A stretch of 64,000 nt of DNA, taken from Actinomycetes bacterium (GTDB lineage Bacteria; Actinomycetota; Coriobacteriia; WRKU01; WQUG01). This document shows, in pieces, positions 1 to 64,000 of the stretch; position 1 is the first letter of the stretch, and each line of letters begins with the position of its first letter. The position numbers were made by a program, and so were the translations under genes. Location of the stretch: contig JAISUC010000003.1 in NCBI GenBank assembly GCA_031272275.1, forward strand, positions 92,214 to 156,213, in the 5' to 3' direction. The notes beneath the pieces are model-generated. The model searched no databases. It was not told where the DNA came from and saw only the letters and a list, made by a program, of their open reading frames with translations.

Positions 1-734
1 GCGATGGTTCCGTTTGCCAGAAACGCCACCGTGTCCGCGATGTGTTTGGCAAAGGTCATCTCGTGGGTTGCCATCACAATGGTGGCGCCGTCTTTTTTCA
101 GGTCGCTGACCAGATCCAGCACCTCGCCCACCAACTGCGGGTCCAGCGCGCTGGTGATTTCATCTAACAGCAGCAGCTTGGGGCTGTTCACGATGGCGCG
201 CGCGATGGCGACGCGTTGTTGTTGTCCACCGGACAGCTGATCGGGGTACGCCTTTGCCTTGTCGGCGATACCGATGCGTTCCAACACCGCCAGTCCCGCG
301 GCCTCTGCCACGTCGCGTGGCTGTTTCAGCACCTTGCGCCCTGCCAGTGTCACGTTTGCCAACACCGTCATATGCGGAAACAGGTTGTAGTGCTGAAACA
401 CCACGCCGATTTGCGCGCGTATCGCATCCGCATCGGCGCGGGGATCCGAAATATCGTCGCCGTCCAGAAAAATCTGGCCGTCGTCTATCTGTTCCAACAG
501 ATTGATGGTTTTCAGTAGCGTCGATTTTCCGCTGCCGGACGCGCCGATCAGACACACGACCTCGTGTTCTGCGACATCCAGGTCGATACCGCGCAGCACC
601 GGGGTTGCACCGAACGATTTATGTATATTACGCAATTGCAGGACGGGTTGGGACGCGACGACGCGCGGGGACGTGCTCCCCCGTGTGGTTTCCATCGCAC
701 GCGTGCCGGACACGCTGCCCGCTACGCCTAGCAT
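1..734 (-). CDS. Amino-acid ABC transporter ATP-binding protein (C-terminal end runs off the window)
   Basis: Reverse-strand translation from the ATG at 734 gives Walker A GASGSGKST, ABC signature LSGGQQQRVAIARA and Walker B LLLLDE. The start abuts the stop of the upstream permease (735). It is absent from the ORF track because no stop lies in the window. Plus-strand ORFs 4..240 and 216..518 are its antisense shadows. Confidence 0.85.
   Translation of the reverse strand, partial: MLGVAGSVSGTRAMETTRGSTSPRVVASQPVLQLRNIHKSFGATPVLRGIDLDVAEHEVVCLIGASGSGKSTLLKTINLLEQIDDGQIFLDGDDISDPRADADAIRAQIGVVFQHYNLFPHMTVLANVTLAGRKVLKQPRDVAEAAGLAVLERIGIADKAKAYPDQLSGGQQQRVAIARAIVNSPKLLLLDEITSALDPQLVGEVLDLVSDLKKDGATIVMATHEMTFAKHIADTVAFLANGTI
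667..682 (+). repeat. Motif variant GGGGACGTGCTCCCCC inside the 5' end of the ABC ATPase gene
   Basis: T-to-G variant of the core. On the coding (minus) strand it is read as G-S-T-S-P, in the non-conserved N-terminal extension before the Walker A region. Confidence 0.8.
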
Positions 735-1688
735 CTAGACCACCCCCTGCGATTCTTCGCGTGCGCGGCGGCGATCCGAATACCAGTCGGTCAGGCGGAT
801 GAACGGCCAGCTCATGACGACGAACATCAGACCTGCGACCAGGTACGGCGTGAAATTAAAGGTATGCGCCGTTTCGATTTGTGCGGCGCGGACCGCGTCT
901 TTGATGCCCAGAACGCTGACCAGGCCGACGTCTTTTTGCAGCGAGACGAAGTCGTTCATCAGCGGCGGGATGACCTTGCGCAGCGCCTGGGGCAGCACCA
1001 CCAGTCGTAGCGTCTGCCCGTAGCTCAGGCCCAGGCTGCGTGCGGCGGCGCGCTGGGAGGGATGCACGGTTTGGATGCCTGCGCGGATGACTTCTGCGAC
1101 GTAGGCCGAATAGCTCAGTATCAGCGCGATGGTACCCAACAGGCTGGCGTCGATACGCCCGAACAGCCCCAAGCCCGGGACGCCGAACCCAATCAGATAC
1201 AGCACGATAATCAGCGGCAGTCCGCGAAAGAAATCGGTATAGGCGGCCGCCAGAAAACGCAGCGGGAAAAAGACCGGGGAACGCAGCGTGCGCATGACCG
1301 CGATGGCTGTTGCCAGCACCGCCACACCCAGCACGGAAAAGAACAGGATGCGCAGGTTCATCAACAGCCCCTTTCCCACTAGGGGCAGGGCGTCGACGAA
1401 GTGCTTCGGGCTGAAAAAGGCTTCTTGGACTTTGTCCCAACCGGACGAATAGTTCAAAACCAGCACGATCGCGACAAAGAACACAATCGTGCTGACAACC
1501 GAAATGGCCACGCTGCGTCCGGTCTGACGCCGCCTGAACCGGCGACGCCCCAGCTCGATGTCGCTGATCGGTGCATCCGCCGGGAGCCCTGTCGGCGGCA
1601 GTTCTACCGGCGGTTCAGCCGAGACCGCATCCGCCGGGCGTTCTGCGGGCGGTTCAGTCTGTTGCTCTGTCGGTGCCGGCGGTGTCAA
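735..1688 (-). CDS. Amino-acid ABC transporter permease (His/Glu/Gln/Arg-type) with a Pro/Glu-rich N-terminal extension
   Basis: 317-aa ORF with multiple TM segments and the EAA-like loop region (SQRAAARSLGLSYGQTLRLVVLPQALR). It sits between the binding-protein and ATPase genes. The true start within the Pro-rich N-terminus is uncertain. Confidence 0.85.
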   Translation of the reverse strand: MTPPAPTEQQTEPPAERPADAVSAEPPVELPPTGLPADAPISDIELGRRRFRRRQTGRSVAISVVSTIVFFVAIVLVLNYSSGWDKVQEAFFSPKHFVDALPLVGKGLLMNLRILFFSVLGVAVLATAIAVMRTLRSPVFFPLRFLAAAYTDFFRGLPLIIVLYLIGFGVPGLGLFGRIDASLLGTIALILSYSAYVAEVIRAGIQTVHPSQRAAARSLGLSYGQTLRLVVLPQALRKVIPPLMNDFVSLQKDVGLVSVLGIKDAVRAAQIETAHTFNFTPYLVAGLMFVVMSWPFIRLTDWYSDRRRAREESQGVV

Positions 1689-1763
1689 ACGTTTCCCTCG
1701 CGTTGTCGTCCGGGCGCAGAACAGCGCATCGCCTGCGCCCGGAATACAAAATCTGTGCCCGCG

Positions 1764-2642
1764 CTATTTCAGAATCACGGCGTCGGCATTTGCAGCCAGC
1801 CACTGTTCTGCCAGCTGGCTCAGCACGCTTTCTGCGCGCAGCTCGTCGACGGCGGCACTGACCGCATCGGTCAGCGGGCTGTCTTTCGCCAGCAGGATGC
1901 CCAGCTCGTCTCCGCCCTCGGTGCCGTCGATGATACCGATGATTTTGCCGTCGTCCAACTGGGCTGCCGTCGCATAATACGCCGTCGGGACGTCCAGCAC
2001 CACCGCGTCGATCTGGCCGCTGTTCAGCGCCTGAATCGCGGCGTCGTTGTCGTTATACGGGTTCACGCTGTCGGCGAACTTCTCTTCGGCGACGCGCAGG
2101 CTGGTCGTACCCGACGCGGCGCCTATAATCGCGCCCTCCAGCTCTGCCAGCGTCTTTGCCCCCGCATACGCATTGTCGCTGTTGGTGACCAGCGCCTGGC
2201 TGGTGATGTAATACGGACTGGAAAAATCAACGGCCTGCTTGCGCTCGTCGGTGATGGAAAACTGCTGGATATTCAGGTCGAAATCCTTCGGCCCCGGTGC
2301 GATGGCAGCCTCGAACTGCGACCGAGTCCACACCACATCCTCTTTCGCGAACCCCAGCTTTTCTGCGACCGCATAAATGACCGCAGGCTCGAATCCCTCG
2401 CCCGTCTCGGGCTTGTCGTCGATGACCCAGGGATAATACGCCGGCTCGCCGGTTGCGACCGTCAGCTTGCCCGGCACCAAAGTCAACTGCGTGATGTCGG
2501 CAATCCCCCCTTGCGTTTCCGCTGTTTCGGTGGCCTCTGGCTCGGTCGTGTCTGCGACCTCGGCCTTTTTGCATCCGACCACCGCAATCGCCCCGGCAAC
2601 CAATGCCACTACCAGCAGCAACACCCATGCTTTCTTGAACAT
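1764..2642 (-). CDS. Amino-acid ABC transporter substrate-binding lipoprotein
   Basis: Signal peptide plus lipobox (MFKKAWVLLLVVALVAGAIAVVGC). The body resembles a family-3 solute-binding protein. A strong GAGGAGG RBS precedes the ATG. It is first in the minus-strand SBP-permease-ATPase operon. Confidence 0.85.
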   Translation of the reverse strand: MFKKAWVLLLVVALVAGAIAVVGCKKAEVADTTEPEATETAETQGGIADITQLTLVPGKLTVATGEPAYYPWVIDDKPETGEGFEPAVIYAVAEKLGFAKEDVVWTRSQFEAAIAPGPKDFDLNIQQFSITDERKQAVDFSSPYYITSQALVTNSDNAYAGAKTLAELEGAIIGAASGTTSLRVAEEKFADSVNPYNDNDAAIQALNSGQIDAVVLDVPTAYYATAAQLDDGKIIGIIDGTEGGDELGILLAKDSPLTDAVSAAVDELRAESVLSQLAEQWLAANADAVILK

Positions 2643-2724
2643 CGTTCACTCCTCCTCATGGTTGGCGGCCGTGCTGACCGCCGCGGCTCTCAACGTCCTC
2701 ATTATACAGAACGCCCAGCTGAGG

Positions 2725-2859
2725 GCAACAACGGCACAGGCGGGCTCGGGGCAGCGGGGGCAGCACAGGCGGGGGAGTACGTCCCGCACATCGCACACCC
2801 CGCAACCGCGCGCAGATAGACGCGCGCGCCGGGACGCACTCCCCCATGTGCCTTGCGCT
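2725..2859. repeat. Composite ~135-bp intergenic repeat, copy 1
   Basis: Near-identical to 5974..6117. It contains CACAGGCGG units, then GGGGGAGTACGTCCC (2771..2785) and the imperfect inverted arm GGGACGCACTCCCCC (2831..2845), separated by a GC-rich loop with its own GCGCGC hairpin. Confidence 0.9.
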
Positions 2860-2986
2860 GCAATAAGCCGGTACACATGGCGCGCCGGAGTTTATAGGGT
2901 TTATGGGCGCAGAGCAACACCGACCCGGGCGGGCTCGATGCCCACCCGGTTCGGATGTCACGATTAATAGAGCTGACAGCTTTGCT

Positions 2987-3964
2987 CTACGTGGCAGGCG
3001 CTTGCGATACTTCGGTATCGCTCACCTTGCCGCTGCCAAACTTGGAAACCACCCATTTCGTAATAAACGGGGCCGAAAATGAAGTCAGTACACACCCCAA
3101 TGCCATTTGTGCTGTGGCAGTTTGTGCATAGGGAGCGAACTGCGGCATAATCTCAGCGATAATACCGGGTACAGCTGCCGAAATGCCAGCTATCGAGCAA
3201 AATGCCACGCCGGCATATCCCGGACGGCGAATAATGAACTTGTCCGTCGCAAAAAACAGCGGGACGTTGATCACCAGGAAAATCACCGCTATCAGCAATC
3301 CCGAAGGTCCTGCCTTGACCGCGTTGACCAGATTGATATTCGACCCGAAGCAAAAGCCCAGAAACACCAGGCAAATCGGAGTCCCCGGTGCCATCAACTT
3401 CGCTATGGCCGCATCCAGATTCCCCAAAATCATCCCGATAATGAACGGAGCCAATACTGCCACGATACTCAACCAATCGAAACCACCTCCGCTGGAAATA
3501 TTCAGTATCAGGATGGGCAGCGCGGGCACTGCGACAATGTTCAACAAGCCGAATGCCGCCTCGTCGACATTGTCACCGAATTGCTGAACCAAGGCCATGT
3601 AGACCCCGGGGTTACAGCTGGACATGGCAATTACAAACGCCATGGCCGACACACCCAGAGCACCTTTTTCCCCAAAAATCCCAAACACAATGAGCGACGC
3701 CGCAAAGCCGATTATTATCTTTGCGACGCACAGAATACCGCCGCGTTTAATGGCCATACCTATTTGGTTCAGTTTGAGTTGTGAACCCGCAATAAACAGT
3801 ATGACCCCGACGATGGTCATGGTACCGGCTGACGTGAAAATACCCGAAGTGGCACTGCCGATTTGCAGTATCTGCGGCGCAACCGTATTGATGATGGCGG
3901 TAATCAACATCGGGATGATCATCAGCCCACCCGGAACTTTACCGACATACTTCATGATTTTCAT
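2987..3964 (-). CDS. 2-keto-3-deoxygluconate permease (KdgT)-family transporter
   Basis: About 10-TM protein starting MKIMKYVGKVPGGLMIIPML. I recognise it as KdgT-like from overall sequence character. A GGAGG lies 9 nt upstream of the ATG at 3964. The track ORF start at 4063 is an upstream extension. Confidence 0.7.
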   Translation of the reverse strand: MKIMKYVGKVPGGLMIIPMLITAIINTVAPQILQIGSATSGIFTSAGTMTIVGVILFIAGSQLKLNQIGMAIKRGGILCVAKIIIGFAASLIVFGIFGEKGALGVSAMAFVIAMSSCNPGVYMALVQQFGDNVDEAAFGLLNIVAVPALPILILNISSGGGFDWLSIVAVLAPFIIGMILGNLDAAIAKLMAPGTPICLVFLGFCFGSNINLVNAVKAGPSGLLIAVIFLVINVPLFFATDKFIIRRPGYAGVAFCSIAGISAAVPGIIAEIMPQFAPYAQTATAQMALGCVLTSFSAPFITKWVVSKFGSGKVSDTEVSQAPAT

Positions 3965-4087
3965 GTTGCAATTCCTCCTCTCCCGAAAAGTGGGCACCTG
4001 CACTGCAGTCTGCACGACAACCTGCACCGACACAGAAGCGCTACCTGCACCAACGCACAGCACAGATGCCTTGGACAGAAACTGCTC

Positions 4088-5056
4088 TTACTTCACGCCG
4101 AACAACTTACGTGCGTTACCGGCAAAGATTTCCTCTTGCACAGGTCCGATGACCGGGTGCGCGGCATAGTATTCCTTCATCTCTTTGCACAGCGCGGTCG
4201 CGACAGGTTCGGGCGTAAAGGGATAATCGGAGGCATACATCAGGTGATCTGCCGGTGCACAGTGCAACAAGATGTCACTGTTGGGATTGGCGTTTCCGGC
4301 ATTGTCGAAATACAAACGCTCGAAAATGGCGTCAACATCCACCTCGATCTCGATTCCCCTTCTGGCCAACATCCCGGCGATCATGCCGATGCGGCTGTAG
4401 ATGTTCGGCAAAAATGAACCGTTATGCGGTACCACCAGCTTGAAGTTCGGGTACCGACTGAACACGCCGTTGAAAATCATATTCAGCACAGCGCGGGTCG
4501 AATCAGCCAAAAACTCATACAGCGGTACAATCCAAGCAGAAAACACCCGTTCATTTACCGGCCAGGGCTTTGCCGGATGCATGATTACGGTCAGACCACG
4601 TTCGCTCGCCAGTTCGAACAGCGGATCCAGCGTGGGATCTCCCATATACAAGCCGCGGCTGTTCGTGGCGACCTTGATTGTCGTCGCATCCAGTTCATCC
4701 AGAGCATACAGTGCCTCTTCCATCGCCAGATCCACATTCGGGTGCGGTAAGGTTGCGGCCCACCCGAATCGATCCGGCAGCTTACGCTTCAGCTCCGCCG
4801 ACTGCTCATTAAACGACCGGCAGATCTCGGCACAGCGCTGATCGTTGTGATAATGCGGATGCGGGGATGCCAGCGTCAGCAGCGACCACTGAATGCCGGC
4901 ACGATCCATGTAATCCAAGTGTTTTTCCGGGGTCCAGTCGGTAACCATCGGAAAGCCGTCCTCGGTGAAAAAGTTGTTGCGCACCTCCTCCAGGTAATCG
5001 GGCCAAACCGCATGGCATTGCAAATCGTACATCGGACCATCATAGATTTCAGGCAT
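4088..5056 (-). CDS. Amidohydrolase-2 family metal-dependent hydrolase/decarboxylase (ACMSD / aryl-acid decarboxylase-like)
   Basis: 322 aa. The TIM-barrel amidohydrolase pattern includes an N-terminal H-x-H-like DLQCHAVWP, a central HPAKP, HNGSFLP and a C-terminal ASDYPF (metal-binding Asp). An AGGAGAG RBS is present. Confidence 0.7.
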   Translation of the reverse strand: MPEIYDGPMYDLQCHAVWPDYLEEVRNNFFTEDGFPMVTDWTPEKHLDYMDRAGIQWSLLTLASPHPHYHNDQRCAEICRSFNEQSAELKRKLPDRFGWAATLPHPNVDLAMEEALYALDELDATTIKVATNSRGLYMGDPTLDPLFELASERGLTVIMHPAKPWPVNERVFSAWIVPLYEFLADSTRAVLNMIFNGVFSRYPNFKLVVPHNGSFLPNIYSRIGMIAGMLARRGIEIEVDVDAIFERLYFDNAGNANPNSDILLHCAPADHLMYASDYPFTPEPVATALCKEMKEYYAAHPVIGPVQEEIFAGNARKLFGVK

Positions 5057-5225
5057 GTCATCTCTCCTTTCCGCAGCACTAGCGTGCCGTCAGACGTTTG
5101 GGTTCATCTGATTTCATTAAAGAATCGGGATGCGTGACATTCAAGCATCAGTGTTGCAGGTTCTGTTCGATACGAGACACCGACGAACAAAACTGTCCTA
5201 TATCGGACACATTTCAGTAAATCGG

Positions 5226-5840
5226 TTACTTTTGACGTTCAGAAGCAAAGCAAACAGATGCCAAGCCCAGATTTTTCAGCACACAGCCACAGGTGATGGC
5301 GACCAATTCTCGTGCAGCCTCTTGGGGAGTGCGTCCCTCGCCGTAATTCAAAAAGTTCTCCATGAGCCCCAGGTGCGCAGATACCACATAAACTGCCAAG
5401 TTATGTGGATTAATGGGCACCACCAAACGCTCACGATGGTACTCAAATAGCCCCTGGTAATAATCGTAGCCCTGCTGCCGTGCCAGGGGGTAAAAATTAG
5501 CGATGCCGTTTTCGCTCATCAGCAGACGGTATTTGTTGCGGTGCTTCTCTACATTTTCAAAATAGGAAGTATAAAACTCCATGGCACCGACAGGCTCAAT
5601 CAGGCGATTGTAATCCCAGGTCGGTCGAACGAATTTCTTTACGTAAATTCCGACAATTCGCTCAATCAGATCCGGCATATCCAGATAGTGCTTATAGAAG
5701 GTGGATCGTCCTATTAAAGCTGTCTGCGTTATGTCGGTTACCGTCACATTGTAGGCATTCTTGCGTTCAAGCAGAGTGAAAAAAGCGCTCTCGATCGCCG
5801 CGAGCGTCTTTTGCACGCGCAAATCATGTTTCCCACTCAT
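5226..5840 (-). CDS. TetR-family transcriptional regulator
   Basis: The N-terminal HTH region (KTLAAIESAFFTLLERKNAYNVTVTDITQTALIGRSTFYKHY) is typical of TetR_N. It is 204 aa and sits directly upstream of the amidohydrolase and permease. Confidence 0.8.
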   Translation of the reverse strand: MSGKHDLRVQKTLAAIESAFFTLLERKNAYNVTVTDITQTALIGRSTFYKHYLDMPDLIERIVGIYVKKFVRPTWDYNRLIEPVGAMEFYTSYFENVEKHRNKYRLLMSENGIANFYPLARQQGYDYYQGLFEYHRERLVVPINPHNLAVYVVSAHLGLMENFLNYGEGRTPQEAARELVAITCGCVLKNLGLASVCFASERQK

Positions 5841-5973
5841 GATCTCCCGCCTTCTCTGGTAATCGAATAGTGACGAGACGCACTTAGATTTTAGGCGTTA
5901 CCCGATACCTTTGTAAGGTTTCCTGACAAAGCTGAACAAAAAACGGGCAACTGTGCACGAACCTGACCGGTCT

Positions 5974-6117
5974 GCAACAACGGCACAGGCGGGCACGGGG
6001 CAGCGGGGGCAGCACAGGCGGACACAGGCGGGGGAGTACGTCCCGCACATCGCACACCCCGCAACCGCGCACAGATAGACGCGCGCGCCGGGACGCACTC
6101 CCCCATGTGCCTGCGCT
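5974..6117. repeat. Composite ~135-bp intergenic repeat, copy 2 (one extra CACAGGCGG-containing unit)
   Basis: Same orientation as 2725..2859. Arms are at 6030..6044 (GGGGGAGTACGTCCC) and 6090..6104 (GGGACGCACTCCCCC). It carries an 11-bp internal duplication relative to copy 1. Confidence 0.9.
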
Positions 6118-6120
6118 CCG

Positions 6121-7932
6121 TTATGCGGCGCGGGACTTTTTGCGTTCCTTTTCGGTCAGCAGTTTCTTGCGCAGGCGGATGCTTTCGGGTGTGACCTCGA
6201 CCAGCTCGTCGTCCTCGATGTATTCCAGCGCCTCTTCCAGTGTGAAAGTCTGCGGCGGCGCCAGAATGATCGCTTTGTCCGCGCTGGATGCGCGCATGTT
6301 GGTCAGCTGCTTTGCCTTTGCGACGTTCACGACCAAGTCACCCTGTTTGGCGTTCTCGCCGACAATCATGCCCTCATAGCATATGTCGCCCGGTTTCACG
6401 AACAGCACCCCACGTTGCTGCAGGGTATCCAGCGCATACGCCACGGCCTTGTCCGTCGACATCGCAATCAGCGAGCCCTGTTGGCGCCCGCCCATCTCGC
6501 CGCGCCAGGGCCCGTACTCGCTGAAATGATGCCACAGGACGGCCTCGCCGCGCGTGGCGTTCAGCAGCCGGCTGCGTAGCCCCATCGTCCCGCGCGACGG
6601 AATCTTGAACTCCAGATGCACCTGCTCGTCGTGTTGTGCCATGTCGCTCATTTCCCCGCCCGATGCGCCGAAAATCTCGATCACTTTGCCGGCGTAGTCG
6701 CTGGGCACATCGACTGCCGCCAGCTCGATCGGCTCCAGCTTTTCGCCGTTTGCGCCGCGCTTGATGATGACCGCGGGACGGCCCACCTGAAACTCGAAGC
6801 CCTCGCGGCGCATGGTTTCCATCAGCACCGACAGGTGCAAGACCCCGCGACCTGCGACCTCCATGCCGCGCTTGTCCTCGGTTTCGGTAATCCGCATCGC
6901 AATATTGGACTCCGCCTCGCGCAACAGGCGCTCCTTCAGCTGCCTGCCGCCGACAATCGTTCCTTCCTGTCCCACCAGAGGACTGGTCGACGCCTCGAAC
7001 ACGACCGACATCGTGGGCTCTTCGACCTCGATGGGTGTCAGCGCCGGCGGCTCGTCTGCGGTTGTGTACAAATCGCCGATGTCGGTGTCGTCCACGCCCA
7101 CCACCGCCGCGATGTCGCCGGCACCCGCCGACTCGGCCTCGACACGACCCAGTGCCTCGAACGTGAACAGCTGCTTCACATTGGCGGTAAAGCGCGTCCC
7201 GTCGTTTTTCATGACCGTCAAACGCTGCCCGGATCGCAGCGTCCCCGAATAAATGCGTCCCACACCGATACGTCCCACATAGCTGGAATAATCGATCTGG
7301 CAAATCTGCAGCGCAACCGGTCCCGTCGGGTCGACATCCGGTGCCGGGATATGCTCGACAATCGCGTCCAACAGCACGGACATATCGGTGTCACCGTCGG
7401 TGGGTTCGCGGCGCGCATAGCCTGCGGTCGCACTGGTATAGACCACCGGGAAATCCAGCTGTGCGTCGTTTGCGCCCAGCTCCAACATCAGCTCGAAGAC
7501 CTCGTCCAAGACCTCGTGCGGGCGTGCCCCGTCGCGGTCGATTTTGTTGATCACCACCATGGGCTTCAGGCGGTTTTCCAGGGCTTTTTTCAGCACAAAG
7601 CGCGTCTGCGGCATCGGCCCGTCAAACGCGTCCACCAGCAACAGACAACCGTCTGCCATTTTCAGCACGCGCTCGACTTCGCCGCCGAAATCAGCGTGCC
7701 CGGGCGTGTCGATCACGTTGATTTTCACGTCCTTCCAGCGGATGGAAAAGTTCTTCGCCAAAATGGTGATGCCCCGCTCGCGTTCCTGGTCGTTACTGTC
7801 CAGCACGCGCTCTGCCACCTGTTGGTTGGCGCGAAACACGCCCGTGTCGGCAAGCAGCCGGTCCACCAGCGTGGTCTTTCCGTGGTCGACGTGCGCGATA
7901 ATCGCGATATTGCGTAAGTTCTGTTGCAGCAT
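6121..7932 (-). CDS. typA: Translational GTPase TypA/BipA
   Basis: 603 aa with G1 [17 protein letters not shown] and NKID. The EF-G-like domain order is full length. Confidence 0.95.
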
Positions 7933-7941
7933 ACCTGTCCT

Positions 7942-9264
7942 CTATCCTTTTCGTTCGATGATGTGCAGATTCTCCAGCACCAGTCGCGCAATCTGCCGGG
8001 CGGCGGGTATGTGCGAGAGTGCGACATAGCGTTCCAAAAACTGTTGTTGTTCCGCCGTCGGTACCGTCACCGCCGACATCCGTGCGCACAACTCGCGTGC
8101 GTCTGCGCACGCCGCGTCCGGCATCTCTGCGCGCGGGTCCACGTTCAGGCCCCGCTCGCGCACGTAGTCGTCGATGTCGAACACGTAAAACCACAGCGGC
8201 TTGCCCGCGACGGCGGCCTCGAAAGCCACGGCGGAATAATCGGTCACGACGTGATCTGCCAACACCAACAAATCCAAGGTGTCAATCGGCGGGTTGACGT
8301 GCACGTGTGCGTGGCGTGTCACGGCGGGGGAGTACGTCCCGGACCCGGTTGCGACGCCCGCGGGCCGTGCATCAGACGCGTAGGTGGGGGATGACTCCCC
8401 CACATCCGGGACAGCCGCCGTGTGTCGGGCACGTTCAGTGACGCGGTCGTCGCTGCGAAAATGCGTCTTTACCACCAGAGTGTAGTCGTGTTCGGCACAG
8501 GCAGCGGCCAGTTCGTCCAGCGCCTGCAGCCAGCGTTCGTAGGCCGCATCCGTATCGCGAAAGGTCGGGGCATAGAACACCAGCGGGCGGCCCCGAAACA
8601 GTGCCGGGTGTGCCGCCATCAGGTGGTCGATGCGGTTCAGGTCGGGTGCGCGCAGCACATCACAGCGCGGCAGCGCCAGCGGACGGATGCGGGCGCGCGG
8701 GACGTGAAAGGCGTGGCTGAAGGTGACGATCGAGGCCCTGCCGCCGCACAGCAGGTTCGTATAGTTCGCGTGCATGCGCAGCGCCTCCGCCAGTGCGCGG
8801 GGGCGTCCGCCCGGGGTGTCCAGCGCCTGCCAGCTGAAACGTTTGATGCCACCCAGCGCGTGCCAGCACTGCAGGACATACAGGCTGCTGCGCTGCGGAA
8901 ACCAGCTGACGGCGACCGAATAGCCGTCCAGGATGACTGCGCGAGCCGACGCGATGGCCCACAGTTCCGCGACCGTTTTGGTGAAATGGCCCAGAAAGCG
9001 TTTGCGGCAGGTCGCGTCGCTGCAACACAGTGTCTGGATTTTCAGGCTGCGGTCCTTGGCTGCCAGTTCCGCTTTCAGCAGCACAAAATCAACCGGCAGG
9101 TGGTCACTTTGACGCGAAAGAAAGACGACCTTGTCGGAAGGTCGTCTGACTAGTTTGATGGCTCCGTAGAATACGACGGCAAAGGGACGTATGCAACGGA
9201 TGATGAAAGCGGTAAAGCCCATACCCGAATTCCCGGTCGACGCGCGTCCTGTGGCAAAAGGCAC
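7942..9264 (-). CDS. CDP-glycerol glycerophosphotransferase (TagB/TagF) family protein with an internal insertion
   Basis: Family motifs [19 protein letters not shown] and [12 protein letters not shown] are present. It is 440 aa and carries a ~35-40-aa extra segment relative to paralogs in this window. Confidence 0.75.
8326..8340 (-). repeat. 15-mer motif copy (GGGACGTACTCCCCC on the minus strand), intragenic
   Basis: Exact match inside the TagF-like CDS. It is read as G-T-Y-S-P in the gene frame. A second hairpin, GGGGGATGACTCCCCC, lies at 8386..8401. Confidence 0.9.
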
Positions 9265-9283
9265 AGGCGCGCATCAACTGCGC

Positions 9284-9811
9284 CTATTTCCGTGCTTTGC
9301 TTTTGGCGGGGACTTTGGCGGCGGGCTTTTTCTTTGCAGCCGGTTTGGCTGCGGGCTTTGCTGCGGCCTTTTTGGTGGTGGGCTTTGCCGCGGCGCTTTT
9401 GGACTTGCTGCGCTTGGGGACCAGCGAGGTCAGCTTGACGCTTTTCAGGTAGTCGCTCACGATTTTGTCGAGTTTCTTCCAAGCATCGCGAACCATGCAC
9501 TCGTTTTCGTGCTCGCACCACTGTTCGGCCAGCGAACACCGCGAGCAAATCGGGTCGCCCTGTCCGACCTTGACGATATCGTACAGCGTGATTTTCTCCG
9601 CCGGCTTTGCCAGCATTGCGCCACCGCGCGCACCACGTGTGACCTTTATCAAACCGGCACCCGCCAAGTCATAGCTGATGCGGCGGGCAAACTGATACGG
9701 AACGTTATCCGCCTCGCTGATGGCGCGTACTGAAACCGGGCTTTCGACCCCGTATTCAGCGACACAGCGCATAATCCGGACTGCGTAATCCGTTCTACGG
9801 GTGATTTCCAT
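9284..9811 (-). CDS. Rrf2-family transcriptional regulator with a Lys/Ala/Pro-rich C-terminal tail
   Basis: N-terminal winged helix (MEITRRTDYAVRIM...). Cys cluster C92-x6-C99-x5-C105 resembles the IscR/NsrR Fe-S ligands. The last ~44 aa are AAKP/KKAA repeats. A GGAGG RBS is present. Confidence 0.85.
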   Translation of the reverse strand: MEITRRTDYAVRIMRCVAEYGVESPVSVRAISEADNVPYQFARRISYDLAGAGLIKVTRGARGGAMLAKPAEKITLYDIVKVGQGDPICSRCSLAEQWCEHENECMVRDAWKKLDKIVSDYLKSVKLTSLVPKRSKSKSAAAKPTTKKAAAKPAAKPAAKKKPAAKVPAKSKARK

Positions 9812-10239
9812 GTTGTCTTTCCTCCAAAGTGGCTCGTGCCGGGCTTTGCAACCGCAGCAGTCCTAATAAACCGTCGAAAAAAGTATAACACACAAAGTAT
9901 CACATATTGTCAAGCAATTGGGTATCGACAACTCGCATTGGATGTATAGGACAGCGGGATTGAGCGGGATCGATTCGGACGCGCGGTCGCGCATCCGAAT
10001 CGATGATCCGGGGCGGGGTTGCACCCGCCCCGCATGTATTGCCGCGTGTTGCAAAGAGCGCAGCACGCGCAATGACGGTCGGAATTAGGACCACTGTCGG
10101 TATGCCCGTCGTCATCGTGCGGCGGATTTGCACCGGTGGCAGTTTGTGTTCATTCGTGGTATCGTATCCCAACAGGTACTGAGGACACATCCGTTTCCGA
10201 TTGCATCGGTGGTGTGGGACCCGTTAAGGAGCACAGAAC

Positions 10240-10644
10240 ATGCCCTGCTTGCGCTTTGACCATTCGTTGAAAACGCCGCGCGAGGACTGCATCGACATTA
10301 CCGCGCAGGTGCGCCAGGACCTGCGCGACAGCGGTGTCGACAGCGGCATCGTCGTGGTGTATTGCCCGCATACCACAGCAGCCATCACCATCAACGAAAA
10401 CGCCGACCCGGACGTGGTGCGTGACCTGCTGGTCGGGTTGGACGCGGCCTTTCCGGACCGGAGCGATTTTCGCCACGCCGAGGGAAACTCCGCCGCACAC
10501 CTGAAGGCCGGCGCCGTCGGCAGTTCGGTCACGGTGATCATCGAGCGCGGACGTCTGTTGTTGGGCATCTGGCAGGGTATCTATTTCTGTGAATTCGACG
10601 GTCCGCGTGACCGCGATTTTCACGTGCAAATCATCCGCAGCTAG
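10240..10644 (+). CDS. YjbQ/UPF0047 family protein (secondary thiamine-phosphate synthase-like)
   Basis: 134 aa. PHTTAAITINENADPDV and HLKA motifs are characteristic of the YjbQ family. An AAGGAG RBS is present. Confidence 0.85.
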   Translation: MPCLRFDHSLKTPREDCIDITAQVRQDLRDSGVDSGIVVVYCPHTTAAITINENADPDVVRDLLVGLDAAFPDRSDFRHAEGNSAAHLKAGAVGSSVTVIIERGRLLLGIWQGIYFCEFDGPRDRDFHVQIIRS

Positions 10645-10676
10645 TACGCACAGCCGGCGTAACGGGGATGCGGTGC

Positions 10677-10691
10677 GGGACGTACTCCCCC
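10677..10691 (+). repeat. 15-mer motif copy GGGACGTACTCCCCC, intergenic
   Basis: Exact match between yjbQ-like and the AIM24-family gene, followed by TGTGTG. Confidence 0.9.
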
Positions 10692-10759
10692 TGTGTGTTT
10701 ATAATTGAGCGGAGCCGCACAGAATCCGGGGAAATCCGGACCGAAAGAGAGGGGTTAGC

Positions 10760-11440
10760 ATGCAGTACAAAATCATGGGCGAGACCTTTCCGGTCGTCGA
10801 ATGCCAGCTGGACGCGGGCGAAACGATGAAGACCGAGGGCGGCTCGATGACCTGGATGTCGCCGAACATGCACATGGAAACGTCCGGCGGCGGCAGCGTG
10901 GGCAAGGCGCTGGGGCGTATGCTTTCGGGTGAGTCGATGTTTTTCAACCACTACACCGCACAGGGCGGACCGGGCATGATCACGTTCGGGTCCAGCTTCC
11001 CCGGTTCGATTCGCGCGATCGATGTGACACCCGGCATGTCCGTGATTTGCCAAAAGCGCTCGTTTTTGGCGTGCGAGATGGGGGTTGACCTGTCCGTGTT
11101 TTTCCAGAAAAAGCTGGGCGCCGGCATATTCGGCGGCGAGGGTTTTATCATGCAGAAACTGACCGGTCAGGGCATGGCGTTTCTGGAGGTCGACGGCTAT
11201 GCGGTCGATTTCGAGCTGGCGGCGGGGCAGAGCATCGTTTTGAACACGGGGTATTTGGTCATGATGGACGAGACCTGCAAAATGGACATCGAACGCGTCC
11301 ATGGGTTGAAAAACATCGCGTTGGGCGGCGAAGGGCTGTTCAACACGCGCGTCACCGGTCCGGGGAAAATCGTGGTACAGACGATGCCGCTGGCGGGCGT
11401 GGCGGCGGCGTTGGCGCCGTTTATTGCAAGTAAAGGATAA
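10760..11440 (+). CDS. AIM24 / TIGR00266-family protein (DUF124)
   Basis: 226 aa starting MQYKIMGETFPVVECQLDAGETM. The repeated beta-rich pattern is typical of this family. Function is unknown. Confidence 0.75.
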   Translation: MQYKIMGETFPVVECQLDAGETMKTEGGSMTWMSPNMHMETSGGGSVGKALGRMLSGESMFFNHYTAQGGPGMITFGSSFPGSIRAIDVTPGMSVICQKRSFLACEMGVDLSVFFQKKLGAGIFGGEGFIMQKLTGQGMAFLEVDGYAVDFELAAGQSIVLNTGYLVMMDETCKMDIERVHGLKNIALGGEGLFNTRVTGPGKIVVQTMPLAGVAAALAPFIASKG

Positions 11441-11490
11441 TTGGCAATTGTTATACTGGCTGGTCTTGTTGTTGACAGAAAGGACCGGTC

Positions 11491-12075
11491 GTGAACGTTC
11501 ATATTGTGTATGCGCATCCGTCAACTGACGGGTTTACCTATCAGGTATTGCAGTCGTTTATTGCGGGGCTGGACGCAGCGGGGCACACCTACAGTGTGTC
11601 CGATTTGTATGCGAAAGGGTTCAATCCCGAGCTCGGTCCTGCCGAGTACGCCCGCGAGAGCAACTATCGTGCCGACGATCCCATCCCGGCAGACGTTGCC
11701 GCCGAACAGCAGCTGTTGGCGGCGGCTGACGTGTGGGCGTTCATCTATCCGGTGTGGTGGACCGATTGCCCGGCAAAGCTGAAAGGCTGGTTCGATCGCG
11801 TCTGGACGGTGGGTTTTGCCTATGCGCCGCAAACGGTTCAGCCGGTACGGCGCGCGCTGGTGATTTGCACGGCGGGCCACACGGCAGAACACCTGCGTGA
11901 AACCGGCTGTTATCAGGCGATGGAGACCACCATGCTGGTCGATCGGCTGCACGACCGTGCGCAACAGAAAGAGTTCGTGTTGCTGGGCGGGTCAGAGGCG
12001 CTGGAGGGTGAGGAGCGCGAGGCCATGCGTGCCCGGCATCTGGATCGCGTTCGGTGCCTGGCTGCCGAACTGTAG
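11491..12075 (+). CDS. NAD(P)H dehydrogenase (quinone)-type flavodoxin-fold oxidoreductase
   Basis: GTG start. VHIVYAHPSTDGFT and PVWWTDCPAKLKGWFDRVW match the Flavodoxin_2/NQO-type pattern. Confidence 0.75.
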   Translation: MNVHIVYAHPSTDGFTYQVLQSFIAGLDAAGHTYSVSDLYAKGFNPELGPAEYARESNYRADDPIPADVAAEQQLLAAADVWAFIYPVWWTDCPAKLKGWFDRVWTVGFAYAPQTVQPVRRALVICTAGHTAEHLRETGCYQAMETTMLVDRLHDRAQQKEFVLLGGSEALEGEEREAMRARHLDRVRCLAAEL

Positions 12076-12093
12076 CTGTGCTACAGTGATGCC

Positions 12094-12606
12094 ATGGGCA
12101 TCGGCACAGAACTGAGGTACCAAAGCACATACGAATCCCCGCTGGGCGCAATGACGCTGGCAAGCGACGGTCAGCACCTGCGGGGATTGTGGTTCGTAGG
12201 TCAAAAACACTATCCCCGGGATGCGCTGACGGCTGCCGCCCGCTGTGATGATGTGCCGGTCTTTCAACACGTAGTCGCGTGGCTGGACGACTATTTCGCC
12301 GGACGAAACCCGACGACCCGGGGGATAGCCCTGGCAGCCTCCGGTACCGCTTTTCAGCGTGCGGTTTGGGACTGCCTGAGTGCGATTCCCTATGGAACAA
12401 CCACGACCTACGGTGCGATAGCGCGTGCGGTCGGATGTGGTTCGCCGCGTGCGGTGGGTGTTGCGATCGGACGCAACCCGCTGTCGATTATCGTTCCCTG
12501 TCACCGTGTGATTGCAGCCGACGGCAGTCTGACCGGCTATGCCGGCGGCCTGGCGCGCAAACGCAGCCTATTGCAACGGGAACAAACGACCGGCCGATCG
12601 GCGTAA
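12094..12606 (+). CDS. ogt: Methylated-DNA--protein-cysteine methyltransferase
   Basis: Active-site PCHRV plus [12 protein letters not shown] and the [13 protein letters not shown] context. 170 aa. Confidence 0.85.
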
Positions 12607-12702
12607 CCACCACCCGCTGCGTCCAATGTCCGGTGGCAATCCACCAATCCAGGATGTGAGTGTGAATTGTATAGATTTTGTGAAAAAGTTTGTGTCAGGG
12701 TC

Positions 12703-12731
12703 TTGCGCCGGCGCGCAACTACTCATACAAT
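12703..12731 (+). promoter_or_regulatory. Candidate sigma-70-type promoter of groES-groEL
   Basis: TTGCGC (12703..12708), 17 nt, then TACAAT (12726..12731). The CIRCE operator starts 11 nt downstream. Confidence 0.5.
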
Positions 12732-12741
12732 ACTTGACGCA

Positions 12742-12768
12742 CTGGCACTCTCCCCACCAGAGTGCCAG
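12742..12768 (+). promoter_or_regulatory. CIRCE-like HrcA operator (inverted repeat)
   Basis: CTGGCACTC-N9-GAGTGCCAG, against the canonical TTAGCACTC-N9-GAGTGCTAA. The repeat is a perfect 9+9 bp with a 9-nt spacer, ~80 nt upstream of groES. Confidence 0.8.
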
Positions 12769-12850
12769 TTGCACACCTATCAGGAATAAGCCGCCGCGCC
12801 CGGGGAAACAGACGCTGCGGCACAGGGAGATCTCAAAGGAGGAGCATGTT

Positions 12851-13141
12851 ATGAAACTGAAGCCGCTTGGTGACAACATCATCGTCAAGCAGGCGCCGGC
12901 CGAAACACAGCTGAAAAGCGGGCTGTATGTTCCGGACAGCGCAAAGGAAAAGCCGCAGCAGGGCGAGGTTTTGGCTGTCGGCGCCGGTCGTCTGAGCAAG
13001 ACGGGCGAGCGGATCCCCGTGGACGTTGCGGTCGGTGACGTCGTGATTTACAGCAAGTACGGTGGAAACGAAGTCAAGCTGGACGGCGAGGAGTACATCA
13101 TCCTGAAGGCCGACCAGGTTTACGCAGTTATCGAGAAATAG
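12851..13141 (+). CDS. groES: Co-chaperonin GroES
   Basis: [14 protein letters not shown]...GEVLAVG..., 96 aa. The track ORF 12539..13141 is an upstream in-frame extension. Confidence 0.95.
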
Positions 13142-14788
<1,647 letters not shown>

Positions 14789-14931
14789 TTTTCGCTTGCT
14801 CTCGCGCCGTTTGCGGGGCGGGAAACCCGACTCGCGTAGCTTCAGTACGCAATGTCGGTTTCCCCATCACCGCAAACAGCGTGCTAGCTTCGCAAAAACC
14901 GTACTGTCACCTATGCCCAAATACTGATAAA

Positions 14932-14961
14932 GCGGGCGGCCGCAAGGCCGCCCGCTTTGTT
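14932..14961 (+). terminator. Rho-independent terminator downstream of groEL
   Basis: GCGGGCGGCC-GCAA-GGCCGCCCGC is a perfect 10-bp stem followed by TTTGTT. Confidence 0.8.
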
Positions 14962-15021
14962 GCGACATCTCACTCCCCCTGATTGGCGTCAAGCAAATAT
15001 AAATATCTTTTCTAAAATAAG

Positions 15022-15051
15022 TTGACATTCCTGCCTCTTTCGGCTTATGCT
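15022..15051 (+). promoter_or_regulatory. Candidate promoter in the AT-rich region upstream of the urea-transporter-like gene
   Basis: TTGACA (15022..15027) is followed after 17-18 nt by TATGCT. This leaves a ~180-nt leader. Confidence 0.4.
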
Positions 15052-15232
15052 TTTATCACCTGTAATTTGCAATTGATGAGCAAAGAGATGGGGTGGTTGT
15101 TGGAAGAGACATCAAGTCGTGGCTAGGTTGTTCCGTCTGCAGTGCAGCCGGCGGATACGTAGCCGAATGCGACAAACCAAATGTGCTCAACATTGTCATA
15201 TTCAGTATTAGCTGGAAGGAGTTGAACGAGGT

Positions 15233-16201
15233 ATGGGTATCAGTATCAATTCGAAGACCCCGAAGTGGCTTAACGCGTACTTCAACAGTTTCTCGCAGGT
15301 GTTTTTTGTCGAGAACATTCTGACCGGTATGCTGGTCGTGATTTCCTTTATCATCTACAGCGCGGAGACCGGTAACTGGAACATGACCATCATTCCGATT
15401 ATCGGTTGTGCGGTCGGAAACATCACCGCAAAGATCATCGGCAATGACGGTGACGCCATCAGCTCGGGTCTGTTTGGTTTCAACCCGGTGTTGGTGTGTT
15501 GTGCGGCGGCGCTGTTCTTTACCGGTGTGCCGGCATACATCGTCGGTATCGCGGGCAGCATCATCGCCATTCCGGCGACGACCATCATCAACAAGGTGTG
15601 CGCCCGTTTTGGTGTTCCCGGTTTCACGATGCCGTTCATCGCGACTGCGTGGCTGTTTATCCTTTTAAGTTTCCAAACAGGTCTGGTGCCTGCCCCCGGA
15701 AGGGAAGGCGCGCTTGTTGGACAGAACATTCTGCAGAACAACACCTGGGCCGCCAACTGGGCTGCGTTTGAGTGGCCAAAGGCGCTGACCTGGGGTATCG
15801 GCGAGATCTTCCCGGGCGTGGACACCATCTGGGGTGGCTTGGTCATCCTGTTGGGTATCGCCATCGACCGCTGGGATTGGGCTATCAAGACCGCCGCTGC
15901 CGTCGTGATCAGCTTGGGTATCGGTTATCTGATGAAGGCGGATATGGGCACGCTGAACGCGGGTCTGTACACCTATTGCGCGATTCTGACCTTCTTGGGA
16001 ATCGAGACCTTTGCCAGCAGCAAAAAGACCACGGTGCGCTATTGGGCGCTGGTCCTGTTTGCCCTGGTTCTGACCGTTCTGACGAACTTTGCGCTGGCGA
16101 CCGTGTTGGCGCCGGTGGCGCTGCCCTGCTTGACCTTCCCGTTCGTCATCACCACGTGGTGCACGCTGTGGTTCGAGCAGCACCTCAGCAAGAAAGAGTA
16201 A
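15233..16201 (+). CDS. Urea transporter (UT) family membrane protein
   Basis: 322 aa. It has FSQVFF near the N-terminus, GLFGFNPVLV, and two pseudo-symmetric halves with FTMPFIATAWLF and LTFPFVITTWCTLW, as in UT-family channels. A GGAAGGAG RBS is present. Confidence 0.7.
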   Translation: MGISINSKTPKWLNAYFNSFSQVFFVENILTGMLVVISFIIYSAETGNWNMTIIPIIGCAVGNITAKIIGNDGDAISSGLFGFNPVLVCCAAALFFTGVPAYIVGIAGSIIAIPATTIINKVCARFGVPGFTMPFIATAWLFILLSFQTGLVPAPGREGALVGQNILQNNTWAANWAAFEWPKALTWGIGEIFPGVDTIWGGLVILLGIAIDRWDWAIKTAAAVVISLGIGYLMKADMGTLNAGLYTYCAILTFLGIETFASSKKTTVRYWALVLFALVLTVLTNFALATVLAPVALPCLTFPFVITTWCTLWFEQHLSKKE

Positions 16202-16250
16202 CCCGGCAGGATCACGTGTTACCAACGTACCGGTTTCGGTACTGTCTGCA

Positions 16251-16283
16251 GACCCCCGCGGCGTATGTTGCGGGGGTCTTTCT
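16251..16283 (+). terminator. Rho-independent terminator after the urea-transporter-like gene
   Basis: GACCCCCGC-N10-GCGGGGGTC followed by TTTCTGTG. Confidence 0.65.
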
Positions 16284-16369
16284 GTGTCGGGATTCCGAAA
16301 CGCCCTGTGAACGGGCTGCCAAACGGGCTGAACCCGCCCGCCGTTTTGCGGTAGACTGGTAGCTTACCC

Positions 16370-17836
16370 ATGACGGCGAACTCGGCACAAAATAACACGC
16401 TTCTGACCGACCTGTACCAGCTGACGATGGCGGCGGGCTATCTGGCGTCCGGTCTGGATGACACGCAAACCAGCTTTACCATATCGTTTCGCGAAAACCC
16501 CTTTGACGGCGGTTTTGCCATTATGTGCGGGCTGGCAGATGTCGCAGACTACCTGGAAAACTGGCGGCTGTCCGATGACGACATCGCCTACCTGCGTACG
16601 TTGAATGCGGCTGACGGCACCGCGCTGTTTCCGGAACCCGCGCTGCGGCAGCTGGCGGACCTGCGCCTGGACTGCGAAATCGCCGCGATCCCCGAGGGCA
16701 CGCCCGTCTTTGCCCGCGACCCGCTGTTGCGTGTGACCGGGTCGTTGGTCAGCTGCCAGCTGGTCGAAACGACGCTGCTGAACATCATCAACTTCCAGAC
16801 GTTGATTGCCACCAAGGCCGCGCGCTGTTATCTGGCGGCCCAGGGCGCACCGATTCTGGAGTTCGGTCTGCGCCGCGCCCAGGGTCCCGACGGCGGTCTG
16901 TCCGCGTCGCGCGCGGCGTACATCGGCGGCTGCAGTGCCACCAGTAACGTCGCCGCCGGCAGGCGTTACGACATCCCGGTTGCCGGCACGCATGCACACA
17001 GCTGGGTCATGGCACATGAATCCGAACAGGCGGCATTCGATGCCTGGTTGCGCACGGCGCCCAACAACACGGTGCTGACGGTCGACACCTATGACACCCT
17101 GCAGGGGGTGGAACGCGCGATTGTCGCGGCACGCGCCCTGCGTGAACGCGGTGGCAGTTTCGCCGGCATCCGCATCGATTCGGGCGACCTGGCATGGCTG
17201 TCGGTCCGTGCACGCGAAATGCTGGACGCGGCAGGGTTCACGGACGCCAAAATCATCGCCAGCAACGACCTGGACGAATACACCATCGCCAGCCTGATTG
17301 AACAGGGCGCGGCCATCGACACCTGGGGTGTGGGTACACGTCTGGTGACGGCGGACGGCCAGCCCAGTCTGGGCGGTATTTACAAGATGACGGCCATCCG
17401 TGACGGAAATCAGGGGGAGTATAAACCCCGAATCAAGGTCTCGGAACAGGCGAGCAAAACCACCACCCCGGGCCTGCAGGGCCTGCGGCGCTATTATCGC
17501 GACGGCAAACCGGTGGGTGATATGATTTACGATCTGCAGCACCCGCCGGCCGGCGGCGTGGATGTCACCATGGTCGACCCGGCGGATATGACGCGCCGCA
17601 AAAGCTTTGCCGCAGATACGGACAGCGCCGAGCTGTTGCAGCCATTTTTCGCGGATGGGGACGTGGTCGCCGTGCCGCACACGCCCGCGGAACTGCGCGC
17701 GAATACGCTGATCGGGCTGGACAGTCTGGACGCGACGCACAAACGACTGTTGCGCCCGCACAGCTATCCGGTCGGCTTGGAACAACAGTTGTATGACACA
17801 CATTTGGCACTGATAAAGGATATTAAGCAGTTGTGA
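16370..17836 (+). CDS. pncB: Nicotinate phosphoribosyltransferase
   Basis: 488 aa with LLTDLYQLTMAAGY at the N-terminus and GTHAHSW, typical of the NAPRTase family. Confidence 0.9.
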   Translation: MTANSAQNNTLLTDLYQLTMAAGYLASGLDDTQTSFTISFRENPFDGGFAIMCGLADVADYLENWRLSDDDIAYLRTLNAADGTALFPEPALRQLADLRLDCEIAAIPEGTPVFARDPLLRVTGSLVSCQLVETTLLNIINFQTLIATKAARCYLAAQGAPILEFGLRRAQGPDGGLSASRAAYIGGCSATSNVAAGRRYDIPVAGTHAHSWVMAHESEQAAFDAWLRTAPNNTVLTVDTYDTLQGVERAIVAARALRERGGSFAGIRIDSGDLAWLSVRAREMLDAAGFTDAKIIASNDLDEYTIASLIEQGAAIDTWGVGTRLVTADGQPSLGGIYKMTAIRDGNQGEYKPRIKVSEQASKTTTPGLQGLRRYYRDGKPVGDMIYDLQHPPAGGVDVTMVDPADMTRRKSFAADTDSAELLQPFFADGDVVAVPHTPAELRANTLIGLDSLDATHKRLLRPHSYPVGLEQQLYDTHLALIKDIKQL

Positions 17837-17843
17837 GCAAGGT

Positions 17844-17860
17844 GGGGGACGTGCTCCCCC
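17844..17860. repeat. Motif variant GGGGGACGTGCTCCCCC (6-bp stem hairpin), intergenic
   Basis: Lies between the pncB stop and the NYN gene start. It carries the same T-to-G variant as the copy at 667..682. Confidence 0.8.
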
Positions 17861-17884
17861 GGCTCAGATTTGGAGGATTGGATT

Positions 17885-18667
17885 ATGCCGAACACCGCAG
17901 GACAGGCCCAATTGGCCGTCTTTATAGATTTCGAGAACCTGGCGCTGGGGATTCAGCCGCGCGTGAACGGGCGGCGGCGCAAGCGCGATGAAAAGTTGGA
18001 CATGCAAAAGGTGCTGGAGCGCCTGGTGGAAAAGGGGAAGATTGTCGCGAAGCGTGCGTATTGTGATTGGCAGCGTTTTCCCGAGTACGTTGGGGGTCTG
18101 CACGAGCTGGGGATTGAGTTGACCGAGATTCCCGAGCGGCATTTGACGGGCAAGAACTCGGCGGATATCCGGCTGGTGGTTGATGCGCTGGAAATGGGAT
18201 ATTCAAAGGGACATATTGATACTTTTGTGATTGTGTCGGGGGATAGTGATTTTTTGCCGCTGGTGTCCAAGCTGAAGGAAAACGGCAAATCGGTCATCGG
18301 CGTGGGTTTGAAGGAATCGACGTCTGACTTGCTGGCGGCAAACTGTGACGAGTTTATTTTCTATGACGATTTGGGCGTGGGCACCCAGGTGCCGAAAATC
18401 GGTGCCGACGTTTCGCGCAAGCAGCGGCCGGCGTACAAGCTGTTGTTCGAGACGATGGATGCGATGCAGCGCGAGAACATCCCGACGCTGCACAGCAGCC
18501 TGATCAAGGACACCATCAAGCGTAAGCTGCCGCAGTTCAGCGAGCGCAGCTATGGTTTTCGCAGCTTTAACGCCTTGCTGGAAGAGGCGGCCGCCAAGGG
18601 GTACATCGACATTGCGCGCGACCAGCGGTCCGGGACCTACTATGTCGAGGGATTTACAAAGCAGTAG
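17885..18667 (+). CDS. NYN-domain (LabA-like) protein with a C-terminal OST-HTH/LOTUS domain
   Basis: AVFIDFENL, GKNSADIRLVVDA and IVSGDSDFLPLV mark the NYN nuclease fold. The C-terminus (SYGFRSFNALLEEAAAKGYIDI) resembles OST-HTH. GGAGG lies 8 nt before the ATG at 17885; the track start at 17870 is TTG. Confidence 0.8.
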   Translation: MPNTAGQAQLAVFIDFENLALGIQPRVNGRRRKRDEKLDMQKVLERLVEKGKIVAKRAYCDWQRFPEYVGGLHELGIELTEIPERHLTGKNSADIRLVVDALEMGYSKGHIDTFVIVSGDSDFLPLVSKLKENGKSVIGVGLKESTSDLLAANCDEFIFYDDLGVGTQVPKIGADVSRKQRPAYKLLFETMDAMQRENIPTLHSSLIKDTIKRKLPQFSERSYGFRSFNALLEEAAAKGYIDIARDQRSGTYYVEGFTKQ

Positions 18668-18724
18668 CCGATTGTGTCCGTGTTGTGCACGCGGGCGACG
18701 GTGCAGGTAAAATAGACAGCCGTT

Positions 18725-19546
18725 ATGATTATCAGATTGATACAGACACTGCGCGGGTTGGTGCGCGATACCTGGGGCAACCGGGCGATTACCTGGGAGC
18801 TGGCCAAGCGCGACCTGCATAAGAAATACAAGGGCGCGGCGTTGGGCGTGCTGTGGGCGGGTGCGCACCCGATTACGTATGTGTGTGTATATTGGTTTGC
18901 AGTTTCCATCGGATTGCGTGGCGGTAGGTCTGAAACAAATGGTTTTCCCTACATTCTGTGGTTGATTCCCGGTATGTTTGCGTGGCAGACCATCAGCTCG
19001 GCGTTCAGCGAGGGCGGCAACTCCATCCGCAGTCACCGCGAGTTGGTGACCAAGACCGTGTTTCCGTTGATTACCATCCCGCAGTTCAGCATAATTTCTC
19101 TGTTCTTTGTGCATGTTGGGTTGATGGTCTTTGCATTGGCTTTGTTTTTGGTGCTGGGGTATCCGCCCACGATGTATTGGTTGCAATTGCCTTACTATAT
19201 GGCGGCGTCGTTCATTTTCTGTGTTGTCGTTGCGACGTTCTTCAGTGCACTGACGGCATATTCGCGTGACTTGGTACAGTTCATTCGGACGCTCACGCAG
19301 ATTTTGTTCTGGTTTACTCCGATTCTTTGGCCGATTACCAACGTCAGTGGGACCTTGGCTAGCATATTGAAACTGAATCCGATCGTCTATTTGGTCGAGG
19401 GATACCGTGCCAGCATGATTTATCAGACGTGGTTCTTCCAAAAACCGATGTGGACACTGTATTTTTGGGTTGCAACGGCAGCTTTTGCCTTGGTCACGGT
19501 AGTCGTTTGGACACGGATGAGTAAAGATTTTGCGGATGTGCTGTAG
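18725..19546 (+). CDS. tagG: ABC-2 type polysaccharide/teichoic-acid export permease (TagG-like)
   Basis: 273 aa, 6 TM, ABC-2 membrane pattern. It sits immediately upstream of the cognate ATPase. Confidence 0.8.
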   Translation: MIIRLIQTLRGLVRDTWGNRAITWELAKRDLHKKYKGAALGVLWAGAHPITYVCVYWFAVSIGLRGGRSETNGFPYILWLIPGMFAWQTISSAFSEGGNSIRSHRELVTKTVFPLITIPQFSIISLFFVHVGLMVFALALFLVLGYPPTMYWLQLPYYMAASFIFCVVVATFFSALTAYSRDLVQFIRTLTQILFWFTPILWPITNVSGTLASILKLNPIVYLVEGYRASMIYQTWFFQKPMWTLYFWVATAAFALVTVVVWTRMSKDFADVL

Positions 19547-19549
19547 GCG

Positions 19550-20785
19550 ATGAACATGGTGCATGCGATCGAAATCAACGCTATTTCCAAAACCTACCAT
19601 ATCTATGGCAGCGATATCAAGCGTGCGCTGGGTACGCTGGGATTCAAGGTAGACCACAGCGATTTTATTGCCATTGATGATTTGACCTACGGGTTCGAGA
19701 AAGGCGAGGTCACAGCTATACTCGGACGCAATGGAGCGGGGAAATCGACGCTACTGAAACTGATTACCGGGGTGACAACTCCGGACTGTGGCAGCATCGT
19801 GACAACAGGGCGTATTTCGGCGATGCTGGAGCTGAAAAGCGGTTTCGATGGCGAGTTGACCGGCGAAGAAAACATCTATTACAAGGCCCTGACCATGGGT
19901 ATCCCCGAGGCGGACATCGAGCGTGTCAAAGATGAAATCATTGAATTTGCAGACATCGGCATCCACATTAACCAGCCGTTTCGTACCTACTCAAGCGGCA
20001 TGAAAGCACGGTTGGGCTTTGCCGTTGCGGCCAGTGTCAACCCCGACATCTTGATTGTGGATGAGGCTCTGTCTGTCGGAGATGACATTTTCAAAATGAA
20101 ATGTATTGCCAAGATGAATGAATTTCGTCAATTGGGCAAGACGATTTTGTTTGTCAGTCACAGTCTACCGACGGTCAAGGCTTTTTGCACTCGCGCTATT
20201 TGGCTCAACCAAGGCAAGATGATGGCGCAAGGAGACATGGGCGACGTGGTGGTGAAGTACGAGGAGTTCCTGAAAGGGGAGCGAGCAAAAACTCGAGCGC
20301 TTGCCATTGAGCAGTCACCCGAGGAGGATCCTGTTCTGACTAAGCGTGATGTGGTTAATGCCCGCAGGTTCAAATTTCTGAATGACAAAGGCGAGATTAC
20401 TTTCAACCTCGATTTCGGTAAACCGTGGAGCATTATTTTCGAATATACCGTGAAGAAACGCGTTTCTCGGCTTACGGCTGCTTTTTCTATAGAGAATGCC
20501 GAGGGAATAGAAGTGTACTCTTGTGACAAACAGGCACATGTGCTTGATATGTCAAAGGGAGATCATGCCATGCGCATTGATTTCGAGCCGATGGCGCTGG
20601 TTGCCGGCGAATACAAATTCACGCTGGAGGTATGGGACGTCGCATCCAGTTTGATGGTGCGTGCTGCAAACCGTAAACCCTTTACTGTCATCCAGAATGG
20701 CTATGTGGGTACGGGCATTAATTATTTGCCCCATGACATCCATGCAATTGCCCTGTCCGATATCCCCCAGCCGCCAAAACCCTAG
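19550..20785 (+). CDS. tagH: Polysaccharide/teichoic-acid export ATP-binding protein (TagH/Wzt-like) with a C-terminal extra domain
   Basis: Walker A GRNGAGKST, signature YSSGMKARLGFA and Walker B ILIVDEALSVGD. A ~160-aa beta-rich C-terminal domain resembles Wzt-type carbohydrate-binding modules. Confidence 0.8.
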   Translation: MNMVHAIEINAISKTYHIYGSDIKRALGTLGFKVDHSDFIAIDDLTYGFEKGEVTAILGRNGAGKSTLLKLITGVTTPDCGSIVTTGRISAMLELKSGFDGELTGEENIYYKALTMGIPEADIERVKDEIIEFADIGIHINQPFRTYSSGMKARLGFAVAASVNPDILIVDEALSVGDDIFKMKCIAKMNEFRQLGKTILFVSHSLPTVKAFCTRAIWLNQGKMMAQGDMGDVVVKYEEFLKGERAKTRALAIEQSPEEDPVLTKRDVVNARRFKFLNDKGEITFNLDFGKPWSIIFEYTVKKRVSRLTAAFSIENAEGIEVYSCDKQAHVLDMSKGDHAMRIDFEPMALVAGEYKFTLEVWDVASSLMVRAANRKPFTVIQNGYVGTGINYLPHDIHAIALSDIPQPPKP

Positions 20786-20793
20786 GCGACCCC

Positions 20794-22101
20794 ATGGCTG
20801 CCCCCATCCTGCAGCGTGGTCGCGCGCCTATACTCAGCATCCTTAAGAAAAGCCGCCTGTTGACAAAGCTCGCACGAGACCTGCTGAACGCGTACCTGCG
20901 CGCGGGCTATCGTCGGTATATGCGACGCAATCCCACCGAACCGAAAACGATACTGTTCGAGGCGTATATGGGCAGATCCTATGCCTGCCACCCCAAAGCG
21001 ATCTATCAGGATCTGTTGGCAGATCCCGCATTCGATGAGTATCGGTTCATCTGGGCTTTCGACAATCCGGAAAAATACGCGGATGATCCCCGCTTTGCCC
21101 GGGCCGAATTGGTCGTATCGGGCAGCCCCGCCTATCGCGCAGCTTGCGCTCGAGCGGCGGTATGGGTCACCAATTCACGTATGCCCGAATATCTGGTGGT
21201 CAAACCCGACCAGACCTATCTACAGGGATGGCACGGCACGCCCTATAAGCGGCTGGGCGCAGACATTGCGATCGACACCGATAATGCCATGAACAGTACC
21301 AAAGACCTTGCTCGCCGTTACGCACGTGATGCGGCACGTTTCACATGGCTGGTCTCTCCCTCGCCCTTCACAACGGACAAATTCCGCTCGGCGTTCAGCT
21401 TGGACGCACAGGGAAAAACCGACATCATTTTGGAATACGGCTATCCGCGTAACGATTATCTCTGTACTGTCAGCGCACAACAGATAATCGAAACAAAACA
21501 GCGTCTGGGTTTACCGCAGGAAAAAAACATCCTGTTGTATGCCCCGACGTGGCGTGATGACATGCACGATTCTGCCAGCGGCTATTACTATCGGTCCTCC
21601 CTGGACTTTCACCAACTGCACGAAACGCTGGGGGATCAGTGGTTGGTGCTGTTTCGAGCGCACTATTTCATCACCAACAGTTTTGATTTTGCGTCTTTGG
21701 ACGGTTTTGTGCGCAATGTCACCGACGTCGACGACATCAACGACCTGTTTGTTGTCAGCGATGTCTTGGTAACCGATTACTCCAGCGTGTTTTTTGACTA
21801 CGCCAATCTGTATCGCCCCATTATTTTCTACATGTACGACAAAGACCATTATCAGACCGGCGTGCGCGACACCTATTTGTCCACAAATGAATTGCCGGGC
21901 AAAATCACTGAAACCCAGGATGAGTTTTTGTCTGCTTTGCGCGAAATCCCCGAAGTCCGCGGCGAAATCCGCGAAGGCTTGGCTCGGTTCAACCGTCGTT
22001 TCAATCCTTACTCAGATGGACTCGCGACCCGTCGCGTCATCGATCGGGTATGGCACGGTATCGACCCGGGTCCCACGCGTCCCAAGGGCCACGACGCATG
22101 A
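20794..22101 (+). CDS. CDP-glycerol (or CDP-ribitol) glycerophosphotransferase, TagF family
   Basis: GWHGTPYKRLG, LYAPTWRDD and VTDYSSVFFDYANLYRPIIFYMYD. 435 aa. Confidence 0.85.
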   Translation: MAAPILQRGRAPILSILKKSRLLTKLARDLLNAYLRAGYRRYMRRNPTEPKTILFEAYMGRSYACHPKAIYQDLLADPAFDEYRFIWAFDNPEKYADDPRFARAELVVSGSPAYRAACARAAVWVTNSRMPEYLVVKPDQTYLQGWHGTPYKRLGADIAIDTDNAMNSTKDLARRYARDAARFTWLVSPSPFTTDKFRSAFSLDAQGKTDIILEYGYPRNDYLCTVSAQQIIETKQRLGLPQEKNILLYAPTWRDDMHDSASGYYYRSSLDFHQLHETLGDQWLVLFRAHYFITNSFDFASLDGFVRNVTDVDDINDLFVVSDVLVTDYSSVFFDYANLYRPIIFYMYDKDHYQTGVRDTYLSTNELPGKITETQDEFLSALREIPEVRGEIREGLARFNRRFNPYSDGLATRRVIDRVWHGIDPGPTRPKGHDA

Positions 22102-24083
22102 GCATGTACCGTGACGCGCTGGATCTCTGTCGCGAAATCAAGCGCAACACCGGCGGTCTGCCGCGCACCTCATATTCCGCGGGGGAGTTCGTACGCGCGA
22201 CAGCCGATATCAGCAGCCGCCTTGACGCACTGCCGGTTGACACATTACAGCACGCAATGAAACGAACCGGTCTGCCCGCGTGCTATCGACGACTGTTATG
22301 GTCGTGGCGCGGTGCGGACACGATCACGGCCGACACAGAACGTACCGGTGGCGACGTGTGTTTTGTCGCAGCAGGCAAAGAGATTATCCGCTTGTCGGAA
22401 TTCGAGGTGTATCTGCGTTTCCTGCATATTTCCGAGGGTACGATTCACTTTGATTTTGGTTTCCCTCCTCTGTTGTTTGCCGACGAAGACTTCTTGTCGT
22501 GGTCAGCCCAGGTCAATGGGGTCATACAGCCCCTCGCACCGTCGGGGGAATACACCGGCAAACGTCTCTATGGCAACGATGTGCTGATGGGCACGCACGC
22601 TCGGCTGTCGATTCCGGTACAGACTGTCCCTGCCACTGTGCTGACGATTCGCCTCTTTGCCGGATATCAGACAAAACAGGGCACAGTCATCACGACCCCG
22701 GTACGCATACGCTATATGCCGGCATCGCACTTGTCGCAACTGCCGGCACAGTATTACGCAGCCGCCGGCCTAGTCTTTCGGGGTAATCCACATCGTATTG
22801 TTGTGCAGGAATGTACAGCGCAGCGGCAGCGCTGGCATGAACTTCGTTTTCAGACCGTGTTGTTTTCGCTGGCGGCTTGGGGAGGTGTGCGTGCAGCGGC
22901 GCAACGACGCGCTGTTTTGCGATCGCGTCGGAACCAGCTTGCCCGCCCCATTTGGCTGTTTATGGACAAGGTCTATGCATCTGGGGACTGTGGTGAGTCC
23001 TTGTTTCGGCAGGTCTGTGATGCCCACCCCGAAATTGATGCCCGTTATGTACTGAACGCGAATGTACAGCCGTCGTCGACACTGCTGCCCTATCGCGATC
23101 GCATCATCCATCCCGGCAGCACAGACCACCTGATTGCGTATGCGAATGCGGAAGTCGTCTGGACTACCTATGCCAGTCCTCTGCCCTACAACGGTTTCAC
23201 CGGACTGCGATCGCACGTGATGCGCGATCTGTTGGACGGGCGTATTTTCCATATCCAGCACGGGCTTTCCATGCAGGCGCTTGAACGAATGATGCATCGC
23301 AGCAAAGCCGGAATCGATCGCTACTATTGCGCGTCGAAATATGAAATTGAAAACCTCAGTCAACCCGAATACGGCTATCGACCGGATCAGCTGGTACACG
23401 CCGGCATCCCCCGGTTTGATGAACTGTCAAACCGACGCGAACGGCGCATTATGATCGCGCCGACCTGGCGTCCGGAAATCACCGCTGCTCCCGATGCGGT
23501 CAATCATGCTCGGAAACGTAACACGGATTTCGAACAGTCGGACTTTTATCAAATCTATCGGGCGTTGCTGGAAAACAGGCGGCTGCTGGATTGCGCACGT
23601 GAAACCGGTTATCACATCGACTTTGCCTTGCATCCCTACCTACTGGCAAATGCCGATGCTTTTTTGCCGGAACAGTCGGTCGCTGACAGCAACGACATCG
23701 TGCATCTGGTTCTGCCCGATAACACCCACCCGTATGCCGGCTTCCTGGAACGTGCGGCGCTGCTTGTGACCGATTACTCGGGCGTCCAGTACGATTTCGC
23801 TTGGATGCGCAAGCCGCTTGTCTATTTCCAGCCGCCTGAACTCCCTCCTCAATACGGCGTCGGCGCAATGGACTATCACAAGCGGGGTTTCGGACCGGTG
23901 ACTACCTCGATTGATGCGCTGGTTGACGCACTCTGCGATGCGATGCACACCAATTGCATGCTCGCAGACAACTACCGTGCATGCATCGAGGATTTCTTCG
24001 AGGGAAACCCCGTGCCCATCCGCGCTGCTATTATTGAGGACGCTCTCAATTACCTGGATTCAGCGCGGGCAACAGACTTGTAG
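22098..24083 (+). CDS. TagF-family polyol-phosphate transferase with a ~300-aa N-terminal domain of unknown function
   Basis: The C-terminal half has IQHGLSM, IAPTWRPE and VTDYSGVQYDFAWMRKPLVYF. The ATG at 22098 overlaps the previous stop (ATGA). The track start at 22050 lies inside the upstream gene. Confidence 0.8.
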   Translation: MSMYRDALDLCREIKRNTGGLPRTSYSAGEFVRATADISSRLDALPVDTLQHAMKRTGLPACYRRLLWSWRGADTITADTERTGGDVCFVAAGKEIIRLSEFEVYLRFLHISEGTIHFDFGFPPLLFADEDFLSWSAQVNGVIQPLAPSGEYTGKRLYGNDVLMGTHARLSIPVQTVPATVLTIRLFAGYQTKQGTVITTPVRIRYMPASHLSQLPAQYYAAAGLVFRGNPHRIVVQECTAQRQRWHELRFQTVLFSLAAWGGVRAAAQRRAVLRSRRNQLARPIWLFMDKVYASGDCGESLFRQVCDAHPEIDARYVLNANVQPSSTLLPYRDRIIHPGSTDHLIAYANAEVVWTTYASPLPYNGFTGLRSHVMRDLLDGRIFHIQHGLSMQALERMMHRSKAGIDRYYCASKYEIENLSQPEYGYRPDQLVHAGIPRFDELSNRRERRIMIAPTWRPEITAAPDAVNHARKRNTDFEQSDFYQIYRALLENRRLLDCARETGYHIDFALHPYLLANADAFLPEQSVADSNDIVHLVLPDNTHPYAGFLERAALLVTDYSGVQYDFAWMRKPLVYFQPPELPPQYGVGAMDYHKRGFGPVTTSIDALVDALCDAMHTNCMLADNYRACIEDFFEGNPVPIRAAIIEDALNYLDSARATDL

Positions 24084-24095
24084 GAGGACACCCTG

Positions 24096-24818
24096 ATGAA
24101 TGTCGCCGTCATATTCGCCGGAGGATCAGGCTTGCGTATGAACAACGCAGCCATTCCGAAACAATTCCTTCGCTTCCACGACAAGCCCATCCTGATTCAT
24201 ACGCTGGAACGTTTTCAGGAACATCCCGGGATAGACGCAATATCGATGGCGGTGCTCCCCGATTGGCTGGATCGTGCCCAACAGCTGGCGGACGAGTTTC
24301 ACATCACCAAACTTCGCTGGTTGGTTCCGGGCGGACGTACCGGGCAGCTATCGATTCACGCAGCCTTGCAGGCAATCGAATGTGACGACCCGGCGAATAC
24401 GACGGTTCTGATGCATGACGGGGTCCGCCCCCTGATTGACACCGCACTGATTACGCGGGTCATCGAACAGGTACACCAAACAGGGACGGCGGTTACCGCA
24501 CACCCGACCGTTGAAACCAGCATACTCAGCTGTGACCACGCCACGGTATCCGACGTCTTGACACGTACGGACACGTTCACGGCACAGGCACCCCAGGCGT
24601 TCCGGCTGGACGTGATGCTCGACTGCCACGCGCGGGCGCTTGCCGACGACCGGGCGGACTTCATCGATTCCTGCTCACTGTTTCGCGCGTATCGTGACGA
24701 GGCGGTGCACCTGGTGCAGGGCTCGCGCAGCAACATTAAAATCACCACACCCGAGGACTACTATATTTTTCAGGCGCTCTACGACCTGGCGCGACTCGAG
24801 GAAATCCAAGGGCTCTAG
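24096..24818 (+). CDS. IspD/TarI-family cytidylyltransferase (probable ribitol-5-phosphate or similar polyol-phosphate cytidylyltransferase)
   Basis: N-terminal AVIFAGGSGLRM nucleotide-binding loop. It is 240 aa with a GGAGGA RBS. Its context is among TagF-type transferases rather than isoprenoid genes. Confidence 0.75.
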   Translation: MNVAVIFAGGSGLRMNNAAIPKQFLRFHDKPILIHTLERFQEHPGIDAISMAVLPDWLDRAQQLADEFHITKLRWLVPGGRTGQLSIHAALQAIECDDPANTTVLMHDGVRPLIDTALITRVIEQVHQTGTAVTAHPTVETSILSCDHATVSDVLTRTDTFTAQAPQAFRLDVMLDCHARALADDRADFIDSCSLFRAYRDEAVHLVQGSRSNIKITTPEDYYIFQALYDLARLEEIQGL

Positions 24819-24842
24819 GGCATAAAGAGGGGGAGTAACACG

Positions 24843-25919
24843 ATGTCGAATTTGTATACCAACCGCGTGATTGCAGACGACCTGCGGGTCGTGGCAGATT
24901 CACCGGACATCGCAGATAAACTACGGGGAACGACGGTGATGATTACCGGAGCCTCCGGAATGCTGGGTCTGTACTGCGCCTTTATTTGCTTGCATCTGAA
25001 TGACAGATTCGATGCCGGTATTAAGGTCATCGCGCTGGTTCGAAATCAGCGTAAAGCCCGACAAGTTTTCGGTGACACGGCCAATCGCAGCGATCTGGAC
25101 CTGCTGGTTGCAGACGTCAGCGATCCAATTGACTATGCCGGTCCACTGGACTATGTGATTCATGCCGCCTCGCAAGCCAGCCCGACCTACTTTGAACAGG
25201 ACCCGGTCGGCACCATCAAGGCGAACACGCTGGGTGTGATTAATACGCTCGATTTGGCACGTGACCGACATGCGCGCGGCTATTTGTTTGTGTCGACGCG
25301 TGAAATCTATGGTCAGCCCACTGCGGGCACCGAATGGATCACCGAAGACGACTGGGGTCACGTGAACCCTCTGGATGTTCGCAGCTGTTATTCCGAGGGC
25401 AAACGTGCCGGCGAAACCATCGTGGTCAGTTACGCGCATCAATACGATGTTCCGGTCAAAATCGCCCGTCTGTCACACACCTATGGACCGGGGATGGGTA
25501 TTGATGATGCCCGCGTGCAGGCGTTCTTTGCCCGCTCGGTCCTAGACGGAACCGATATAGTTCTGAAAAGCACCGGTCAGCTGCAGCGCACCTACACCTA
25601 TGTGGCTGACGCCGCTGCCGCAATTTATCACGTTCTGTTGAAAACTGACGGTGTCACCTATAATATTGCGGATACGGATTCCTTGGTCACCATCAAAGAA
25701 CTGGCGGAAACCTTCATTGCCGCCCGGCCTGACAAACACCTCAACCTGCAATTCGACCTCAGCCCGGATGCCGCACGTGCCGGCTGGAGCCCGGTCACCG
25801 GGGGCAATCTGGACTGCAGCCGCCTGACCGCAACCGGCTGGCAGGCACAGTTCCACTTGGTTGATGGAGTTAATCGTACGCTTAGTTTTTTTGAGTCGGA
25901 TTCAAGAGGTCGAGGATAG
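24843..25919 (+). CDS. NAD(P)-dependent epimerase/dehydratase-family SDR (candidate reductase partner of the cytidylyltransferase)
   Basis: Rossmann motif ITGASGMLG and catalytic YSEGKRAGE (YxxxK). 358 aa. Its 3' end overlaps the convergent gene by 38 bp. Confidence 0.7.
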   Translation: MSNLYTNRVIADDLRVVADSPDIADKLRGTTVMITGASGMLGLYCAFICLHLNDRFDAGIKVIALVRNQRKARQVFGDTANRSDLDLLVADVSDPIDYAGPLDYVIHAASQASPTYFEQDPVGTIKANTLGVINTLDLARDRHARGYLFVSTREIYGQPTAGTEWITEDDWGHVNPLDVRSCYSEGKRAGETIVVSYAHQYDVPVKIARLSHTYGPGMGIDDARVQAFFARSVLDGTDIVLKSTGQLQRTYTYVADAAAAIYHVLLKTDGVTYNIADTDSLVTIKELAETFIAARPDKHLNLQFDLSPDAARAGWSPVTGGNLDCSRLTATGWQAQFHLVDGVNRTLSFFESDSRGRG

Positions 25920-27222
25920 TATCAGCAGTCAAGGATGCCGCGTTCCCTTGCTCGAAACAGCCGCGGTCCGCTAAGAATTTATCGACATTTTCATAGTAAC
26001 GCGCCTCATCAAATTCCTTGATGTTGTTAAGAAGTTCAGAAAGAGAACGGGCTAGAGGAAAAGGTGTTGATTCAATGGGATAGTAAAACGAGCGGTTTGA
26101 TTCGAAGGTATCCAGATCAGGTGCTATCAAGAATCCCGGTTTACGAAGCAGGAGATAGTCAAAAATCCAACTTGAGTAATCCGTGATCCCAATGTCGGCT
26201 GCCAACATGATTTCTTGAATGTCCGGGTAATCAGTTGCATCTACAGTACAATGCTCATGCAAGCCCGAGCCTGTTTCCAGCAGTGGTTTTAGGCGGTGGT
26301 GAAAGCGCAAGACGATTACCCACTCGCCCCCGAAACGTGCTTGAAGGGTCGCCACAATTGCCGGATAGTCAAGGGTGAGATCATTTAGGTTGTCAGCATG
26401 ATCACGGTGTGTGGGAGCATAAAAAGCAATTCGAGTTTGCGGTGGAATATCCAATTGTTTCCGAGCTTTTTTTGCGGCACAGCTACGATCGTCTTCATGC
26501 TGTTTGCTTAAGAGAATGTCATTTCTCGCATGTCCCTGATTGAGGACGGGAACCCCTTCCCAGTAGCTTGTCTGGAAAACCTTGCTTTCAAAACTGCTGT
26601 TCGAGATGACGTAATCTGTCAGCCTTCGGCTTTTCTTAGCTTTGGTGTTCCAGTTTTTTCCGGCAACCACATCGCCATCCAAACGCTTTATTCCCAAGGA
26701 GCCGTGCCAAGTTTGTAACAGGTATTGCCCGGAACGTTTTGGTACTCCCAGTCGTATGAAGTTGTGCGCATTGTCCACAAAGACCTTACTTTGGGCGCAG
26801 GCCTTATAGAATTCGTACGTTCCGCGCTTCACCAGAGTTAGCTCGTTGGGGAAGTTGCCGGATTGTTGCACCTCACGGGGATTTTCCCGAGTAGCCCAGT
26901 AGAGCTTCAGTCCCAGACCGCGGTCGATGAGCTCTGACGCAATATATTTGGGATTGCAGGTGAAGTCACCTTGGTAGGTAAGAAACATTACTGAATCATG
27001 TTGCAGCTTGGTATTGGCTGCGAGTATTCGGCGAGAAAGACCGGCGATTCTTCTATCGAACGGTTTGGACAGTGCCCTAACCTTATGTGTGACCGCCTTT
27101 TTTCTTACACCCAATAAGCGGAGCAGTTTCAAGAGCAGTCGTAGCAGTGCACGACCCTCCACCGCCGATCTCATCAAAGCGGATGGCATGGGTGATTCAG
27201 GCTTTCCAATTGACGTATTCAT
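25882..27222 (-). CDS. CDP-glycerol glycerophosphotransferase, TagF family (lower-GC copy)
   Basis: LQTWHGSLGIKRL, FYAPTHRD and ITDYSSWIFDYLLLRKPGFL. An alternative start at 27189 (MPSALM) would remove the overlap with the upstream gene. Confidence 0.8.
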   Translation of the reverse strand: MNTSIGKPESPMPSALMRSAVEGRALLRLLLKLLRLLGVRKKAVTHKVRALSKPFDRRIAGLSRRILAANTKLQHDSVMFLTYQGDFTCNPKYIASELIDRGLGLKLYWATRENPREVQQSGNFPNELTLVKRGTYEFYKACAQSKVFVDNAHNFIRLGVPKRSGQYLLQTWHGSLGIKRLDGDVVAGKNWNTKAKKSRRLTDYVISNSSFESKVFQTSYWEGVPVLNQGHARNDILLSKQHEDDRSCAAKKARKQLDIPPQTRIAFYAPTHRDHADNLNDLTLDYPAIVATLQARFGGEWVIVLRFHHRLKPLLETGSGLHEHCTVDATDYPDIQEIMLAADIGITDYSSWIFDYLLLRKPGFLIAPDLDTFESNRSFYYPIESTPFPLARSLSELLNNIKEFDEARYYENVDKFLADRGCFEQGNAASLTADTILDLLNPTQKN

Positions 27223-28396
27223 CCAAGAAGTGCTCGAGGTAGACTTTTGTCAGGTTTCGCAATTCGTCTCGTTTGCTCTGTTCAATAGTGCGCCCAGCAC
27301 TCTCAATTAATGAGTCAGCGACGCGAAGAGGATCCAGGTCATTTTGCCTGAAGTAATACTCGCTTTCGTCCAGCAGCCTTGAAAAGATTTCAGCCTTTTC
27401 GCTCCAAATCAGCCCGACAACCGGGATACCCATTGAAAAAGCGGTAATGCAGGCGTGCAGGCGTGCCCCAAAAACCACACGAAAGTTTTTCAGTTGGTCT
27501 AAGAATTCGCGGGAGTATCGCGGAGCAGGAAGAAAAAAATCGTCGGGATTTACATGAAGCTCCTCGAGTATTTCAAGCGCAAACTTACAGTCTCCGCTCA
27601 TGCCGTTTGAAAAGAGCACCCATTTTTCCCCCCGCCGGGTGAGCTCCTGCAACAGATCGACATAAAACTGTTTTAACTCATTCGGTGAAAGGGAATTGCC
27701 ATAATCCTGGTAAATTTTCCCTCGTATAACATTAATGCCGATTGTGTCGGCTTGGGTGTTGCGTTTTGTTTCAAAACACTCAGGTGTCCAAAGAGCGGGG
27801 TCTCCGACAAGTGCGGTAACTGTTTCAGGGTTGTTGCAATACCGAGTTTCCAGAATGTCAATGTCGTCGCGTGTTGTAATGACTTTCACGCAAGGGGAAT
27901 TAATGGCCGCCTTGAGCTTTTGGCAACGAACATCACTGTCGTCATAGCCCTCGATGCCGACGGCGTTGAACATGACCGGTTTATTATGCTTTTCGGCGAG
28001 CCGCACAATTTGTTCGACATAGTAATTCAACCCCTGCGTTCTGAATTTCAAAAACCCACCACCTGCAAAGACAATGGCATCTGTGTTTGCAAGCGCGCGA
28101 CGGTAATAGCGGTTCAAGCGAAGCCACCAGGTGAAGTATTCAAATACATAACGAAAGGTACTCCCATTTTCATAAGAAAAGATCTTCTTGCCAGCGCGCA
28201 CCAAGAGTCGTGACAAGCGGAATTTGAAACGCTCCAGACGTCCACGGTACCAACGTCGTGTGCGTGGCATGACATCAACTTCTGTCATTGCCACCTCAAC
28301 ACCGGTTTTTCCAATGAGATACTTAGACGTTTGACAGAGTATTCGGTCACCGATATTGGGGATGCTATACAAACCAATAAGTGCTATTCGACGCAT
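27197..28396 (-). CDS. Polysaccharide pyruvyl transferase family protein
   Basis: The N-terminal IALIGLYSIPNIGDRIL and overall layout resemble CsaB/WcaK-type pyruvyl transferases. 399 aa. Confidence 0.7.
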   Translation of the reverse strand: MRRIALIGLYSIPNIGDRILCQTSKYLIGKTGVEVAMTEVDVMPRTRRWYRGRLERFKFRLSRLLVRAGKKIFSYENGSTFRYVFEYFTWWLRLNRYYRRALANTDAIVFAGGGFLKFRTQGLNYYVEQIVRLAEKHNKPVMFNAVGIEGYDDSDVRCQKLKAAINSPCVKVITTRDDIDILETRYCNNPETVTALVGDPALWTPECFETKRNTQADTIGINVIRGKIYQDYGNSLSPNELKQFYVDLLQELTRRGEKWVLFSNGMSGDCKFALEILEELHVNPDDFFLPAPRYSREFLDQLKNFRVVFGARLHACITAFSMGIPVVGLIWSEKAEIFSRLLDESEYYFRQNDLDPLRVADSLIESAGRTIEQSKRDELRNLTKVYLEHFLDEYVNWKA

Positions 28397-28579
28397 GGGC
28401 TTCGATTATTCCCTCCCTGTTGGCGGCGTGGTCCTCTATCTCTGGTGCGACCTATTGTAGCAGAGGCGGCTTCTGTTTCCTCGCCCCAGAGGGAACAATA
28501 GGGGTGGGGCATTCTCGGCCCACGTCTTCAGCAGACCGTGTAGAATGGTGCATGCGCCCGAACAGATAAGGAGAGCTTG

Positions 28580-29773
28580 ATGCCTTTGCAACCGCGATTG
28601 TCCGTGATTGTTCCCGTGTGTAACACGGCACAGTATTTGCAGCAGTGTCTTGAATCGATCCTCTCGCAGGGAAACGATTCCATGGAAATTATTTGCGTGG
28701 ATGATGGATCCGTAGATGAGAGCGGCGTGATGTTGCGGGACTATTCCGAGTCGCAACGTGCAGTAAAAATCATTACCCAAGACAATAGGGGGGTTTCTGC
28801 TGCACGAAACGCGGGTCTCGATAGCGCAAAAGGAGAATATGTTCTCTTTTTGGACTCTGATGACTTTCTTGAGCCGGATGTGGTTGGTCCCCTATTGGAG
28901 CTGGCTGACGACCGCAATGGTGATATCGTCCGCGTACCGTACTATCAATATTATCCGGATCATGAAATAAAGAGACTGAATCGTGGGTTGTTTCGAAAAG
29001 GAGATGTACCTCCCCACGAGATAACGGTGTTTTCTGCGGAACAGGTAGCATCGTCACTTTTCCAGTTTTCCGGAACGACTTCAACAGGGATCTATCGACG
29101 ATCATTCCTAGATGAACACAAGATACGCTTTAATGAGGATCTGTGCTTGGGGGAGGATGCCCTCTTTGTTTGGACATCGTTGCTCTATGCAAAGCGCATT
29201 TCGTATTCGACGTCGCCCTGTTTCTGTTATCGTCGTAACCGTGAGGGGAGTACGTTAACTTCTGTCGAGGAGTTCGAGAGGGAAAAAGAACGCTACTTAA
29301 TCCTGTTTCATGATTTGCTGGTTAAGAACGGGTGGCTTTCGCTGTATCGCTCATCGTATACACGTCGTATTCTTGACTCAATCTATGCCGATATCAGAAG
29401 TATTACCGAAATATCAGAATACAACAAAATGGCGGAATACTTTCGTGAAGAAGGTTTTGACTCGTTGGAGATTGACGCGCATGCTGCCGAGACATATTTG
29501 GTGACCAAACGACAGAAGGGACTTTACCGGAGCATAATAATGGGGGAAAAGCCGCCGTTTTCGCTTTCAAGAGTACAGAGGCTTTACGATAAGTTGGATA
29601 CGGAGATGTTGAAAAACGAGCGCTTATCTCGCAAGAATGATGAGCTGCAGCGGGTCAATTCTATCTTGCGCGTACGCAATGAGTCAATGAAGACGAAGCT
29701 CGACCAACTGGAAAAGTGGCCGCTGTATCGTATCGAGAGAAAATTGCGTAACCTCTTGAGACGGAACGCCTGA
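28580..29773 (+). CDS. Family-2 glycosyltransferase with a C-terminal coiled-coil tail
   Basis: LSVIVPVCN, CVDDGSVDES and FLDSDDF (DxD). The C-terminus (KLDTEMLKNERLSRKNDELQRVNSILRVRNESMKTKLDQLE) is heptad-like. The ATG at 28580 lies 5 nt after AAGGAGAG; the track start at 28577 is TTG. Confidence 0.8.
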   Translation: MPLQPRLSVIVPVCNTAQYLQQCLESILSQGNDSMEIICVDDGSVDESGVMLRDYSESQRAVKIITQDNRGVSAARNAGLDSAKGEYVLFLDSDDFLEPDVVGPLLELADDRNGDIVRVPYYQYYPDHEIKRLNRGLFRKGDVPPHEITVFSAEQVASSLFQFSGTTSTGIYRRSFLDEHKIRFNEDLCLGEDALFVWTSLLYAKRISYSTSPCFCYRRNREGSTLTSVEEFEREKERYLILFHDLLVKNGWLSLYRSSYTRRILDSIYADIRSITEISEYNKMAEYFREEGFDSLEIDAHAAETYLVTKRQKGLYRSIIMGEKPPFSLSRVQRLYDKLDTEMLKNERLSRKNDELQRVNSILRVRNESMKTKLDQLEKWPLYRIERKLRNLLRRNA

Positions 29774-29815
29774 TAAGCTTCACGGGGGCACGCACGAGCG
29801 CAGCCCAGTCTTTTT

Positions 29816-32197
29816 CTATTGGGTTTTCTGCTTAGCGAGGGAAAGGACGAACGTATCGCTTAGTTTGTCCACATGGAGTATTTGCTCATTGATAATAGAT
29901 GACAGTGGACTGCCCTGTTGGGTGACGGCGATGACCTTTGTACCACTGGCTAGGTAATCACTCAGTTTAGATGGCAGGAAGGGATTAATGGACCCTGGAA
30001 AGCCGGTGTCCGAGAGAAACAGGTAGTCCATTTTTGAGGCTATGGTTAACATGGTCAGTAGGGGGACAGATTCGTTTGTGTGTAACCGTGAGCCGTCCAA
30101 ATTGTTTTCGCGTACATCCTCGGTAATGCTGTCATATTCCGAATGAAAATAGTCCGGCGTGAAAACATGCAACGCCACATTGGGGTTTTTCAGCAAACTT
30201 AACATTGCATGATGCGAACGATTCAGGTAAAAGGAACCGAAATAGCCGATGTTAATCATTTCGGGATCCATGCTATAGCTTTCGGGCATGATGCCGACGT
30301 ACTCACGCGGAATTGCGGGGTGCGATAGCACCAGTGCACGCTCCCGGATGCTTGCATTCAATTCAGGGCGGGGATTGTAACTCAGCATATATTCCATTTG
30401 GTTGTTATTGGTAAAGATGATTTTATCAGCCGACGAATATACAGCATATTCAATATCCTCGAACAAATCATCATCAATGCGACGCTTTTGTCCAACGGTG
30501 TTTTTTGCCAGCGGATCCGAAAACTCTGCGTACCACTTGGCTTCCGGATTTGCTTTTTTGTATAGGTAGGCAGCGATGTGTGAAGCAGGTGTCATCGATC
30601 GCGAGTAAATCACATCCGCCCGATAAGGTATCGCGCGTTCAAAAGCACGTTTCCCCCACCGCAAATAGGACTGGTCGCCCAAATTGCAAAACACACCGAT
30701 TGTCGAAACGCTTGCTTTCTGACCATAGTAGAGGTTTGCAAATACGGCGTCATAAAGCGGATCTTGGTGTCGCCGTACGCGGTAGTTTTGCTTGAATACT
30801 TGCCAATCGATTAACTCATCCTCAAGCTCACCAATCTGCCTTAACCTGCGTGATGCAACATATGCTGACGGGTCAGCCTCTGCAGGGAAGAGTTGGCAGA
30901 AGGCTACCCCTTTATGAGTTGCAAACTTCGAGCGTTTCATAAGCAATGCCGGGTCACGCTTCAGCTCCGTCTGAATGTCGGCGATAAGCAGCGGGTCGTT
31001 CAGCTCTGCACAGTAATTCAGTACATGATTTTCTTGTGCACGTATTTGGCGGCAGATAAACTCTTTGTGCGCCGCTTCGGTCGTTTCGCTCAGAACCATG
31101 TGTGAGAGCTCTTTAATTAGTGCGCGCTTGTCGGAAATGTAGAGACGCAGCAAATCGGCAGACGGGCGCGACATACTTTTTTCTGTGAGAAAGCGAACAT
31201 AACCCTCTGGGGACTTGGGGTTCATGAAAGCCAGCTCGCCATGAATTCGCCCGAAATTCAAAGCCCAGAATAATATGTCTTCGGAGTGGTCCATGTCCTC
31301 AGGGATTTCCAGGAAATCATCAGTGAACAACGATCTGCGAATCAGTTTGCTGGTGAGGTTGCCAAATATGCTGGAAGCGGAGAGATAATCCGTGGTACGT
31401 GGTTCACTTTGCTTGGCGATTCCTTTGTTGATGTACGTGTCTTGGATGAAACGGTCGTCATCAGCATCATAGAGTTTTCCCATGATGATTCCGGTTTCCT
31501 TGCCAGCCAACGAAAGCATTTCAGCCAAATAGCCCTCAGTCAACCAATCATCATCATCAAGGAAAGTGATGTATTCGCCGTTTGCGGATGCCGCACCCAG
31601 GTTTCTCGCAACGCCGAGCCCTTTTCTATCCGTGAAGATTATTTTGAGGTTGGGAATGCTGCCATAACGTTTTTCTAGGCGCGAATAGTATTCGCGATCC
31701 CCGCCGTTAACAGAGAGAATTATCTCAATCCGGTCTTGCGGGAGCCCCTTTTGCTCCCTGACGGAGTTAATGCTTTTCTCCAATGTGGGGACTTCAGTCC
31801 ATGTTGCAATGATGACACTCACGGTTCCCTTTATCTGCGAGGGAGCAGATGCCGGTTTCCGGCTGAACTTCTTGATACGTCGGTATATTTTTCGCTTCAG
31901 CCGGCGCAAGCGTTTTCTGACTTTTTTTGGAAACCGGTGTAATGCTAATGCGACGTGGACCAGAGGTAGTTTGTGCCTGCGAGCCAGTTTGAGTTCGGCG
32001 CGCCGAGCGCGATTGCGCAACAAGAGAATTTCCTTGTCATCGGATGCGAGAATCTGACCAAGGAAATCGCGATATTCCTCTTCGCCGGTGCCCTCCAATA
32101 TATGCGTCTGAATGTCCTTGAACAACACTATCGGTTCCGGTGTTTTTTCATGCCTCTTTTTTGTATGTTTCTGTGCTTTTGACATGCGCATCATCAT
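29816..32197 (-). CDS. Two-domain glycosyltransferase: N-terminal GT2 plus a C-terminal GT-B-like domain
   Basis: 793 aa. After a basic N-terminal region (RRLKRKIYRRIKKFSRK) come the GT2 motifs VSVIIATW and FLDDDDW. The C-terminal ~380 aa has GYFGSFY and NPFLPSKLSDYLASGTKVIAV, reminiscent of the GT-B nucleotide-sugar binding half. The start overlaps the rmlB stop. Confidence 0.65.
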   Translation of the reverse strand: MMMRMSKAQKHTKKRHEKTPEPIVLFKDIQTHILEGTGEEEYRDFLGQILASDDKEILLLRNRARRAELKLARRHKLPLVHVALALHRFPKKVRKRLRRLKRKIYRRIKKFSRKPASAPSQIKGTVSVIIATWTEVPTLEKSINSVREQKGLPQDRIEIILSVNGGDREYYSRLEKRYGSIPNLKIIFTDRKGLGVARNLGAASANGEYITFLDDDDWLTEGYLAEMLSLAGKETGIIMGKLYDADDDRFIQDTYINKGIAKQSEPRTTDYLSASSIFGNLTSKLIRRSLFTDDFLEIPEDMDHSEDILFWALNFGRIHGELAFMNPKSPEGYVRFLTEKSMSRPSADLLRLYISDKRALIKELSHMVLSETTEAAHKEFICRQIRAQENHVLNYCAELNDPLLIADIQTELKRDPALLMKRSKFATHKGVAFCQLFPAEADPSAYVASRRLRQIGELEDELIDWQVFKQNYRVRRHQDPLYDAVFANLYYGQKASVSTIGVFCNLGDQSYLRWGKRAFERAIPYRADVIYSRSMTPASHIAAYLYKKANPEAKWYAEFSDPLAKNTVGQKRRIDDDLFEDIEYAVYSSADKIIFTNNNQMEYMLSYNPRPELNASIRERALVLSHPAIPREYVGIMPESYSMDPEMINIGYFGSFYLNRSHHAMLSLLKNPNVALHVFTPDYFHSEYDSITEDVRENNLDGSRLHTNESVPLLTMLTIASKMDYLFLSDTGFPGSINPFLPSKLSDYLASGTKVIAVTQQGSPLSSIINEQILHVDKLSDTFVLSLAKQKTQ

Positions 32198-33219
32198 AAC
32201 ATGCAGGTTTCGGGTGACATCGCACTATCTGCTCTGTATGCTCCCGATAGGATTCGACGCCACCAGGTCGTATTATTCAGGTACCAATCGATTGTGTTCT
32301 GAATACCTTCCGCAAACGTAATCGAGGGCATCCAGTCCAGTTCCTCTCGGATTTTCCCGGCGTCAATTGCATAGCGCAAATCATGGCCTTTTCGATCAGT
32401 CACAAACTGTATCAAACTGTCCGGTTTATCCAGTGCCGACAGTATCATTCGCACAACCTCTATGTTGGCGTGTTCGTTGTTCCCGCCGACGTTATAGATT
32501 TCACCGGCGGCACCTTTCCGCACAATCCGGTCGACTGCATTCACGTGATCACGTACGTGCAACCAATCGCGAACGTTTTGTCCTTTTCCGTAAACGGGCA
32601 AGGGCTTGTCAGCCAAGGCGTTGGTAATCATCAAAGGGATCAGCTTTTCCGGAAACTGCCACGGACCATAGTTGTTCGAGCAACGCGATATTGTTGCAGG
32701 TAGTCCATAGGTACGCACGTATGCCTGGATCAAGAGGTCGGCAGCTGCTTTTGAGGCCGAATAGGGGCTTGATGCATGCAGTGGAGTCGTTTCCGTAAAC
32801 TGTAGGTCCGGGCGATCCAGTGGCAGGTCACCATAGACTTCGTCGGTTGATATCTGATGGAACCGCGGGACATCGTACTTCAGGCAGGCATCCATCAAGA
32901 CTTGCGTGCCGATGATGTTGCTCCGCAGAAAAACTTGTGGCGAGACGATAGAACGGTCTACGTGTGTTTCTGCGGCATAGTTAATAACCACATCAAAGCG
33001 ATGCCGGGAAAACAAAGCATCAATTGACTGTGCGTCGCAAATGTCAGCATGCACAAACTCAAAGCCATCAGTTTTGATTGCATCGGCAAGCGTTTCCCAG
33101 TTTCCTGAATAGGTCAGTGCATCGACTCCGACAACCACGTCTTTAGCGTGATGTTCCAACAGGTAATACACGTGGTTTGCACCGATGAAACCGGCGCAGC
33201 CGGTAATAAGAAACTTCAT
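32194..33219 (-). CDS. rfbB: dTDP-glucose 4,6-dehydratase
   Basis: ITGCAGFIGAN and YSASKAAADLL (YxxxK). 341 aa, directly downstream of rfbA. Confidence 0.92.
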   Translation of the reverse strand: MKFLITGCAGFIGANHVYYLLEHHAKDVVVGVDALTYSGNWETLADAIKTDGFEFVHADICDAQSIDALFSRHRFDVVINYAAETHVDRSIVSPQVFLRSNIIGTQVLMDACLKYDVPRFHQISTDEVYGDLPLDRPDLQFTETTPLHASSPYSASKAAADLLIQAYVRTYGLPATISRCSNNYGPWQFPEKLIPLMITNALADKPLPVYGKGQNVRDWLHVRDHVNAVDRIVRKGAAGEIYNVGGNNEHANIEVVRMILSALDKPDSLIQFVTDRKGHDLRYAIDAGKIREELDWMPSITFAEGIQNTIDWYLNNTTWWRRILSGAYRADSAMSPETCML

Positions 33220-33221
33220 TA

Positions 33222-34103
33222 TTAATCCTTTGCTCCCACCAACGAGATGAGATACTGTCCGTATTCGGTCATGTCCAATGCTTGCCCGATACTATACAAT
33301 GCGTTGTCATCGATAAAACCACGACGCCACGCGATCTCTTCAATGCACGAGACATAAAACCCCTGTCGAGACTGGACTGCCTTGACGAATTCGGCCGCCT
33401 CTATCAATCCTGCGCACGATCCGGTATCAAGCCACGCTATTCCCCTTCCCAGGGTCAAGGTGCGTAACCGGGTTTCTGCTAGGTACGCGTTGTTTATGGC
33501 GGAAATTTCTATTTCGCCGCGTGCCGAGGGTTTGATATTTCGTGCTTTTTCCAGAACAGTGTTGTCGTATAAATACAGACCCGGTATAGCGAATTTTGAG
33601 CGGGGATGCTCTGGCTTTTCTTCTATCGAGAGGACCTCACCACGCTCATTGAACTCGACGACACCGAATTGCCGGGGGTCCTTGACCGGGTAGCTGAAAA
33701 TGACCGCTCCACCCTGTTCTGCCAACAACACCTGTGCCTTTTCGAGGGTGAGTGTCAGGTTCTGTCCATAAAAGATGTTGTCCCCTAAAATCAGGCAGAC
33801 GTCCTCATCCTCTATAAAATCGGCTCCGACGATGAACGCGTCCGCCAGTCCCTTCGGCTCTGATTGTTCAGCATAGTCAAAGCGCATTCCCAGCTGTGTG
33901 CCATCACCCAGCAGGTCACGGTAACTACCCAAATCACGTGGTGTCGAGATAATCAGAACGTCCCGAATGCCAGCCAGCATCAGGACTGACAGGGGATAAT
34001 AAATCATGGGTTTGTCATAGATTGGTAAAAGGTGTTTCGAGATACCCTTGGTTATCGGGTAAAGACGGGTACCTCGTCCTCCTGCCAAAATAATCCCCTT
34101 CAT
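33222..34103 (-). CDS. rfbA: Glucose-1-phosphate thymidylyltransferase
   Basis: MKGIILAGGRGTRLYPIT, 293 aa, RmlA-type throughout. Confidence 0.93.
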   Translation of the reverse strand: MKGIILAGGRGTRLYPITKGISKHLLPIYDKPMIYYPLSVLMLAGIRDVLIISTPRDLGSYRDLLGDGTQLGMRFDYAEQSEPKGLADAFIVGADFIEDEDVCLILGDNIFYGQNLTLTLEKAQVLLAEQGGAVIFSYPVKDPRQFGVVEFNERGEVLSIEEKPEHPRSKFAIPGLYLYDNTVLEKARNIKPSARGEIEISAINNAYLAETRLRTLTLGRGIAWLDTGSCAGLIEAAEFVKAVQSRQGFYVSCIEEIAWRRGFIDDNALYSIGQALDMTEYGQYLISLVGAKD

Positions 34104-34154
34104 GTTCGTTATTCCCTCCCTGTTGCGCAGCTTCCGGGGTGTGTCATATCCGGT

Positions 34155-34877
34155 TTATCGGCTCCACGTGTCGTGCCTTACGAATACATACTGTATCGTA
34201 TCCGGAACACATCCTGCCTTAATGTGTGCTTTCAGTGATGCAGGATTGTTGGATGAAATCGGGGTGAGCAGGACTCGTTGCCCCATTGCGCGCGTCCGTT
34301 CCAGACCGGCACGCACAATCAGTCCGGACAGTCCCCGTGATTGGTATGGGGGATACATGCCGCAGAGTGCAACTTTGCACGTACCGAGGTCTGCTTCGCG
34401 CAACAACGTGAAACCAACCGGCATCCCTTCAAAAAGCAGAATCACAAGGTCTGCATTTCTTGCAATTTCATCTCGAATCCAATTGCAGTAACGGCGTGCT
34501 GCAATACGGGGACCAAACACCGGGTCAAGTGCTATTCTGTCGGTTGTGAATAATCCGGACTCGACGGCTTGTAGTAACTCATCGACATCAGCATCCAGTG
34601 CTAGGCGAAAACAGGTGTCCGACTCCGACCCTGAATCTGCAATTTTCAGCGTGTCTGCTCTTAGCGTAAACAGGGATTCGGCATAGTGGAAACCCAGCGT
34701 GGACAGCTCTTCGTACAGGTCAAGTCGACCAATTGGACTTTTTACCACACAGTAACGCGATTTGTCATATGCCAATACATCACGCACATTCTGCAAGTCT
34801 TCGCTGCCATCCAATTCAATCTCATGCGTCTCAACACCCAGATTTCGTTTCTCCCAAACAGCGTCGATGATTCTCAT
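34155..34877 (-). CDS. GNAT-type N-acetyltransferase, WecD/TDP-fucosamine acetyltransferase-like
   Basis: ~240 aa. The N-terminal non-GNAT domain (IIDAVWEKRNLGVETHEI) is followed by a GNAT core (QSRGLSGLIVRAGLERTRAMG). It sits between the sugar aminotransferase/GT2 genes and rfbA. The start (34877 or 34889) is uncertain. Confidence 0.65.
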   Translation of the reverse strand: MRIIDAVWEKRNLGVETHEIELDGSEDLQNVRDVLAYDKSRYCVVKSPIGRLDLYEELSTLGFHYAESLFTLRADTLKIADSGSESDTCFRLALDADVDELLQAVESGLFTTDRIALDPVFGPRIAARRYCNWIRDEIARNADLVILLFEGMPVGFTLLREADLGTCKVALCGMYPPYQSRGLSGLIVRAGLERTRAMGQRVLLTPISSNNPASLKAHIKAGCVPDTIQYVFVRHDTWSR

Positions 34878-35860
34878 TGTGAATTGCACCCGCAGTCATT
34901 CTTGGTCCACTCGGTGCCATGATCGGGTTTTTCGTCAAGTGCGCCTGTCGTCTGTCTGACCACATACTGTGGTGACATGTTTTGAATAATGTACGTGCGT
35001 CCGACGTATTCACCAATGATACCCAGCAATATCATAATCATGCCGCTGGTAAACAAGAGGACAGCCATCATTGAGCTATATCCTGCCGGCACCGACGGAT
35101 TCAGAATCTTGTGAACGATAGTGAACAGCGTCCACACAAATCCGACTAATGCGCACAATCCACCAAAGACAGTGGCAACACGTAACGGCTTCACTGAAAA
35201 CGCAGTGGCGCCATTCAGCCAGAGTGCCAGTAATTTGTGCAGGCTATAGTTCGAGATTCCACGTTCGCGGCTGCGGTGATTAACCTCGACGGTGTTGATG
35301 CGATTGGTGGTGCGGAAAACTAAACCGGCCAGATAGGGATACGAGTTGTGGTAACGCAGCATTTCGGTAATGACAAAACGCCTGCACGCAAAGAAGCTGG
35401 TGGTTCTAATCTGTCGCGGCTTACCGATCAATACGACCATCATCAGATCATTGATGCGTGAACCCAGCACGCGAAAGGGGTTCTGCCTGATATGGGGATA
35501 GGATCCATATACCACATCGCTACCCTGTTGCAGCTTATCAATCAGCTTAAAGCTCTCGTCGACCGGTGTTTGTCCATCGTCATCCAATGAAACAATCACG
35601 GATCCGGAACAACAGCGGTATCCTGCCATCAACGCTGCGTGTTGACCGAAGTTTTTTGCCAGTTCGACTCCCGTTACACGTCGATCACCTTGAGCCATAT
35701 GGGCGATGACCGAATAGACTTCATCGGGTGAGCCGTCACTGACTAGCACTATTTCGTACTTTTGCTCGGGGTGCGTTGACATCAGGGCATGGATTTCTTC
35801 AACCACCCCTTCTATTGTTCCCGCAGAGTTATAGCAGGGAATCACAAAGGAAATATCCAT
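34874..35860 (-). CDS. Polyprenyl-phosphate glycosyltransferase (GtrB/ArnC/CsbB-like GT2 with two C-terminal TM helices)
   Basis: ISFVIPCYNS, LVSDGSPDE and SLDDDGQ, plus a C-terminal TM pair ending IIGEYVGRTY, the hallmark of the GtrB/DPM1-like family. 328 aa. Confidence 0.8.
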   Translation of the reverse strand: MDISFVIPCYNSAGTIEGVVEEIHALMSTHPEQKYEIVLVSDGSPDEVYSVIAHMAQGDRRVTGVELAKNFGQHAALMAGYRCCSGSVIVSLDDDGQTPVDESFKLIDKLQQGSDVVYGSYPHIRQNPFRVLGSRINDLMMVVLIGKPRQIRTTSFFACRRFVITEMLRYHNSYPYLAGLVFRTTNRINTVEVNHRSRERGISNYSLHKLLALWLNGATAFSVKPLRVATVFGGLCALVGFVWTLFTIVHKILNPSVPAGYSSMMAVLLFTSGMIMILLGIIGEYVGRTYIIQNMSPQYVVRQTTGALDEKPDHGTEWTKNDCGCNSQ

Positions 35861-35864
35861 GCGG

Positions 35865-37076
35865 CTACCCCTTTCCCTTGCCGTTACGCCTATCTTTGAA
35901 GAATGATTCTATAGCAGTAACGACTCTATCGATTTCGACTTGCTTCAAACCATAAAACAGGGGGAGTCGAACGAGACGTTCACTTTCGACCGTCGTAAAT
36001 CGGTCCTCTCCACAGAATCGCCCAAACTGCTGACCACCCGGTGAACTATGTAAGGGGACATAGTGAAAGACTGCCTGAATTCCCCGTTCTCTGAGGTGTG
36101 AAATCAACGCCGTTCGTTCAGCCAAATCAGCGCATTTCACCCAGAAAAGATGAGCGTTGTGCTCACAGCCTGCAGGTATCTGTGGCAATTCAAGCAGACC
36201 TGCATCCTGCAAATGACGCAGTCCGTCGTAGTAATGCCGCCAGCCGCTCAGACGATTCAGGTTTACCGGTTCGAGTTCAGCCAGCTGAGGCAACAGGAAT
36301 GCCGCGTTCAATTCGCCGGGGAGGTAGGATGACCCTACATCAACCCAAGTGTATTTGTCGATCTGCCCGTTCAGGAATTGCGCCCGGTTGGTCCCTTTTT
36401 GCCAGATGATCTCGGCTCGCTCGCTGAAAGACTCATTTTTCAGCAGCAAGGCACCACCCTCGCCCATGTGGTAGTTTTTCGTTTCATGAAAACTGAGGCA
36501 ACCCGCTTCCCCCATGCTCCCCAAGGGACGTCCCTTGTAGCTTGCCATGAGTCCTTGTGCCGCATCTTCAATGACAGCGAGCCCATGCTCGGCAGCCAAC
36601 GCACAGATGGCATCCATTTCGCAGCTGACACCGGCATAATGCACGGGGACGATAGCGCGGGTACGTGGGGTGATTGCAGCTTCAATCAGATTCTCGTCCA
36701 AGTTCATGGTGTCGGGGCGGATATCAATAAAAACCGGCGTAGCCCCGTGTAATACAAAAGCATTTGCTGTGCTGACAAAGGTGTATGACGGCATAATGAC
36801 CTCATCACCTGGTTGCAGATCCAGCATCAATGCGCACATTTCCAAGGCGCTGGAGCAAGAGGTGGTCAACAGTACTTTGCGGACTCGACAGTGCTGCTCC
36901 AATAAGGTTTGGCATTGCTTAGTCATAGCGCCATCGCCGGAAAAGGACACACCGCGCAGCACTTGCGCGATACCGTCCAGCTCAGTTCCCAGCACCAAGG
37001 GACGGTTGAACGGAATCACTGAATCCGTGAGTCTATTGGCGGAATCGTTATTTTGTGACAATTGAATCAATCCCAT
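35865..37076 (-). CDS. DegT/DnrJ/EryC1/WecE-family PLP-dependent sugar aminotransferase (dTDP-4-keto-6-deoxyhexose 4-aminotransferase-like)
   Basis: IPFNRPLVLGTELDG at the N-terminus and the PLP-lysine motif SFHETKN. The track ORF start at 37268 lies inside the upstream gene. I chose the ATG at 37076 (MGLIQ), but the start is uncertain. Confidence 0.8.
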   Translation of the reverse strand: MGLIQLSQNNDSANRLTDSVIPFNRPLVLGTELDGIAQVLRGVSFSGDGAMTKQCQTLLEQHCRVRKVLLTTSCSSALEMCALMLDLQPGDEVIMPSYTFVSTANAFVLHGATPVFIDIRPDTMNLDENLIEAAITPRTRAIVPVHYAGVSCEMDAICALAAEHGLAVIEDAAQGLMASYKGRPLGSMGEAGCLSFHETKNYHMGEGGALLLKNESFSERAEIIWQKGTNRAQFLNGQIDKYTWVDVGSSYLPGELNAAFLLPQLAELEPVNLNRLSGWRHYYDGLRHLQDAGLLELPQIPAGCEHNAHLFWVKCADLAERTALISHLRERGIQAVFHYVPLHSSPGGQQFGRFCGEDRFTTVESERLVRLPLFYGLKQVEIDRVVTAIESFFKDRRNGKGKG

Positions 37077-38421
37077 GCGCACGGGAATAACCGATGTTGT
37101 ACCAGTAGCTGGGATCATCGTGGATGTCTTCCAGTTTATAGGCACCGACATATTTCGAGGTGATTTCGGGGTATGCAGTGACGGAGAGATCCCTCTTGCC
37201 GTCGCGCACTTGTTTGCGAACGCTCGCCTCGCGTTTGTTCGATTCGCTGCGATAGTGATAGATGCCATAGACGCCGGGCACTATCGTGGTCGCCAGAAGA
37301 AATGCCACAACCAGTGCTGCGAATACGCCGATTGCATGGGCAGTTTCTTTTTGTTTCCGGTCACGTAGCGCGGATAGAGCCGATCCGCACGCGATGATAA
37401 CCAGGGTCGTCATTCCCAGAAACACCCGACCTGCCGCCGTTCCCGAGGGAGCCAACACCATTGAAAAGGCGGAAGCCAGTCCGCCGACAAAAAAGAGCGC
37501 CGCATAGCCTTTGTCACGACGACGGCGGCTCATCACCAATAGGAAAGCAAAAAGTATCAGAAACAACAAAAACAGCTGGATCGTATCGTTGGTCACATAT
37601 GACAGCGGAACCTCGAAACGGGTTTCCAATACCTTGGCCATGCCGCCTGCGGGATTGGGAAAATAGGCTGCCCGCTCTGCGTTTCCTGGAGCGCGCACCA
37701 GGAAGTACAGCCCGATCAGCTGACCCACAATTCCGGCTGCCGATTTCAGCATCCAGTCGAGCCCGCGTTTACGGTACCCCCAGGTCAATACCAAACTGAT
37801 CAGCAGACACGCTCCGGATAGCGGTGGCGTCATCCAGCCGACAATCAATCCGAACACAGCAAACCCTAGGATTGCCGGAATACGGAGCGGAATGGCACGT
37901 TCCGGCGCATCGGTTTTCGGTTTGCGATCCAGCAGGCGCAGATAACCCAAGATCGCGGTCATTGGCCACATGTAGGCGACCGTCCCGACGCGCCACAAAA
38001 AGACCTGTCCGAAACAGATGGTGAACACCCAAACGGCACAGAACAGGAACAACAACAGCAAACAATCATGTTTTCGGCGCGGATGCGACAACCGGTACAT
38101 TAGCAAGATCATTCCCAGAAATACGCCTGCATTCAAGAAATCAAAAACGGTTTCCGATAACACCAAAAAACCCGCGTTAATCGCGAATGTAACGAATACT
38201 CCTCCGCCGCTATGCAGATAATAGTATTTCACGGAAGAGAGTACTTGCTCCATCGACGACATCATCGAGCGTTCGAAGTCATCGGCAATCAGTGGGGTCC
38301 AGATGTTCAGTGTGAGCATGAACAGGAAAATCGCCAGACATATAACAATAAATATGAGGCGCGCGTTGCGCTCGGATTTGTCAGTCATGTTTCGAACGCT
38401 GCGGTGCTTCCCTTCAGGCAT
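37048..38421 (-). CDS. Polytopic membrane protein, candidate GT-C-fold glycosyltransferase
   Basis: 457 aa, ~11-12 TM, with an acidic motif in the first extracytoplasmic loop (TPLIADDFE). It is first in the operon that also encodes the polyprenyl-P GT2. The functional call is an inference. Confidence 0.5.
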   Translation of the reverse strand: MPEGKHRSVRNMTDKSERNARLIFIVICLAIFLFMLTLNIWTPLIADDFERSMMSSMEQVLSSVKYYYLHSGGGVFVTFAINAGFLVLSETVFDFLNAGVFLGMILLMYRLSHPRRKHDCLLLLFLFCAVWVFTICFGQVFLWRVGTVAYMWPMTAILGYLRLLDRKPKTDAPERAIPLRIPAILGFAVFGLIVGWMTPPLSGACLLISLVLTWGYRKRGLDWMLKSAAGIVGQLIGLYFLVRAPGNAERAAYFPNPAGGMAKVLETRFEVPLSYVTNDTIQLFLLFLILFAFLLVMSRRRRDKGYAALFFVGGLASAFSMVLAPSGTAAGRVFLGMTTLVIIACGSALSALRDRKQKETAHAIGVFAALVVAFLLATTIVPGVYGIYHYRSESNKREASVRKQVRDGKRDLSVTAYPEITSKYVGAYKLEDIHDDPSYWYNIGYSRAHGIDSIVTK

Positions 38422-38547
38422 GGATCAAGGCCTCATTTCTGAAATGATAGTCATTTTTGATGATAGTACGATAGCATATTGCATGCGATACTGAAAATGT
38501 TATGTCACAACCGGTAAGCCACGATTTCTGTACCGTGTGATGTACCG

Positions 38548-40023
38548 ATGTCGATTGAAAGGCGGGGAACTGCGGCGGTGGTCGTTACGATGGATAAACA
38601 ACGCAAAGAAACCATTCTGTGGCTGGTGTCTTGCGTGCTGGTTTCTGTGGCGACATTGTTTGCGGGGCGTTATCTGTACTTTCTGCATGGATTACCCCGT
38701 CTTTATTTTGCGACACCGCTGTTGGTTTGTTCAGCGGTGCTGCTGTATGCGTTCCTGTTTCGTAGGCGCGGGTTCACCCTGCGTGATGAATTGCGCTCTA
38801 GTTGGCCTTTGCTTCTGCTGGCATTGATGGATGCGGGATACCTGATTATTGCGTACTGTTTGGCCAGGGTATTGCACTGGGAGAACCTCCCTTCACCACG
38901 TTGGTGGCTGAATATCCTTTTTGCTGTGCTGGCATCCTACGCGGCCTTTTTGCTGGGGCGTGTGAATATCGGTCGCAGACGTGCACTGATTGCGAACTTT
39001 TTGGCGGTGTTTCTGGCGATTTCATTGTTGTTTGGCGCATTTCAGTATCTGCAATATGCGGGTTACAGCAATCCGGTTGCAGGTGCCATCCATGTCTTAA
39101 ATGTGGGGACGGCAAAGCTCTACGGAATGTGGGAATGGAATGCTTCTGAGGTGGGGATACGAGTAGCGGGTATCAATACCGATCCTGTGGCTTTTATGTT
39201 TCCCGCGATGGTCGGTGTTGCTTGGGTTTTCGGGGTGAGTGATGTCAGGTGGCGACGCATTCTGATCGGCATACTGTCATTGGGAATCATCTTTCTCAGC
39301 GGTTCGCGTGGCGCATTGATCGTGACCGGAGTTATGTCGATTGTCTATCTGGTTCGACGGGTGGCTCAGTCGAGAAAAAAAGAATCGGTGGGCCAATCGG
39401 ACCGACGTAAATGGGTTTGGTTCGGTTTGGGCTTACTGCTGGTGATACTCGTCGCTGTGATAGTGTTTTGGGTATTCGGATCCAACGGATTGGTGCTGCG
39501 CCTGCGATCTATCGCGGATGATGTTTCACGCAACGGTGTTACTCTGACGACGATTGATACCGCCCTGTCGGGACGGTTAACGGTATGGCGACTGGCATTC
39601 CAGTCTATTGCGCAACACCCTTTCGGGACATGGCATCCCTTAGGAAACTTGTCCGGGACAACTCTGTTTGGCAGTGATATCACTTACTGGCATGCTCATA
39701 ATGACCTCTTGCAACGTTGGGTAATAGGGGGACCGCTTCTCAGTGCTGTTTTGGTGTTGATGTTCGTATGGATGTATATCCGCTGGAAACAGGATCGTCT
39801 GCATCCTGTGGCGACTGATTTCGGTCTGTACTTTTTCTTGGTTGTCGTGTTGTCAGGTTTGACCGAATCGGTCTTTTTCGACAAAGCATTCCTCGTTCTC
39901 GGCTTCTTTGTTTTGGGAATCCTTACCCAGTCCCCATGCGCAGCGGGTGCAGTCGACGAGGACAGACGGGACGTACTCCCCCCCATGAAGGAAGATGTCA
40001 CTGATGTCTACGGGACGACCTAA
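38548..40023 (+). CDS. O-antigen ligase / polymerase (Wzy_C, WaaL-like) family membrane protein
   Basis: ~12 TM with an SGSRGALIV motif and a large external loop before the last TMs. The start is uncertain (38548 or 38590). The C-terminal tail contains the 15-mer motif. Confidence 0.7.
   Translation: MSIERRGTAAVVVTMDKQRKETILWLVSCVLVSVATLFAGRYLYFLHGLPRLYFATPLLVCSAVLLYAFLFRRRGFTLRDELRSSWPLLLLALMDAGYLIIAYCLARVLHWENLPSPRWWLNILFAVLASYAAFLLGRVNIGRRRALIANFLAVFLAISLLFGAFQYLQYAGYSNPVAGAIHVLNVGTAKLYGMWEWNASEVGIRVAGINTDPVAFMFPAMVGVAWVFGVSDVRWRRILIGILSLGIIFLSGSRGALIVTGVMSIVYLVRRVAQSRKKESVGQSDRRKWVWFGLGLLLVILVAVIVFWVFGSNGLVLRLRSIADDVSRNGVTLTTIDTALSGRLTVWRLAFQSIAQHPFGTWHPLGNLSGTTLFGSDITYWHAHNDLLQRWVIGGPLLSAVLVLMFVWMYIRWKQDRLHPVATDFGLYFFLVVVLSGLTESVFFDKAFLVLGFFVLGILTQSPCAAGAVDEDRRDVLPPMKEDVTDVYGTT
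39968..39984 (+). repeat. 15-mer motif copy GGGACGTACTCCCCCCC, intragenic (3' tail of the ligase-like gene)
   Basis: Exact core, read as R-D-V-L-P-P in the gene frame. Confidence 0.9.
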
Positions 40024-40176
40024 GCCCGGCTTGCCCGCTCACGGTTTCGTTCGTTCGCTGTAGATTCGGTTCTCATTTCGTTGCGTGTTCTGTGCCGGTG
40101 GCGTCCAGCGGTTATAATAGCGGGTACAGAAAAATCGTCCGGTTTGCTTACCGCTGTTGAATAGGAGAGTTGGCGC

Positions 40177-41493
40177 GTGTCCGAAAACAAACAGGTTTAC
40201 ATTGCGATTTCTGCCGATATCATTCATAACGGTCACATCAACGTGATTGAACAGGGTGCGGCCCTGGGTGACGTGGTCATCGGTTTGTTGTCCGATGACG
40301 CAATCGCCGCATACAAACGTGCCCCGCTGCTGGATTGGGATACCCGTGCGCGGGTCTTTGCCAGCATCAAAGGGGTCACACGTGTGGTCAAACAAGAAAC
40401 GCTGTCCTATGCGGACAACTTGCGCGCGATTCGTCCCACATATGTTGTGCACGGCGACGATTGGAAAAGCGGAGTGCAGTCCCAGGTGCGCGAAGAGGTG
40501 GTGCGGATTCTGGCGGAACAGGGTGGCGAACTGATCGAGGTTCCCTATACGCGTGATGTGTCGGCGACCTCCCTGGAACGGCAGTTGCGCTCGGTGTATG
40601 GTACTCCCGATATGCGACGGGGCAAGTTGCGCCAGCTGTTGGGTCTGAAACCTTGGATTCGCGCGATCGAGGCATCGAACGGTTTGACCGGTCTGATTGC
40701 GGAAAATGCGCGAGTCGAAGATGCTGCAACCGGTGCCGTACGCGAATTCGATGCGATGTGGGTCAGCTCGCTGTGCGATTCGACCTTTAAAGGCAAGCCG
40801 GATATCGAACTGGTCGATCTGACCAGTCGCGTGAACACCATCAATGAAATCATGGAGGTCACGACCAAGCCGATTATTCTGGACGGTGACACCGGCGGAC
40901 GGACCGAGCACTTCACCTATAACGTCCGCACGCTCGAGCGACTGGGTGTGTCCGCGATCATCGTCGAGGACAAAACCGGCCTGAAACAAAACTCGCTATT
41001 TGGCACCGACGTGCAGCAAACCCTGGACGACCCGCACGAGTTCGCGCGCAAAATGCATGCGGGCAAAGCCGCACAGGCAACCCGTGACTTTATGATATTT
41101 GCGCGTCTGGAGTCCCTGATTGCCGGCATCGGCGTCGACGACGCGCTGGAACGCGCCGACATCTACCTGCACGAAGGCGGCGTGGATGGTCTGATGATTC
41201 ACAGCAAACAGAAAGACGGCGCCGAAATTTTCGAGTTCAGCGACCGATTCCGCCAACGCTACCCCAAAGTTCCGCTGATCTTTGTGCCGACGTCGTACAA
41301 TCAGTTCACCGAATCCGAGCTGGCAGACCACGGCGCTAACATTATCATCTATGCCAACCACCTGTTGCGCAGCGCCTATCCCGCAATGATGGAAACCGCA
41401 ACGACCATTCTGACCGCCGGACGCAGCAAAGAGGTCGACGACCGGTGCCTGCCCATCAAAGAGGTTCTGCGTCTGATTCCGAACGAACTGTGA
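40177..41493 (+). CDS. pepM: Fusion: HxGH cytidylyltransferase-like domain plus phosphoenolpyruvate mutase (PepM/Ppm)
   Basis: GTG start after AGGAGAG. The N-terminal ~130 aa has IIHNGHINVI (HxGH) and VVHGDDW. The C-terminal part carries the PEP-mutase signature EDKTGLKQNS (EDKx5NS) and an isocitrate-lyase-superfamily core. Confidence 0.9.
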   Translation: MSENKQVYIAISADIIHNGHINVIEQGAALGDVVIGLLSDDAIAAYKRAPLLDWDTRARVFASIKGVTRVVKQETLSYADNLRAIRPTYVVHGDDWKSGVQSQVREEVVRILAEQGGELIEVPYTRDVSATSLERQLRSVYGTPDMRRGKLRQLLGLKPWIRAIEASNGLTGLIAENARVEDAATGAVREFDAMWVSSLCDSTFKGKPDIELVDLTSRVNTINEIMEVTTKPIILDGDTGGRTEHFTYNVRTLERLGVSAIIVEDKTGLKQNSLFGTDVQQTLDDPHEFARKMHAGKAAQATRDFMIFARLESLIAGIGVDDALERADIYLHEGGVDGLMIHSKQKDGAEIFEFSDRFRQRYPKVPLIFVPTSYNQFTESELADHGANIIIYANHLLRSAYPAMMETATTILTAGRSKEVDDRCLPIKEVLRLIPNEL

Positions 41494-41498
41494 TCGCG

Positions 41499-42677
41499 AT
41501 GATTGCACCCGACGATTTCATACACGCCGTGAAAGATGCCGGGTTGGATCTGTACGCCGGCGTCCCCGATTCGCTGCTCAAAGAACTGTGTGCCTGCTTG
41601 CGCGACACGGTGCCGGCGGACCGAAACATCATCACCGCCAACGAAGGCAACGCCATCGCGCTGGCTGCCGGCTATCACATCGCGACCGGCAAAGCGGGCG
41701 TAGTCTACATGCAAAACAGCGGTCAGGGAAACGCCGTGAATCCGCTGGCGTCGTTAACCGATCCGGCAGTCTATGCCATCCCCATGCTGCTGCTGATCGG
41801 ATGGCGCGGACAACCCGGTGTCACCGATGAGCCCCAGCACGTCAAACAGGGTGAAATCACCTTAGATCTGCTGCACGTACTGGGCGTTCCCTATCGTGTA
41901 CTGTCGGCGGACTGGCACACCGACCTGGCCGAAATGCTCCGCATCATGCGCGCGCAAAACACGCCCGTGGCACTCGTCATCCCCAAAGGCAGCTTTCAGC
42001 GCTACACTCCCCCGATTAACGACGTGGAAAACACGGCGGGCAAGCACGTCCCCGCGTCCACGGCAGACCGGGATTTGCCGCTACTGCGCGAACAGGCACT
42101 GTCGCTGGTGCTGGACGCCGTCGATCCGGGAGATTTCCTGGTCACAACCACGGGCAAGACCTCGCGTGAACTGTTTGAACTGCGCGAGGCACGCGGTGAT
42201 GGGCATACGCAGGACTTTTTGACCGTGGGTTCGATGGGACACACGGCATCCATTGCGTTCGGGATGGCGCTGGAATCCAACCGGCGCGTGTGGTGCATTG
42301 ACGGCGACGGTTCGTTTTTGATGCATCTGGGTGGCTTGGCGGTTATTGCACAAAATATGCCCGACAATTTCCGTTATGTGTTGAATAACAACGGCGCGCA
42401 CGAATCGGTGGGCGGACAACCGACGGTGGCACGCGACATCGACATAGCGGGCATTTTGCAGGCGATGGGTTTCTTGCGCGTGTTCACGGCGTGCAATGCC
42501 GATGAACTGACCTGTGTCTTGCATCAGATGGCTGACCTGCCGGGCAGCGCCCTGATTATCGAAACACGACCGGGTTCGCGTGACGACTTGGGTCGACCCA
42601 CCACAACACCACAGGAAAATAAAGTTGCCATGATGCGTGCGTTTGCAGGCGACGAAGGAACTGAATCGGCGGGATAG
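41499..42677 (+). CDS. ppd: Phosphonopyruvate decarboxylase (ThDP-dependent)
   Basis: GVPDSLLKELC at the N-terminus, ANEGNAIALAAGY, and ThDP motif IDGDGSFLMH...NNGAHESVGG. It starts 6 nt after the pepM stop. Confidence 0.88.
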   Translation: MIAPDDFIHAVKDAGLDLYAGVPDSLLKELCACLRDTVPADRNIITANEGNAIALAAGYHIATGKAGVVYMQNSGQGNAVNPLASLTDPAVYAIPMLLLIGWRGQPGVTDEPQHVKQGEITLDLLHVLGVPYRVLSADWHTDLAEMLRIMRAQNTPVALVIPKGSFQRYTPPINDVENTAGKHVPASTADRDLPLLREQALSLVLDAVDPGDFLVTTTGKTSRELFELREARGDGHTQDFLTVGSMGHTASIAFGMALESNRRVWCIDGDGSFLMHLGGLAVIAQNMPDNFRYVLNNNGAHESVGGQPTVARDIDIAGILQAMGFLRVFTACNADELTCVLHQMADLPGSALIIETRPGSRDDLGRPTTTPQENKVAMMRAFAGDEGTESAG

Positions 42678-42774
42678 GCGACAGCGCACACCACAAGGTG
42701 TCAGTCCGTCGCGCGCGACGGGGCGGACAGACAATCGATTAGGCATTTGACAGGTAAAGGACAGAAAGAATCAG

Positions 42775-44625
42775 ATGAAAGCGGTTATTTTTAACTCGGG
42801 TATCGGCAAGCGTATGGGGGAATTCACCCGCACGCAGCACAAGTCGATGGCACGCCTGGCAAATGGCGAGACCCTGTTTGCACGCCAGTTGCGCCTGTTG
42901 CGTGCGGCGGGCATTCGTGATTTTGTGGTGACAACCGGTCCTTTTGCCGACCAGTTACAACAAACGGTACATGCCGCGCGTTATGCGGATTGCCGGGTGA
43001 CGTTTGTTGAAAACCCCGATTACGCAACGACGAACTATATCGTCTCGATGCACCGGGCTGCCGCTTATCTGGACGACGACCTGTTGTTTTTGCATGGTGA
43101 CTTGGTGTTCGATGCGGATTATCCAGGCGTGGTGATGAATGCACCGTACCGGGACCTAGGTTCGGTGAACACAAAGCTGTCGTTGCCCGAAAAGGACTTC
43201 AAAGCCAGAGTAATCGACGGCCGTGTGCGCGAGGTTTCGGTCGGCATTTTCGGCGATGACTGCGTGGCGTTTCAGCCGTTTTACAAGCTGTCGCGTGCAA
43301 CTGCCGCAGCCTGGCTGGCACGGGTTGCCGATTTCGTTGCTGCAGGGAACACGCAGGTGTATGCGGAAAACGCACTGAATGAATTGTTGGCTGATCTACC
43401 GGTGCATGCATTCAGTTATGCGGATCACTACGTCGAAGAGATTGACACCACAGATGACCTGGCACGCGTGTCCGCGGCCATCCGCGACTATGATTTCGCG
43501 CAGCAACCGACCGTGACCGATGACACCGAATCGGCGTTGCAAGTGTTGCTGGATCAGGTGGGTGCTGTTACGCGCCCCATGCTTGTTGCTGGCATCGCAC
43601 CGGACAGGCTGGGGTTGACCGAAACCTTGGACCGCTGGCGCAGTACCGGTGCGGTCATCACCGGATTCAGCAATTTTTCCCCGAATCCGACCTACGAACA
43701 GGTCGCAGCAGGTGTGCGCCTGTTTCGTGATGCCGACTGTGATGCGCTGGTGTCGCTGGGTGGTGGCAGTGCCATCGACACCGCCAAATGCATCAAACTG
43801 TATGGCGGGCTGGATCTGAGCGGTGACACCGATCTCACTGACGCCGTGCCCCTGAATGTGCCCCATATCGCCATCCCCACCACAGCAGGCACCGGCAGCG
43901 AGGCCACGCGCTTTGCGGTCATTTATCGCGACGGAGCCAAACAGTCGGTGACCCACGACGGCATCGTGCCGGATGCAGCGCTACTGGATGCGGCACTGTT
44001 GGCGGGGCTTCCCGATTACCAGCGCAAGGCAACCTTGCTGGATGCACTGGCACAGGCCATCGAGTCCTGGTGGTCGGTCAACTCGACCCCACAGTCAATC
44101 GACTATTCCCGCCGCGCCATCGCGCTGATACTGCCTGCAATCGACGGCTTTCTGGCGGGGGATGACACGGCTGCGTCGGCGATGCTACAGGCGGCCAACT
44201 TAGCGGGGCGCGCCATCAACCTGACCCAGACCACGGCGGCCCACGCGATGAGCTATAAAGTGACGTCGCTCATGGGTCCCGCGCACGGGCACGCGGTGGC
44301 ACTGTGCCTGCCGGGTGTCTGGCGCTATGCGATCACTCATCCGGATGCCTGTATCGATTCACGCGGGGGGGAGTATCTCGCTCGCGTCTTGGATGATCTG
44401 GCGGCATCGTTCGGGGTCGCAACGGCAGCTGATGCCCCCGAGCGGTTTGCGCAGATCCTTGCGGGCTTTGACTTGCCCCCGGTCACAGCGGGCCCACAGA
44501 CAATCGAGATCCTGTGCGCGTCGGTAAACTCGGACCGTCTGCGTAACTTCCCCATCCGCCTGTCCGCAGATGCAATACGCGCGATATATACGCAGGCGTT
44601 GTCGACGGGGGCCATGCATGAGTAA
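42775..44625 (+). CDS. Fusion: LicC/PntC-like nucleotidyltransferase plus iron-containing alcohol dehydrogenase (phosphonoacetaldehyde reductase-like)
   Basis: N-terminus MKAVIFNSGIGKRMG (NTP-transferase loop). The C-terminal half has GGGSAIDTAKC and PTTAGTGSEATRFAV, plus His-rich metal ligands of Fe-ADHs. 616 aa. Confidence 0.8.
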   Translation: MKAVIFNSGIGKRMGEFTRTQHKSMARLANGETLFARQLRLLRAAGIRDFVVTTGPFADQLQQTVHAARYADCRVTFVENPDYATTNYIVSMHRAAAYLDDDLLFLHGDLVFDADYPGVVMNAPYRDLGSVNTKLSLPEKDFKARVIDGRVREVSVGIFGDDCVAFQPFYKLSRATAAAWLARVADFVAAGNTQVYAENALNELLADLPVHAFSYADHYVEEIDTTDDLARVSAAIRDYDFAQQPTVTDDTESALQVLLDQVGAVTRPMLVAGIAPDRLGLTETLDRWRSTGAVITGFSNFSPNPTYEQVAAGVRLFRDADCDALVSLGGGSAIDTAKCIKLYGGLDLSGDTDLTDAVPLNVPHIAIPTTAGTGSEATRFAVIYRDGAKQSVTHDGIVPDAALLDAALLAGLPDYQRKATLLDALAQAIESWWSVNSTPQSIDYSRRAIALILPAIDGFLAGDDTAASAMLQAANLAGRAINLTQTTAAHAMSYKVTSLMGPAHGHAVALCLPGVWRYAITHPDACIDSRGGEYLARVLDDLAASFGVATAADAPERFAQILAGFDLPPVTAGPQTIEILCASVNSDRLRNFPIRLSADAIRAIYTQALSTGAMHE

Positions 44626-46849
44626 CCACGCCATGCACGAGTTGCAGCGCTATGGGCTCGAGATGCTGAAAACATTCGATGCGTTCTGCCGGGAGCATAG
44701 CTTGCCCTATTACCTCGGCGAAGGTACCCTGTTGGGTGCCGTGCGTCATGGGGGCTACATTCCTTGGGATGACGATGTCGATGTGATGATGCTGCGCGAG
44801 GACTATGACCGATTTGTCCGGCTGGCGCGCGAGCACTATCCGGCGCAGCACGTATTGGACTGCATCGACACCAACGATAAGCACTGGTCGATTTGCGCAA
44901 AACTGCAGTTGGCACGCCAAACACCGTATTATTTGGCGCGGTTTGCGGGGCTTGCGCTGAGCAACAACCCCTGCATCGATATTTTTCCGCTGGATCACGT
45001 GGCATCCGACCACGGGCTTCGGCTATGGTGGCAGGCGGCGCGTTCCCGTCTGTATCGACGGGTCCTATGGGTCAAGCTGGGGGTGCATAATTGTTTCACG
45101 CACAAGACCTTGACCGGTCGATTGACGAAGTTCTACCCGTTCAAATTGCTGTCGCTGTTTTTCAGTAAGGATTTTTTGCAGCGTCACCTGGAGTCCACCA
45201 TCCGTGCGCAGAACCGCAACACGAATGCCGCCTATGTGGCGAACTTCGGCAGCCTGTATCCGGTCAAGCGTGAGGTCTGGCCCGTGTCATGGTTTGAGCC
45301 GGTGCCGCACCGGTTCGAGGATCTGGATAGTTTCATTCCCGCCGGATACGACGCGCTGTTACGCCGTGTCTATGGCGATTACATGCAGCTGCCGCCGGCA
45401 GAGGATCGTGTGCCGAAACACAACTATGCGCGCCGTATCGGTGCACCCGGCGAGGACGAACAATTGCGGCTGAGTCGCGGGGAAACGGTCAAGCGCCGCT
45501 TGCAGCTGACGGTGCGGCGCATACGTAAAAAGCTCGTGCGACCGCTCCGCCTGTTGGTGGTGGTGTTGGGCAAACGATTCCCGGGAATCAAGCACCGCTG
45601 GAACGATATGATTATCGATCGACGGCGTGCGCGCTATCAACGTTTGGCCGCAACGATCTCCATTGATCACAAACTGGTCTTTTTCCAGTCCTTTATGGGA
45701 CGCGGCTATACCGACAGCCCCAAGGCGCTGTATCGCGCAATGCTGGCAGACCCCCGCTTTGACGACTACCGGTTTGTGTGGGCATTTCGCGACCCCAAAA
45801 AATATCGCCATCATCCGGATATGAAACGCGCCCAGGTGGTTCGCCATAACTCCGACGAGTTCTATCAGGCTTTTGCAGCTGCGGGAACCTGGATAATGAA
45901 CCTGCGCATACATGCCTGGGTCGACCCCAAGCCGGGACAAGTCTTCGTGCAGACGTGGCACGGCACGCCGCTGAAACGTATCGGCTGCGACATCGAGGTG
46001 CAGACTGCCGGGGCGATTAGTGACAATCAGGACCTTGCAGAGAAATTCCGCATTGACTCCCCCAAACAAACTTGGTTTTTGTCACCGTCGGAATTTGCCA
46101 GCGACTGCTTCCGCACGGCGTTCGATATGGCGCGCTATCACGACCACGACATCATCATCCAAGAGGGCTACCCGCGAAACGATTTTCTGGTGAATTATAC
46201 GCCGCATGACGTTGCCGCCATCAAAAAACGCCTGCTGATTCCCGATGACAAAAAGGTGCTGCTGTATGCGCCGACCTGGCGTGATGACCAACACGATGCG
46301 CGGGTGGGCTATACGTTTCGGGCGGAGCTGGATTTCGATCGCCTGCAGGAAGAATTGGGCGACGACTGGGTGGTGCTGTTTCGGGCGCACTATTATGTGG
46401 CCAGTAGTTTCGATTTCAGCCGCTATCTGGGGTTTGTCTATGATGTCTCGGGCGAAGACGACATCAGCGAACTGTATGTGGTTTCCGACGTGCTGGTGAC
46501 CGATTATTCCAGTTCGTTTTTCGACTATGCGGTGCTGGGTCGCCCCATTTTGTTTTATATGTACGACTACGAATTTTATGCTGGGCAGCTGCGCGGGTTT
46601 TACCTGTCGCTGGATGGGTTACCCGGTCCGATTTCACAGACACAGGATGCGCTGTTGGACGACTTGGCGCGATTGGATGAAATTTCGGGGGAGTATGCCG
46701 AACGCTATGCGGCATTCCGGGCGCGCTATTGCGCTCTGGACGATGGTCATGTCAGCGAACGGGTGCTGCAACGGGTGTTTTTCGGGGACGATGCTGCCGG
46801 TACAGGTGATGTGATTGACGGGAACACGACCGATGGAGGCGGGCAATGA
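44618..46849 (+). CDS. Fusion: LicD-family phosphotransferase plus TagF-family glycerophosphotransferase
   Basis: N-terminal LicD motifs YYLGEGTLLGAVRHGGYIPWDDDVDVMM. The C-terminal part has QTWHGTPLKRIG, LYAPTWRDD and VTDYSSSFFDYAVLGRPILFYMYD. The ATG at 44618 overlaps the upstream stop. Confidence 0.85.
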   Translation: MSNHAMHELQRYGLEMLKTFDAFCREHSLPYYLGEGTLLGAVRHGGYIPWDDDVDVMMLREDYDRFVRLAREHYPAQHVLDCIDTNDKHWSICAKLQLARQTPYYLARFAGLALSNNPCIDIFPLDHVASDHGLRLWWQAARSRLYRRVLWVKLGVHNCFTHKTLTGRLTKFYPFKLLSLFFSKDFLQRHLESTIRAQNRNTNAAYVANFGSLYPVKREVWPVSWFEPVPHRFEDLDSFIPAGYDALLRRVYGDYMQLPPAEDRVPKHNYARRIGAPGEDEQLRLSRGETVKRRLQLTVRRIRKKLVRPLRLLVVVLGKRFPGIKHRWNDMIIDRRRARYQRLAATISIDHKLVFFQSFMGRGYTDSPKALYRAMLADPRFDDYRFVWAFRDPKKYRHHPDMKRAQVVRHNSDEFYQAFAAAGTWIMNLRIHAWVDPKPGQVFVQTWHGTPLKRIGCDIEVQTAGAISDNQDLAEKFRIDSPKQTWFLSPSEFASDCFRTAFDMARYHDHDIIIQEGYPRNDFLVNYTPHDVAAIKKRLLIPDDKKVLLYAPTWRDDQHDARVGYTFRAELDFDRLQEELGDDWVVLFRAHYYVASSFDFSRYLGFVYDVSGEDDISELYVVSDVLVTDYSSSFFDYAVLGRPILFYMYDYEFYAGQLRGFYLSLDGLPGPISQTQDALLDDLARLDEISGEYAERYAAFRARYCALDDGHVSERVLQRVFFGDDAAGTGDVIDGNTTDGGGQ

Positions 46850-47256
46850 AACGAGTGCTGACCTACGGAACCTTTGATTTGCTGCATCACGGGCATATCC
46901 GTATCCTGCGGCGTGCCCGAGAAATGGGCGATTACCTGGTTGTTGCCGTGTCGACCGACGAATTCAATGCCGGCAAGGGCAAGAAATCCTATATGGATTA
47001 TGCGACACGCGCAGAAATCGTCGCGGCCATTCGTTATGTGGACAAGGTCATCCCCGAACGCAGCTGGGAGCAAAAGGTCGAAGACATTGTCGACAACGAC
47101 ATCGACATTGTCGTGATGGGCGATGACTGGGCGGACAGTGATCGCTTCGATTATCTGCGTGATTACTGCGAGCTGGTATTCCTGCCGCGCACTGAAGGTG
47201 TATCAACCACCGAAATCAAGGAAGACCTGCGCCGCGAGGGCAAGCTGTTGGATTGA
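46846..47256 (+). CDS. tagD: Glycerol-3-phosphate cytidylyltransferase
   Basis: TYGTFDLLHHGHIRIL (HxGH) and RTEGVSTTEIK (RTxGISTT). 136 aa, with an ATGA overlap onto the upstream gene. Confidence 0.92.
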   Translation: MKRVLTYGTFDLLHHGHIRILRRAREMGDYLVVAVSTDEFNAGKGKKSYMDYATRAEIVAAIRYVDKVIPERSWEQKVEDIVDNDIDIVVMGDDWADSDRFDYLRDYCELVFLPRTEGVSTTEIKEDLRREGKLLD

Positions 47257-47441
47257 TGGGGCGCGGGCGTTTTGCGAGGGGGCTTAACGGAATCTTAAGA
47301 GTTTGAGGGTGCGGGGGGAGTTTCTCGGAAAAAGTTGTGGATAAGTACTTGCGTTCGCTGTGAGTGGGCTCCAGACTGAAGGGGCAATGACCACCGGTGT
47401 CCGGCGCTGCGGTGCCGGCACTGTCAGAAACGGGGTTGGAT

Positions 47442-48701
47442 ATGAACGTTCCGGGAATGCTATTCAGGTCGCCGTCACTCGTGACTGCGCAGACAGGGTT
47501 TGTGCCACAGTGTCGCCGGCGTGGCCGTGTGGCTGCGCCTGCTGTGGCGTTATTGAGCCTCTGCTGTCTGTTCGGCTGCTTGTTCGGTGTGTTGCCTGTC
47601 AGCACCGGGTCGTTTGTGGGGGTGCCGACGGCTGCGGCGGCGACGGTGACGCATCCGCAGATCTTGTTGGGCTTTGAACAGCGTTATGGGGATGCCAATA
47701 AAAAACACCTAGGAGTCGATGTCGCTGCCGTTGCCGGCGCCGATGTGCATGCACCGGTGGCGGGCACCGTCAGTTTCATCGGACGGGTTCCGGGTTCTGC
47801 CGGTCTGAATGTCACCGCTCTGACCATCACAGACGCATCCGGACGACAGATTTGCGTAAACCCCTTGGCATCGACTGCGGTAAAGAAAGGCGACACGGTC
47901 AGCAAACACCAGGTGGTAGGAACGCTGGCTGCCACGGGTGATCCGTCGGTCGACGCCTGCCATTTTCACCTGAGCCTGCGCGTCGACGGGAAATACCGTG
48001 ACCCGTCCGGGTTGCTGGAAGACGTGATGGAGCCTGCCGGACTTGCGGTGGCGGGGCAGGCGGATGCCGGCGCCACGGGCACCGATGCGGGGCCTGCTGC
48101 TGCGGCGGGTGTCGTGGAAGCGCCGGCAGCTGCCGGGGCACCGAACGCGGTGGGGACTACGGTCGCCCGTACGGTTTCATCCGGGCAACACAGCGGGGAG
48201 GGTGCCGCGCAGAAGCGCACGGAAGCCCGGACCGCTGCCGCTCCGGCGGCTGCGGCTGCCGGTGTCGGTGTGGCGGAGCTGTCCGGGAAGCCGGCAGTCC
48301 GTCCGATAGGGGTGGGACAGCAGAAACACGCGGGTGCCGACATCCCGCTTCCCCCTCTTTCTCCGCTTCATCAGGGGGTGGTAGGCACTGTCCTGTCGGC
48401 GGCCGGTGCAATGAAACTGCGGGCGACCGATGCGCACGCGTCTGAGCGTGCCGGTGTGACCGGAGCGGAGTCGGCCGGCGAATCGGATGCGGTCGGTAAT
48501 GTCGGAGCCACGTGGTATAACAGCCTTATCAGTACGTATGGACCGCTGCAGATTGCGGGAATGCTGTTTGCGGCAGCCGTCGTGCTTTCCTGTGCAGGGT
48601 ATGGGGTGTTTGTGCTCGCTCGCGGTGTCATTTGCGCGTCGGACGCGAATGATGGTACAATGGCGAGCCACGCATCCTGCTCCGGGCAAAGCCTTCTTTA
48701 G
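47442..48701 (+). CDS. M23-family (LytM-like) metallopeptidase with an Ala-rich spacer and a C-terminal hydrophobic anchor
   Basis: HLGVDVAA...DVHAPVAGTV...HFHLSL are the M23 zinc ligands. There is an N-terminal signal/TM, a long Ala/Gly/Pro-rich region and a terminal TM (IAGMLFAAAVVLSCAGYGVFVLA). The start is either 47397 or 47442. Confidence 0.75.
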   Translation: MNVPGMLFRSPSLVTAQTGFVPQCRRRGRVAAPAVALLSLCCLFGCLFGVLPVSTGSFVGVPTAAAATVTHPQILLGFEQRYGDANKKHLGVDVAAVAGADVHAPVAGTVSFIGRVPGSAGLNVTALTITDASGRQICVNPLASTAVKKGDTVSKHQVVGTLAATGDPSVDACHFHLSLRVDGKYRDPSGLLEDVMEPAGLAVAGQADAGATGTDAGPAAAAGVVEAPAAAGAPNAVGTTVARTVSSGQHSGEGAAQKRTEARTAAAPAAAAAGVGVAELSGKPAVRPIGVGQQKHAGADIPLPPLSPLHQGVVGTVLSAAGAMKLRATDAHASERAGVTGAESAGESDAVGNVGATWYNSLISTYGPLQIAGMLFAAAVVLSCAGYGVFVLARGVICASDANDGTMASHASCSGQSLL

Positions 48702-48735
48702 ACCCGGGGCCGCAAAGACCGAAGGAGGTGAAAGA

Positions 48736-49029
48736 GTGAAGGCATATGAACTGTTGGTGATATTCAATCCGACCTTAAGCGAAGACGATCGCGCTGCCGC
48801 GCTGGAACGCGCTACGAAACTCGTGGGCGACGGCGGGTCAGTTATCGACGAGGTGAACGAATGGGGCAAGCAGAAGTTGGCGTACGAGATCAATAAGATC
48901 AAGGACGGCGACTATGTACTGTTTGATTTCCATGCCAATCCCGAGCACGTTGCCGAGATCGACCGCGTTTTGAGGATCACCGATACCGTTGTACGCTTTA
49001 TGATGGTGCGACGTGAAGACAAAGACTGA
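48736..49029 (+). CDS. rpsF: 30S ribosomal protein S6
   Basis: GTG start 8 nt after GAAGGAGG. The sequence VKAYELLVIFNP...GDYVLFDF is S6-like. The track ORF 48487..49029 is an in-frame upstream extension. Confidence 0.9.
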   Translation: MKAYELLVIFNPTLSEDDRAAALERATKLVGDGGSVIDEVNEWGKQKLAYEINKIKDGDYVLFDFHANPEHVAEIDRVLRITDTVVRFMMVRREDKD

Positions 49030-49057
49030 TTGATTGACAAGACAAGGTGGTTGAAAC

Positions 49058-49498
49058 ATGAGCATCAACAAAGTGGCAATAAGCGGTAACCTGACTCGCG
49101 ATCCCGAGCTGAAGCAAGCCGGGCAGTCGACCGTGCTGGAAATGGGCGTTGCGGTAAACGAGCGCCGTAAGAATTCCCAAACGGATCAATGGGAAGAGGT
49201 TCCCAGCTTTATTGACGTGAACGTCTGGGGTGCGCGCGGAGAGGCTCTGAGCCGTTTCCTGCGCAAGGGCATGAAAATCGCCGTCACCGGACGTCTGCGC
49301 CAGGACCGTTGGCAGGCTCAGGATGGAACGAATCGCTCGAAGATCATCGTCATCGCGGACGAAGTCGACTTTATGTCGAGCCCGCGCGAGGACGGTGGCA
49401 ACTATTCGCAGGGCGACGGCGGACAACAGTATTCCGCATCCGCATCCGCACCCGCAGGTCCGAGTGTCGAGGTCCTGACCGAAGACATTCCGTTTTAG
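49058..49498 (+). CDS. ssb: Single-stranded DNA-binding protein
   Basis: OB-fold N-terminus (MSINKVAISGNLTRDPEL), a Gly/Ser/Gln-rich linker and an acidic tip ending EDIPF. Confidence 0.92.
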   Translation: MSINKVAISGNLTRDPELKQAGQSTVLEMGVAVNERRKNSQTDQWEEVPSFIDVNVWGARGEALSRFLRKGMKIAVTGRLRQDRWQAQDGTNRSKIIVIADEVDFMSSPREDGGNYSQGDGGQQYSASASAPAGPSVEVLTEDIPF

Positions 49499-49560
49499 TG
49501 AGTGTTTGATGAACGACCACCCCTGCTCTTGCACAGGAAAGGATAAGGAGGTTAGAAGCG

Positions 49561-49821
49561 ATGGCTGAATATAATCGCGTTCCGCGCAAACGGTATTGCC
49601 AGTTTTGCAAGGACGAGACAGCCTACATCGACTACAAAGACACCCAGCTTCTCCGTCGCTACATCACCGAGCGCGGCAAGATCAAGCCGCGTCGTGTAAC
49701 CGGCGTCTGCACGCAACACCAGCACGAGCTGGCCGTTGCGATTAAGCGCGCCCGCGAGATGGCGTTGATTCCCTATGTCGTACCGGTCGTCTCGGGACGT
49801 ATCGGTCGCGGTCGGAACTAG
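49561..49821 (+). CDS. rpsR: 30S ribosomal protein S18
   Basis: [15 protein letters not shown]...[14 protein letters not shown]. 86 aa, with an AAGGAGG RBS. Confidence 0.93.
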
Positions 49822-49835
49822 GGGGTGGGCTGTCG

Positions 49836-50546
49836 ATGAAAGTCATATTGTTGGCAGAACTGAAAGGTCGCGGCGGCGAAGGCGACGTTATCGAGGTTGC
49901 CCGCGGCTTTGCGATGAACTATCTGTTCCCCAAGAAAATCGCCGTCGAGGCGACCCCCGGGAACTTGAAGCAGCTGGAACAGCGGCGCCACAACATCAAA
50001 AAGCGCGAGGATATCCGTCTGGCAGAGGCCGGCGATTTCCGCGCGGTGTTGGACGGCAAAAAGGTCACCATTACGGTCAAGGTCGGCGAAGCCGGGCGCC
50101 TGTTCGGTTCGGTGACCCCGATGATGATCGCCGATGCCATCAAGGACCAGCTGGAAATCGAGGTCGACCGTCGCAAGATTGAAACGCACGGTTCGATCAA
50201 GAACGTCGGTGAGCATCCGGCGGAGGTCTCGGTCTATCGTGACATCAAGGCACACCTGACGGTCGACGTGGTCGCCGAGGGTGCTCCGGTCGAGGCGAGC
50301 GAGGAAGAGGCGGCATTGGCAGCCGAGGTCGAGGCCGCCAAGGCAGGCGACGCCCCGGAGCCCGAGGGCGACGAGGCAGCCGAAACCGCTGCAGAGATTC
50401 TGGAAGAGGCCGTCGAGGTTTTGGCTGCTGAAGAAGCGGCTGAAATCGTCGAAGAAGTTGCCGAGGAAGTTGTTGCTGAGGTCCTGGCTGAAGAGGCGGT
50501 CGTCGAGGCCGTTGAAGAGCTTGTGGCAGCAGAGGACGGCGAGTAA
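49836..50546 (+). CDS. rplI: 50S ribosomal protein L9 with a ~88-aa acidic Glu/Ala/Val-rich C-terminal extension
   Basis: MKVILLAELKGRGGEGDVIEV... forms the L9 core to about residue 148. Low-complexity EEAAEIVEEVAEEVVAEV... follows to residue 236. Confidence 0.88.
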   Translation: MKVILLAELKGRGGEGDVIEVARGFAMNYLFPKKIAVEATPGNLKQLEQRRHNIKKREDIRLAEAGDFRAVLDGKKVTITVKVGEAGRLFGSVTPMMIADAIKDQLEIEVDRRKIETHGSIKNVGEHPAEVSVYRDIKAHLTVDVVAEGAPVEASEEEAALAAEVEAAKAGDAPEPEGDEAAETAAEILEEAVEVLAAEEAAEIVEEVAEEVVAEVLAEEAVVEAVEELVAAEDGE

Positions 50547-50599
50547 AGGCAACGCGCTTGATTGTGGTAGCGAAGCCATATGGTTCGACCGCAGAAAAA

Positions 50600-50624
50600 G
50601 GCGGCTCCGGTGAGCCGCCTTTTC
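50600..50624 (+). terminator. Rho-independent terminator after rplI
   Basis: GGCGGCTC-CGGT-GAGCCGCC followed by TTTTC. Confidence 0.8.
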
Positions 50625-50628
50625 AATC

Positions 50629-50646
50629 TGTGGATAACGTGGATAA
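50629..50646. promoter_or_regulatory. Two tandem DnaA-box-like 9-mers upstream of dnaB
   Basis: TGTGGATAA is the perfect complement of TTATCCACA. It is immediately followed by CGTGGATAA (one mismatch). Confidence 0.55.
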
Positions 50647-50750
50647 GATGAATAGCAGCAGCAAATCGCGGACACACCTTGCGGAAAAGTGTCAACAGTC
50701 GACAGGGGATTCGCTAGTATTGAACTTCGCGAGAAAAGAAGGGACGGGGC

Positions 50751-52136
50751 GTGCCTGATATCACCCAAAATAACGTCGGTCGAATTCCGCCGCATGATCT
50801 GGAGGCGGAGCGTGCAGTTCTGGGTTCGATGCTGCTTTCCGCAGAGGCGCAAACCATTGCAATTGGTATCCTGACCCCGCAAGACTTTTATCGCAGGGCG
50901 CATGAACACATCTTTCAGGCGATGCGGGATTTGTTCGAGCAAAATGTGCGCTTCGACTATATAACGCTGGCCGATCGCCTGAAAAGCAACAAGCGACTTG
51001 ACGATATCGGCGGATCCGAATATTTGATTAAACTGTCGGACAATGTTCCGACCAGCGCCTTCATCGAACGCTATGCAAACATCGTCAAAAAGTTATCCAC
51101 ATATCGAAAGATGACAGACGCGGGTGCCTTTATTTATTCAAAAGGATTCGAGGCACCCGACGACATTGATACGGCAATCGCAGAAGCCGAAGGCAGGCTG
51201 TTCGAGGTCACCGAAGAAGAGGTGTCAAATGACTTTAAGCCTCTGGCTCCCGACGCGCTGGACGGGGCATATCATTTGCTGGAGGCCTATAACGAGGCGG
51301 CCGGCGGAATCGTCGGTGTGCCGACCGGATTCGGCGAACTGGACTTGTTGACCGGAGGATTCCGCGGCGGTCAGTTGATAGTTTTGGGAGCCCGTCCCAG
51401 CGTTGGAAAGACCGCACTGGCATTGAATATTGCGGTAGGTGCCGCAAAATCCGGCGCCACGGTCGGGGTGTTTTCACTGGAAATGACCGCCGAAGACCTG
51501 GCGCTGCGTGTGCTGACATCCGAGGCAGGCATATCCAGCCAGATCGCCAAACAGGGTAACGTGTCCGGCGCACAGTGGGAAGTGTTTCAAAACACCAGTG
51601 ACCAGCTGTCCAAACTGGATATCTGGATTGATGACACACCCGGATTGGACATTAACCGCCTGCGCGTGAAGGCGCGGCGGCGTTTTCGCAAAACCAACGA
51701 CAAGCAGCGTTTGTTGATTGTGGACTATTTGCAGTTGATGACTGCCACGCCCCGGGCGGGGCGGCAATCCGAGAACCGTCAGCAAGAGGTCGCCGAGATT
51801 TCACGCGGACTGAAGATTCTGGCAAAGGATCTGGATGTGCCGGTGCTGGCACTGTCGCAGTTGTCGCGTGCGGCTGAACAGCGCAAAGACGCGCAACCCC
51901 AGTTGGCGGACCTGCGCGAATCGGGCGCTATTGAACAGGATGCCGATATCGTGATGTTCCTGTGGCGTCCCGACATGAAACCGAACAGCGAAAACTACGA
52001 GGAAAACGCCCAGAAATACTCCCCCGATTATGCCAAGCTGATAGTCGCCAAGCATCGTAACGGCGAAACCAAAGGGATACATCTGAGCTTTAATAAGAGA
52101 ATCGCGAAATTCATTCAAGCACGACGTCCGGAATAG
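50751..52136 (+). CDS. dnaB: Replicative DNA helicase DnaB
   Basis: GTG start. PPHDLEAERAVLGSMLL at the N-terminus and Walker A GARPSVGKT. RecA-like C-terminal domain. 461 aa with no intein. Confidence 0.95.
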   Translation: MPDITQNNVGRIPPHDLEAERAVLGSMLLSAEAQTIAIGILTPQDFYRRAHEHIFQAMRDLFEQNVRFDYITLADRLKSNKRLDDIGGSEYLIKLSDNVPTSAFIERYANIVKKLSTYRKMTDAGAFIYSKGFEAPDDIDTAIAEAEGRLFEVTEEEVSNDFKPLAPDALDGAYHLLEAYNEAAGGIVGVPTGFGELDLLTGGFRGGQLIVLGARPSVGKTALALNIAVGAAKSGATVGVFSLEMTAEDLALRVLTSEAGISSQIAKQGNVSGAQWEVFQNTSDQLSKLDIWIDDTPGLDINRLRVKARRRFRKTNDKQRLLIVDYLQLMTATPRAGRQSENRQQEVAEISRGLKILAKDLDVPVLALSQLSRAAEQRKDAQPQLADLRESGAIEQDADIVMFLWRPDMKPNSENYEENAQKYSPDYAKLIVAKHRNGETKGIHLSFNKRIAKFIQARRPE

Positions 52137-52145
52137 GAGACACAC

Positions 52146-53438
52146 GTGGCAGCAACGGTATTAATTGGCGCGCAATGGGGCGACGAGGGCAAAGGGAAAA
52201 TCACCGATTTGCTCTCGCAAGATTTCGACTATGTCGCACGCTTTCAGGGCGGAAACAATGCGGGACATACGGTCATTCATGGGGACCGCACATTGAAACT
52301 GCACCTGATTCCGTCAGGCGTGATGTATGAAACGGTGACGCCCGTTATCGGTAACGGCTGCGTGATTGACCCGAAAGTGCTGCTGGGCGAAATCGATACC
52401 CTGCAGTCCGAGGGCATCAGTTGCGAGCGGCTGATTATCAGCACCAACGCCCACCTGATAATGCCCTATCACCGTGATCTGGACGGGGCATCCGAACGAC
52501 GGTTGGGTGCCAACGAAATCGGGACCACGCGCCGCGGCATTGGACCTGCCTATCAGGATAAGGCGGCACGCTTGGGCTTGCGCATGCAGGATCTGTTTGA
52601 CCGCAGCATTTTCCGGGAAAAGGTTGCGGCTGCGCTGATTGAAAAGAACGACATTTTGCAAAAGGTCTACGGGCTGCCGACCTACACAGTGGACGCCATC
52701 GCCGATGAGTATTTGGCGTATGCCGAGCGCCTGAAGCCCTATGTGGACGAGGTGAGTCCGCTGCTCAATGATGCCTTGGATCGCGGCGACTGGGTGTTTT
52801 TTGAGGGCGCACAGGGAACACAGCTGGATATCGATCACGGGACGTATCCCTTTGTGACTTCGTCGAATCCGACGTCAGGCGGTGCCTGTGTCGGTACCGG
52901 TGTGGGACCTGCCCGGATTGATCGCGTGCTGGGAATCGCCAAGGCATACATCACGCGCGTGGGCGCCGGTCCGTTTCCGACCGAGCTGTTCGATGATGAC
53001 GGCCGTCAGCTGATTGATGTCGGGCACGAATACGGGACGACCACCGGGCGCGAGCGGCGTCCCGGTTGGTATGACGCGGTGATTGTGAAATCTGCCGTTC
53101 AGGTAAACGGCTTGACCGATCTGGCGATAACCAAGCTGGACGTCCTGTCCGGCTTTGACGAGATCAAGGTCTGCGTCGCCTACGAGCATCTGGGAAAGCG
53201 CTACACGTCCGTACCCGGACACCAAAGTGCCTTCCACCACGCACAGCCCGTCTATGAAACGCTGCCCGGGTGGCAGACCGACATCACCGGGGTGCGCAGG
53301 TTCGAGGATCTGCCCGGTGCGGCACGCGACTACATCAACTATCTGGAAGAACTCTCCGGTGTTCCGGTTTCGATCATTGCGGTCGGGCCGGATCGGGCAC
53401 AAACCATATTCCGCGACTGGGAAAGGCGGCAACGATGA
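52146..53438 (+). CDS. purA: Adenylosuccinate synthetase
   Basis: GAQWGDEGKGK P-loop, GTTRRGIGPAY. 430 aa. Confidence 0.95.
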   Translation: MAATVLIGAQWGDEGKGKITDLLSQDFDYVARFQGGNNAGHTVIHGDRTLKLHLIPSGVMYETVTPVIGNGCVIDPKVLLGEIDTLQSEGISCERLIISTNAHLIMPYHRDLDGASERRLGANEIGTTRRGIGPAYQDKAARLGLRMQDLFDRSIFREKVAAALIEKNDILQKVYGLPTYTVDAIADEYLAYAERLKPYVDEVSPLLNDALDRGDWVFFEGAQGTQLDIDHGTYPFVTSSNPTSGGACVGTGVGPARIDRVLGIAKAYITRVGAGPFPTELFDDDGRQLIDVGHEYGTTTGRERRPGWYDAVIVKSAVQVNGLTDLAITKLDVLSGFDEIKVCVAYEHLGKRYTSVPGHQSAFHHAQPVYETLPGWQTDITGVRRFEDLPGAARDYINYLEELSGVPVSIIAVGPDRAQTIFRDWERRQR

Positions 53439-54748
53439 AAGTACTGCTGATTGGTTCCGGCGGGCGCGAGCACGCATTGTGCCGAAAGCTGGCGGCGTCT
53501 GATTTGGTCGAGACGGTTTACGTTGCCCCGGGAAACGGCGGGACGGCGCTGGAGCCTGCTGCAGTCAATGTCGATCTGGGCAAATGGGCGATACGCAATG
53601 AACTGGATTCACAGGTTGACCCGGCTGTTGATTTTGCACGGGCACATGGGATAGAGCTGGCTGTAATCGGACCCGAGGCTCCCTTGGTGGACGGTCTGGC
53701 GGATCGTTTGCGGGCGGCAGGAATTGCAAGCTTTGGACCGGGGGCGGCAGGCGCCCGGCTGGAGGGCTCGAAACAGTTTTCCAAGGATTTTATGGCGCGC
53801 AACGCCATCCCGACGGCAGACTATCGGGTGTTTACTGTCGATACACAGGCAGAGGCATATGCCTATCTGGATGAAATCGGGGCACCGGTGGTGATCAAGG
53901 CCGACGGTCTGGCAGCCGGCAAGGGCGTGACCGTTGCCGCAACGGTCGAGGCTGCACGCGCGGCTTTGGCCGAGTGTTTCGACGGTCGGTTCGGTAGTGC
54001 CGGCGACACGGTGGTTATCGAGGAATGTTTGGTGGGACCTGAGTGTTCGATGATTGCTTTTGTGGACGGGCCGACGGTGCTGTGTTTGGCGCCCTCGCAG
54101 GATCATAAACGTGTGGGCGAGGGGGATACCGGACCGAATACGGGTGGCATGGGAGTATACTCCCCCGTGCCCTTGGTCACCGAGCAACAGTTGGCGTCCA
54201 TGCAAGAGATCATGCAGCAGGTCGCGGCGGCTTTGGTCGCGGAGGGCATCGAGTATCGCGGCGTGTTGTACGGCGGGTTTATGTTGACGTCTGCCGGACC
54301 GAAGGTGTTGGAATTCAACGTGCGATTCGGTGACCCCGAGACTCAGGTGATTTTGCCGCGACTGGAAAGCGACCTGGCGCAGTTGCTGTTGGCGACCGCG
54401 ACCGGGCAGCTGGCGGGCGTGTCCTTGGAAAACCGGGATGCCGTGGCGGTCAGCGTCGTGTTGGCGAGCGCCGGATACCCCGGCGACTATGAAAAGGGCA
54501 AGGTCATCACCGGGATTGAGGCGGCTGAAGCAATCGACGGCGTCGAGGTCTATCATGCAGGGACCGCACTGGTTACCGAGGGTGTCGGTCACGAACAGCT
54601 GGTGACGGCAGGCGGCCGCGTCTTGAACGTGACGGCGATGGCGGCCGATTTCCTCGACGCGATTCAGGCGGCCTATGCGGCGGTGGACCGGATTCATTTT
54701 GACGGTGCGTTTTGCCGGCGCGACATCGCACAGCGCGCTGTAAGCTAA
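53435..54748 (+). CDS. purD: Phosphoribosylamine--glycine ligase
   Basis: [19 protein letters not shown] overlap with the purA stop. The track ORF start at 53270 lies inside purA. Confidence 0.93.
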
Positions 54749-54900
54749 AGCTGTGATCTCAAAGCTGATGACGGCTTAGGTGCGGGCGCTGACCGTGTCG
54801 GTTTCAGCATATACCGCGTGTGCGTGACCGCGCGCGTGCGGGAATGTGAGAAAATAACAGGTGCAGTGAGAGGCCGCGCGCACCCGGGGAAAGGGAGTCG

Positions 54901-57834
54901 ATGAAACCGAAGAGCACCGCAGACCAGCTCGACCAGGTCGAGCAAGCCGAACTGACCGAATCTGACGCAATGCTCGAGCCGGATGTGTCTGTTACGGCGA
55001 ACGCGCCGGATACCCCGAACTCATCGGCCGATCAACTCGACGCAGGCAGGAACACCACAACGGTTCCGAGTACCCGCGATGCTGCTGTAGCGGACGCGCC
55101 GACGGAAAACTCCCCCGATTCCCCCTATAACATCGACGCGGAACAGTTGGCGCAAAGCCTAGGCGTGGATCCTGCGCGCGGATTGTCGCGTGACGAGGCC
55201 GCGCGCCGTCTGGCACAGTTCGGGCAGAACAAGCTGAACGAGGCGCCGCCGACCCCCAAATGGAAGATTTTCCTGAACCAGTACCGCGACTTTATGATTT
55301 ACGTGCTGTTCGGCGCGGTGCTGATTGCCGCCATCGAGGGCCAGGTCATCGAGGCCGCGGCCATTCTGGTCATCTTGTTGCTGAACGGCATCCTAGGCTT
55401 TGTGCAGGAATACCGCGCCGAACAGGCGCTGGAGGCGCTGAAACAAATGGCGGCACCGACCGCGGCCGTGCTGCGCGACGGGCGCGAACAACAAATCCCG
55501 ACGGCTGACATCGTGGTGGGCGACATCGTCTTGCTGGAAGCCGGAAACACCGTCCCCGCCGACGGCAGGTTGTTGCAGGTGGGCGCGTTGCGCACCGTGG
55601 AATCCGCCCTGACCGGCGAATCGGAAGCCGTCCGCAAACAGACCGAAGTACTGATAGGCGAACACACCGCGCTGGGCGACCAAAGCAACATGGTGTTCGG
55701 CGGCACGACCGCCAGCGCCGGCCGCGGGACCTTTGTGGTGACCGCAACCGGCCAGGCGACCGAAATGGGCAAAATCGCGACGCTGCTGGCAGACACCGAC
55801 GAGGGCGAAACGCCGCTGCAAATCGAACTGGACCGCGTCGGCAAACGTATCGGAATGGTGATTTTGATCATCGCCGCCATCGTGTTCATCGAGGAAATCG
55901 TGATAGCCGCCGCCGGCGAGACCGGCACGTTGGGCCAGATGCTGGCGCACCCGACATTCCGCGCGGCCATAACCGAGGGCCTGTTGGTCGCCATCGCGCT
56001 GGCCGTCGCCGCCATCCCCGAGGGGCTGCCCGCCGTGGTCACCGTCAGCTTGTCGCTGGGCGTGCGCCGCATGGCCGAACGCCACGCCATCATGAAACGC
56101 CTGCACGCAGTCGAAACGCTGGGCTCGACGACCTTCATATGCAGCGACAAAACCGGCACGCTGACCCTGAACCAGATGACGGTTCGGCGCATCCTGCTGG
56201 GCACGCAGGTGTTGACGGTCGACGGTTCGCAGGTGACGGCTGCGGATGGGGGGGAGTACGTCCCGGATCGCGATTTGACCGCACTGTTGTCTGTCGCTGC
56301 CGGCTGCAATGACGCCCACTATACCGCGGACGGTCAGCTGGTGGGCGACCCCACCGAAACGGCGCTGATCGCCTGCGTGCATGACTTGGCACCCGACCTG
56401 GAGCTACCCCCACGCGTGGCGGAAATCCCCTTTGATTCCGACCGCAAACGTATGTCGACCACGCACGCAGAGGACAGCGGCAAATATGTGACCTTTGTGA
56501 AAGGTGGGATGGATACCACGCTGCCGCTCTGTACGCATGCGCTGGTTGCCGGCACGATTGTGCCGCTGGATGATGCGCTGCGCCAGACGCTCAACGACGC
56601 CAACGCCGACTTTGCCGCGCAAGGTTTCCGGACGCTGGCGTTCGCCCTGCGCGAGCGCGATGCGCTGCCGGTCGATGACAGCGATATCGACGACATCGAG
56701 ACCGATCTGCTGTATCTGGGGATCATGGCCGAACAGGACCCCGCACGCCCAGAGGTACCCGCCGCCGTGCGCACCGCCCTGGATGCCGGCATCCAGGTTG
56801 CGATGGTGACCGGCGACCATGCCCTGACGGCACGTGCGATTGCAACCGAAATCGGTATCCTGCAGCCCGGACAGCAGGTCGTAACCGGTGCCGACATCGA
56901 GAATATGTCCGACGCGGAACTGGCAGCGGCAGCCCCCGACATCCGCGTCTATGCGCGGGTCAACCCTGAACACAAGATTCGCATCGTCAGCGCCCTGAAA
57001 TCGCGCGGGCATATCGTCGCGATGACCGGGGACGGCGTAAACGACGCGCCTGCTCTGAAACGGGCCGATATCGGGGTCGCCATGGGGGTTGTGGGAACCG
57101 ACGTCACGCGCGAGGCGGCCGATATGGTACTGGCGGACGATAACTTTTCGACCATCGTGGGCGCGGTCGAAGAGGGCCGCACGGTCTTTGCGAACCTGAA
57201 AAAAGTCATCCTGTTCCTGTTGTCCTGCAACATCAGCGAGGTGCTGATAGTTGCGCTGACCAGCTTTTTCAGTGCGGCGTCCGGTGCCACGCTGTTGCCG
57301 CTGCAGCTGTTGTGGATTAACCTGATTACCGACGGGATGCCCGCGCTGGCGCTGGGGGTCGACCCTTCAGAACACGACGTGATGGCACGCCGCCCACGGA
57401 ATGCCGGCAAGCCCATACTGACGCTGCCGCGCTGGACGCAGATTATCCTGCAGGGTGCTGTCTTGTCGGCAGCCGGCTTGCTGGTTGCGTACTGGTTGGG
57501 ACCTTTGACCGGCGCCGATGCGCCGGCGGTGCGCACAATGCTGTTTGCGTGTCTGGTGCTGTCCCAGCTGCTGCACACCTTTGCCTATCGCAGCGAAACC
57601 AAATCGGTCTTTTCGCGCGAGGTGTTTCGCAACAAATGGTTGATCGGGGCCGTGCTGTTAAGCTTTGCCCTGCAGTTCCTGGTGATTTACCTGCCGGGCC
57701 TGCGACATATCTTCAGCCTGAGCCCGCTGAACGGGGTCGAATGGGCGACAGTCGTTGCCGTGGCCTTCGTCAGCATGGTGGTCAACGACGGCATCGGCCT
57801 GATTATCGACCGCCTGCAACGGGGCAAGGAATAA
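54901..57834 (+). CDS. P-type cation-transporting ATPase (P2-type, Ca2+/Mg2+-like) with a ~85-aa low-complexity N-terminal extension
   Basis: Phosphorylation motif CSDKTGTLT, TGES, and hinge TGDGVNDAPAL. 977 aa, 10 TM. Confidence 0.9.
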   Translation: MKPKSTADQLDQVEQAELTESDAMLEPDVSVTANAPDTPNSSADQLDAGRNTTTVPSTRDAAVADAPTENSPDSPYNIDAEQLAQSLGVDPARGLSRDEAARRLAQFGQNKLNEAPPTPKWKIFLNQYRDFMIYVLFGAVLIAAIEGQVIEAAAILVILLLNGILGFVQEYRAEQALEALKQMAAPTAAVLRDGREQQIPTADIVVGDIVLLEAGNTVPADGRLLQVGALRTVESALTGESEAVRKQTEVLIGEHTALGDQSNMVFGGTTASAGRGTFVVTATGQATEMGKIATLLADTDEGETPLQIELDRVGKRIGMVILIIAAIVFIEEIVIAAAGETGTLGQMLAHPTFRAAITEGLLVAIALAVAAIPEGLPAVVTVSLSLGVRRMAERHAIMKRLHAVETLGSTTFICSDKTGTLTLNQMTVRRILLGTQVLTVDGSQVTAADGGEYVPDRDLTALLSVAAGCNDAHYTADGQLVGDPTETALIACVHDLAPDLELPPRVAEIPFDSDRKRMSTTHAEDSGKYVTFVKGGMDTTLPLCTHALVAGTIVPLDDALRQTLNDANADFAAQGFRTLAFALRERDALPVDDSDIDDIETDLLYLGIMAEQDPARPEVPAAVRTALDAGIQVAMVTGDHALTARAIATEIGILQPGQQVVTGADIENMSDAELAAAAPDIRVYARVNPEHKIRIVSALKSRGHIVAMTGDGVNDAPALKRADIGVAMGVVGTDVTREAADMVLADDNFSTIVGAVEEGRTVFANLKKVILFLLSCNISEVLIVALTSFFSAASGATLLPLQLLWINLITDGMPALALGVDPSEHDVMARRPRNAGKPILTLPRWTQIILQGAVLSAAGLLVAYWLGPLTGADAPAVRTMLFACLVLSQLLHTFAYRSETKSVFSREVFRNKWLIGAVLLSFALQFLVIYLPGLRHIFSLSPLNGVEWATVVAVAFVSMVVNDGIGLIIDRLQRGKE
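56248..56264 (-). repeat. 15-mer motif copy (complement orientation), intragenic in the P-type ATPase
   Basis: GGGGGGGAGTACGTCCC on the plus strand, read as G-G-E-Y-V-P in the gene frame, in the variable start of the nucleotide-binding domain. Confidence 0.9.
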
Positions 57835-57869
57835 CCCCGCGCCCGGCCGCGCACCGCACTCCGCGCACG

Positions 57870-60065
57870 TCAGTCCCGGTACTGGCGACCGGTGTCGAAA
57901 TACAGACCCGTGATGTGCTCGAATGTGGGCAACCGGAACGTCGACATCGCCAAATCGGGCGCCATCGCGTAAAACACGTCGTCGATGAACAGCGACCGAT
58001 AGGGACCGGGGACATCCGGGTCGGCAAAGGTCTCGGTCACCTGCACGAACCCGTCCTCGACCGAATACGAAAACACCAGACAACTTGCCTGACCCGGCAA
58101 GCAAATATAGCCCCGCTGGCGGTCCAGCACAATCGCGTGGTGGTCGACCAGCGCGTCCGACCAATACTCGCCCTTGATGCGCAACATCGCCTGTTCGCGC
58201 ACATCAGCGGGGTCGCTGACGTCATACATCGACAGCTTCAAATCGGCGATCTCGCCGGTCTCCGGGTCCGCGTCATACCCCAGCCCGAACAGCAGCCCAT
58301 CGTCCCACATCTGCAAATAATCCGAAAAGCCCGGCATCTTTAACTCACCCACCAGCCGCAGTTTAGCCGGGTCACTCAAATCCACCGCAAACAGCGGGTC
58401 GGTGTGCTCAAAGGTCACAAAATACACGTAATCGCCCACGAACCGGCAGGAATGGAACTCCTCTCCTTTGCCCAAGCCCCCCAGCTCGTCAATGGGCCGC
58501 ATGTCCTTATCAAAAGTAAACACGCTGGTCCGAATGTCCTCATCCCCGGTCCAATCGTGCAGCGTCGCCACCGCACGCAACACGCCATCGCGCTCGTCCA
58601 TCGAAAACCGGTCCAGCACGCTGCCCAGCACCGACACCGACTTGTCGACCGTCACAACTCCGCGGTCCAGCCGAATCCGCGTGATGCGCGTCCCGTCCAC
58701 CGTATCCCCGTGATAATCCTGATCCTCATAGGTCATCAGGTACAGATTCTCGGCCGACGAATAAAAATCGCTCCCGCCGCCCAAAATCGACGCCTGCGAC
58801 GCCAGCTCGGTCTGCCGCGCGCAATCAATCGCCGCCACCACGGCATACCGCGTGTCCTCGGCCTCTTTCATCACCGTAATCATATTCGGAGCCTGCAGGG
58901 TTTTCTTGTCATCATGCAGCACAAACGGAACAAAACCCTCGGGATGCGCCGGGTCCAACCGGCTGTAATCATATATTCCATAGTCACATACCAGATACAA
59001 AATCCGGTCGATCATTCGCGAGCTGACAAAGGTCCCCGACAGCGAATAATCGGTGATTTTCGCCGGTTTCGTCGGATCCGACACGTCAAAAATATCCACG
59101 GTCACAGACGGGGGAGTACGTCCCTCCGACTCGTCATTTCCCACGGCATCTTCGGAATCGCCACCGTATCCGTCATATATCACGTCATCGTACAGGGTGC
59201 CTGAGGCCGAAACCACGCCAGACCCGCGCAGCGCCACCAGCCGATTCCCGGTCACATACATCTCGAAATACCCTGCACCGTCGGCGCCCGGCAGCGCCAG
59301 CTGGGTTGCCTCCGCCCGTTCATCGCTCGTGGCGTCCGTCGCAACAGACATATTTTCGCTTTCTGCCGCATCCTCGTCGGCAGATGCGTTTTCGTCCAAA
59401 GGTTGCACATCGCCCTTGCTCATCTCATCGGGTTGCAGGCGCGCCACCACCGTCGGATGTCCGTCGTTTGCCGCCAGAATCGTCAACTGTGAATCCCCCA
59501 GCGCATAGATGTACTGCCCGTCGGTTGTGACGATGTCGCCTTCGGACACGCCGTCCACCTGGATGTTGGTCAGGGTATAGTTCGGGTCGGTTTGGGTCGC
59601 CAGTGCCGTGGCTCCGTTCCCACCGGCAGCAGCAGCGCCGACCTCGGCTCCGGCCGGGGCGGATGCCGCGGTACGCGGGTCCATGCGCGGCAGCGTGGAC
59701 GATTCTTCGCGTTCCTCGGCCCGTTTCGCCTTTTCGAACACCTCATAGATCTTGCCGTAATCACCGGGTGCGACGACCAGCTGGACCGAGCCCCCTGTAC
59801 CCAACAGGCGCACGGTCAGCGGACGCACAAAAACGACGACAATCGCCAGCACGACCACCACGGCGGTGAACACCGGCATAAAAATATTGATTTTCCTGCG
59901 GGTCGTGTGAATGTCGACCTCGCGATAGCGCGGCACCACGCGGCCCTCTTCGTCGGCAGCGGCTGCAGCGTCTGCCGCGGCTGCCGCCACGCGCAGCCGT
60001 TCCTGCAATTCATCCGATGGAACGTCAGCGCGCAATCCCGCGCGATAGGCGTCACGAAAGTTCAT
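57870..60065 (-). CDS. Membrane-anchored beta-propeller-domain protein (candidate anti-sigma / sensor partner of the adjacent ECF sigma)
   Basis: A short cytoplasmic N-terminus and one TM ([20 protein letters not shown]) precede a large extracytoplasmic domain. That domain includes [38 protein letters not shown], typical of the bacterial Beta_propel family. The ATG at 60065 overlaps the sigma gene stop by 14 nt. Confidence 0.75.
59110..59124 (-). repeat. 15-mer motif copy (complement orientation), intragenic in the beta-propeller gene
   Basis: GGGGGAGTACGTCCC on the plus strand. On the coding (minus) strand it is read as G-R-T-P-P, a third reading frame. Confidence 0.9.
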
Positions 60066-60684
60066 CTGCAAAATCCTTTCCCAGCGCAGCACGCAGTGCC
60101 GCACGTCCGCGGTGCAGATGAGAACGTATCGTCGACTTTCGCCAGCCGGTCAGCACGGCGATGCGCTCGATACTCAGGTCTTCGAAATAGAACAGGTGAA
60201 TGCACAGGCGTTGTTTGGGGGGCAGCTCGTTTACGGCGTCGCGCACGCGTGCCCCGTCGGCTGCGGCACAGGCAAGCTCTGCCGGGTCCGCGCCACTGAC
60301 CGCTGCTGTCACCGCCACGGTCGCTGCGGCATGTCCGCCGCCGCCCGCATCGAATGTCACAGCACCCAAACCGTGCCGGGCCGTCGCATGCGTCGGGACG
60401 TACTCCTCCGATTGTGCCGACATATCAACCGGCGTTTCGTGTCGACGCGACGCGCGCGTCCAATAGCTGCGGCAGCGATTGATCGTCGTGCGCAACAGCC
60501 AGGCCTTTGCGTGTTCGGCGTCGTTGAAATGCGGGTTTGCGGCAATCATGCGCAGGAACACATCCTGCGTAATGTCTTCTGCGTCAGCCACGCGTCCGCC
60601 GCTGGTAACCAATGCCAATCGATACACCATCGCATTATGTGCCTCGACCAAGCCGGCGAGGCTTACCTGTTCAGCTCCTTTCAT
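60052..60684 (-). CDS. ECF-type RNA polymerase sigma-70 factor with an unusually long region 2-4 linker
   Basis: Region 2 ([14 protein letters not shown]...[10 protein letters not shown]) and region 4 ([28 protein letters not shown]) are separated by a ~55-60-aa Ala/Gly-rich segment. Confidence 0.85.
60395..60409 (+). repeat. Motif variant GGGACGTACTCCTCC inside the ECF sigma linker
   Basis: 12-nt core is exact. On the coding (minus) strand it is read as E-E-Y-V-P. Confidence 0.85.
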
Positions 60685-60744
60685 CTGACCGTATCGTGTG
60701 TCTTATTAAGAACACCCGACAGGACGCTGAAAAGTTGCAGTGAA

Positions 60745-61101
60745 TCAGATAATTGCCGACGCCAGCCAGGCGCCGTGCAGGTTACAGTGGGCCAGAACCG
60801 TGATTTCGCAGCCGGGTTCCAGCAGTGCTGTGGCGGTCACGACCGGGGCCACGACCCCGCCGATTCCGGCGAACCGCGCAATCGGCACGCCGGCGGCACA
60901 GACCTCGATCAGGTCGAAAAAATGCCCGGCTTCGTTCGGGTGCGGCTCGTAATACCCCAGCGTGATGGTGATGTCCGTGGCTCCCTCTACCACATCGGAC
61001 GGACGGGTGCTGATGTGCGGTGTGTGTTTGCGCTCGAAAGGTCCTGCCGCGTCCAAATCCGCGACACGCGCAGGCGCGCTCAACTCCGGATATTCAGCCA
61101 T
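60745..61101 (-). CDS. Superoxide reductase (neelaredoxin / desulfoferrodoxin ferrous-iron-binding domain only)
   Basis: [16 protein letters not shown] and AHCNLHGAW supply the His4Cys iron ligands. GAGGAGG lies 8 nt upstream of the ATG at 61101. 118 aa. Confidence 0.8.
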
Positions 61102-61182
61102 GTTCAAAACCTCCTCAAAAGACGGGTGGTACACTTCATTCTAACACTGACGGATGCCGTTTCAGAAAGGTATAGGGACAAA

Positions 61183-62049
61183 ATGACGCAAATCATAGAC
61201 GGAAACGCGGTGGCCGCCGCAATCAAAGCATCAGTCGCCGACAGTTTGGGGGAGCGGGAGCTCTCCGGCCGTCGGGTGGGCCTGGCCGTCGTGTTGGTGG
61301 GCGACGATCCGGCTTCCGCCGCTTACGTCCGGATGAAGGCGCGCGATTGCCGCGAGGTGGGCATCGAACCGCACGATTACCTGCTGCCCGCAGACACCTC
61401 GCAGGCCGACCTGAACGCACTGATCGACCGCCTGAATGCAGACGACACCGTCCAGGGAATCCTGGTACAGTTGCCGCTGCCGGCGGGTCTGGACACCGAA
61501 CAGGTTGTGGCGCGTATCGCTCCTGCAAAGGACGTCGACGGCTTTCATCCCGAAAACTTAGGACGGCTGTTACGCGGCCTGGACGCGCCGCGCCCCTGTA
61601 CGCCCGCAGGCGTGATGTGCCTGCTGGACCGGGCGGGCGTACAGCTGTCGGGGGCACACGCGGTGGTCGTCGGCAGGTCGCTGATTGTGGGCAAGCCCAT
61701 GGCGCTGCTGCTGCTGGAACGCAACGCGACCGTGACCGTGTGTCATTCGCGCACGCGCGATCTGGCGGAGGTCTGCCGGCAGGCGGACGTGCTGGTGGCG
61801 GCGGTGGGACGACCCAAAATGATTGGCGCCGAACACGTGAAGCCCGGTGCGGTTGTCATCGATGTCGGTATCAATCGGGTGACCGGTGACGATGGGAAAT
61901 CCGTGCTGGTGGGCGATGTCGATTACGACGCGGTGGCTCCGTTGGCGACTGCCATCACGCCGGTTCCCGGAGGTGTCGGTCCGATGACCCGTGCGCTGCT
62001 GATGGCAAACACCCGCGACGCGGCGTTGCGTCAATGGGGCTTGCGCTGA
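61183..62049 (+). CDS. folD: Bifunctional methylenetetrahydrofolate dehydrogenase/cyclohydrolase
   Basis: [11 protein letters not shown]..., [20 protein letters not shown]. Only the last 288 codons of track ORF 60112..62049 are genuine. Confidence 0.92.
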
Positions 62050-62601
62050 ATGAAGCTGGCCTTGCATACCTGTTGTGCGCCGTGTTTGATCGGGTGCATC
62101 GATTGGTTTCTGGGGTCGGACGGCACAACCGTGGACGGTGAACCGTTTGCGGTTGATGACGTAAGGTGCGTCTATTACAACCCGAATATAGGGCCGGCCG
62201 ACGAATACGCGCGTCGTCGCGACACCTTCGCGGATTACGCGATCGGACGCGGGCTGGATTGGGTGGAGTTGGAATACGAACCGGATGCGTGGTGGCGTGC
62301 CATCGGTGACGACCGGCGATTCGGCGTGCGCTGCGCGGGATGCTATCGTGTGCGCTTCGAACGCGTGGCCGACTGGGCGGCGGCAGCCGGCTACGACACC
62401 CTGGCGACCACGCTGGCGATATCGCCCTGGCAGAATCTGGATGCCATCAACGCCACCGGGCGCGCTGCCGCCGCCACGCGGGGCTTGCGTTGGCTGGCCT
62501 GCGACCTGCGTCCGCTGTATCGCGCCGGCCAGCAACGCGCGCGCGAAATGGGCATCTACCGCCAAAAGTACTGCGGCTGCGAACTCTCCCTGAACGAGTG
62601 A
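62050..62601 (+). CDS. queH: Epoxyqueuosine reductase QueH (DUF208)
   Basis: LHTCCAPC at the N-terminus, CAGCYRVRFE, and YCGC near the C-terminus. The start codon directly follows the folD stop. Confidence 0.8.
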   Translation: MKLALHTCCAPCLIGCIDWFLGSDGTTVDGEPFAVDDVRCVYYNPNIGPADEYARRRDTFADYAIGRGLDWVELEYEPDAWWRAIGDDRRFGVRCAGCYRVRFERVADWAAAAGYDTLATTLAISPWQNLDAINATGRAAAATRGLRWLACDLRPLYRAGQQRAREMGIYRQKYCGCELSLNE

Positions 62602-62789
62602 TGCTCTGCGTGCTGTATGCGCAATGGCTGTAACCGTTGAAACAACCTCAGGTATATCCACCCTCATTGCGAGCGCGCGGTAGCGCGCGCGGCAATGCAT
62701 GCGGCGACGTCAGTCGCCGGACAACAGGTCCCGTCACGCGGTTTTCGTGGCGGGGGCATTGTCCCCTGTGCGGGGCAGAACGTATCGTC

Positions 62790-62805
62790 GGGACGTACTC
62801 CCCCC
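62790..62805 (+). repeat. 15-mer motif copy GGGACGTACTCCCCCC, intergenic upstream of ychF
   Basis: Exact match. Its flank CGTATCGTC-motif-ATTGT resembles the flank of the 60395 copy. Confidence 0.9.
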
Positions 62806-62896
62806 ATTGTTTGTGCGCGTCCGCTATCATAGAACGGCAAGTCACCTGAACGGAAATGTACGGAACCGTCCCAACATATGAAAGGAGTGCCACAGT

Positions 62897-63961
62897 ATGG
62901 CACTGTCCATAGGAATCGTCGGGCTGCCCAACGTGGGCAAATCGACCCTGTTCACCGCTCTGACCAAAGCACAGGTCGAGGCCGCAAACTATCCCTTTGC
63001 GACCATCGAGCCAAATATCGGGGTGGTCGCCGTCCCGGATGCGCGACTGCAGGTGCTGGCCGACATGGTCAACCCTGCGCGCGTGATGCCCGCGACCGTC
63101 GAATTCGCCGACATCGCCGGTTTGGTCAAAGGCGCGCATGACGGCGCCGGTCTGGGCAACCAGTTTTTGGCGAACATCCGCGAAACCGACGCGATTGTCG
63201 AGGTCGTCCGCTATTTCAACGATGACAACATCATCCATGTCGACGGGCGGGTCGACCCGATTGATGACGCCGAAACCATCAAGCTCGAGCTGATTTTCGC
63301 AGACATCGCCACCATGGAAAAAGCGGTTGCGCGCTTGGAAAAAGAGGTCAAAAAGGACAAGAAACACGCCAGTGAGCTGGATCTGGCGCGTCGCGTATTG
63401 GCGCATCTGGAGGACGGTCACCGCGCACGCAGCCTGGATGTTTCCGCGGACGAAGCCCCGCTGATGAACGGCTTTCAGCTGCTGACGACCAAGCCGCTGC
63501 TGTATGTCGCTAACGTCGACGAGGACGGTCTGTCCGCAACGCCTGCCGCCATCGACGGCGTGACTCCGCTGCCCATTTGCGCCAAAGTCGAAAGCGAACT
63601 GGCGGAAATGGACGCAGAGGACGCCGCCGAATACCTGGCGGACCTGGGACAGAGCGAATCGGGACTGGCGCGTCTGGCACGCGAGGCCTATCGGCTGTTG
63701 GGCCTGCAGTCCTATTTCACCGCAGGCCCCAAAGAGGTCCGCGCATGGACCGTGCCCATCGGCGCCAAGGCCCCCCAAGCGGCCGGTGTCATCCACAGCG
63801 ACTTCGAGCGCGGTTTCATCAAGGCCGAGGTCGTGTCCTATGACGACTACGTCACGCTGGGCGGCGAAAAGGGCGCGCGCGACGCCGGGCGCCTGCGCCT
63901 GGAGGGCAAAGACTACGTGGTACAAGATGGCGATATAATGCACTTCAAGTTCAACGTATAG
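62897..63961 (+). CDS. ychF: Redox-regulated ribosome-binding ATPase YchF
   Basis: IGIVGLPNVGKSTLF, the C-terminal TGS-like domain and the final MHFKFNV. AAAGGAG RBS. Confidence 0.93.
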   Translation: MALSIGIVGLPNVGKSTLFTALTKAQVEAANYPFATIEPNIGVVAVPDARLQVLADMVNPARVMPATVEFADIAGLVKGAHDGAGLGNQFLANIRETDAIVEVVRYFNDDNIIHVDGRVDPIDDAETIKLELIFADIATMEKAVARLEKEVKKDKKHASELDLARRVLAHLEDGHRARSLDVSADEAPLMNGFQLLTTKPLLYVANVDEDGLSATPAAIDGVTPLPICAKVESELAEMDAEDAAEYLADLGQSESGLARLAREAYRLLGLQSYFTAGPKEVRAWTVPIGAKAPQAAGVIHSDFERGFIKAEVVSYDDYVTLGGEKGARDAGRLRLEGKDYVVQDGDIMHFKFNV

Positions 63962-64000
63962 TCGTAGAGTCGTACGGTCGAAAGGGGCGCGACGTAATGG

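Follow-up and report, generated by a model that had tools for sequence, protein, structure and literature searches.

Why should one word of 16-23 bases recur about once every 5 kb, within genes and between them, alone or in inverted pairs that form hairpins, in the 64-kb stretch of uncultured Coriobacteriia DNA analysed here (the window)? The excess itself, claimed in the original prediction for a 15-nt motif, is real: the 12-mer GGGACGTACTCC is present in nine exact copies, and in 14 copies when up to one mismatch is allowed, against 0.21 expected. Base composition cannot explain this, as no copy appeared in any of 100 dinucleotide shuffles. The motif is by far the top-ranked repeated 10-12-mer of the window, and a fourth-order Markov model predicts 0.1-0.7 occurrences of its 9-10-mers. 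The copies start at the following positions:

10677, 39968, 60395 and 62790, plus strand: exact copies of GGGACGTACTCC
2774, 6033, 8329, 56253 and 59113, minus strand: exact copies of GGGACGTACTCC
668 and 17846: one-mismatch variant GGGACGTGCTCC
2831 and 6090: one-mismatch variant GGGACGCACTCC
5326, minus strand: one-mismatch copy, missed in the original prediction

The minus-strand positions first proposed are starts of the 15-mer GGGGGAGTACGTCCC, and hence agree with our re-count to within 0-2 nt; the two variants (given as 667 and 17844) and the two arms (2831 and 6090) were recovered as one-mismatch copies. The conserved unit is C-GGGACGTACTCCCCC, and the suspected association with a downstream TGTG was confirmed, since this tetramer follows the unit at 0-3 nt, and the 15-mer at 0-4 nt, in six of 11 independent copies, against a background of 1.7%. 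Our counts cover 74 kb of the source genome (the window plus 10 kb to its right), over which the full word is unevenly spread, with 14 copies in the first 64 kb and none in the 10 kb that follow. Full copies are grouped in 0.7-18 kb and 56-63 kb and are absent between 17.9 and 39.9 kb, in a low-GC glycan-synthesis island. They are not confined to one paralogous family, as self-comparison of the window yields a single longer repeat (5974-6112 versus 2725-2853, 139 nt, 91%) that holds only four of the 14, the remaining copies lying at unrelated loci.

At three loci the units form inverted pairs, with hairpins of 87-103 nt:

2764..2850: intergenic inverted doublet, CACAGGC-GGGGGAGTACGTCCC, a 45-nt spacer and GGGACGCACTCCCCC-A-TGTG
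6023..6109: second copy of this doublet, inside the repeat at 5974-6112
8320..8422, minus strand: composite hairpin element within the gene for CDP-glycerol glycerophosphotransferase (7942-9264, minus strand)

Two of these are copies of one repeat, so that only two pairs are independent. The first doublet, within the repeat at 2725-2853, sits between the stop of KdgT (2987) and the start of a substrate-binding-protein gene (2642); its minus strand has a folding energy of -73.3 kcal/mol, the arms pairing over 16 contiguous positions, one of them a G-U that would be an A-C mismatch on the plus strand. Its sister begins 12 nt past the TypA stop (6121), the nearest 15-mer arm ending 17 nt from that stop, and lies 183 nt ahead of the start of TetR (5840). 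Both have the same 45-nt spacer, their arm starts being 60 nt apart, and their inverted repeat reaches outward to CACA...TGTG. The copies of the 139-nt repeat are direct and bracket a three-gene block, KdgT-amidohydrolase-TetR, with a GC content of 0.52 versus 0.60-0.63 in the flanking genes, so that a copy of the pair stands at each border. In an independent assembly, two Logan contigs (L120 and L124) end within these two repeats.

The third pair combines a perfect arm, CGGGACGTACTCCCCC (8326-8341), with a partner carrying a 6-nt deletion, CCGGGACAGCCGCCGTG (8406-8422), and a mini-palindrome, GGGGGATGACTCCCCC, at 8386-8401; it folds at -56.9 kcal/mol. Its in-frame translation falls in the interdomain linker of the glycerophosphotransferase, which is 49 aa long versus 15 in the ortholog P0123, ten other orthologs being similarly short. 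The 103-nt hairpin matches the 34-aa (102-nt) excess over P0123, and the proposal of a micro-element that tolerates in-frame insertion therefore holds at this one locus, where the excess is seen over 11 orthologs. No target-site duplication is visible. The hairpin energies of the pairs are modestly better than those of shuffles (z-scores -1.9 and -1.7).

Solo units are found between genes at three places:

10676..10695, plus strand: CGGGACGTACTCCCCC-TGTG, 32 nt past the UPF0047 stop (10644) and 65 nt before the AIM24 start (10760)
17845..17860, plus strand: variant GGGGACGTGCTCCCCC, in the 33 nt that separate the NAPRTase stop from an NYN-domain gene
62789..62804, plus strand: solo unit between queH (stop at 62601, 188 nt away) and ychF (start at 62897, 93 nt away)

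About 38 nt upstream of the last of these is a degenerate partner, GGGGGCATTGTCCCC, and a TATAAT hexamer is present 4 nt past the TGTG of the first. At all five intergenic loci, one copy is oriented toward the start of the downstream gene, 39-200 nt away. The solo units are non-palindromic and show no homology to the spacer of the pairs. The small hairpin once suggested for them (GGGGA-N5-TCCCC) did not survive: seven of eight fold no better than shuffles, and only the copy at 17845..17860 has a significant self-hairpin (7-bp stem, z-score -2.7).

Intergenic loci (5 of 12) are in excess of the intergenic fraction of 7.8% (P = 0.0014). The other seven lie inside genes and use five of the six frames; besides the composite hairpin they are:

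667..687, plus strand: variant GGGGACGTGCTCCCCC-G-TGTG, antisense in an amino-acid ABC ATPase gene (ORF 3-734, minus strand), read GSTSP
5323..5338, minus strand: near-copy AGGGACGCACTCCCCA, sense, C-terminal domain of the TetR gene, GRTPQ
39967..39982, plus strand: solo unit, sense in a Wzy/O-antigen-ligase-like gene, RDVLP
56250..56265, minus strand: solo unit, antisense in a P-type Ca2+ ATPase gene (54901-57834, plus strand), GGEYVP
59103..59125, minus strand: solo unit AGGGACGTACTCCCCC-GTC-TGTG, sense in the gene of a beta-propeller (anti-sigma-like) protein, EGRTPPSV
60394..60416, plus strand: solo unit CGGGACGTACTCCTCC-GAT-TGTG, antisense in an ECF sigma factor gene (60052-60630, minus strand), EEYVP

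The peptide readings offered in the original prediction (GTYSP, RDVLP, GRTPP, GEYVP, EEYVP and GSTSP) are correct. So is the placement in non-conserved segments, in five genes compared with orthologs or solved structures: all intragenic loci fall in tails, linkers or hypervariable loops. The use of five frames and both strands, with about half of the copies intergenic, argues as proposed that selection or spread acts on nucleic acid and not on a peptide. The unit is stop-free in all six frames, and seven ORFs remain in frame through it, with homologs aligning on both sides. Three more intragenic copies lie in over-long segments: the N-terminal tail of the ABC ATPase (aa 19-23 of an extension of 27-28 aa, homology to solved ABC ATPases beginning at residue 29), the sigma2-sigma4 linker of the ECF factor, longest among 12 homologs, and the C-terminal tail of the Wzy-like protein (aa 474-478 of 491, the Pfam domain ending at aa 397). 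It is nevertheless not the case that each copy is an indel. The copy in the hypervariable N-domain loop of the Ca2+ ATPase brings no length excess over the shortest orthologs, and that in the beta-propeller protein, in a variable loop directly ahead of a conserved strand, leaves protein length unchanged. At this site the closest ATPase relative reads GCG GGC GCC ACG GTC CCA, of which the stretch from GGC to CCA shares 8 of 15 positions with the 15-mer; this suggests origin in place. The near-copy in TetR, inside the low-GC block, may be a chance or decayed copy.

The 3' half of the word, ACTCCCCC, is enriched alone, with 24 copies versus 1.6 expected under the fourth-order Markov model; these represent 24 of the 107 NNNCCCCC words and are balanced in orientation (12 versus 12). 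Across the 74 kb, the 5' half is missing from 18 of 28 copies and is itself never seen alone; such an asymmetry is not predicted for a mobile element decaying at random. Half-motifs without GGGACGT start at:

14972, 42006, 46056, 52018, 54159 and 55109, plus strand
17413, 22181, 24829, 35960, 44367, 46687 and 47314, minus strand

Another four occur in the 10 kb beyond the right end of the window. At 24829 the complement, GGGGGAGT, serves as ribosome-binding site for the ATG at 24843, 7 nt downstream. The copy in PurD (54159) encodes a universally conserved YSP without an indel, that in NAPRTase goes with a length difference of at most 1 aa, and that in DnaB lies in a loop with 7 additional aa. 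The cyanobacterial HIP1 (GCGATCGC) is likewise an over-represented 8-mer (ACTCCCCC being so about 15-fold), genic and intergenic, in several frames and with no established function, but it is perfectly palindromic and tied to a methyltransferase site whereas ACTCCCCC is asymmetric.

The motif is absent from the nearest relatives available, whose ATPase is 64-74% identical; none of those available reaches at least 90% identity, even for GroEL. Elsewhere the word is at chance level, with single copies in unrelated genomes, metagenomes and viral contigs, the sole exception being a Streptomyces contig in which two matches are separated by 18 nt. The feature is specific to this lineage and resembles miniature repeat families of a type that is broadly known. 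We tentatively read it, with a probability of roughly 0.4, as a miniature non-autonomous family, REPIN/MITE-like, with in-frame copies resembling Rickettsia palindromic elements (RPE). This reading draws on the over-representation at unrelated loci, the intergenic enrichment, the folding inverted pairs with their fixed spacer, the 102-nt insertion and the over-long host segments, the direct pair copies flanking a low-GC block, the assembly breaks in the repeats, the stop-free frames, and a likeness to the signal that defines REPINs, namely over-represented 16-mers and hairpin-forming inverted doublets 71 or 110 bp apart (PMC3116915). As in the REP/REPIN systems of Pseudomonas and Enterobacteria with their RAYT (Y1) transposases (PMC3116915), a lineage-specific 16-mer occurs as solo units and fixed-spacing hairpin doublets, at a density of the same order and with a spacer less conserved than the arms. 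As in Rickettsia RPEs and in-frame MITEs, about 100 nt of stop-free palindromic sequence are inserted and translated, adding a peptide to an interdomain linker.

How do other explanations compare? Chance, base composition, a single paralogous family, or an assembly or adapter artefact have a negligible probability and are effectively refuted by the shuffles, the Markov expectation, the unrelated loci (with only 4 of 14 copies in the longer repeat), the in-frame ORFs and the chance level in other genomes; the only caveat is that the two agreeing assemblies may derive from the same reads. A weightier alternative, still unlikely, is an uptake-signal-like 'self' tag maintained by drive, with ACTCCCCC as core and GGGACGTACTCCCCC as extended form. 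Copies would accrue by point mutation or short conversion patches together with biased uptake and recombination, and the inverted pairs would be secondary, gene-end hairpins, on the model of the Neisseriaceae DUS and Pasteurellaceae USS (PMC2397512, PMC3630211, PMC2346458). Like these, the motif is short, exact and non-palindromic and occurs in both orientations, its core exact, its flanks unconserved, its extension weaker and its half-sites enriched. Also, published DUS hallmarks (pairs as terminators, permissive core-genome sites, absence from recently acquired genes; PMC2397512) are matched here by occasional inverted pairs directly past gene ends, by permissive genic and intergenic sites, without indels in the ATPase and beta-propeller genes, and by the lack of full copies in the compositionally foreign island. 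However, the word is longer (16 versus 9-12 nt), about 2-5 times less dense and patchy, its spacing to TGTG is variable, and its pair arms are 45 nt apart, versus at most 21 nt in DUS terminators (PMC2397512), with no T-run after them; uptake drive also leaves the 102-nt insertion of a pair within an ORF unexplained. No competence genes occur within the 74 kb. To our knowledge, uptake sequences have been described neither in Actinobacteria nor in any Gram-positive bacterium.

Somewhat less probable still, each copy could be kept by selection as a site of a chromosomal DNA-binding protein, such as a nucleoid-associated or organising protein, a global regulator, or a self-marking defence or repair system. 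An exact 16-mer with a second short element, copies facing downstream gene starts at every intergenic locus, and their two clusters would fit, as would the presence in the window of DnaA boxes and of rpsF-ssb-rplI-dnaB, a gene set usually origin-proximal in Actinobacteria. Yet the spacing to TGTG varies between 0 and 3 nt, about half of the loci fall within unrelated genes, in one orientation or the other, and the density far exceeds that of a specific regulon. Nor is the word palindromic, unlike parS (none of which is present), NBS, SBS or matS, or polar between strands, unlike Chi, KOPS or Ter, and the element-sized insertion is again unexplained. Improbable, finally, is a role in RNA, with the pairs as transcription terminators or 3'-end stabilising hairpins and the solo units acting in mRNA, for example as CUCCCCC (anti-Shine-Dalgarno-like) or GGGGGAG (Shine-Dalgarno-like). 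Both intergenic pairs do lie directly downstream of the co-directional TypA and KdgT, the G-U of the stem is on the transcribed strand, and one GGGGGAGT is a genuine ribosome-binding site. Mycobacteria also offer a precedent in TRIT, a conserved species-specific terminator hairpin that in Mycobacterium tuberculosis has no canonical T-run, but it is intergenic only and has no solo half-units in ORFs. Against this role, the z-scores are modest, the hairpins lack a trailing T-run and go unflagged in a terminator scan, Rfam gives no match, solo units are unstructured, intragenic copies occur in both orientations, and both supporting pairs are copies of one repeat.

The REPIN/MITE-like reading has its own difficulties. 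REPs are by definition palindromic and extragenic (PMC3116915), two defining properties that this family lacks, its unit being non-palindromic and more than half of its loci (7 of 12) lying inside ORFs. Also, the consensus is perfect in solo copies and varied in pair arms, contrary to what is expected of REPINs, in which the singlets should decay (PMC3116915). We count against it as well the non-folding solo units, the two copies without length change, the enriched half-motif, the PurD YSP copy, the lack of a target-site duplication and of spacer homology, and the mere two independent pairs. Compared with RPEs and MITEs, elements of 100-150 nt in another phylum, most copies here are solo units of 16-23 nt. 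The 74 kb contain no transposase or Y1/RAYT gene. We know of no report of RAYTs in Actinobacteria.

If the REPIN/MITE-like reading holds, the motif would be the conserved end-unit, of about 23 nt (C-GGGACGTACTCCCCC-N0-3-TGTG), of lineage-specific non-coding repeats whose complete element would be an inverted pair around a spacer of about 45 nt. We infer that the pair is what a trans-acting activity, encoded beyond the window, copies or recombines, and that solo units may be half-elements or independently kept copies. As the unit is stop-free and its peptides are rich in Gly, Pro, Ser and Thr, intragenic copies would survive in tolerant tails, linkers and surface loops, as Rickettsia palindromic elements do. 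The pairs would probably also have side effects: strong hairpins, in RNA or ssDNA, where genes end, and portable homology for recombination.

The 12-mer GGGACGTACTCC occurs exactly nine times in the window, as the original prediction had it, and not once in 100 dinucleotide-preserving shuffles; allowing up to one mismatch, there are 14 copies in these 64 kb versus 0.21 expected. The predicted list of copies proved complete save for one, at 5326, and the proposed over-representation is borne out by an unbiased k-mer count, which ranks the motif top among the repeated 10-12-mers of the window by a wide margin.

Copies of the 12-mer and of its one-mismatch variants
10677, 39968, 60395 and 62790, plus strand: exact copies of GGGACGTACTCC
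2774, 6033, 8329, 56253 and 59113, minus strand: exact copies of GGGACGTACTCC
668 and 17846: one-mismatch variant GGGACGTGCTCC
2831, 6090 and 5326: one-mismatch variant GGGACGCACTCC

When all copies are aligned in one orientation, the invariant block is C-GGGACGTACTCCCCC, with TGTG 0-4 nt downstream in 6 of 11 independent copies (background 1.7%) and nothing upstream other than a weak G/C-rich preference. The 3' half of this word, ACTCCCCC, is enriched on its own (24 copies versus 1.6 expected under a fourth-order Markov model): it accounts for 24 of the 107 NNNCCCCC words, the next commonest prefix occurring five times, and k-mer counting yields zero occurrences of the 5' half, GGGACGTAC, standing alone. 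Judged by the names on homologs, the genes belong to an uncultured coriobacterial species (class Coriobacteriia). The Logan assembly of SRR14710912 is identical in sequence and adds 10 kb to the right, giving 74 kb of one genome in all. Over this length ACTCCCCC occurs 28 times, 18 of them without the 5' half, and a T at the fourth base past the 8-mer is common to copies with and without it. The density is one 8-mer per 2.6 kb and about one full word per 5 kb, the 10-kb extension contributing four copies of ACTCCCCC and no full word. One half-motif complement, GGGGGAGT at 24829-24836, forms the ribosome-binding site of an epimerase gene, 7 nt ahead of its ATG (24843), and is the only half-motif copy so placed. 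In purD, GGGAGTATACTCCCC (54152-54166) is a 14-nt perfect palindrome, GGGAGTA/TACTCCC, plus one C; it contains the half-motif and spans the conserved GVYSP codons.

Several known classes of site were considered and rejected. Strand skew is absent (12 plus and 12 minus for the 8-mer, 8 plus and 6 minus for the full word), which sets aside the polar motifs Chi, KOPS and Ter. Neither the 16-mer nor the 8-mer is symmetric, which sets aside the palindromic sites parS, NBS and HIP1; no parS was found within three mismatches in the window. A promoter with GGGAC as -35 is contradicted by the 10-13 nt separating GGGAC from TGTG and by inconsistently placed -10 hexamers. Integron attC sites end in RYYYAAC/GTTRRRY; the ends here are unlike these, and there is no intI nearby. 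Perfect DnaA boxes (TTATCCACA) are also present at three places, including a tandem pair in the rplI-dnaB intergenic region, and with up to one mismatch there are 16 matches to this sequence versus 8.9 expected.

Perfect DnaA boxes
50629-50646
47336-47344
51093-51101

Gene positions are our own calls, cross-checked against the Logan calls and Pfam. Five of the 12 loci are intergenic, compared with an intergenic fraction of 7.8% of the window (P = 0.0014). The other seven lie inside ORFs, four sense and three antisense; none of the six frames of the motif is interrupted by a stop codon, and all seven ORFs read through it. Both strands are thus used, as predicted, and five of the six frames rather than all. 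Orthologs, solved structures and Pfam agree with the prediction that the intragenic sites are non-conserved loops, linkers or termini, all of them permissive. The use of five frames and both strands upholds the claim of a real signal at the level of DNA or RNA, not of protein.

Intragenic sites
ABC ATPase: N-terminal tail (homology to solved structures starts at residue 29)
CDP-glycerol glycerophosphotransferase: interdomain linker
Wzy-like protein: C-terminal tail
P-type ATPase: N-domain loop, hypervariable
Beta-propeller protein: variable loop
ECF sigma factor: sigma2-sigma4 linker
TetR C-terminal domain: weak near-copy only

Two of these genes adjoin: the ECF sigma gene (60052-60630, minus strand) and the start of a gene for a 744-aa protein with a PF09826 beta-propeller domain (57870-60104, minus strand) overlap. 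Each carries a motif copy, and their products are probably a sigma/anti-sigma pair. There is no copy of the full word between 17.9 and 39.9 kb of the window, where GC is 0.51. A large cell-wall glycopolymer cluster occupies 18725-47256, its 18.7-40 kb portion having this same GC. It encodes an ABC-2/Wzt exporter, rhamnose-type sugar nucleotide genes, a pyruvyl transferase and five genes of the CDP-glycerol glycerophosphotransferase family, one of them a LicD fusion; together with the phosphonate branch, this suggests a phosphonate-decorated teichoic-acid-like polymer as its product.

Phosphonate branch of the cluster
40177-41493: PEP mutase-cytidylyltransferase fusion
41445-42677: TPP decarboxylase
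42775-44625: nucleotidyltransferase-Fe-ADH fusion

At three loci, only two of which are independent, two units are inverted around a spacer.

Inverted pairs
2764-2850 and 6023-6109: arms CACAGGC-GGGGGAGTACGTCCC and GGGACGCACTCCCCC-A-TGTG, spacer 45 nt
8320-8422: in the glycerophosphotransferase gene; perfect arm, partner arm minus 6 nt, mini-palindrome GGGGGATGACTCCCCC

The arms form terminal inverted repeats of 22-23 nt (CACAGGCGGGGGAGTACGTCCC and GGGACGCACTCCCCCATGTG), and the 45-nt spacer of both intergenic pairs holds a GC hairpin of its own. The minus strand of an intergenic pair has a folding energy of -73 kcal/mol; one G-U pair in its fold would be an A-C mismatch on the plus strand. 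The small hairpin predicted within the single unit did not survive scrutiny: its possible stem is just 4 bp (GGGA/TCCC), all but one of eight solo units fold no more stably than shuffles, and we reject a hairpin reading of solo units. In this small sample the consensus is carried by the solo units, every doublet having one variant or deleted arm. At most 19-32 nt are common to solo copies and the doublet, and a search for target-site duplications found no clear direct repeat flanking the 8320-8422 element or the intergenic doublets.

Self-comparison of the window reveals a single longer repeat, in line with the prediction that the copies occupy unrelated loci and not one paralogous family. It is a direct repeat of 139 nt with 91% identity (2725-2853 and 5974-6112), which contains the two intergenic pairs and lies on either side of a block (2854-5973) encoding a KdgT permease, an amidohydrolase and a TetR regulator. 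The GC of this block is 0.52, versus 0.60-0.63 in the flanking genes, and the independent Logan assembly breaks within both copies of the repeat. The block has the look of an acquired cassette that integrated at a repeat already in place; bracketing repeats of this kind are the footprint expected of a single crossover, or of a site-specific event at an element already there.

Orthologs give a mixed answer to the proposed question of whether the copies are indels: some appear to have come as insertions, others look made in place. The indel expectation held for the glycerophosphotransferase, whose linker has 49 aa versus 15 in one ortholog (P0123), the other ten orthologs being similarly short. 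The excess of 34 aa corresponds to 102 nt, within 1 nt of the 103-nt hairpin; judged by these lengths, the hairpin is an in-frame, element-sized insertion. The ABC ATPase tail (27-28 aa longer) and the linker of the ECF sigma factor (the longest among 12) are suggestive of insertions too, in regions whose length varies anyway. The expectation failed for two proteins, the P-type ATPase and the one with the beta-propeller, neither of which shows a clear gain in length. The ATPase loop has 38 residues versus 37 in the shortest ortholog between the same anchors, and the closest relative reads GGC GCC ACG GTC CCA at the motif codons versus GGG GAG TAC GTC CCG here, with 8 of 15 positions identical and the lengths one codon apart; the beta-propeller copy shows no clear change in length. 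Among half-motif copies, that of PurD coincides with universally conserved YSP codons and is no indel, that of NAPRTase shows a length difference of at most 1 aa, and that of DnaB falls in a loop longer by seven residues.

Among 15 billion proteins, none is at least 90% identical to this organism's GroEL, TypA, DnaB, PurA, YchF or others searched, and the nearest relatives found have P-type ATPases 64-74% identical, too distant to serve as empty-site controls. Five of their contigs (about 71 kb) contain no motif copy beyond three two-mismatch chance matches, and no ACTCCCCC. A relative's contig, L121, has upstream of its P-type ATPase (9252-9690) a tandem array of an approximately 37-nt unit (GGATTGGTCGCGCTCGCTGC...), with four copies at 37-nt spacing and one 308 nt upstream, unrelated to the motif. 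A scan of 185,579 genomes with a 14-mer, which is too short a probe, gave among the matches listed single-copy chance matches in unrelated taxa, the source genome not being among them. A metagenome scan with a 15-mer plus TGTG gave six single-copy chance matches, and the organism is therefore absent from that collection; viral contigs gave 20 such matches. One Streptomyces contig has two matches 18 nt apart, all other listed matches being single-copy, and a full-text literature search for the word returned two unrelated primer or gene sequences and nothing else. Because the matches listed from public genomes, metagenomes and viruses are at chance level and the relatives lack copies, we regard the word as specific to this lineage.

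We favor, tentatively and at a probability of about 0.42, a miniature non-autonomous repeat family whose complete form would be a REPIN/MITE-like inverted pair, and whose in-frame copies would resemble Rickettsia palindromic elements (RPEs). REPINs are defined by over-represented 16-mers and by inverted, hairpin-forming doublets whose members lie a set distance apart (PMC3116915). As in that system, a word of about 16 nt is greatly over-represented here (9 exact and 14 near copies versus 0 and 0.2 in 64 kb) and there are hairpin-forming inverted doublets, with a spacing fixed at 45 nt in two that are copies of one repeat. However, the unit is not a palindrome forming its own hairpin, 7 of 12 loci lie in ORFs whereas REPs are mostly extragenic, doublets are not better conserved than singlets (in a small sample) as they are there, and no RAYT gene was seen within 74 kb. 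On these four grounds the motif falls outside the REP/RAYT family as defined. With MITE- or RPE-like elements it shares terminal inverted repeats and open frames that are translated together with the host protein.

The main rival, an uptake-signal-like sequence, is unlikely in our estimation, although it accommodates better than the favored reading the exact solo units with unrelated flanks, the copies made in place without indels, the independent enrichment of the half-site and the lack of the full word in the low-GC island. It leaves the element-sized insertion unexplained and would be without known precedent in this phylum, and the 74 kb show no competence genes. Published hallmarks of DNA uptake sequences are permissive core-genome locations, a lack of copies in acquired genes and pairs that serve as terminators (PMC2397512). 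The permissive locations and the GC 0.51 stretch devoid of the full word match this pattern. Such sequences are short non-palindromic words in both orientations, about one per kb genome-wide; the word here is balanced between orientations, at the densities given above for 74 kb. Their terminator pairs are close; the pairs here do follow TypA and KdgT, but with a 45-nt spacer and no T-run. A broader version, which we consider quite unlikely, is that the word (core ACTCCCCC, full GGGACGTACTCCCCC) would be a self-recognition tag kept copy by copy through molecular drive, either uptake-signal-like or recognized by a novel system that targets recombination or repair, the hairpin pairs being a secondary use. 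That the word may be a protein-binding site is decidedly unlikely, and an RNA-level role of the pairs is improbable. Rfam at the gathering threshold over the whole window, Rfam at a relaxed E-value over 2640-2990, and a tRNA scan each gave no match. An artefact is barely conceivable, and a modest share of our belief, slightly more than the main rival receives, goes to something outside this list.

Short interspersed repeats have been studied extensively in Proteobacteria, Rickettsia and cyanobacteria, and to our knowledge they are hardly described in Coriobacteriia. The repeat studied here interrupts short-read assemblies, the Logan contigs being an example, contributes peptide segments to proteins and seems to delimit an acquired gene block. 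It joins traits that are usually separate, namely REPIN-like hairpin doublets, RPE-like in-frame insertion and solo 16-mers that resemble uptake sequences in being exact, unstructured, placed in genes without indels and enriched as half-sites. This mixture makes the family a test of whether the REPIN, RPE and uptake-sequence categories truly differ. If the drive or uptake reading were true, sequence-specific recognition of 'self' DNA would extend to a new phylum, and a self-recognition tag would have no known forerunner in Actinobacteria or any Gram-positive lineage.

Follow-up and report, generated by a model that had tools for sequence, protein, structure and literature searches.

A putative 2-hydroxyethylphosphonate tailoring cassette linked to glycerol-phosphate teichoic-acid chemistry in a Coriobacteriia genome

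2-Aminoethylphosphonate (AEP) is the commonest cell-surface phosphonate, found in 56% of ppm neighbourhoods, and neighbourhoods of the 2-hydroxyethylphosphonate (HEP) type have been inventoried at 8.5% (PMC8942020). Exopolysaccharides of actinomycetes have reportedly yielded purified HEP conjugates (Yu 2014), and the cytidylyltransferase domain of Fom1 is described as converting CTP and HEP to CMP-HEP (Rice 2019). CpsC, an enzyme of the LicD family, polymerises glycerol-3-phosphate from CDP-glycerol (PMC11666461). Within the window (that is, the whole 64,000-nt stretch of DNA analysed here), we describe an operon that we read, with a probability of roughly 0.6, as a cassette for 'phosphonyl tailoring' with HEP, coupled to the glycerol-phosphate chemistry of teichoic acids; every assignment is based on sequence and gene context.

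The ORF list of the window contains five co-directional, tightly packed forward-strand ORFs at 40177-47256 (g1-g5; Table 1), in the order cytidylyltransferase-PEP mutase (Ppm), Ppd, nucleotidyltransferase-Fe-ADH, LicD-TagF and TagD. The first opens with GTG, preceded by AGGAGA 8 nt upstream. With ATG 41499, the likely start of g2, the g1/g2 gap is 5 nt, rather than the 49-nt overlap that GTG 41445 of the longer ORF would create; g2 and g3 are spaced by 97 nt, g3 and g4 overlap by 8 nt if g4 starts at ATG 44618, and g4 and g5 share a 4-nt ATGA overlap. The last two overlaps imply co-translation, and TagD is translationally coupled to g4. This arrangement is not a product of chance: when relatives of g3 were used to collect 80 loci from other species, Ppd adjoined the ADH in 76 and Ppm did so in 70. 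The transcription unit may begin with a co-directional gene for a Wzy_C membrane protein, which lies 153 nt before g1.

Table 1 Features of the window discussed in the text, with domain boundaries where assigned
Feature	Position (nt)	Strand	Basis
TagG-like ABC-2 permease	18725-19546	+	Pfam ABC2_membrane
TagH-like ATPase with Wzt_C carbohydrate-binding domain	19550-20785	+	Pfam ABC_tran, Wzt_C
TarF/TagF-like paralogue	20794-22101		47% identical to g4 TagF domain (BLAST)
TagF-like protein, 677 aa	22050-24083		Pfam/NCBIfam
TarI-like cytidylyltransferase	24096-24818		Pfam/NCBIfam
SDR	24843-25919		Pfam/NCBIfam
TagF-like protein	25882-27222	-	Pfam/NCBIfam
DegT-type sugar aminotransferase	35865-37268	-	
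Wzy_C (O-antigen-ligase-like) membrane protein	38548..40023	+	Pfam PF04932, 5.5e-12
g1, bifunctional Fom1-like cytidylyltransferase-PEP mutase	40177..41493	+	Pfam, NCBIfam, PDB matches, motifs
g1 cytidylyltransferase domain (aa 6-138)	about 40192-40590		
g1 PEP mutase domain (aa 151-436)	about 40627-41484		
g2, phosphonopyruvate decarboxylase (Ppd), ThDP enzyme	41499..42677 (ORF from 41445)	+	Pfam, NCBIfam
g3, LicC/PntC-like nucleotidyltransferase (aa 1 to about 235)-Fe-ADH (aa about 250-616), predicted phosphonoacetaldehyde reductase	42775..44625	+	Pfam, NCBIfam, PDB matches
g4, fusion of LicD with TagF-type CDP-glycerol glycerophosphotransferase	44618..46849 (ORF from 44570)	+	Pfam, PDB matches, motif
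g4 LicD domain (followed by basic linker)	about 44687-45376		
g4 TagF domain	about 45647-46780		
g5, TagD, glycerol-3-phosphate cytidylyltransferase	46846..47256	+	NCBIfam, Pfam, motifs

The first two genes are assigned to families that would convert PEP to phosphonoacetaldehyde. The g1 protein matches Pfam CTP_transf_like (PF01467, 6.6e-11) and PEP_mutase (PF13714, 2.8e-46) and passes the NCBIfam equivalog TIGR02320 PEP_mutase (376.4 bits; cut-off 319.55), while scoring far under the cut-offs of the NCBIfam phosphonopyruvate hydrolase and methylisocitrate lyase models; its C-terminal domain matches the PEP mutases 5unc and 1m1b, and its N-terminal domain is, by sequence, closely homologous to the cytidylyltransferase of Fom1 (5x3d, E 2e-44). 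The translation carries HNGH and EDKTGLKQNS. The g2 protein (TPP_enzyme_N and TPP_enzyme_C in Pfam) passes the equivalog TIGR03297 (426.3 bits; cut-off 312.5). A preliminary description had proposed five co-directional genes with small gaps or overlaps, an HxGH nucleotidyltransferase domain joined to a PEP mutase with the EDKx5NS signature, and PepM plus Ppd as the entry to phosphonoacetaldehyde; coordinates and junctions, the motifs, and scores of both enzymes above curated thresholds bear these out in turn. The Ppm domain would isomerise PEP to phosphonopyruvate, which Ppd would then irreversibly decarboxylate to phosphonoacetaldehyde.

The fate of the aldehyde is predicted from g3, in which a nucleotidyltransferase (NTP_transf_3/NTP_transferase, PF12804/PF00483) precedes an Fe-ADH (Fe-ADH/ADH_Fe_C, PF00465/PF25137). 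The best NCBIfam model for the latter is TIGR03405 Phn_Fe-ADH (E 3.6e-44; 151 bits, below the 423.7 cut-off), and its metal-site residues are D423/Q427/H490/H504, the Gln being found also in the best PDB match, 6jko. The N-terminal domain matches LicC (1jyk) and the PntC of Tde1415 (6pd1), a CMP-AEP-forming fusion of PntC with AEP transaminase; in parallel, g3 fuses a nucleotidyltransferase to the branch-point enzyme. In Tde-PntC the amine of AEP is contacted by Glu104; the aligned position of g3 is His107, a residue invariant across 15 homologous fusions, and the replacement fits an uncharged hydroxyl substrate. The operon is without an aminotransferase, no window ORF scanned with Pfam matched a class-V (AEPT-type) enzyme, and the sole aminotransferase found in the window is of the DegT type. 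Because no transaminase is present, HEP rather than AEP is predicted, as had been proposed, and we hold with high confidence that the operon makes HEP, presumably by reduction of phosphonoacetaldehyde in the Fe-ADH domain. Activation of the phosphonate with CMP is very probable; CMP-HEP would be formed from HEP and CTP, a step that could fall to the g1 domain resembling Fom1, to the g3 domain resembling PntC or to the two together, and 60 of the 80 loci retain two nucleotidyltransferase domains.

The remainder of the operon points to the cell wall. The g5 protein passes the TagD equivalog TIGR01518 (181.3 bits; cut-off 165.4), matches CTP_transf_like (1.9e-25), carries HHGH and RTEGVSTT and is the only TagD-like gene product found in the window. 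The g4 protein matches LicD (8.2e-37) and Glyphos_transf (3.4e-105) in Pfam; its TagF domain aligns with Staphylococcus epidermidis TagF (3l7i, E 8e-89) and keeps both catalytic histidines, which correspond to H444 and H584, the residues mutated in 3l7j and 3l7m. The earlier proposal that TagD and the TagF domain bring glycerol-phosphate chemistry into the operon therefore stands. Furthermore, a teichoic-acid locus adjoins the operon and contains TagGH, TarI and another four TagF-like genes. Against this reading, ORF domain scans found no TagO, TagA or LCP ligase in the window. The Wzt_C domain of the TagH-like ATPase scores 37.5 bits against a Pfam cut-off of 30.4, and the TagGH-type transporter (18725-20785) is likely to be the polymer exporter. 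A wall polymer is the probable destination of the phosphonate.

We suggest that TagD makes CDP-glycerol, which the TagF domain of g4 would use, on the cytoplasmic side of the membrane, to extend a lipid-linked wall polymer with glycerol phosphate. The LicD domain would then move the phosphonyl group of CMP-HEP to a polymer hydroxyl, the simplest acceptor being the glycerol just added; the resulting end or side group would be glycerol-O-P(O)(OH)-CH2CH2OH, and the polymer would leave through the TagGH-type transporter.

Comparison with other genomes gives this proposal its context. A database search returned 5615 relatives of the g3 fusion at E <= 1e-10, with 567 confirmed places in species genomes; the core cassette recurs across the genomes of hundreds of species, its domains being joined in varying ways, and is common in Gram-positive genomes. 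Profile-HMM searches and comparison of gene neighbourhoods, a kind of check put forward in the preliminary description, confirmed the domains and found the cassette to be recurrent. Near it, TagF-like genes occur in 16 of the 80 loci and LicD in 31. One operon of an Oscillospiraceae genome (L018) encodes a TagF-like protein, TagF, TagD, TagG, TagH, [CyT-Ppm], Ppd and [NT-ADH-LicD], that is, the same eight catalytic domains as our system, except that LicD is there joined to enzymes of the HEP pathway, an arrangement that supports a role for LicD in HEP transfer. Such NT-ADH-LicD triple fusions (about 910 aa) are common among g3 relatives; an Arachnia locus (L034) combines one with [TagF-GT4] and [GT2-LicD], and in L001 [ADH-TagF-LicD] is a single protein. 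A further locus (L091) interleaves LicD-TagF, TagD, Ppd, NT-ADH, an ABC transporter, LicD and CyT-Ppm; the stand-alone LicD of this set adjoins CyT-Ppm and is a possible HEP transferase in that locus. A Wzy_C gene also adjoins the L091 cassette, and TagGH-like pairs are present in both L018 and L091.

For the LicD domain of g4, which carries DDDVDV, we favour HEP transfer as its role somewhat above even odds. Its donor could instead be CDP-glycerol, because CpsC uses that substrate. Mean identity is 38% to HEP-fused LicDs and 40% to the LicDs of an approximately 930-aa LicD-TagF family that usually adjoins an SDR-cytidylyltransferase gene, ppm being absent from the vicinity; the domain is equidistant from the HEP-linked and non-HEP classes. 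The transfer onto a polymer that had been predicted from LicD is accordingly retained as regards the domain and made more cautious as regards HEP, in view of CpsC and the equidistant classes.

Thus, g4 and g5 might form a module for glycerol phosphate only, both g4 domains using CDP-glycerol as a fused analogue of CpsA (TagB/TagF-family primer) and CpsC (LicD-family Gro3P polymerase) with TagD in the place of CpsB, and CMP-HEP being moved by another TagF-like paralogue (one of the four, through CDP-glycerol mimicry) or by a LicD outside the window. CpsC and the PF04464 enzyme CpsA do build poly(Gro3P) from CDP-glycerol (PMC11666461); the g4 LicD groups with LicDs of ppm-less LicD-TagF proteins in a neighbour-joining tree and matches the non-HEP class at slightly more class-specific positions (7, against 4 for the HEP class and 4 for neither); and both the separate LicD beside CyT-Ppm in L091 and the coupling of TagD to g4 agree with such a division of labour. 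However, the g4 LicD is the only one found in the 64 kb, g4 overlaps the stop codon of the HEP-forming g3, the single LicD of L018 is fused to NT-ADH within the same domain set, and L001 joins ADH, TagF and LicD. Moreover, the g4 TagF domain is closer to stand-alone TagFs (47-53% identity) than to those of the approximately 930-aa family (25-28%), so the g4 fusion is independent and the function of that family need not apply. We consider a glycerol-phosphate-only module unlikely, yet a serious rival.

Incorporation of HEP into the backbone, in place of a decoration or cap, is improbable. In such a scheme the free primary hydroxyl of transferred HEP, two carbons from phosphorus and much like the usual TagF acceptor, would receive the next glycerol phosphate from TagF and LicD would add the next HEP, giving a poly(glycerol-phosphate/HEP) chain with C-P bonds. 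There is precedent, as in Cps3D/Cps7D, for two-domain TagF-like polymerases in which two transfers alternate, and LicD and TagF have been fused in at least three separate ways (g4, the approximately 930-aa family, and the TagF-LicD order of L001 and L003). Nevertheless, the many HEP cassettes with LicD and without TagF indicate that HEP transfer needs no TagF partner, and the known HEP conjugates are reported to be glycan substituents (Yu 2014). A diffusible small-molecule phosphonate, with CMP-HEP transient as in fosfomycin biosynthesis and LicD-TagF and TagD as mere neighbours, is very improbable: the Fom1-like architecture, Ppd and Fe-ADH do correspond to early fosfomycin steps (Rice 2019), but neither the operon nor its immediate flanks yielded genes for a methyltransferase, an epoxidase, a CMP-phosphonate hydrolase, peptide formation or export, the g3-g4-g5 overlaps imply co-translation, and many relatives fuse LicD directly to NT-ADH. 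Least probable of all is AEP made with an aminotransferase encoded elsewhere, the ADH having another role, since, for all the prevalence of AEP and the DegT gene 3 kb upstream, the substrates of DegT enzymes are nucleotide-linked keto-sugars and RmlA and RmlB accompany this one, the window yielded no class-V AEPT, the ADH forms a fusion with a nucleotidyltransferase and is kept beside Ppd, and the invariant His stands where PntC has its amine-binding Glu.

To call the locus an undescribed system, as was done at the outset, is too strong given the abundance of g3 relatives and the published HEP neighbourhoods and conjugates. Nucleotidyl activation of phosphonates, rightly described as already reported, has published precedents, as have the HEP branch and HEP-bearing glycans; a phosphonate-bearing teichoic acid, a LicD-TagF fusion in the setting of an HEP cassette and the role of the second nucleotidyltransferase are still undescribed, and the cassette product has never been isolated. 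A chemical parallel to the predicted tailoring comes from the phosphonoglycans of Glycomyces and Stackebrandtia, from which Yu et al., in 2014, reportedly obtained 2-HEP mono(2,3-dihydroxypropyl) ester by partial hydrolysis, that is, the same HEP-glycerol link as we predict here.

Five plus-strand ORFs that span 40177-47256 make up an operon whose predicted product is a 2-hydroxyethylphosphonate (HEP)-glycerol-phosphate unit on teichoic acid (Table), and the Pfam families recovered in its genes are those that the preliminary description had read from the DNA alone. Two of the genes, g2 (phosphonopyruvate decarboxylase, Ppd) and g4 (a LicD-TagF fusion), probably start later than the longest ORF would suggest: g2 at ATG 41499, 5 nt past the stop of the cytidylyltransferase-PEP mutase gene g1, and g4 at ATG 44618, in an 8-nt overlap with the stop of the nucleotidyltransferase-alcohol dehydrogenase gene g3. 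The junction of g4 and g5 (TagD) is an ATGA overlap, and the 97 nt between g2 and g3 are the sole real spacer in the operon. In a scan of 38-49 kb, the number of promoter-like sites was that expected by chance (6 against 5.4), the number of terminator-like sites only modestly exceeded expectation (18 against 11.1, s.d. 3.6), and the operon showed no convincing internal terminator; across the whole window, Rfam gave zero matches. The g2-g3 spacer holds a GC-rich hairpin with no T-run 3' of it and no Rfam match, and folds at -28.3 kcal/mol (z -2.5, only modestly more stable than shuffles).

Table. Positions of the operon, of the surrounding glycopolymer genes and of further features (window positions, unless a locus from another genome is named; CyT, Fom1-like cytidylyltransferase domain; Ppm, PEP mutase; NT, nucleotidyltransferase; ADH, alcohol dehydrogenase)
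Feature	Position	Strand	Domains or content	Source
g1, CyT-Ppm	40177-41493	+	CTP_transf_like + PEP_mutase	Pfam
g2, Ppd (longest ORF)	41445-42677	+	TPP_enzyme_N + TPP_enzyme_C	Pfam
g2-g3 spacer	42678-42774
Hairpin in spacer	about 42704-42728
g3, NT-ADH	42775-44625	+	NTP_transf_3/NTP_transferase + Fe-ADH/ADH_Fe_C	Pfam
g4, LicD-TagF	44618-46849 (longest ORF from 44570)	+	LicD + Glyphos_transf	Pfam
g5, TagD	46846-47256	+	CTP_transf_like	Pfam
TagF-like	7942-9264	-	Glyphos_transf	Pfam
TagG-like permease and TagH-like ATPase with Wzt_C	18725-20785	+	ABC2_membrane, ABC_tran
TagH-like ATPase	19550-20785	+
TagF-like	20794-22101		Glyphos_transf	Pfam
TagF-like	22050-24083		Glyphos_transf	Pfam
TarI-like cytidylyltransferase with SDR	24096-25919			Pfam/NCBIfam
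TagF-like	25882-27222	-	Glyphos_transf	Pfam
Low-GC island	~26000-40000
ORF without Pfam family	1401-2819	+
ORF without Pfam family	10631-11524	-
ORF without Pfam family, 244 aa	34155-34889	-
ORF without Pfam family	62648-63943	-
L9 ORF	49836-50546	+
FolD ORF	60112-62049	+
Two-gene cassette in L085	about 8842-12800		SDR-CTP_transf_like, then LicD-TagF
Second Fe-ADH-like domain, L002	12038-15979
Second Fe-ADH-like domain, L029	12768-17372
Second Fe-ADH-like domain, L032	12447-16577

By family membership, the C-terminal domain of g1 is a predicted PEP mutase: it matches PF13714 (2.8e-46), exceeds the NCBIfam equivalog cut-off for this enzyme (TIGR02320, 376.4 against 319.55 bits) and carries EDKTGLKQNS, an instance of the EDKx5NS active-site signature that distinguishes Ppm within its family and that had been claimed for g1. 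The methylisocitrate-lyase-type alternative raised at the same time scores far under its own cut-off (79.8 against 354.4 bits), the phosphonopyruvate hydrolase model also stays below its threshold (142.9 against 374.4 bits), and the hydrolase 2dua has T at the position where g1 has N. The N-terminal domain shows an HNGH motif (that is, of the HxGH nucleotidyltransferase type at the N terminus of Ppm), and residues 6-138 match the structure 5x3d (E 2e-44) of the cytidylyltransferase of Fom1, which converts HEP and CTP to CMP-HEP (Rice et al. 2019, PMC6697681). The adjoining g2 encodes a ThDP enzyme above the Ppd equivalog cut-off (TIGR03297, 426.3 against 312.5 bits), and g5 passes that for TagD (TIGR01518, 181.3 against 165.4 bits) with the motifs HHGH and RTEGVSTT (HxGH and RTxGISTT types), so that the earlier naming of both genes stands.

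The branch after phosphonoacetaldehyde depends on g3. The best NCBIfam match of its ADH domain is the Fe-ADH model for phosphonate clusters (TIGR03405, E 3.6e-44), at 151 bits against a cut-off of 423.7, and we place the domain among the predicted Fe-ADHs in a separate subfamily; its metal site (D423/Q427/H490/H504) follows the D/Q/H/H pattern of the best PDB match, 6jko, in which Gln is likewise second. The N-terminal domain matches PF12804 (1.1e-11) and, weakly, both 6pd1 (Tde1415, a PntC-2-aminoethylphosphonate (AEP) transaminase fusion; E 2.3e-06) and 1jyk (LicC; E 3.2e-04), and it has a GIGKRMG loop equivalent to the glycine-rich NTP loop of the LicC-like fold. In Tde-PntC the amine of AEP is contacted by Glu104, the counterpart of which in LicC is Asp105 (Rice et al. 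2019, PMC6697681). This acidic residue is not kept in g3, where His107, invariant in 15 NT-ADH homologues, aligns at the Glu104 position (the second PntC contact, Glu196, lies outside the aligned region); the replacement would fit an uncharged substrate such as HEP.

Relatives of g3 number 5615 at E <= 1e-10, more than 100 of them full-length at ~50% identity, and triple fusions (NT-ADH-LicD, ~910 aa) are numerous among the relatives. Searching one genome per species, we confirmed 567 places; the 80 best, taken for a domain census, are in MAGs of the classes Clostridia and Bacilli (many of gut or rumen origin), Yeguia hominis, Microbacterium, Muribaculaceae and Propionibacteriaceae (Micropruina, Propionicimonas, Arachnia and Tessaracoccus). 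Within these 80, the ADH is adjoined by Ppd at 76 loci and by Ppm at 70, and a Fom1-like domain is present at 60; by profile HMM, LicD occurs at 31, a TagF-like gene at 16, both at 13 and TagD at 4. The neighbourhood comparison proposed in the preliminary description thus finds a nearly constant core with variable fusions (with slashes between proteins: CyT-Ppm/Ppd/NT-ADH, NT-CyT-Ppm/ADH/Ppd, Ppm/Ppd/NT-ADH and CyT-Ppm/Ppd/NT-ADH-LicD), and its preference for HEP over AEP is supported by the Fe-ADH beside Ppd and by the window itself, where the ORFs scanned included no class-V aminotransferase; a choline kinase, a HEP dioxygenase and fosfomycin-type tailoring genes were likewise not seen there. 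Four loci bring the phosphonate and polymer enzymes together in other ways. In L018 (Oscillospiraceae), one operon encodes TagF-like/TagF/TagD/TagG/TagH/CyT-Ppm/Ppd/NT-ADH-LicD, with the eight catalytic domains of the window operon and LicD joined instead to the HEP enzymes; L001 has ADH-TagF-LicD as a single 1079-aa protein; L091 (Eubacteriales) interleaves Bac_transf/LicD-TagF/TagD/Ppd/NT-ADH/ABC transporter/LicD/CyT-Ppm; and L034 (Arachnia) has NT-ADH-LicD, TagF-GT4 and GT2-LicD. These layouts argue that predicted HEP synthesis, LicD transfer and glycerol-phosphate transfer recur together as one functional set across several lineages of Gram-positive bacteria.

Two further arrangements were observed. 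Just downstream of the HEP core, L002, L029 and L032 each encode a divergent second domain of the Fe-ADH type, which shares 28-33% identity with the ADH of g3 and is fused to TagF, LicD or NT. In L085-L090 (L088 among them), which are Clostridia-type metagenome contigs and MAGs with pig gut among the sources, an SDR-CTP_transf_like gene (~375 aa) is followed by a ~930-aa LicD-TagF gene, with no phosphonate genes near the pair; this cassette, of which we found no published description, looks like a self-contained polyol-phosphate polymer module.

The TagF domain of g4 matches PF04464 (Glyphos_transf; 3.4e-105) and the catalytic region of Staphylococcus epidermidis TagF (3l7i; E 8e-89), and retains both catalytic His residues (H444 and H584, mutated in 3l7j (H444N) and 3l7m (H584A)), which lie in the motifs WHGT and RAHY. 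It scores under every NCBIfam equivalog cut-off (TarF 312 against 550, TarL 99 against 1000, TarB 57.9 against 500) and belongs to the TarF/TagF-like family as the equivalog of no named enzyme. Stand-alone TagFs, among them the paralogue at 20794 in the window, are 47-53% identical to it, as compared with 25-28% for the TagF domains of the ~930-aa LicD-TagF family, which argues that the g4 fusion is of independent origin. Within 40 kb there are five TagF-like (Glyphos_transf) domains, against the one TagD found; as the HMM census counted only g5 in the window, the sole CDP-glycerol synthase found for these five domains is encoded in the operon.

The readings divide over the donor of the g4 LicD domain, which matches PF04991 over its full length (8.2e-37, 1-227 of 227), contains an acidic DDDVDV motif (DxD-type) and weakly matches FKRP (6kaj). 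On the basis of sequence, we put the probability that this domain is a HEP transferase at roughly 0.6. An alternative that we consider unlikely is that g4 and g5 make glycerol phosphate only, with CDP-glycerol as the LicD donor. LicD-family enzymes are indeed not limited to head-group transfer, given that CpsC of Actinobacillus pleuropneumoniae polymerizes Gro3P from CDP-glycerol into poly(Gro3P) together with CpsA, a PF04464 enzyme, and CpsB, which synthesizes CDP-glycerol (Litschko et al. 2024, PMC11666461); however, the g4 domain is the only LicD counted by the HMM census of the 64 kb, and LicD is physically tied to HEP enzymes in L018 and L001. Sequence likeness falls on neither side: the mean identity of the g4 LicD is 38% to NT-ADH-fused LicDs against 40% to the LicDs of the LicD-TagF proteins without ppm (that is, the ~930-aa family), its class-specific positions split 4/7/4 (HEP class/non-HEP class/neither) and are non-decisive, and neither this count nor a neighbour-joining tree separates the donors. 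We rejected the broader notion that LicD-TagF fusions are phosphonate-specific in general, as the ~930-aa family mostly adjoins an SDR-cytidylyltransferase gene with no ppm nearby.

A large glycopolymer locus lies upstream of the operon, and the clustering of an exporter, five Glyphos_transf domains, a TarI-like gene and TagD is that of a wall teichoic acid locus. The TarI-like and SDR pair suggests a second CDP-polyol donor. The TagH-like ATPase of the exporter ends in a Wzt_C carbohydrate-binding domain (PF14524, 37.5 bits against a cut-off of 30.4). In O-antigen exporters, Wzt_C recognizes the cap at the chain terminus, and the teichoic acid exported here may likewise end in a defined cap, possibly HEP. 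The window ORFs that were scanned included no TagO, TagA, TagB-type primase or LCP ligase; TagO, TagA and the ligase may be encoded elsewhere on the 198-kb contig. Also upstream are a polysaccharide pyruvyl transferase, GT2 glycosyltransferases, RmlA/RmlB, a DegT aminotransferase, DUF6056 and, directly before g1, a Wzy_C protein, all of which are contents of a low-GC island (0.48-0.50 against 0.57-0.63 elsewhere in the window) that may represent a variable section of this locus or one gained by horizontal transfer. Downstream of the operon, an M23 peptidase is followed by housekeeping genes (S6, SSB, L9 and DnaB). Recent horizontal transfer of the operon itself is unsupported, as its GC content (0.575-0.594) is near that of the flanking housekeeping DNA and the genomic level, and its nearest homologues are only ~50% identical. 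A GroEL search places the source in Coriobacteriia, the best named matches being 85-90% identical. Relatives of its proteins at 90% identity are almost absent from the collection, where the clusters of six window proteins contain one or two members apiece. Pfam assigned no family to four ORFs of 244-472 aa, the shortest of which is situated within the glycan locus with RmlA on one side and a GT2 gene on the other. The FolD ORF has a ~360-aa N-terminal extension without a Pfam match and the 236-aa L9 ORF continues past its domains, which end at residue 147; these extensions could be start-codon artefacts or real.

In the pathway that we propose, g1 would convert PEP to phosphonopyruvate, g2 would decarboxylate this to phosphonoacetaldehyde, and the ADH domain of g3 would reduce the aldehyde to HEP, which would become CMP-HEP through the N-terminal domain of g1, that of g3, or both. 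The Fom1 precedent favours the g1 domain by analogy; the PntC-AEP transaminase precedent, together with ten loci without the Fom1-like domain, favours that of g3. In parallel, g5 would make CDP-glycerol from glycerol-3-phosphate. On a lipid-linked polymer, the TagF domain of g4 would then add glycerol phosphate and its LicD domain HEP, and TagGH would export the finished polymer. We rejected catabolic oxidation of HEP by the g3 ADH, as Ppm and Ppd act in biosynthesis and we saw no genes for a phosphonatase. Far more conjectural, and in our estimation quite improbable in its specifics, is a role for HEP as a structural or signalling element of teichoic acid, either in an alternating HEP/glycerol-phosphate backbone made by LicD-TagF with hydrolysis-resistant C-P bonds, or as a terminal cap that is placed by LicD, halts elongation by TagF and acts as an export signal recognized through the Wzt_C domain of TagH. 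Terminal caps in ABC-transporter-dependent O-antigens are a parallel for the latter version.

The pathway would not surprise a specialist; the enzymes and their logic are familiar. Published work already covers the activation of phosphonates by nucleotidyl transfer, fusions of NTase to Ppm (~60% of Ppm proteins, with NT-CyT-Ppm triple fusions among them) and nearby LicD-like genes, and the steps after C-P bond formation were called enigmatic, with only AEP cytidylylation shown (Rice et al. 2019, PMC6697681). The HEP branch via PhpC-like Fe-ADHs accounts for 8.5% of ppm neighbourhoods, and only two of its products have been isolated, one being a HEP conjugate of a Stackebrandtia exopolysaccharide (Li and Horsman 2022, PMC8942020). 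In a literature search that was thin on subscription journals, we found no paper on teichoic acids that bear phosphonates, on the family of NT-ADH fusions or on any fusion of LicD to TagF. The undescribed system announced in the preliminary description therefore stands in part: the pathway is supported, and the teichoic-acid setting, the LicD-TagF fusion and the predicted glycerol-phosphate-HEP unit are new relative to the literature found, whereas a new kind of system is not what the window offers; judged from gene content, it is a well-supported annotation with a testable model. How phosphonates join bacterial surfaces, and what they do there, are open questions in the field. The cassette is widespread in MAGs of the classes Clostridia and Bacilli (often of animal or human gut or rumen origin), in Propionibacteriaceae and in Coriobacteriia, and no product of it has been isolated from any of these groups. 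The alternative fusions (NT-ADH-LicD, ADH-TagF-LicD, and LicD-TagF with TagD) point to proteins and substrates for in vitro reconstitution, and thus to a concrete route to how, and onto what, surface phosphonates are placed. If the model is true, these walls would carry phosphorus that resists phosphatase and phosphodiesterase, which could affect phage adsorption, host recognition, phosphate-limited wall turnover and phosphorus cycling.

In the early fosfomycin pathway of Streptomyces wedmorensis, a PF01467 cytidylyltransferase sits on the N terminus of Ppm and is followed by Ppd and Fe-ADH (Fom2 and FomC, respectively), leading to HEP and CMP-HEP; the domain logic of the window is alike. The window differs in having no methyltransferase, CMP-phosphonate hydrolase or epoxidase and an extra PF12804 nucleotidyltransferase on the ADH, and LicD-TagF and TagD follow, so that CMP-HEP would be a polymer donor rather than a transient intermediate. 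Olsenella and Atopobium belong to the Coriobacteriia, the class of the window's source. The Pnt clusters of Treponema denticola, Atopobium rimae and Olsenella uli, the proposed destination of which is the cell surface, share with the window an NTase-fused Ppm, Ppd, nearby LicD-like phosphotransferases and a LicC-like cytidylyltransferase fused to the branch-point enzyme (Tde1415, PntC-AEP transaminase), yet reach AEP via a transaminase (Rice et al. 2019, PMC6697681), where the window has an Fe-ADH predicted to give HEP, His at the Glu104 position of PntC, and LicD fused to TagF and followed by TagD. The pneumococcal Lic pathway (LicC, LicD1/LicD2) is similar in its CTP-dependent PF12804 activation before LicD-family transfer to teichoic acid and, relative to our model, in head-group transfer on the cytoplasmic face before export; unlike phosphocholine, the head group in the window would be made de novo from PEP and carry a C-P bond, neither a transporter nor a kinase for choline was found, and LicD is fused to a glycerophosphotransferase. 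The CpsA/CpsB/CpsC module of A. pleuropneumoniae capsules, a poly(Gro3P) linker, brings the three families of g4 and g5 (PF04464, LicD and CDP-glycerol synthase) to one polymer, but as separate proteins, with a LicD member that uses CDP-glycerol and no phosphonate genes (Litschko et al. 2024, PMC11666461), whereas the window has ppm and a fused g4 with a TagF domain that is TagF/TarF-like rather than TagB-like (TarF 312 against TarB 58 bits). HEP conjugates have been isolated experimentally on extracellular glycans of two actinomycetes, Glycomyces and Stackebrandtia, according to later papers that cite the original work (Yu et al. 2014, J Bacteriol 196:1768). The carrier in that case is reportedly a methylated galactan exopolysaccharide of mycelial actinomycetes, in contrast to the TagGH/TagF/TarI teichoic-acid locus of the window. 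A glyceryl ester of HEP, the linkage predicted for g4, was reportedly among the hydrolysis fragments. With the Tag teichoic-acid machinery, finally, the window shares TagD, a TagF catalytic region with both His residues and a TagG/TagH-type exporter, and differs in having LicD in place of the N-terminal domain of TagF and a TagH that carries Wzt_C.

Follow-up and report, generated by a model that had tools for sequence, protein, structure and literature searches.

Here we report a single open frame of 743 codons in which a complete LicD domain is joined to a complete TagF-type domain, encoded as the fourth gene of a five-gene operon (CyTase-PepM, Ppd, NTase-FeADH, LicD-TagF, TagD) inside a 29-kb teichoic-acid-like locus of the window, by which we mean the whole 64,000-nucleotide stretch of DNA analysed, from an uncultured bacterium of Gram-positive type. 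Judging by its domains and surroundings, we lean towards a reading in which the LicD half takes CMP-HEP as the donor of 2-hydroxyethylphosphonate (HEP) and the TagF half adds glycerol-phosphate (GroP), with no order assigned to the two additions. The pathway type, so far a predicted one, has already been catalogued, and the case described here is a new variant of it.

Operon and locus

The genes of the operon, together with genes from the start of the locus, were assigned as follows:

18725..20785, + strand: TagG/TagH-like ABC exporter (ABC-2 permease; ATPase with Wzt_C), start of the glycopolymer locus
20794..22101, + strand: stand-alone TagF paralog, 435 aa, 47% identical to the TagF half of the fusion over 400 aa
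40177..41493, + strand: cytidylyltransferase-like domain (PF01467, aa 13-110) with PEP mutase (TIGR02320, 376 bits; cut-off 319.55), a Fom1-like architecture
41445..42677, + strand: phosphonopyruvate decarboxylase (TIGR03297, 426 bits; cut-off 312.5)
42775..44625, + strand: NTP_transf_3 (PntC/LicC-type nucleotidyltransferase) fused to an Fe-alcohol dehydrogenase (Fe-ADH), by domain profile matches
44618..46849, + strand: LicD-TagF fusion, 743 aa with a single terminal stop in translation
46846..47256, + strand: tagD, glycerol-3-phosphate cytidylyltransferase (TIGR01518, 181.3 bits; cut-off 165.4)

These profile matches bear out the placement of the fusion between phosphonate genes and tagD that had been proposed in a first-pass annotation. 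The protein combining NTP_transf_3 and Fe-ADH, which has a counterpart of the same 616-aa architecture in another phosphonate operon (L031), is predicted to lead from phosphonoacetaldehyde to HEP and on to NMP-HEP; its Fe-ADH scores 151 bits against the phosphonate Fe-ADH equivalog model, below the cut-off of 423.7, which counts against the HEP reading. The presence in the operon of two phosphonate-associated nucleotidyltransferase domains in addition to TagD also counts against the explanation that we prefer. The fusion begins with an ATG at 44618, in overlap with the upstream TAA (44623-44625) and with a GGGGG stretch just before it; the alternative ATG at 44633, which gene callers elsewhere used, yields 738 aa. 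At its other end, the TGA of the fusion is overlapped by the ATG of tagD (ATGA), an arrangement by which the TagF half is translationally coupled to the only TagD-type enzyme in the genome. However, TagD must also supply the other TagF paralogs of the locus, and the position of tagD is therefore weaker evidence than it seems at first sight. The stand-alone TagF paralog adjoins tagGH, and an LCP ligase is encoded in the genome.

Domains of the fusion and their relatives

Within the fusion, the following elements were distinguished:

44687..45376, + strand: LicD domain, aa 24-253 (Pfam PF04991, E 7.9e-37, 128 bits; cut-off 22.6)
45413..45481, + strand: flexible junction, aa 266-288, the only internal stretch of the AlphaFold2 model with pLDDT <50
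45452..45466, + strand: putative relic translation start, with SD-like GAGGA (45452-45456), a 7-nt spacer and in-frame TTG (codon 283, 45464-45466)
45485..45655, + strand: in the TagF half, a basic leader of two helices (aa 290-346); stand-alone TagFs have a homologous N-terminal leader
45647..46780, + strand: TagF-type (Glyphos_transf, GT-B) domain, aa 344-721 (Pfam, E 3.2e-105, 352.5 bits; cut-off 22.1)

The Pfam matches confirm that one protein carries both domains, as had been claimed from the letters alone, and the motifs quoted in that claim were all found in the 743-residue translation (GAVRHGGYIPWDDDVDVMM at aa 40-58, QTWHGTPLKRIG at aa 445-456, LYAPTWRDD at aa 549-557 and VTDYSSSFFDY at aa 627-637). 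An AlphaFold2 model of the fusion (mean pLDDT 90.3) has two folded domains.

The LicD half carries a DDDxD motif (D51-D52-D53-V54-D55 at 44768-44782, codons checked) that matches D50/51/52/54 of Mycoplasma fermentans Mf1 (PMC11982090), as well as a DIFPLD motif (D121), and keeps all 32 alignment columns that show no variation among 12 members of its clade. In a LicD tree of 122 rows, it falls inside a clade of 30 rows (SH-aLRT 99) that includes 21 HEP-linked rows (17 distinct domains), six from one derived LicD-TagF family and two with truncated contexts. Mapping the HEP label onto the tree takes 5 changes, compared to a shuffled mean of 20.4 (0 of 500 shuffles were as low), and in an unbiased GTDB scan all six LicD domains with HEP genes within 6 kb fell in this same clade. 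Among the 119 non-self clusters closest to the LicD half, 23 combine LicD with an Fe-ADH domain in one polypeptide, in several cases together with NTP_transf_3, and Fe-ADH-linked LicD is also seen in genomic context (e.g. L016, L017 and L018). Members of the clade are mostly fused or adjacent to HEP-forming enzymes (Fe-ADH, nucleotidyltransferase). This HEP-dominated clade, and the finding that the LicD half is the only LicD of a 94%-complete genome, lend comparative support to the pairing of LicD with phosphonate implied in the first-pass annotation. In the searchable literature we found no biochemistry on members of the clade or on any glycan phosphonyl transferase. The clade is not strictly HEP-specific, as nested within it is a family of ~930-aa LicD-TagF proteins (e.g. 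P0149, from pig-gut metagenomes) without phosphonate genes nearby.

The TagF half is ~45% identical to residues 336-710 of S. epidermidis TagF (302 bits) and keeps all of its donor-site motifs; the catalytic His448 (45959-45961) and His591 (46388-46390) align to H444 and H584 of that enzyme, mapped via the mutant entries 3l7j and 3l7m, and a Foldseek comparison of the model with TagF gave E 5e-37 and TM(target) 0.82-0.84. Ordinary stand-alone TagFs match it at 412-482 bits, compared to 46-86 bits for the divergent TagF-like proteins of L016 and L018, and its closest relative within the tree is the stand-alone paralog of its own locus (sister, support 82/90). Against the NCBIfam TarF equivalog model the fusion protein reaches 312 bits, below the cut-off of 550, and it may be either a primase or a polymerase. 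These similarities place the TagF half among the canonical CDP-glycerol enzymes, and the earlier pairing of TagF with glycerol-phosphate is supported by the identity to S. epidermidis TagF, the retention of both histidines and the coupling to the genome's only TagD.

Origin and integrity of the fusion

The junction points to a recent origin. Codon 282 is CAA, one substitution from TAA, and probably represents the former licD stop, with GAGGA and TTG as the ancestral tagF start. The complete N-terminal leader of a stand-alone TagF is still present; aa 266-346 hold 24 K/R in 81 residues, and from what is known of TagF the basic two-helix leader is a probable membrane-association element. The same fusion was found in 0 of 60 relatives and in a single 90%-identity cluster out of 5.8 billion. 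The fusion is lineage-specific and looks like the result of a recent stop-codon loss. In the ~930-aa family the domain order is the same and the LicD domain belongs to the same clade, but the TagF domains lie far off in a clade of their own (144-185 bits, versus 412-482 bits for stand-alone TagFs), a C-terminal extension of ~180 aa is present, and the neighbour is an SDR-cytidylyltransferase gene, which together argue that the fusion described here is of independent origin. A further independent fusion, P0008, has the reverse order (FeADH-TagF-LicD) and joins a canonical-type TagF to a HEP-clade LicD within a PepM-Ppd-NTase operon. LicD and TagF have thus become joined in at least three independent events, and this favours a real functional coupling over an artefact.

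The same features could be read to mean that in the cell licD and tagF are separate neighbouring genes with coupled translation, and that their in-frame join reflects an error of the consensus, or a minority allele, at the stop codon of licD. The junction fits a single substitution exactly (TAA to CAA at codon 282, then the in-frame TTG, with GAGGA at 7-nt spacing), and the rarity of the fusion and the entire retention of the TagF leader also favour this view. We nevertheless regard it as very unlikely, given that L012, a 12.3-kb Logan assembly made independently from run SRR14710912, is 100% identical over window positions 44400-47300 with the same gene order, an agreement between two different assemblers that spans 2.9 kb, that consensus substitution errors are rare, and that real LicD/TagF fusions occur in at least two other independent lineages. 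Orthologs had been named beforehand as the means of exposing the fusion as local or artefactual: its absence from relatives and the look of a single stop-codon loss agree with a local event, while the independent fusions speak against an artefact. Were the join an artefact, the functional inference from adjacent, coupled genes would stay the same.

Proposed donors and product, and known systems

For the preferred pairing of HEP with LicD and GroP with TagF, the donor of each domain, the acceptor and the cellular location that we infer are as follows. PepM, Ppd and Fe-ADH would convert PEP to HEP, activation of HEP to CMP-HEP would fall to one of the two nucleotidyltransferase domains associated with phosphonate, and TagD would supply CDP-glycerol. 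The fusion would act as a bifunctional, peripherally membrane-associated transferase at the cytoplasmic face, with a lipid-linked teichoic-acid-like polymer as acceptor; its LicD half (nucleotidyltransferase fold, DDDxD metal site) would transfer the hydroxyethylphosphonyl group from CMP-HEP to a polymer hydroxyl, and its TagF half (GT-B fold, His448 as catalytic base) would transfer sn-glycerol-3-phosphate from CDP-glycerol. Since the two halves share one chain and are connected by a flexible linker of 23 residues, one half probably acts on what the other has made, and a possible product is a GroP unit that carries HEP as a cap in a glycerol-phosphonate ester. Once complete, the polymer would cross the membrane through the TagGH-like ABC transporter and be linked to peptidoglycan by the genome's LCP enzyme. 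The domain calls, the operon position and the general idea of two head-group transferases with a common product, all put forward earlier from the sequence, are supported.

Other assignments of donors were also weighed. The TagF half, alone or with the LicD half, might take CMP-HEP and make HEP an in-chain unit, with LicD setting HEP on a glycerol hydroxyl and TagF adding GroP (or HEP) to the hydroxyl of HEP. As HEP ends in a free hydroxyl on one side and in the phosphonate on the other, the two sites could work in alternation, and the result would be a 'phosphono-teichoic acid' with C-P bonds in its backbone. CMP-HEP is nearly isosteric with the CDP-glycerol head. PepM-Ppd-NTase(-FeADH) operons repeatedly carry a TagF-like gene with no nearby tagD (L001, L016, L017 with FeADH-TagF-MptE, L018 and L031), as do phosphonate operons of the relatives G009 and G050, where TagF-like proteins are present with no LicD, and this recurrence means that a TagF-type domain could itself take a CMP-phosphonate. 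Fused two-transferase TagF-like enzymes such as Cps3D and Bcs3, structural neighbours of the model, are alternating polymerases (PMC5974469, PMC10299916). However, the TagF half lies in the canonical subfamily and not near the TagF-like proteins of L016 and L018, and its conserved donor-site motifs, its sister relationship to the locus's own TagF and its coupling to TagD all weigh against in-chain HEP. A poly(HEP) or GroP-HEP backbone is, to our knowledge, without chemical precedent, and overall we consider this arrangement unlikely. Alternatively, both halves might use CDP-glycerol, LicD priming a sugar with the first GroP and TagF extending it, with phosphonate added by another enzyme or not placed on the polymer. 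This would agree with the ~930-aa family, whose single neighbouring SDR-cytidylyltransferase gene probably makes one donor, with the common occurrence of LicD directly beside tagD in other genomes (17 rows of the LicD tree), and with donor flexibility in the LicD family, where Mf1 takes CDP-choline and CDP-ethanolamine (PMC11982090) and FKTN and FKRP accept CDP-glycerol, according to reference 28 of that source. We hold it to be quite improbable, as the TagD-adjacent LicDs are scattered outside the clade of the fusion (15 changes for 17 rows, unclustered) whereas the fusion's LicD sits in the HEP-linked clade, the genome has no other LicD to install HEP, and the operon is without any other transferase candidate.

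The operon follows the order of PepM, Ppd and nucleotidyl activation of a phosphonate seen in the Pnt clusters with LicD-like transferases of Atopobium rimae, Olsenella uli and Treponema denticola (Rice et al. 2019, PMC6697681) and in the HEP/PhpC branch of the catalogue by Li & Horsman 2022 (PMC8942020). It shares with these systems nearby LicD-like phosphotransferase genes, presumed decorators of cell-wall glycans, and probably a host class (Coriobacteriia). The studied Pnt clusters make 2-aminoethylphosphonate via a transaminase, whereas the operon here has no transaminase and an Fe-ADH instead, with HEP as the predicted product, and only here is LicD fused to a TagF domain in an operon ending in tagD. 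The early fosfomycin pathway of Streptomyces wedmorensis (Fom1/Fom2/FomC; cited in PMC6697681) has the same CyTase-PepM fusion, Ppd, Fe-ADH and CMP-HEP intermediate; there CMP-HEP is a transient antibiotic intermediate, while here it is a predicted wall-polymer donor, and a LicC/PntC-type nucleotidyltransferase is additional. S. epidermidis TagF (PDB 3L7I-3L7M) and the TarF/TagB-type CDP-glycerol glycerophosphotransferases have the catalytic His, GT-B fold and basic helical leader in common with the fusion, in addition to the identity noted above; at its N-terminus S. epidermidis TagF carries another kind of domain (about aa 1-310), and it lacks LicD. Cps3D (A. pleuropneumoniae, PDB 8QOY) and Bcs3 (H. 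influenzae b, PDB 8A0C) likewise join a TagF-like polyol-phosphate transferase to a second transferase, the product of one site being the acceptor of the other (PMC5974469, PMC10299916); their partner domains are glycosyltransferases or phosphatases in place of LicD, and in Gram-negative bacteria they build poly(glycosyl-polyol-phosphate) capsules without phosphonate. With the LicD family (pneumococcal LicD1/LicD2, Mf1, human FKTN/FKRP) the fusion shares the Pfam LicD domain and DDDxD motif of enzymes that use CDP-activated alcohol-phosphate donors (PMC11982090); its direct match to FKRP is weak, and it scores 64 bits against the Mf1 equivalog model, below the cut-off of 225. Known LicD members transfer phosphocholine, phosphoethanolamine or ribitol-phosphate, whereas phosphonate transfer is predicted here.

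Yu et al. are said to have recovered, in 2014, the 2-HEP mono(2,3-dihydroxypropyl) ester from actinomycete phosphonoglycans. Such a glycerol-HEP ester is the linkage that would be expected from this enzyme pair, and the fusion is a candidate for the step that places phosphonates on bacterial surfaces.

The LicD-TagF gene and its surroundings

The fusion gene is translated without interruption from 44618 to 46849 on the plus strand (743 residues), and its translation contains all four sequence motifs quoted in the first-pass annotation, which had also correctly placed it between the phosphonate genes and tagD. It occupies position four in a run of five closely spaced genes on the plus strand:

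40177-41493, plus strand: CTP_transf_like (CyTase) domain with PEP mutase, PepM (TIGR02320, 376.4 bits, above the cut-off of 319.55)
41445-42677, plus strand: phosphonopyruvate decarboxylase, Ppd (TIGR03297, 426.1 bits, above the cut-off of 312.5)
42775-44625, plus strand: NTP_transf_3 with Fe-ADH (Pfam)
44618-46849, plus strand: LicD-TagF fusion (Pfam)
46846-47256, plus strand: TagD (TIGR01518, above cut-off)

The fusion overlaps both of its neighbours, the TAA of the upstream gene with its own ATG (44618) and the tagD ATG at 46846 with its TGA (46847-46849). Scanning the operon for promoters and terminators returned four promoter-like sites where 3.3 would be expected, and none of the terminator candidates was convincing. 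Since Pfam and NCBIfam searches identified no aminotransferase in the five-gene operon, the predicted phosphonate is 2-hydroxyethylphosphonate (HEP) and not 2-aminoethylphosphonate. The Fe-ADH carries the Pfam domains of its family, and its top NCBIfam model, the phosphonate Fe-ADH, scores 151 bits, under the cut-off of 423.7. Predicted activation of the phosphonate has two candidate nucleotidyltransferases (NTases), the NTP_transf_3 domain on Fe-ADH and the CTP_transf_like domain on PepM; the latter, considered as a TagD equivalent, reaches just 37 bits on TIGR01518. Three nucleotidyltransferase domains of two folds are present in the operon (TagD-like on PepM, LicC/PntC-like on Fe-ADH, and the stand-alone TagD), and the pairing of CyTase-PepM with NTP_transf_3 recurs in the compared loci L001, L017, L018, L020 and L031.

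The operon forms the end of a locus of approximately 29 kb (18.7-47.3 kb), which also encodes:

TagG/TagH-like ABC exporter
three further TagF-family proteins, of 435, 677 and 446 aa
IspD-like cytidylyltransferase with an SDR
pyruvyl transferase and several GT2s
dTDP-4-amino-4,6-dideoxyhexose route: RmlA, RmlB, DegT and a WecD-like acyltransferase
DUF6056 GT-C-like protein and a Wzy_C protein

The host genome is a 1.77-Mb MAG, 94% complete, with one LCP ligase, in which a six-frame search identified no second LicD. There is likewise no second TagD in this 94%-complete MAG, the other CTP_transf_like matches having been rejected for this role as CoaD, NadD and RibF. In the middle of the glycopolymer locus, GC content falls to 0.48-0.50 (26000-40000) relative to 0.57-0.62 in the flanks; this stretch may be a cassette that was exchanged, and its genes include those for a TagF paralog, the pyruvyl transferase, GT2s and the dTDP-aminosugar. 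At 22050-25919 the divergent 677-aa TagF-family protein (73 bits in Pfam, unmatched in NCBIfam) is followed by the IspD-like cytidylyltransferase and SDR, genes that probably supply and use a second CDP-alditol, such as CDP-ribitol. Downstream of the operon, the longest ribosomal protein S6 ORF (48487-49029) spans 180 aa with the S6 domain confined to aa 87-175, and the true start probably lies downstream of the longest-ORF start.

Domain make-up and origin of the fusion

Both domains are full-length: LicD at aa 24-253 (PF04991, 128 bits against a cut-off of 22.6, covering all 227 profile positions; 131.7 bits when the genome was searched in six frames) and Glyphos_transf/TagF at aa 344-721 (PF04464, 352.5 bits with a cut-off of 22.1, covering positions 6-366 of the 367 in the profile). 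Residues 288-345 share homology with the basic leader at the N terminus of stand-alone TagFs (LGKRFPGIKHR versus LGKRNPRFR or VGKRFLPFR), and the protein is therefore a complete LicD joined head-to-tail with a complete TagF. An AlphaFold2 model (mean pLDDT 90.3) folds into two well-ordered domains, in which the sole disordered internal stretch, aa 266-288, is followed by long helices at 290-320 and 322-346. At the junction, an SD-like GAGGA stands 7 nt ahead of an in-frame TTG at codon 283, and codon 282 (CAA) is a single substitution away from TAA. The nucleotide sequence suggests that the licD stop codon was lost and the two genes thereby fused, and the TagF half might also be translated separately from the internal TTG start.

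With such a junction, and with the only near-identical full-length match in a clustered protein database of 5.8 billion clusters being its own cluster, the fusion could be a consensus artefact of what are really two coupled genes. We regard this as very unlikely: a second (Logan) assembly, from run SRR14710912, has the same gene order and is 100% identical across 2.9 kb, including the whole fusion gene. The fusion is real, and the interpretation placed on it in the first-pass annotation, two consecutive head-group additions by one enzyme, is a reasonable one.

That annotation had added that orthologs showing the fusion to be a local assembly or frameshift artefact would count against it. The arrangement is indeed local, in that a full-length match is missing from all 60 relatives compared (same family, order or class), where LicD and TagF are stand-alone genes; however, the two domains have been fused independently at least three times, once in reverse order, as the TagF tree and the scores of the separate domains indicate. 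The 119 non-self clusters that come closest to the LicD half include 26 LicD-TagF proteins of ~910-1040 aa and one FeADH-TagF-LicD protein (P0008); another 36 are GT2-LicD proteins and 23 contain an Fe-ADH domain, several of these also with NTP_transf_3. Against ordinary stand-alone TagFs the TagF half reaches 412-482 bits, and its sister in the tree (82/90) is the 435-aa TagF encoded in the same locus. A distant clade (100/99; 144-185 bits) holds the TagF domains of the ~930-aa family, a group of uncharacterised LicD-TagF proteins known from pig-gut metagenomes, and the P0008 TagF, 44.5% identical to the TagF half, is placed elsewhere among stand-alone TagFs. As the TagF halves lie in different clades, orthology of the fusion to the ~930-aa family was rejected. 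Such repeated fusion argues for functional coupling of the two domains.

Predicted donors of the two halves

The LicD half (pLDDT >90) contains both the DDDxD motif, D51-D52-D53-V54-D55, comparable with the acidic motif described for Mf1 (D50/51/52/54; PMC11982090), and the second Asp motif, DIFPLD (D121). Its match to FKRP (6kaj) is weak and by sequence only (E 2.4e-4, aa 28-65), the whole-model fold search being dominated by the GT-B half. At 64.4 bits it falls below the 225-bit cut-off of the Mf1-type cholinephosphotransferase equivalog (NF045866), and it is not classed as a phosphocholine transferase. In a 122-row LicD tree it falls inside a clade with SH-aLRT 99; of the 30 rows in this clade, 21 are HEP-linked (17 distinct domains), six belong to the ~930-aa family, and two have contexts ending at contig ends. 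The HEP label requires 5 changes on the tree compared with a shuffled mean of 20.4. In the same tree the LicD of a same-class relative groups with Collinsella, which would place the host in the class Coriobacteriia. Scanning one genome per GTDB species with an alignment of the clade, a set that does not include the window's own record, returned no LicD more than 37% identical. In all four best matches, from MAGs of Arachnia, Clostridia, Acutalibacteraceae and Muribaculaceae, licD lies immediately 3' of Fe-ADH; three of these loci also have Ppd and NTase, two of them CyTase-PepM as well, while in L021 Fe-ADH alone is seen. HEP modules that include TagF-like and LicD-like genes were seen at six of the compared loci. 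Gene content at four of the compared loci illustrates how LicD is combined with phosphonate enzymes:

L016: ABC exporter, Ppd, FeADH-LicD, TagF, LicD
L017: CyTase-PepM, Ppd, NTase-FeADH-LicD-LicD, FeADH-TagF-MptE
L018: LicD, TagF, ABC exporter, CyTase-PepM, Ppd, NTase-FeADH-LicD, GT2-LicD
L001: CyTase-PepM, Ppd, NTase, FeADH-TagF-LicD

The NTase-FeADH-LicD chain would unite three predicted reactions that follow one another (reduction to HEP, its cytidylylation, and transfer), and this arrangement is the strongest available argument that the LicD clade transfers HEP. Together with FeADH-LicD proteins and the fusion itself, it supports assigning the whole clade to predicted HEP transfer. Two further contexts were observed. 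At L013 (8842-12796), L014 and L015, ~930-aa LicD-TagF proteins adjoin a 379-aa SDR and cytidylyltransferase fusion (TIGR01518, only 74 bits) and phosphonate genes are absent nearby, yet the LicD domains of this family nest in the HEP-linked clade. Stand-alone LicDs directly beside tagD, with no TagF detectable near (L023, L032, L044, L045, L048, L064, L071, L075, L086 and L096), are common in MAGs of gut Firmicutes and Coriobacteriia, which suggests that they are LicD-type glycerol-phosphate transferases.

For the TagF half, CDP-glycerol is the putative donor on several grounds: the domain is close to a characterised TagF with every donor-site motif conserved, sister to the ordinary TagF of the locus, and translationally coupled to the only TagD of the genome. 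It aligns with S. epidermidis TagF 336-710 at ~45% identity (302 bits), and the active-site histidines, located with the help of two mutant chains in the PDB, 3l7j (H to N) and 3l7m (H to A), are conserved as H448 (QTWHGTPLKR) and H591 (LFRAHYY), corresponding to TagF H444 and chain position 584. The title of 3l7m reads H548A, probably a typing error, as the substituted residue is at chain position 584 in the alignment. The GT-B half of the model matches the TagF structures 3l7i-3l7m (Foldseek E 5e-37, TM(target) 0.82-0.84), followed by Cps3D, TarL and Bcs3. Because it misses the equivalog cut-offs for TarF (NF041712, 312 versus 550 bits), TarL (NF041713, 99 versus 1000) and TarB (NF041711, 57.9 versus 500), we assign the TagF half to no particular equivalog, whether primase or polymerase.

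Proposed mechanism, alternatives and significance

In the mechanism that we favour with modest confidence, the operon would supply both CMP-HEP, the activated form of HEP, and CDP-glycerol, and the LicD half would transfer the hydroxyethylphosphonyl group and the TagF half glycerol-phosphate (GroP) to a lipid-linked, teichoic-acid-like polymer at the inner membrane face. TagGH would then export the polymer for attachment to peptidoglycan by the LCP enzyme. A glycerol ester of 2-HEP was reportedly recovered by Yu and co-workers in 2014 from phosphonoglycans of the actinomycetes Glycomyces and Stackebrandtia, which would fit GroP being added first and the HEP cap second.

Other assignments of donors to the two halves were also considered. 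Unlikely as it is, the best placed of these has the TagF half using CMP-HEP, or the enzyme acting as an alternating GroP/HEP polymerase. TagF-like genes recur in phosphonate operons without tagD, some also without LicD (L031, G009 and G050), and some TagF-family enzymes may therefore use CMP-phosphonates. For example, in the same-family relative G009 (L105, C28, 1995-12016), PepM, Ppd and NTP_transf_3 accompany an 821-aa protein of FeADH, partial TagF (TagF_N) and an MptE-like domain, with CMP-Kdo-type genes (CTP_transf_3, DAHP_synth_1, SIS+CBS) and a 430-aa TagF on its 3' side and LicD absent from the locus. In the same-class relative G050 (L106, C126, 3431-10939), PepM, NTP_transf_3 and Ppd stand immediately ahead of two TagF-like proteins (726 and 716 aa), the C-terminal ~300 aa of each being without a Pfam match, and no LicD was found at this locus. 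The TagF half of the fusion is itself distant from the divergent TagF-like proteins, scoring 46-86 bits against those of L016 and L018. The FeADH-TagF-MptE architecture, common to L105 and L017, may represent an alternative phosphonate installer.

Use of CDP-glycerol by both halves appears improbable: the LicDs adjoining tagD are scattered in the LicD tree, outside the clade of the window's LicD. We consider equally improbable a two-site polymerase in which a LicD site using CMP-HEP alternates with a TagF site using CDP-glycerol to build poly(glycerol-phosphate-hydroxyethylphosphonate), a teichoic acid that would, if real, have backbone C-P bonds and so resist phosphodiesterases and phosphate scavenging. 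Alternating polymerases of the Cps3D/Bcs3 type combine a TagF-like domain with a glycosyltransferase, whereas the partner here is LicD; the likeness to multi-domain TagF-like capsule polymerases extends only to the principle of fused consecutive transferases.

Phosphonate biosynthesis is encoded by ~5% of bacterial genomes, mostly for decoration of the cell surface (PMC8942020, PMC6697681), and the HEP branch accounts for 8.5% of ppm neighbourhoods (Li & Horsman 2022, PMC8942020). Nucleotidyl activation and LicD-like genes near ppm have been described in oral Coriobacteriia and Treponema (Rice et al. 2019, PMC6697681). The pathway type is thus known from genome surveys and both LicD and TagF are established families; the fusion is a lineage-specific new arrangement inside a recurrent, catalogued module of predicted function, and not a new kind of system. 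Our search of the accessible literature returned no paper on a characterised enzyme attaching an activated phosphonate to a glycan. By tying LicD, the presumed phosphonyl transferase, to a well-understood TagF and to its donor supply, TagD, the locus offers a compact, soluble-looking candidate and a useful experimental handle, and it hints at joint installation of glycerol-phosphate and HEP. In gut and oral Coriobacteriia, wall polymers bearing phosphonates could affect phage adsorption, recognition by the host and the phosphorus economy of the cell.
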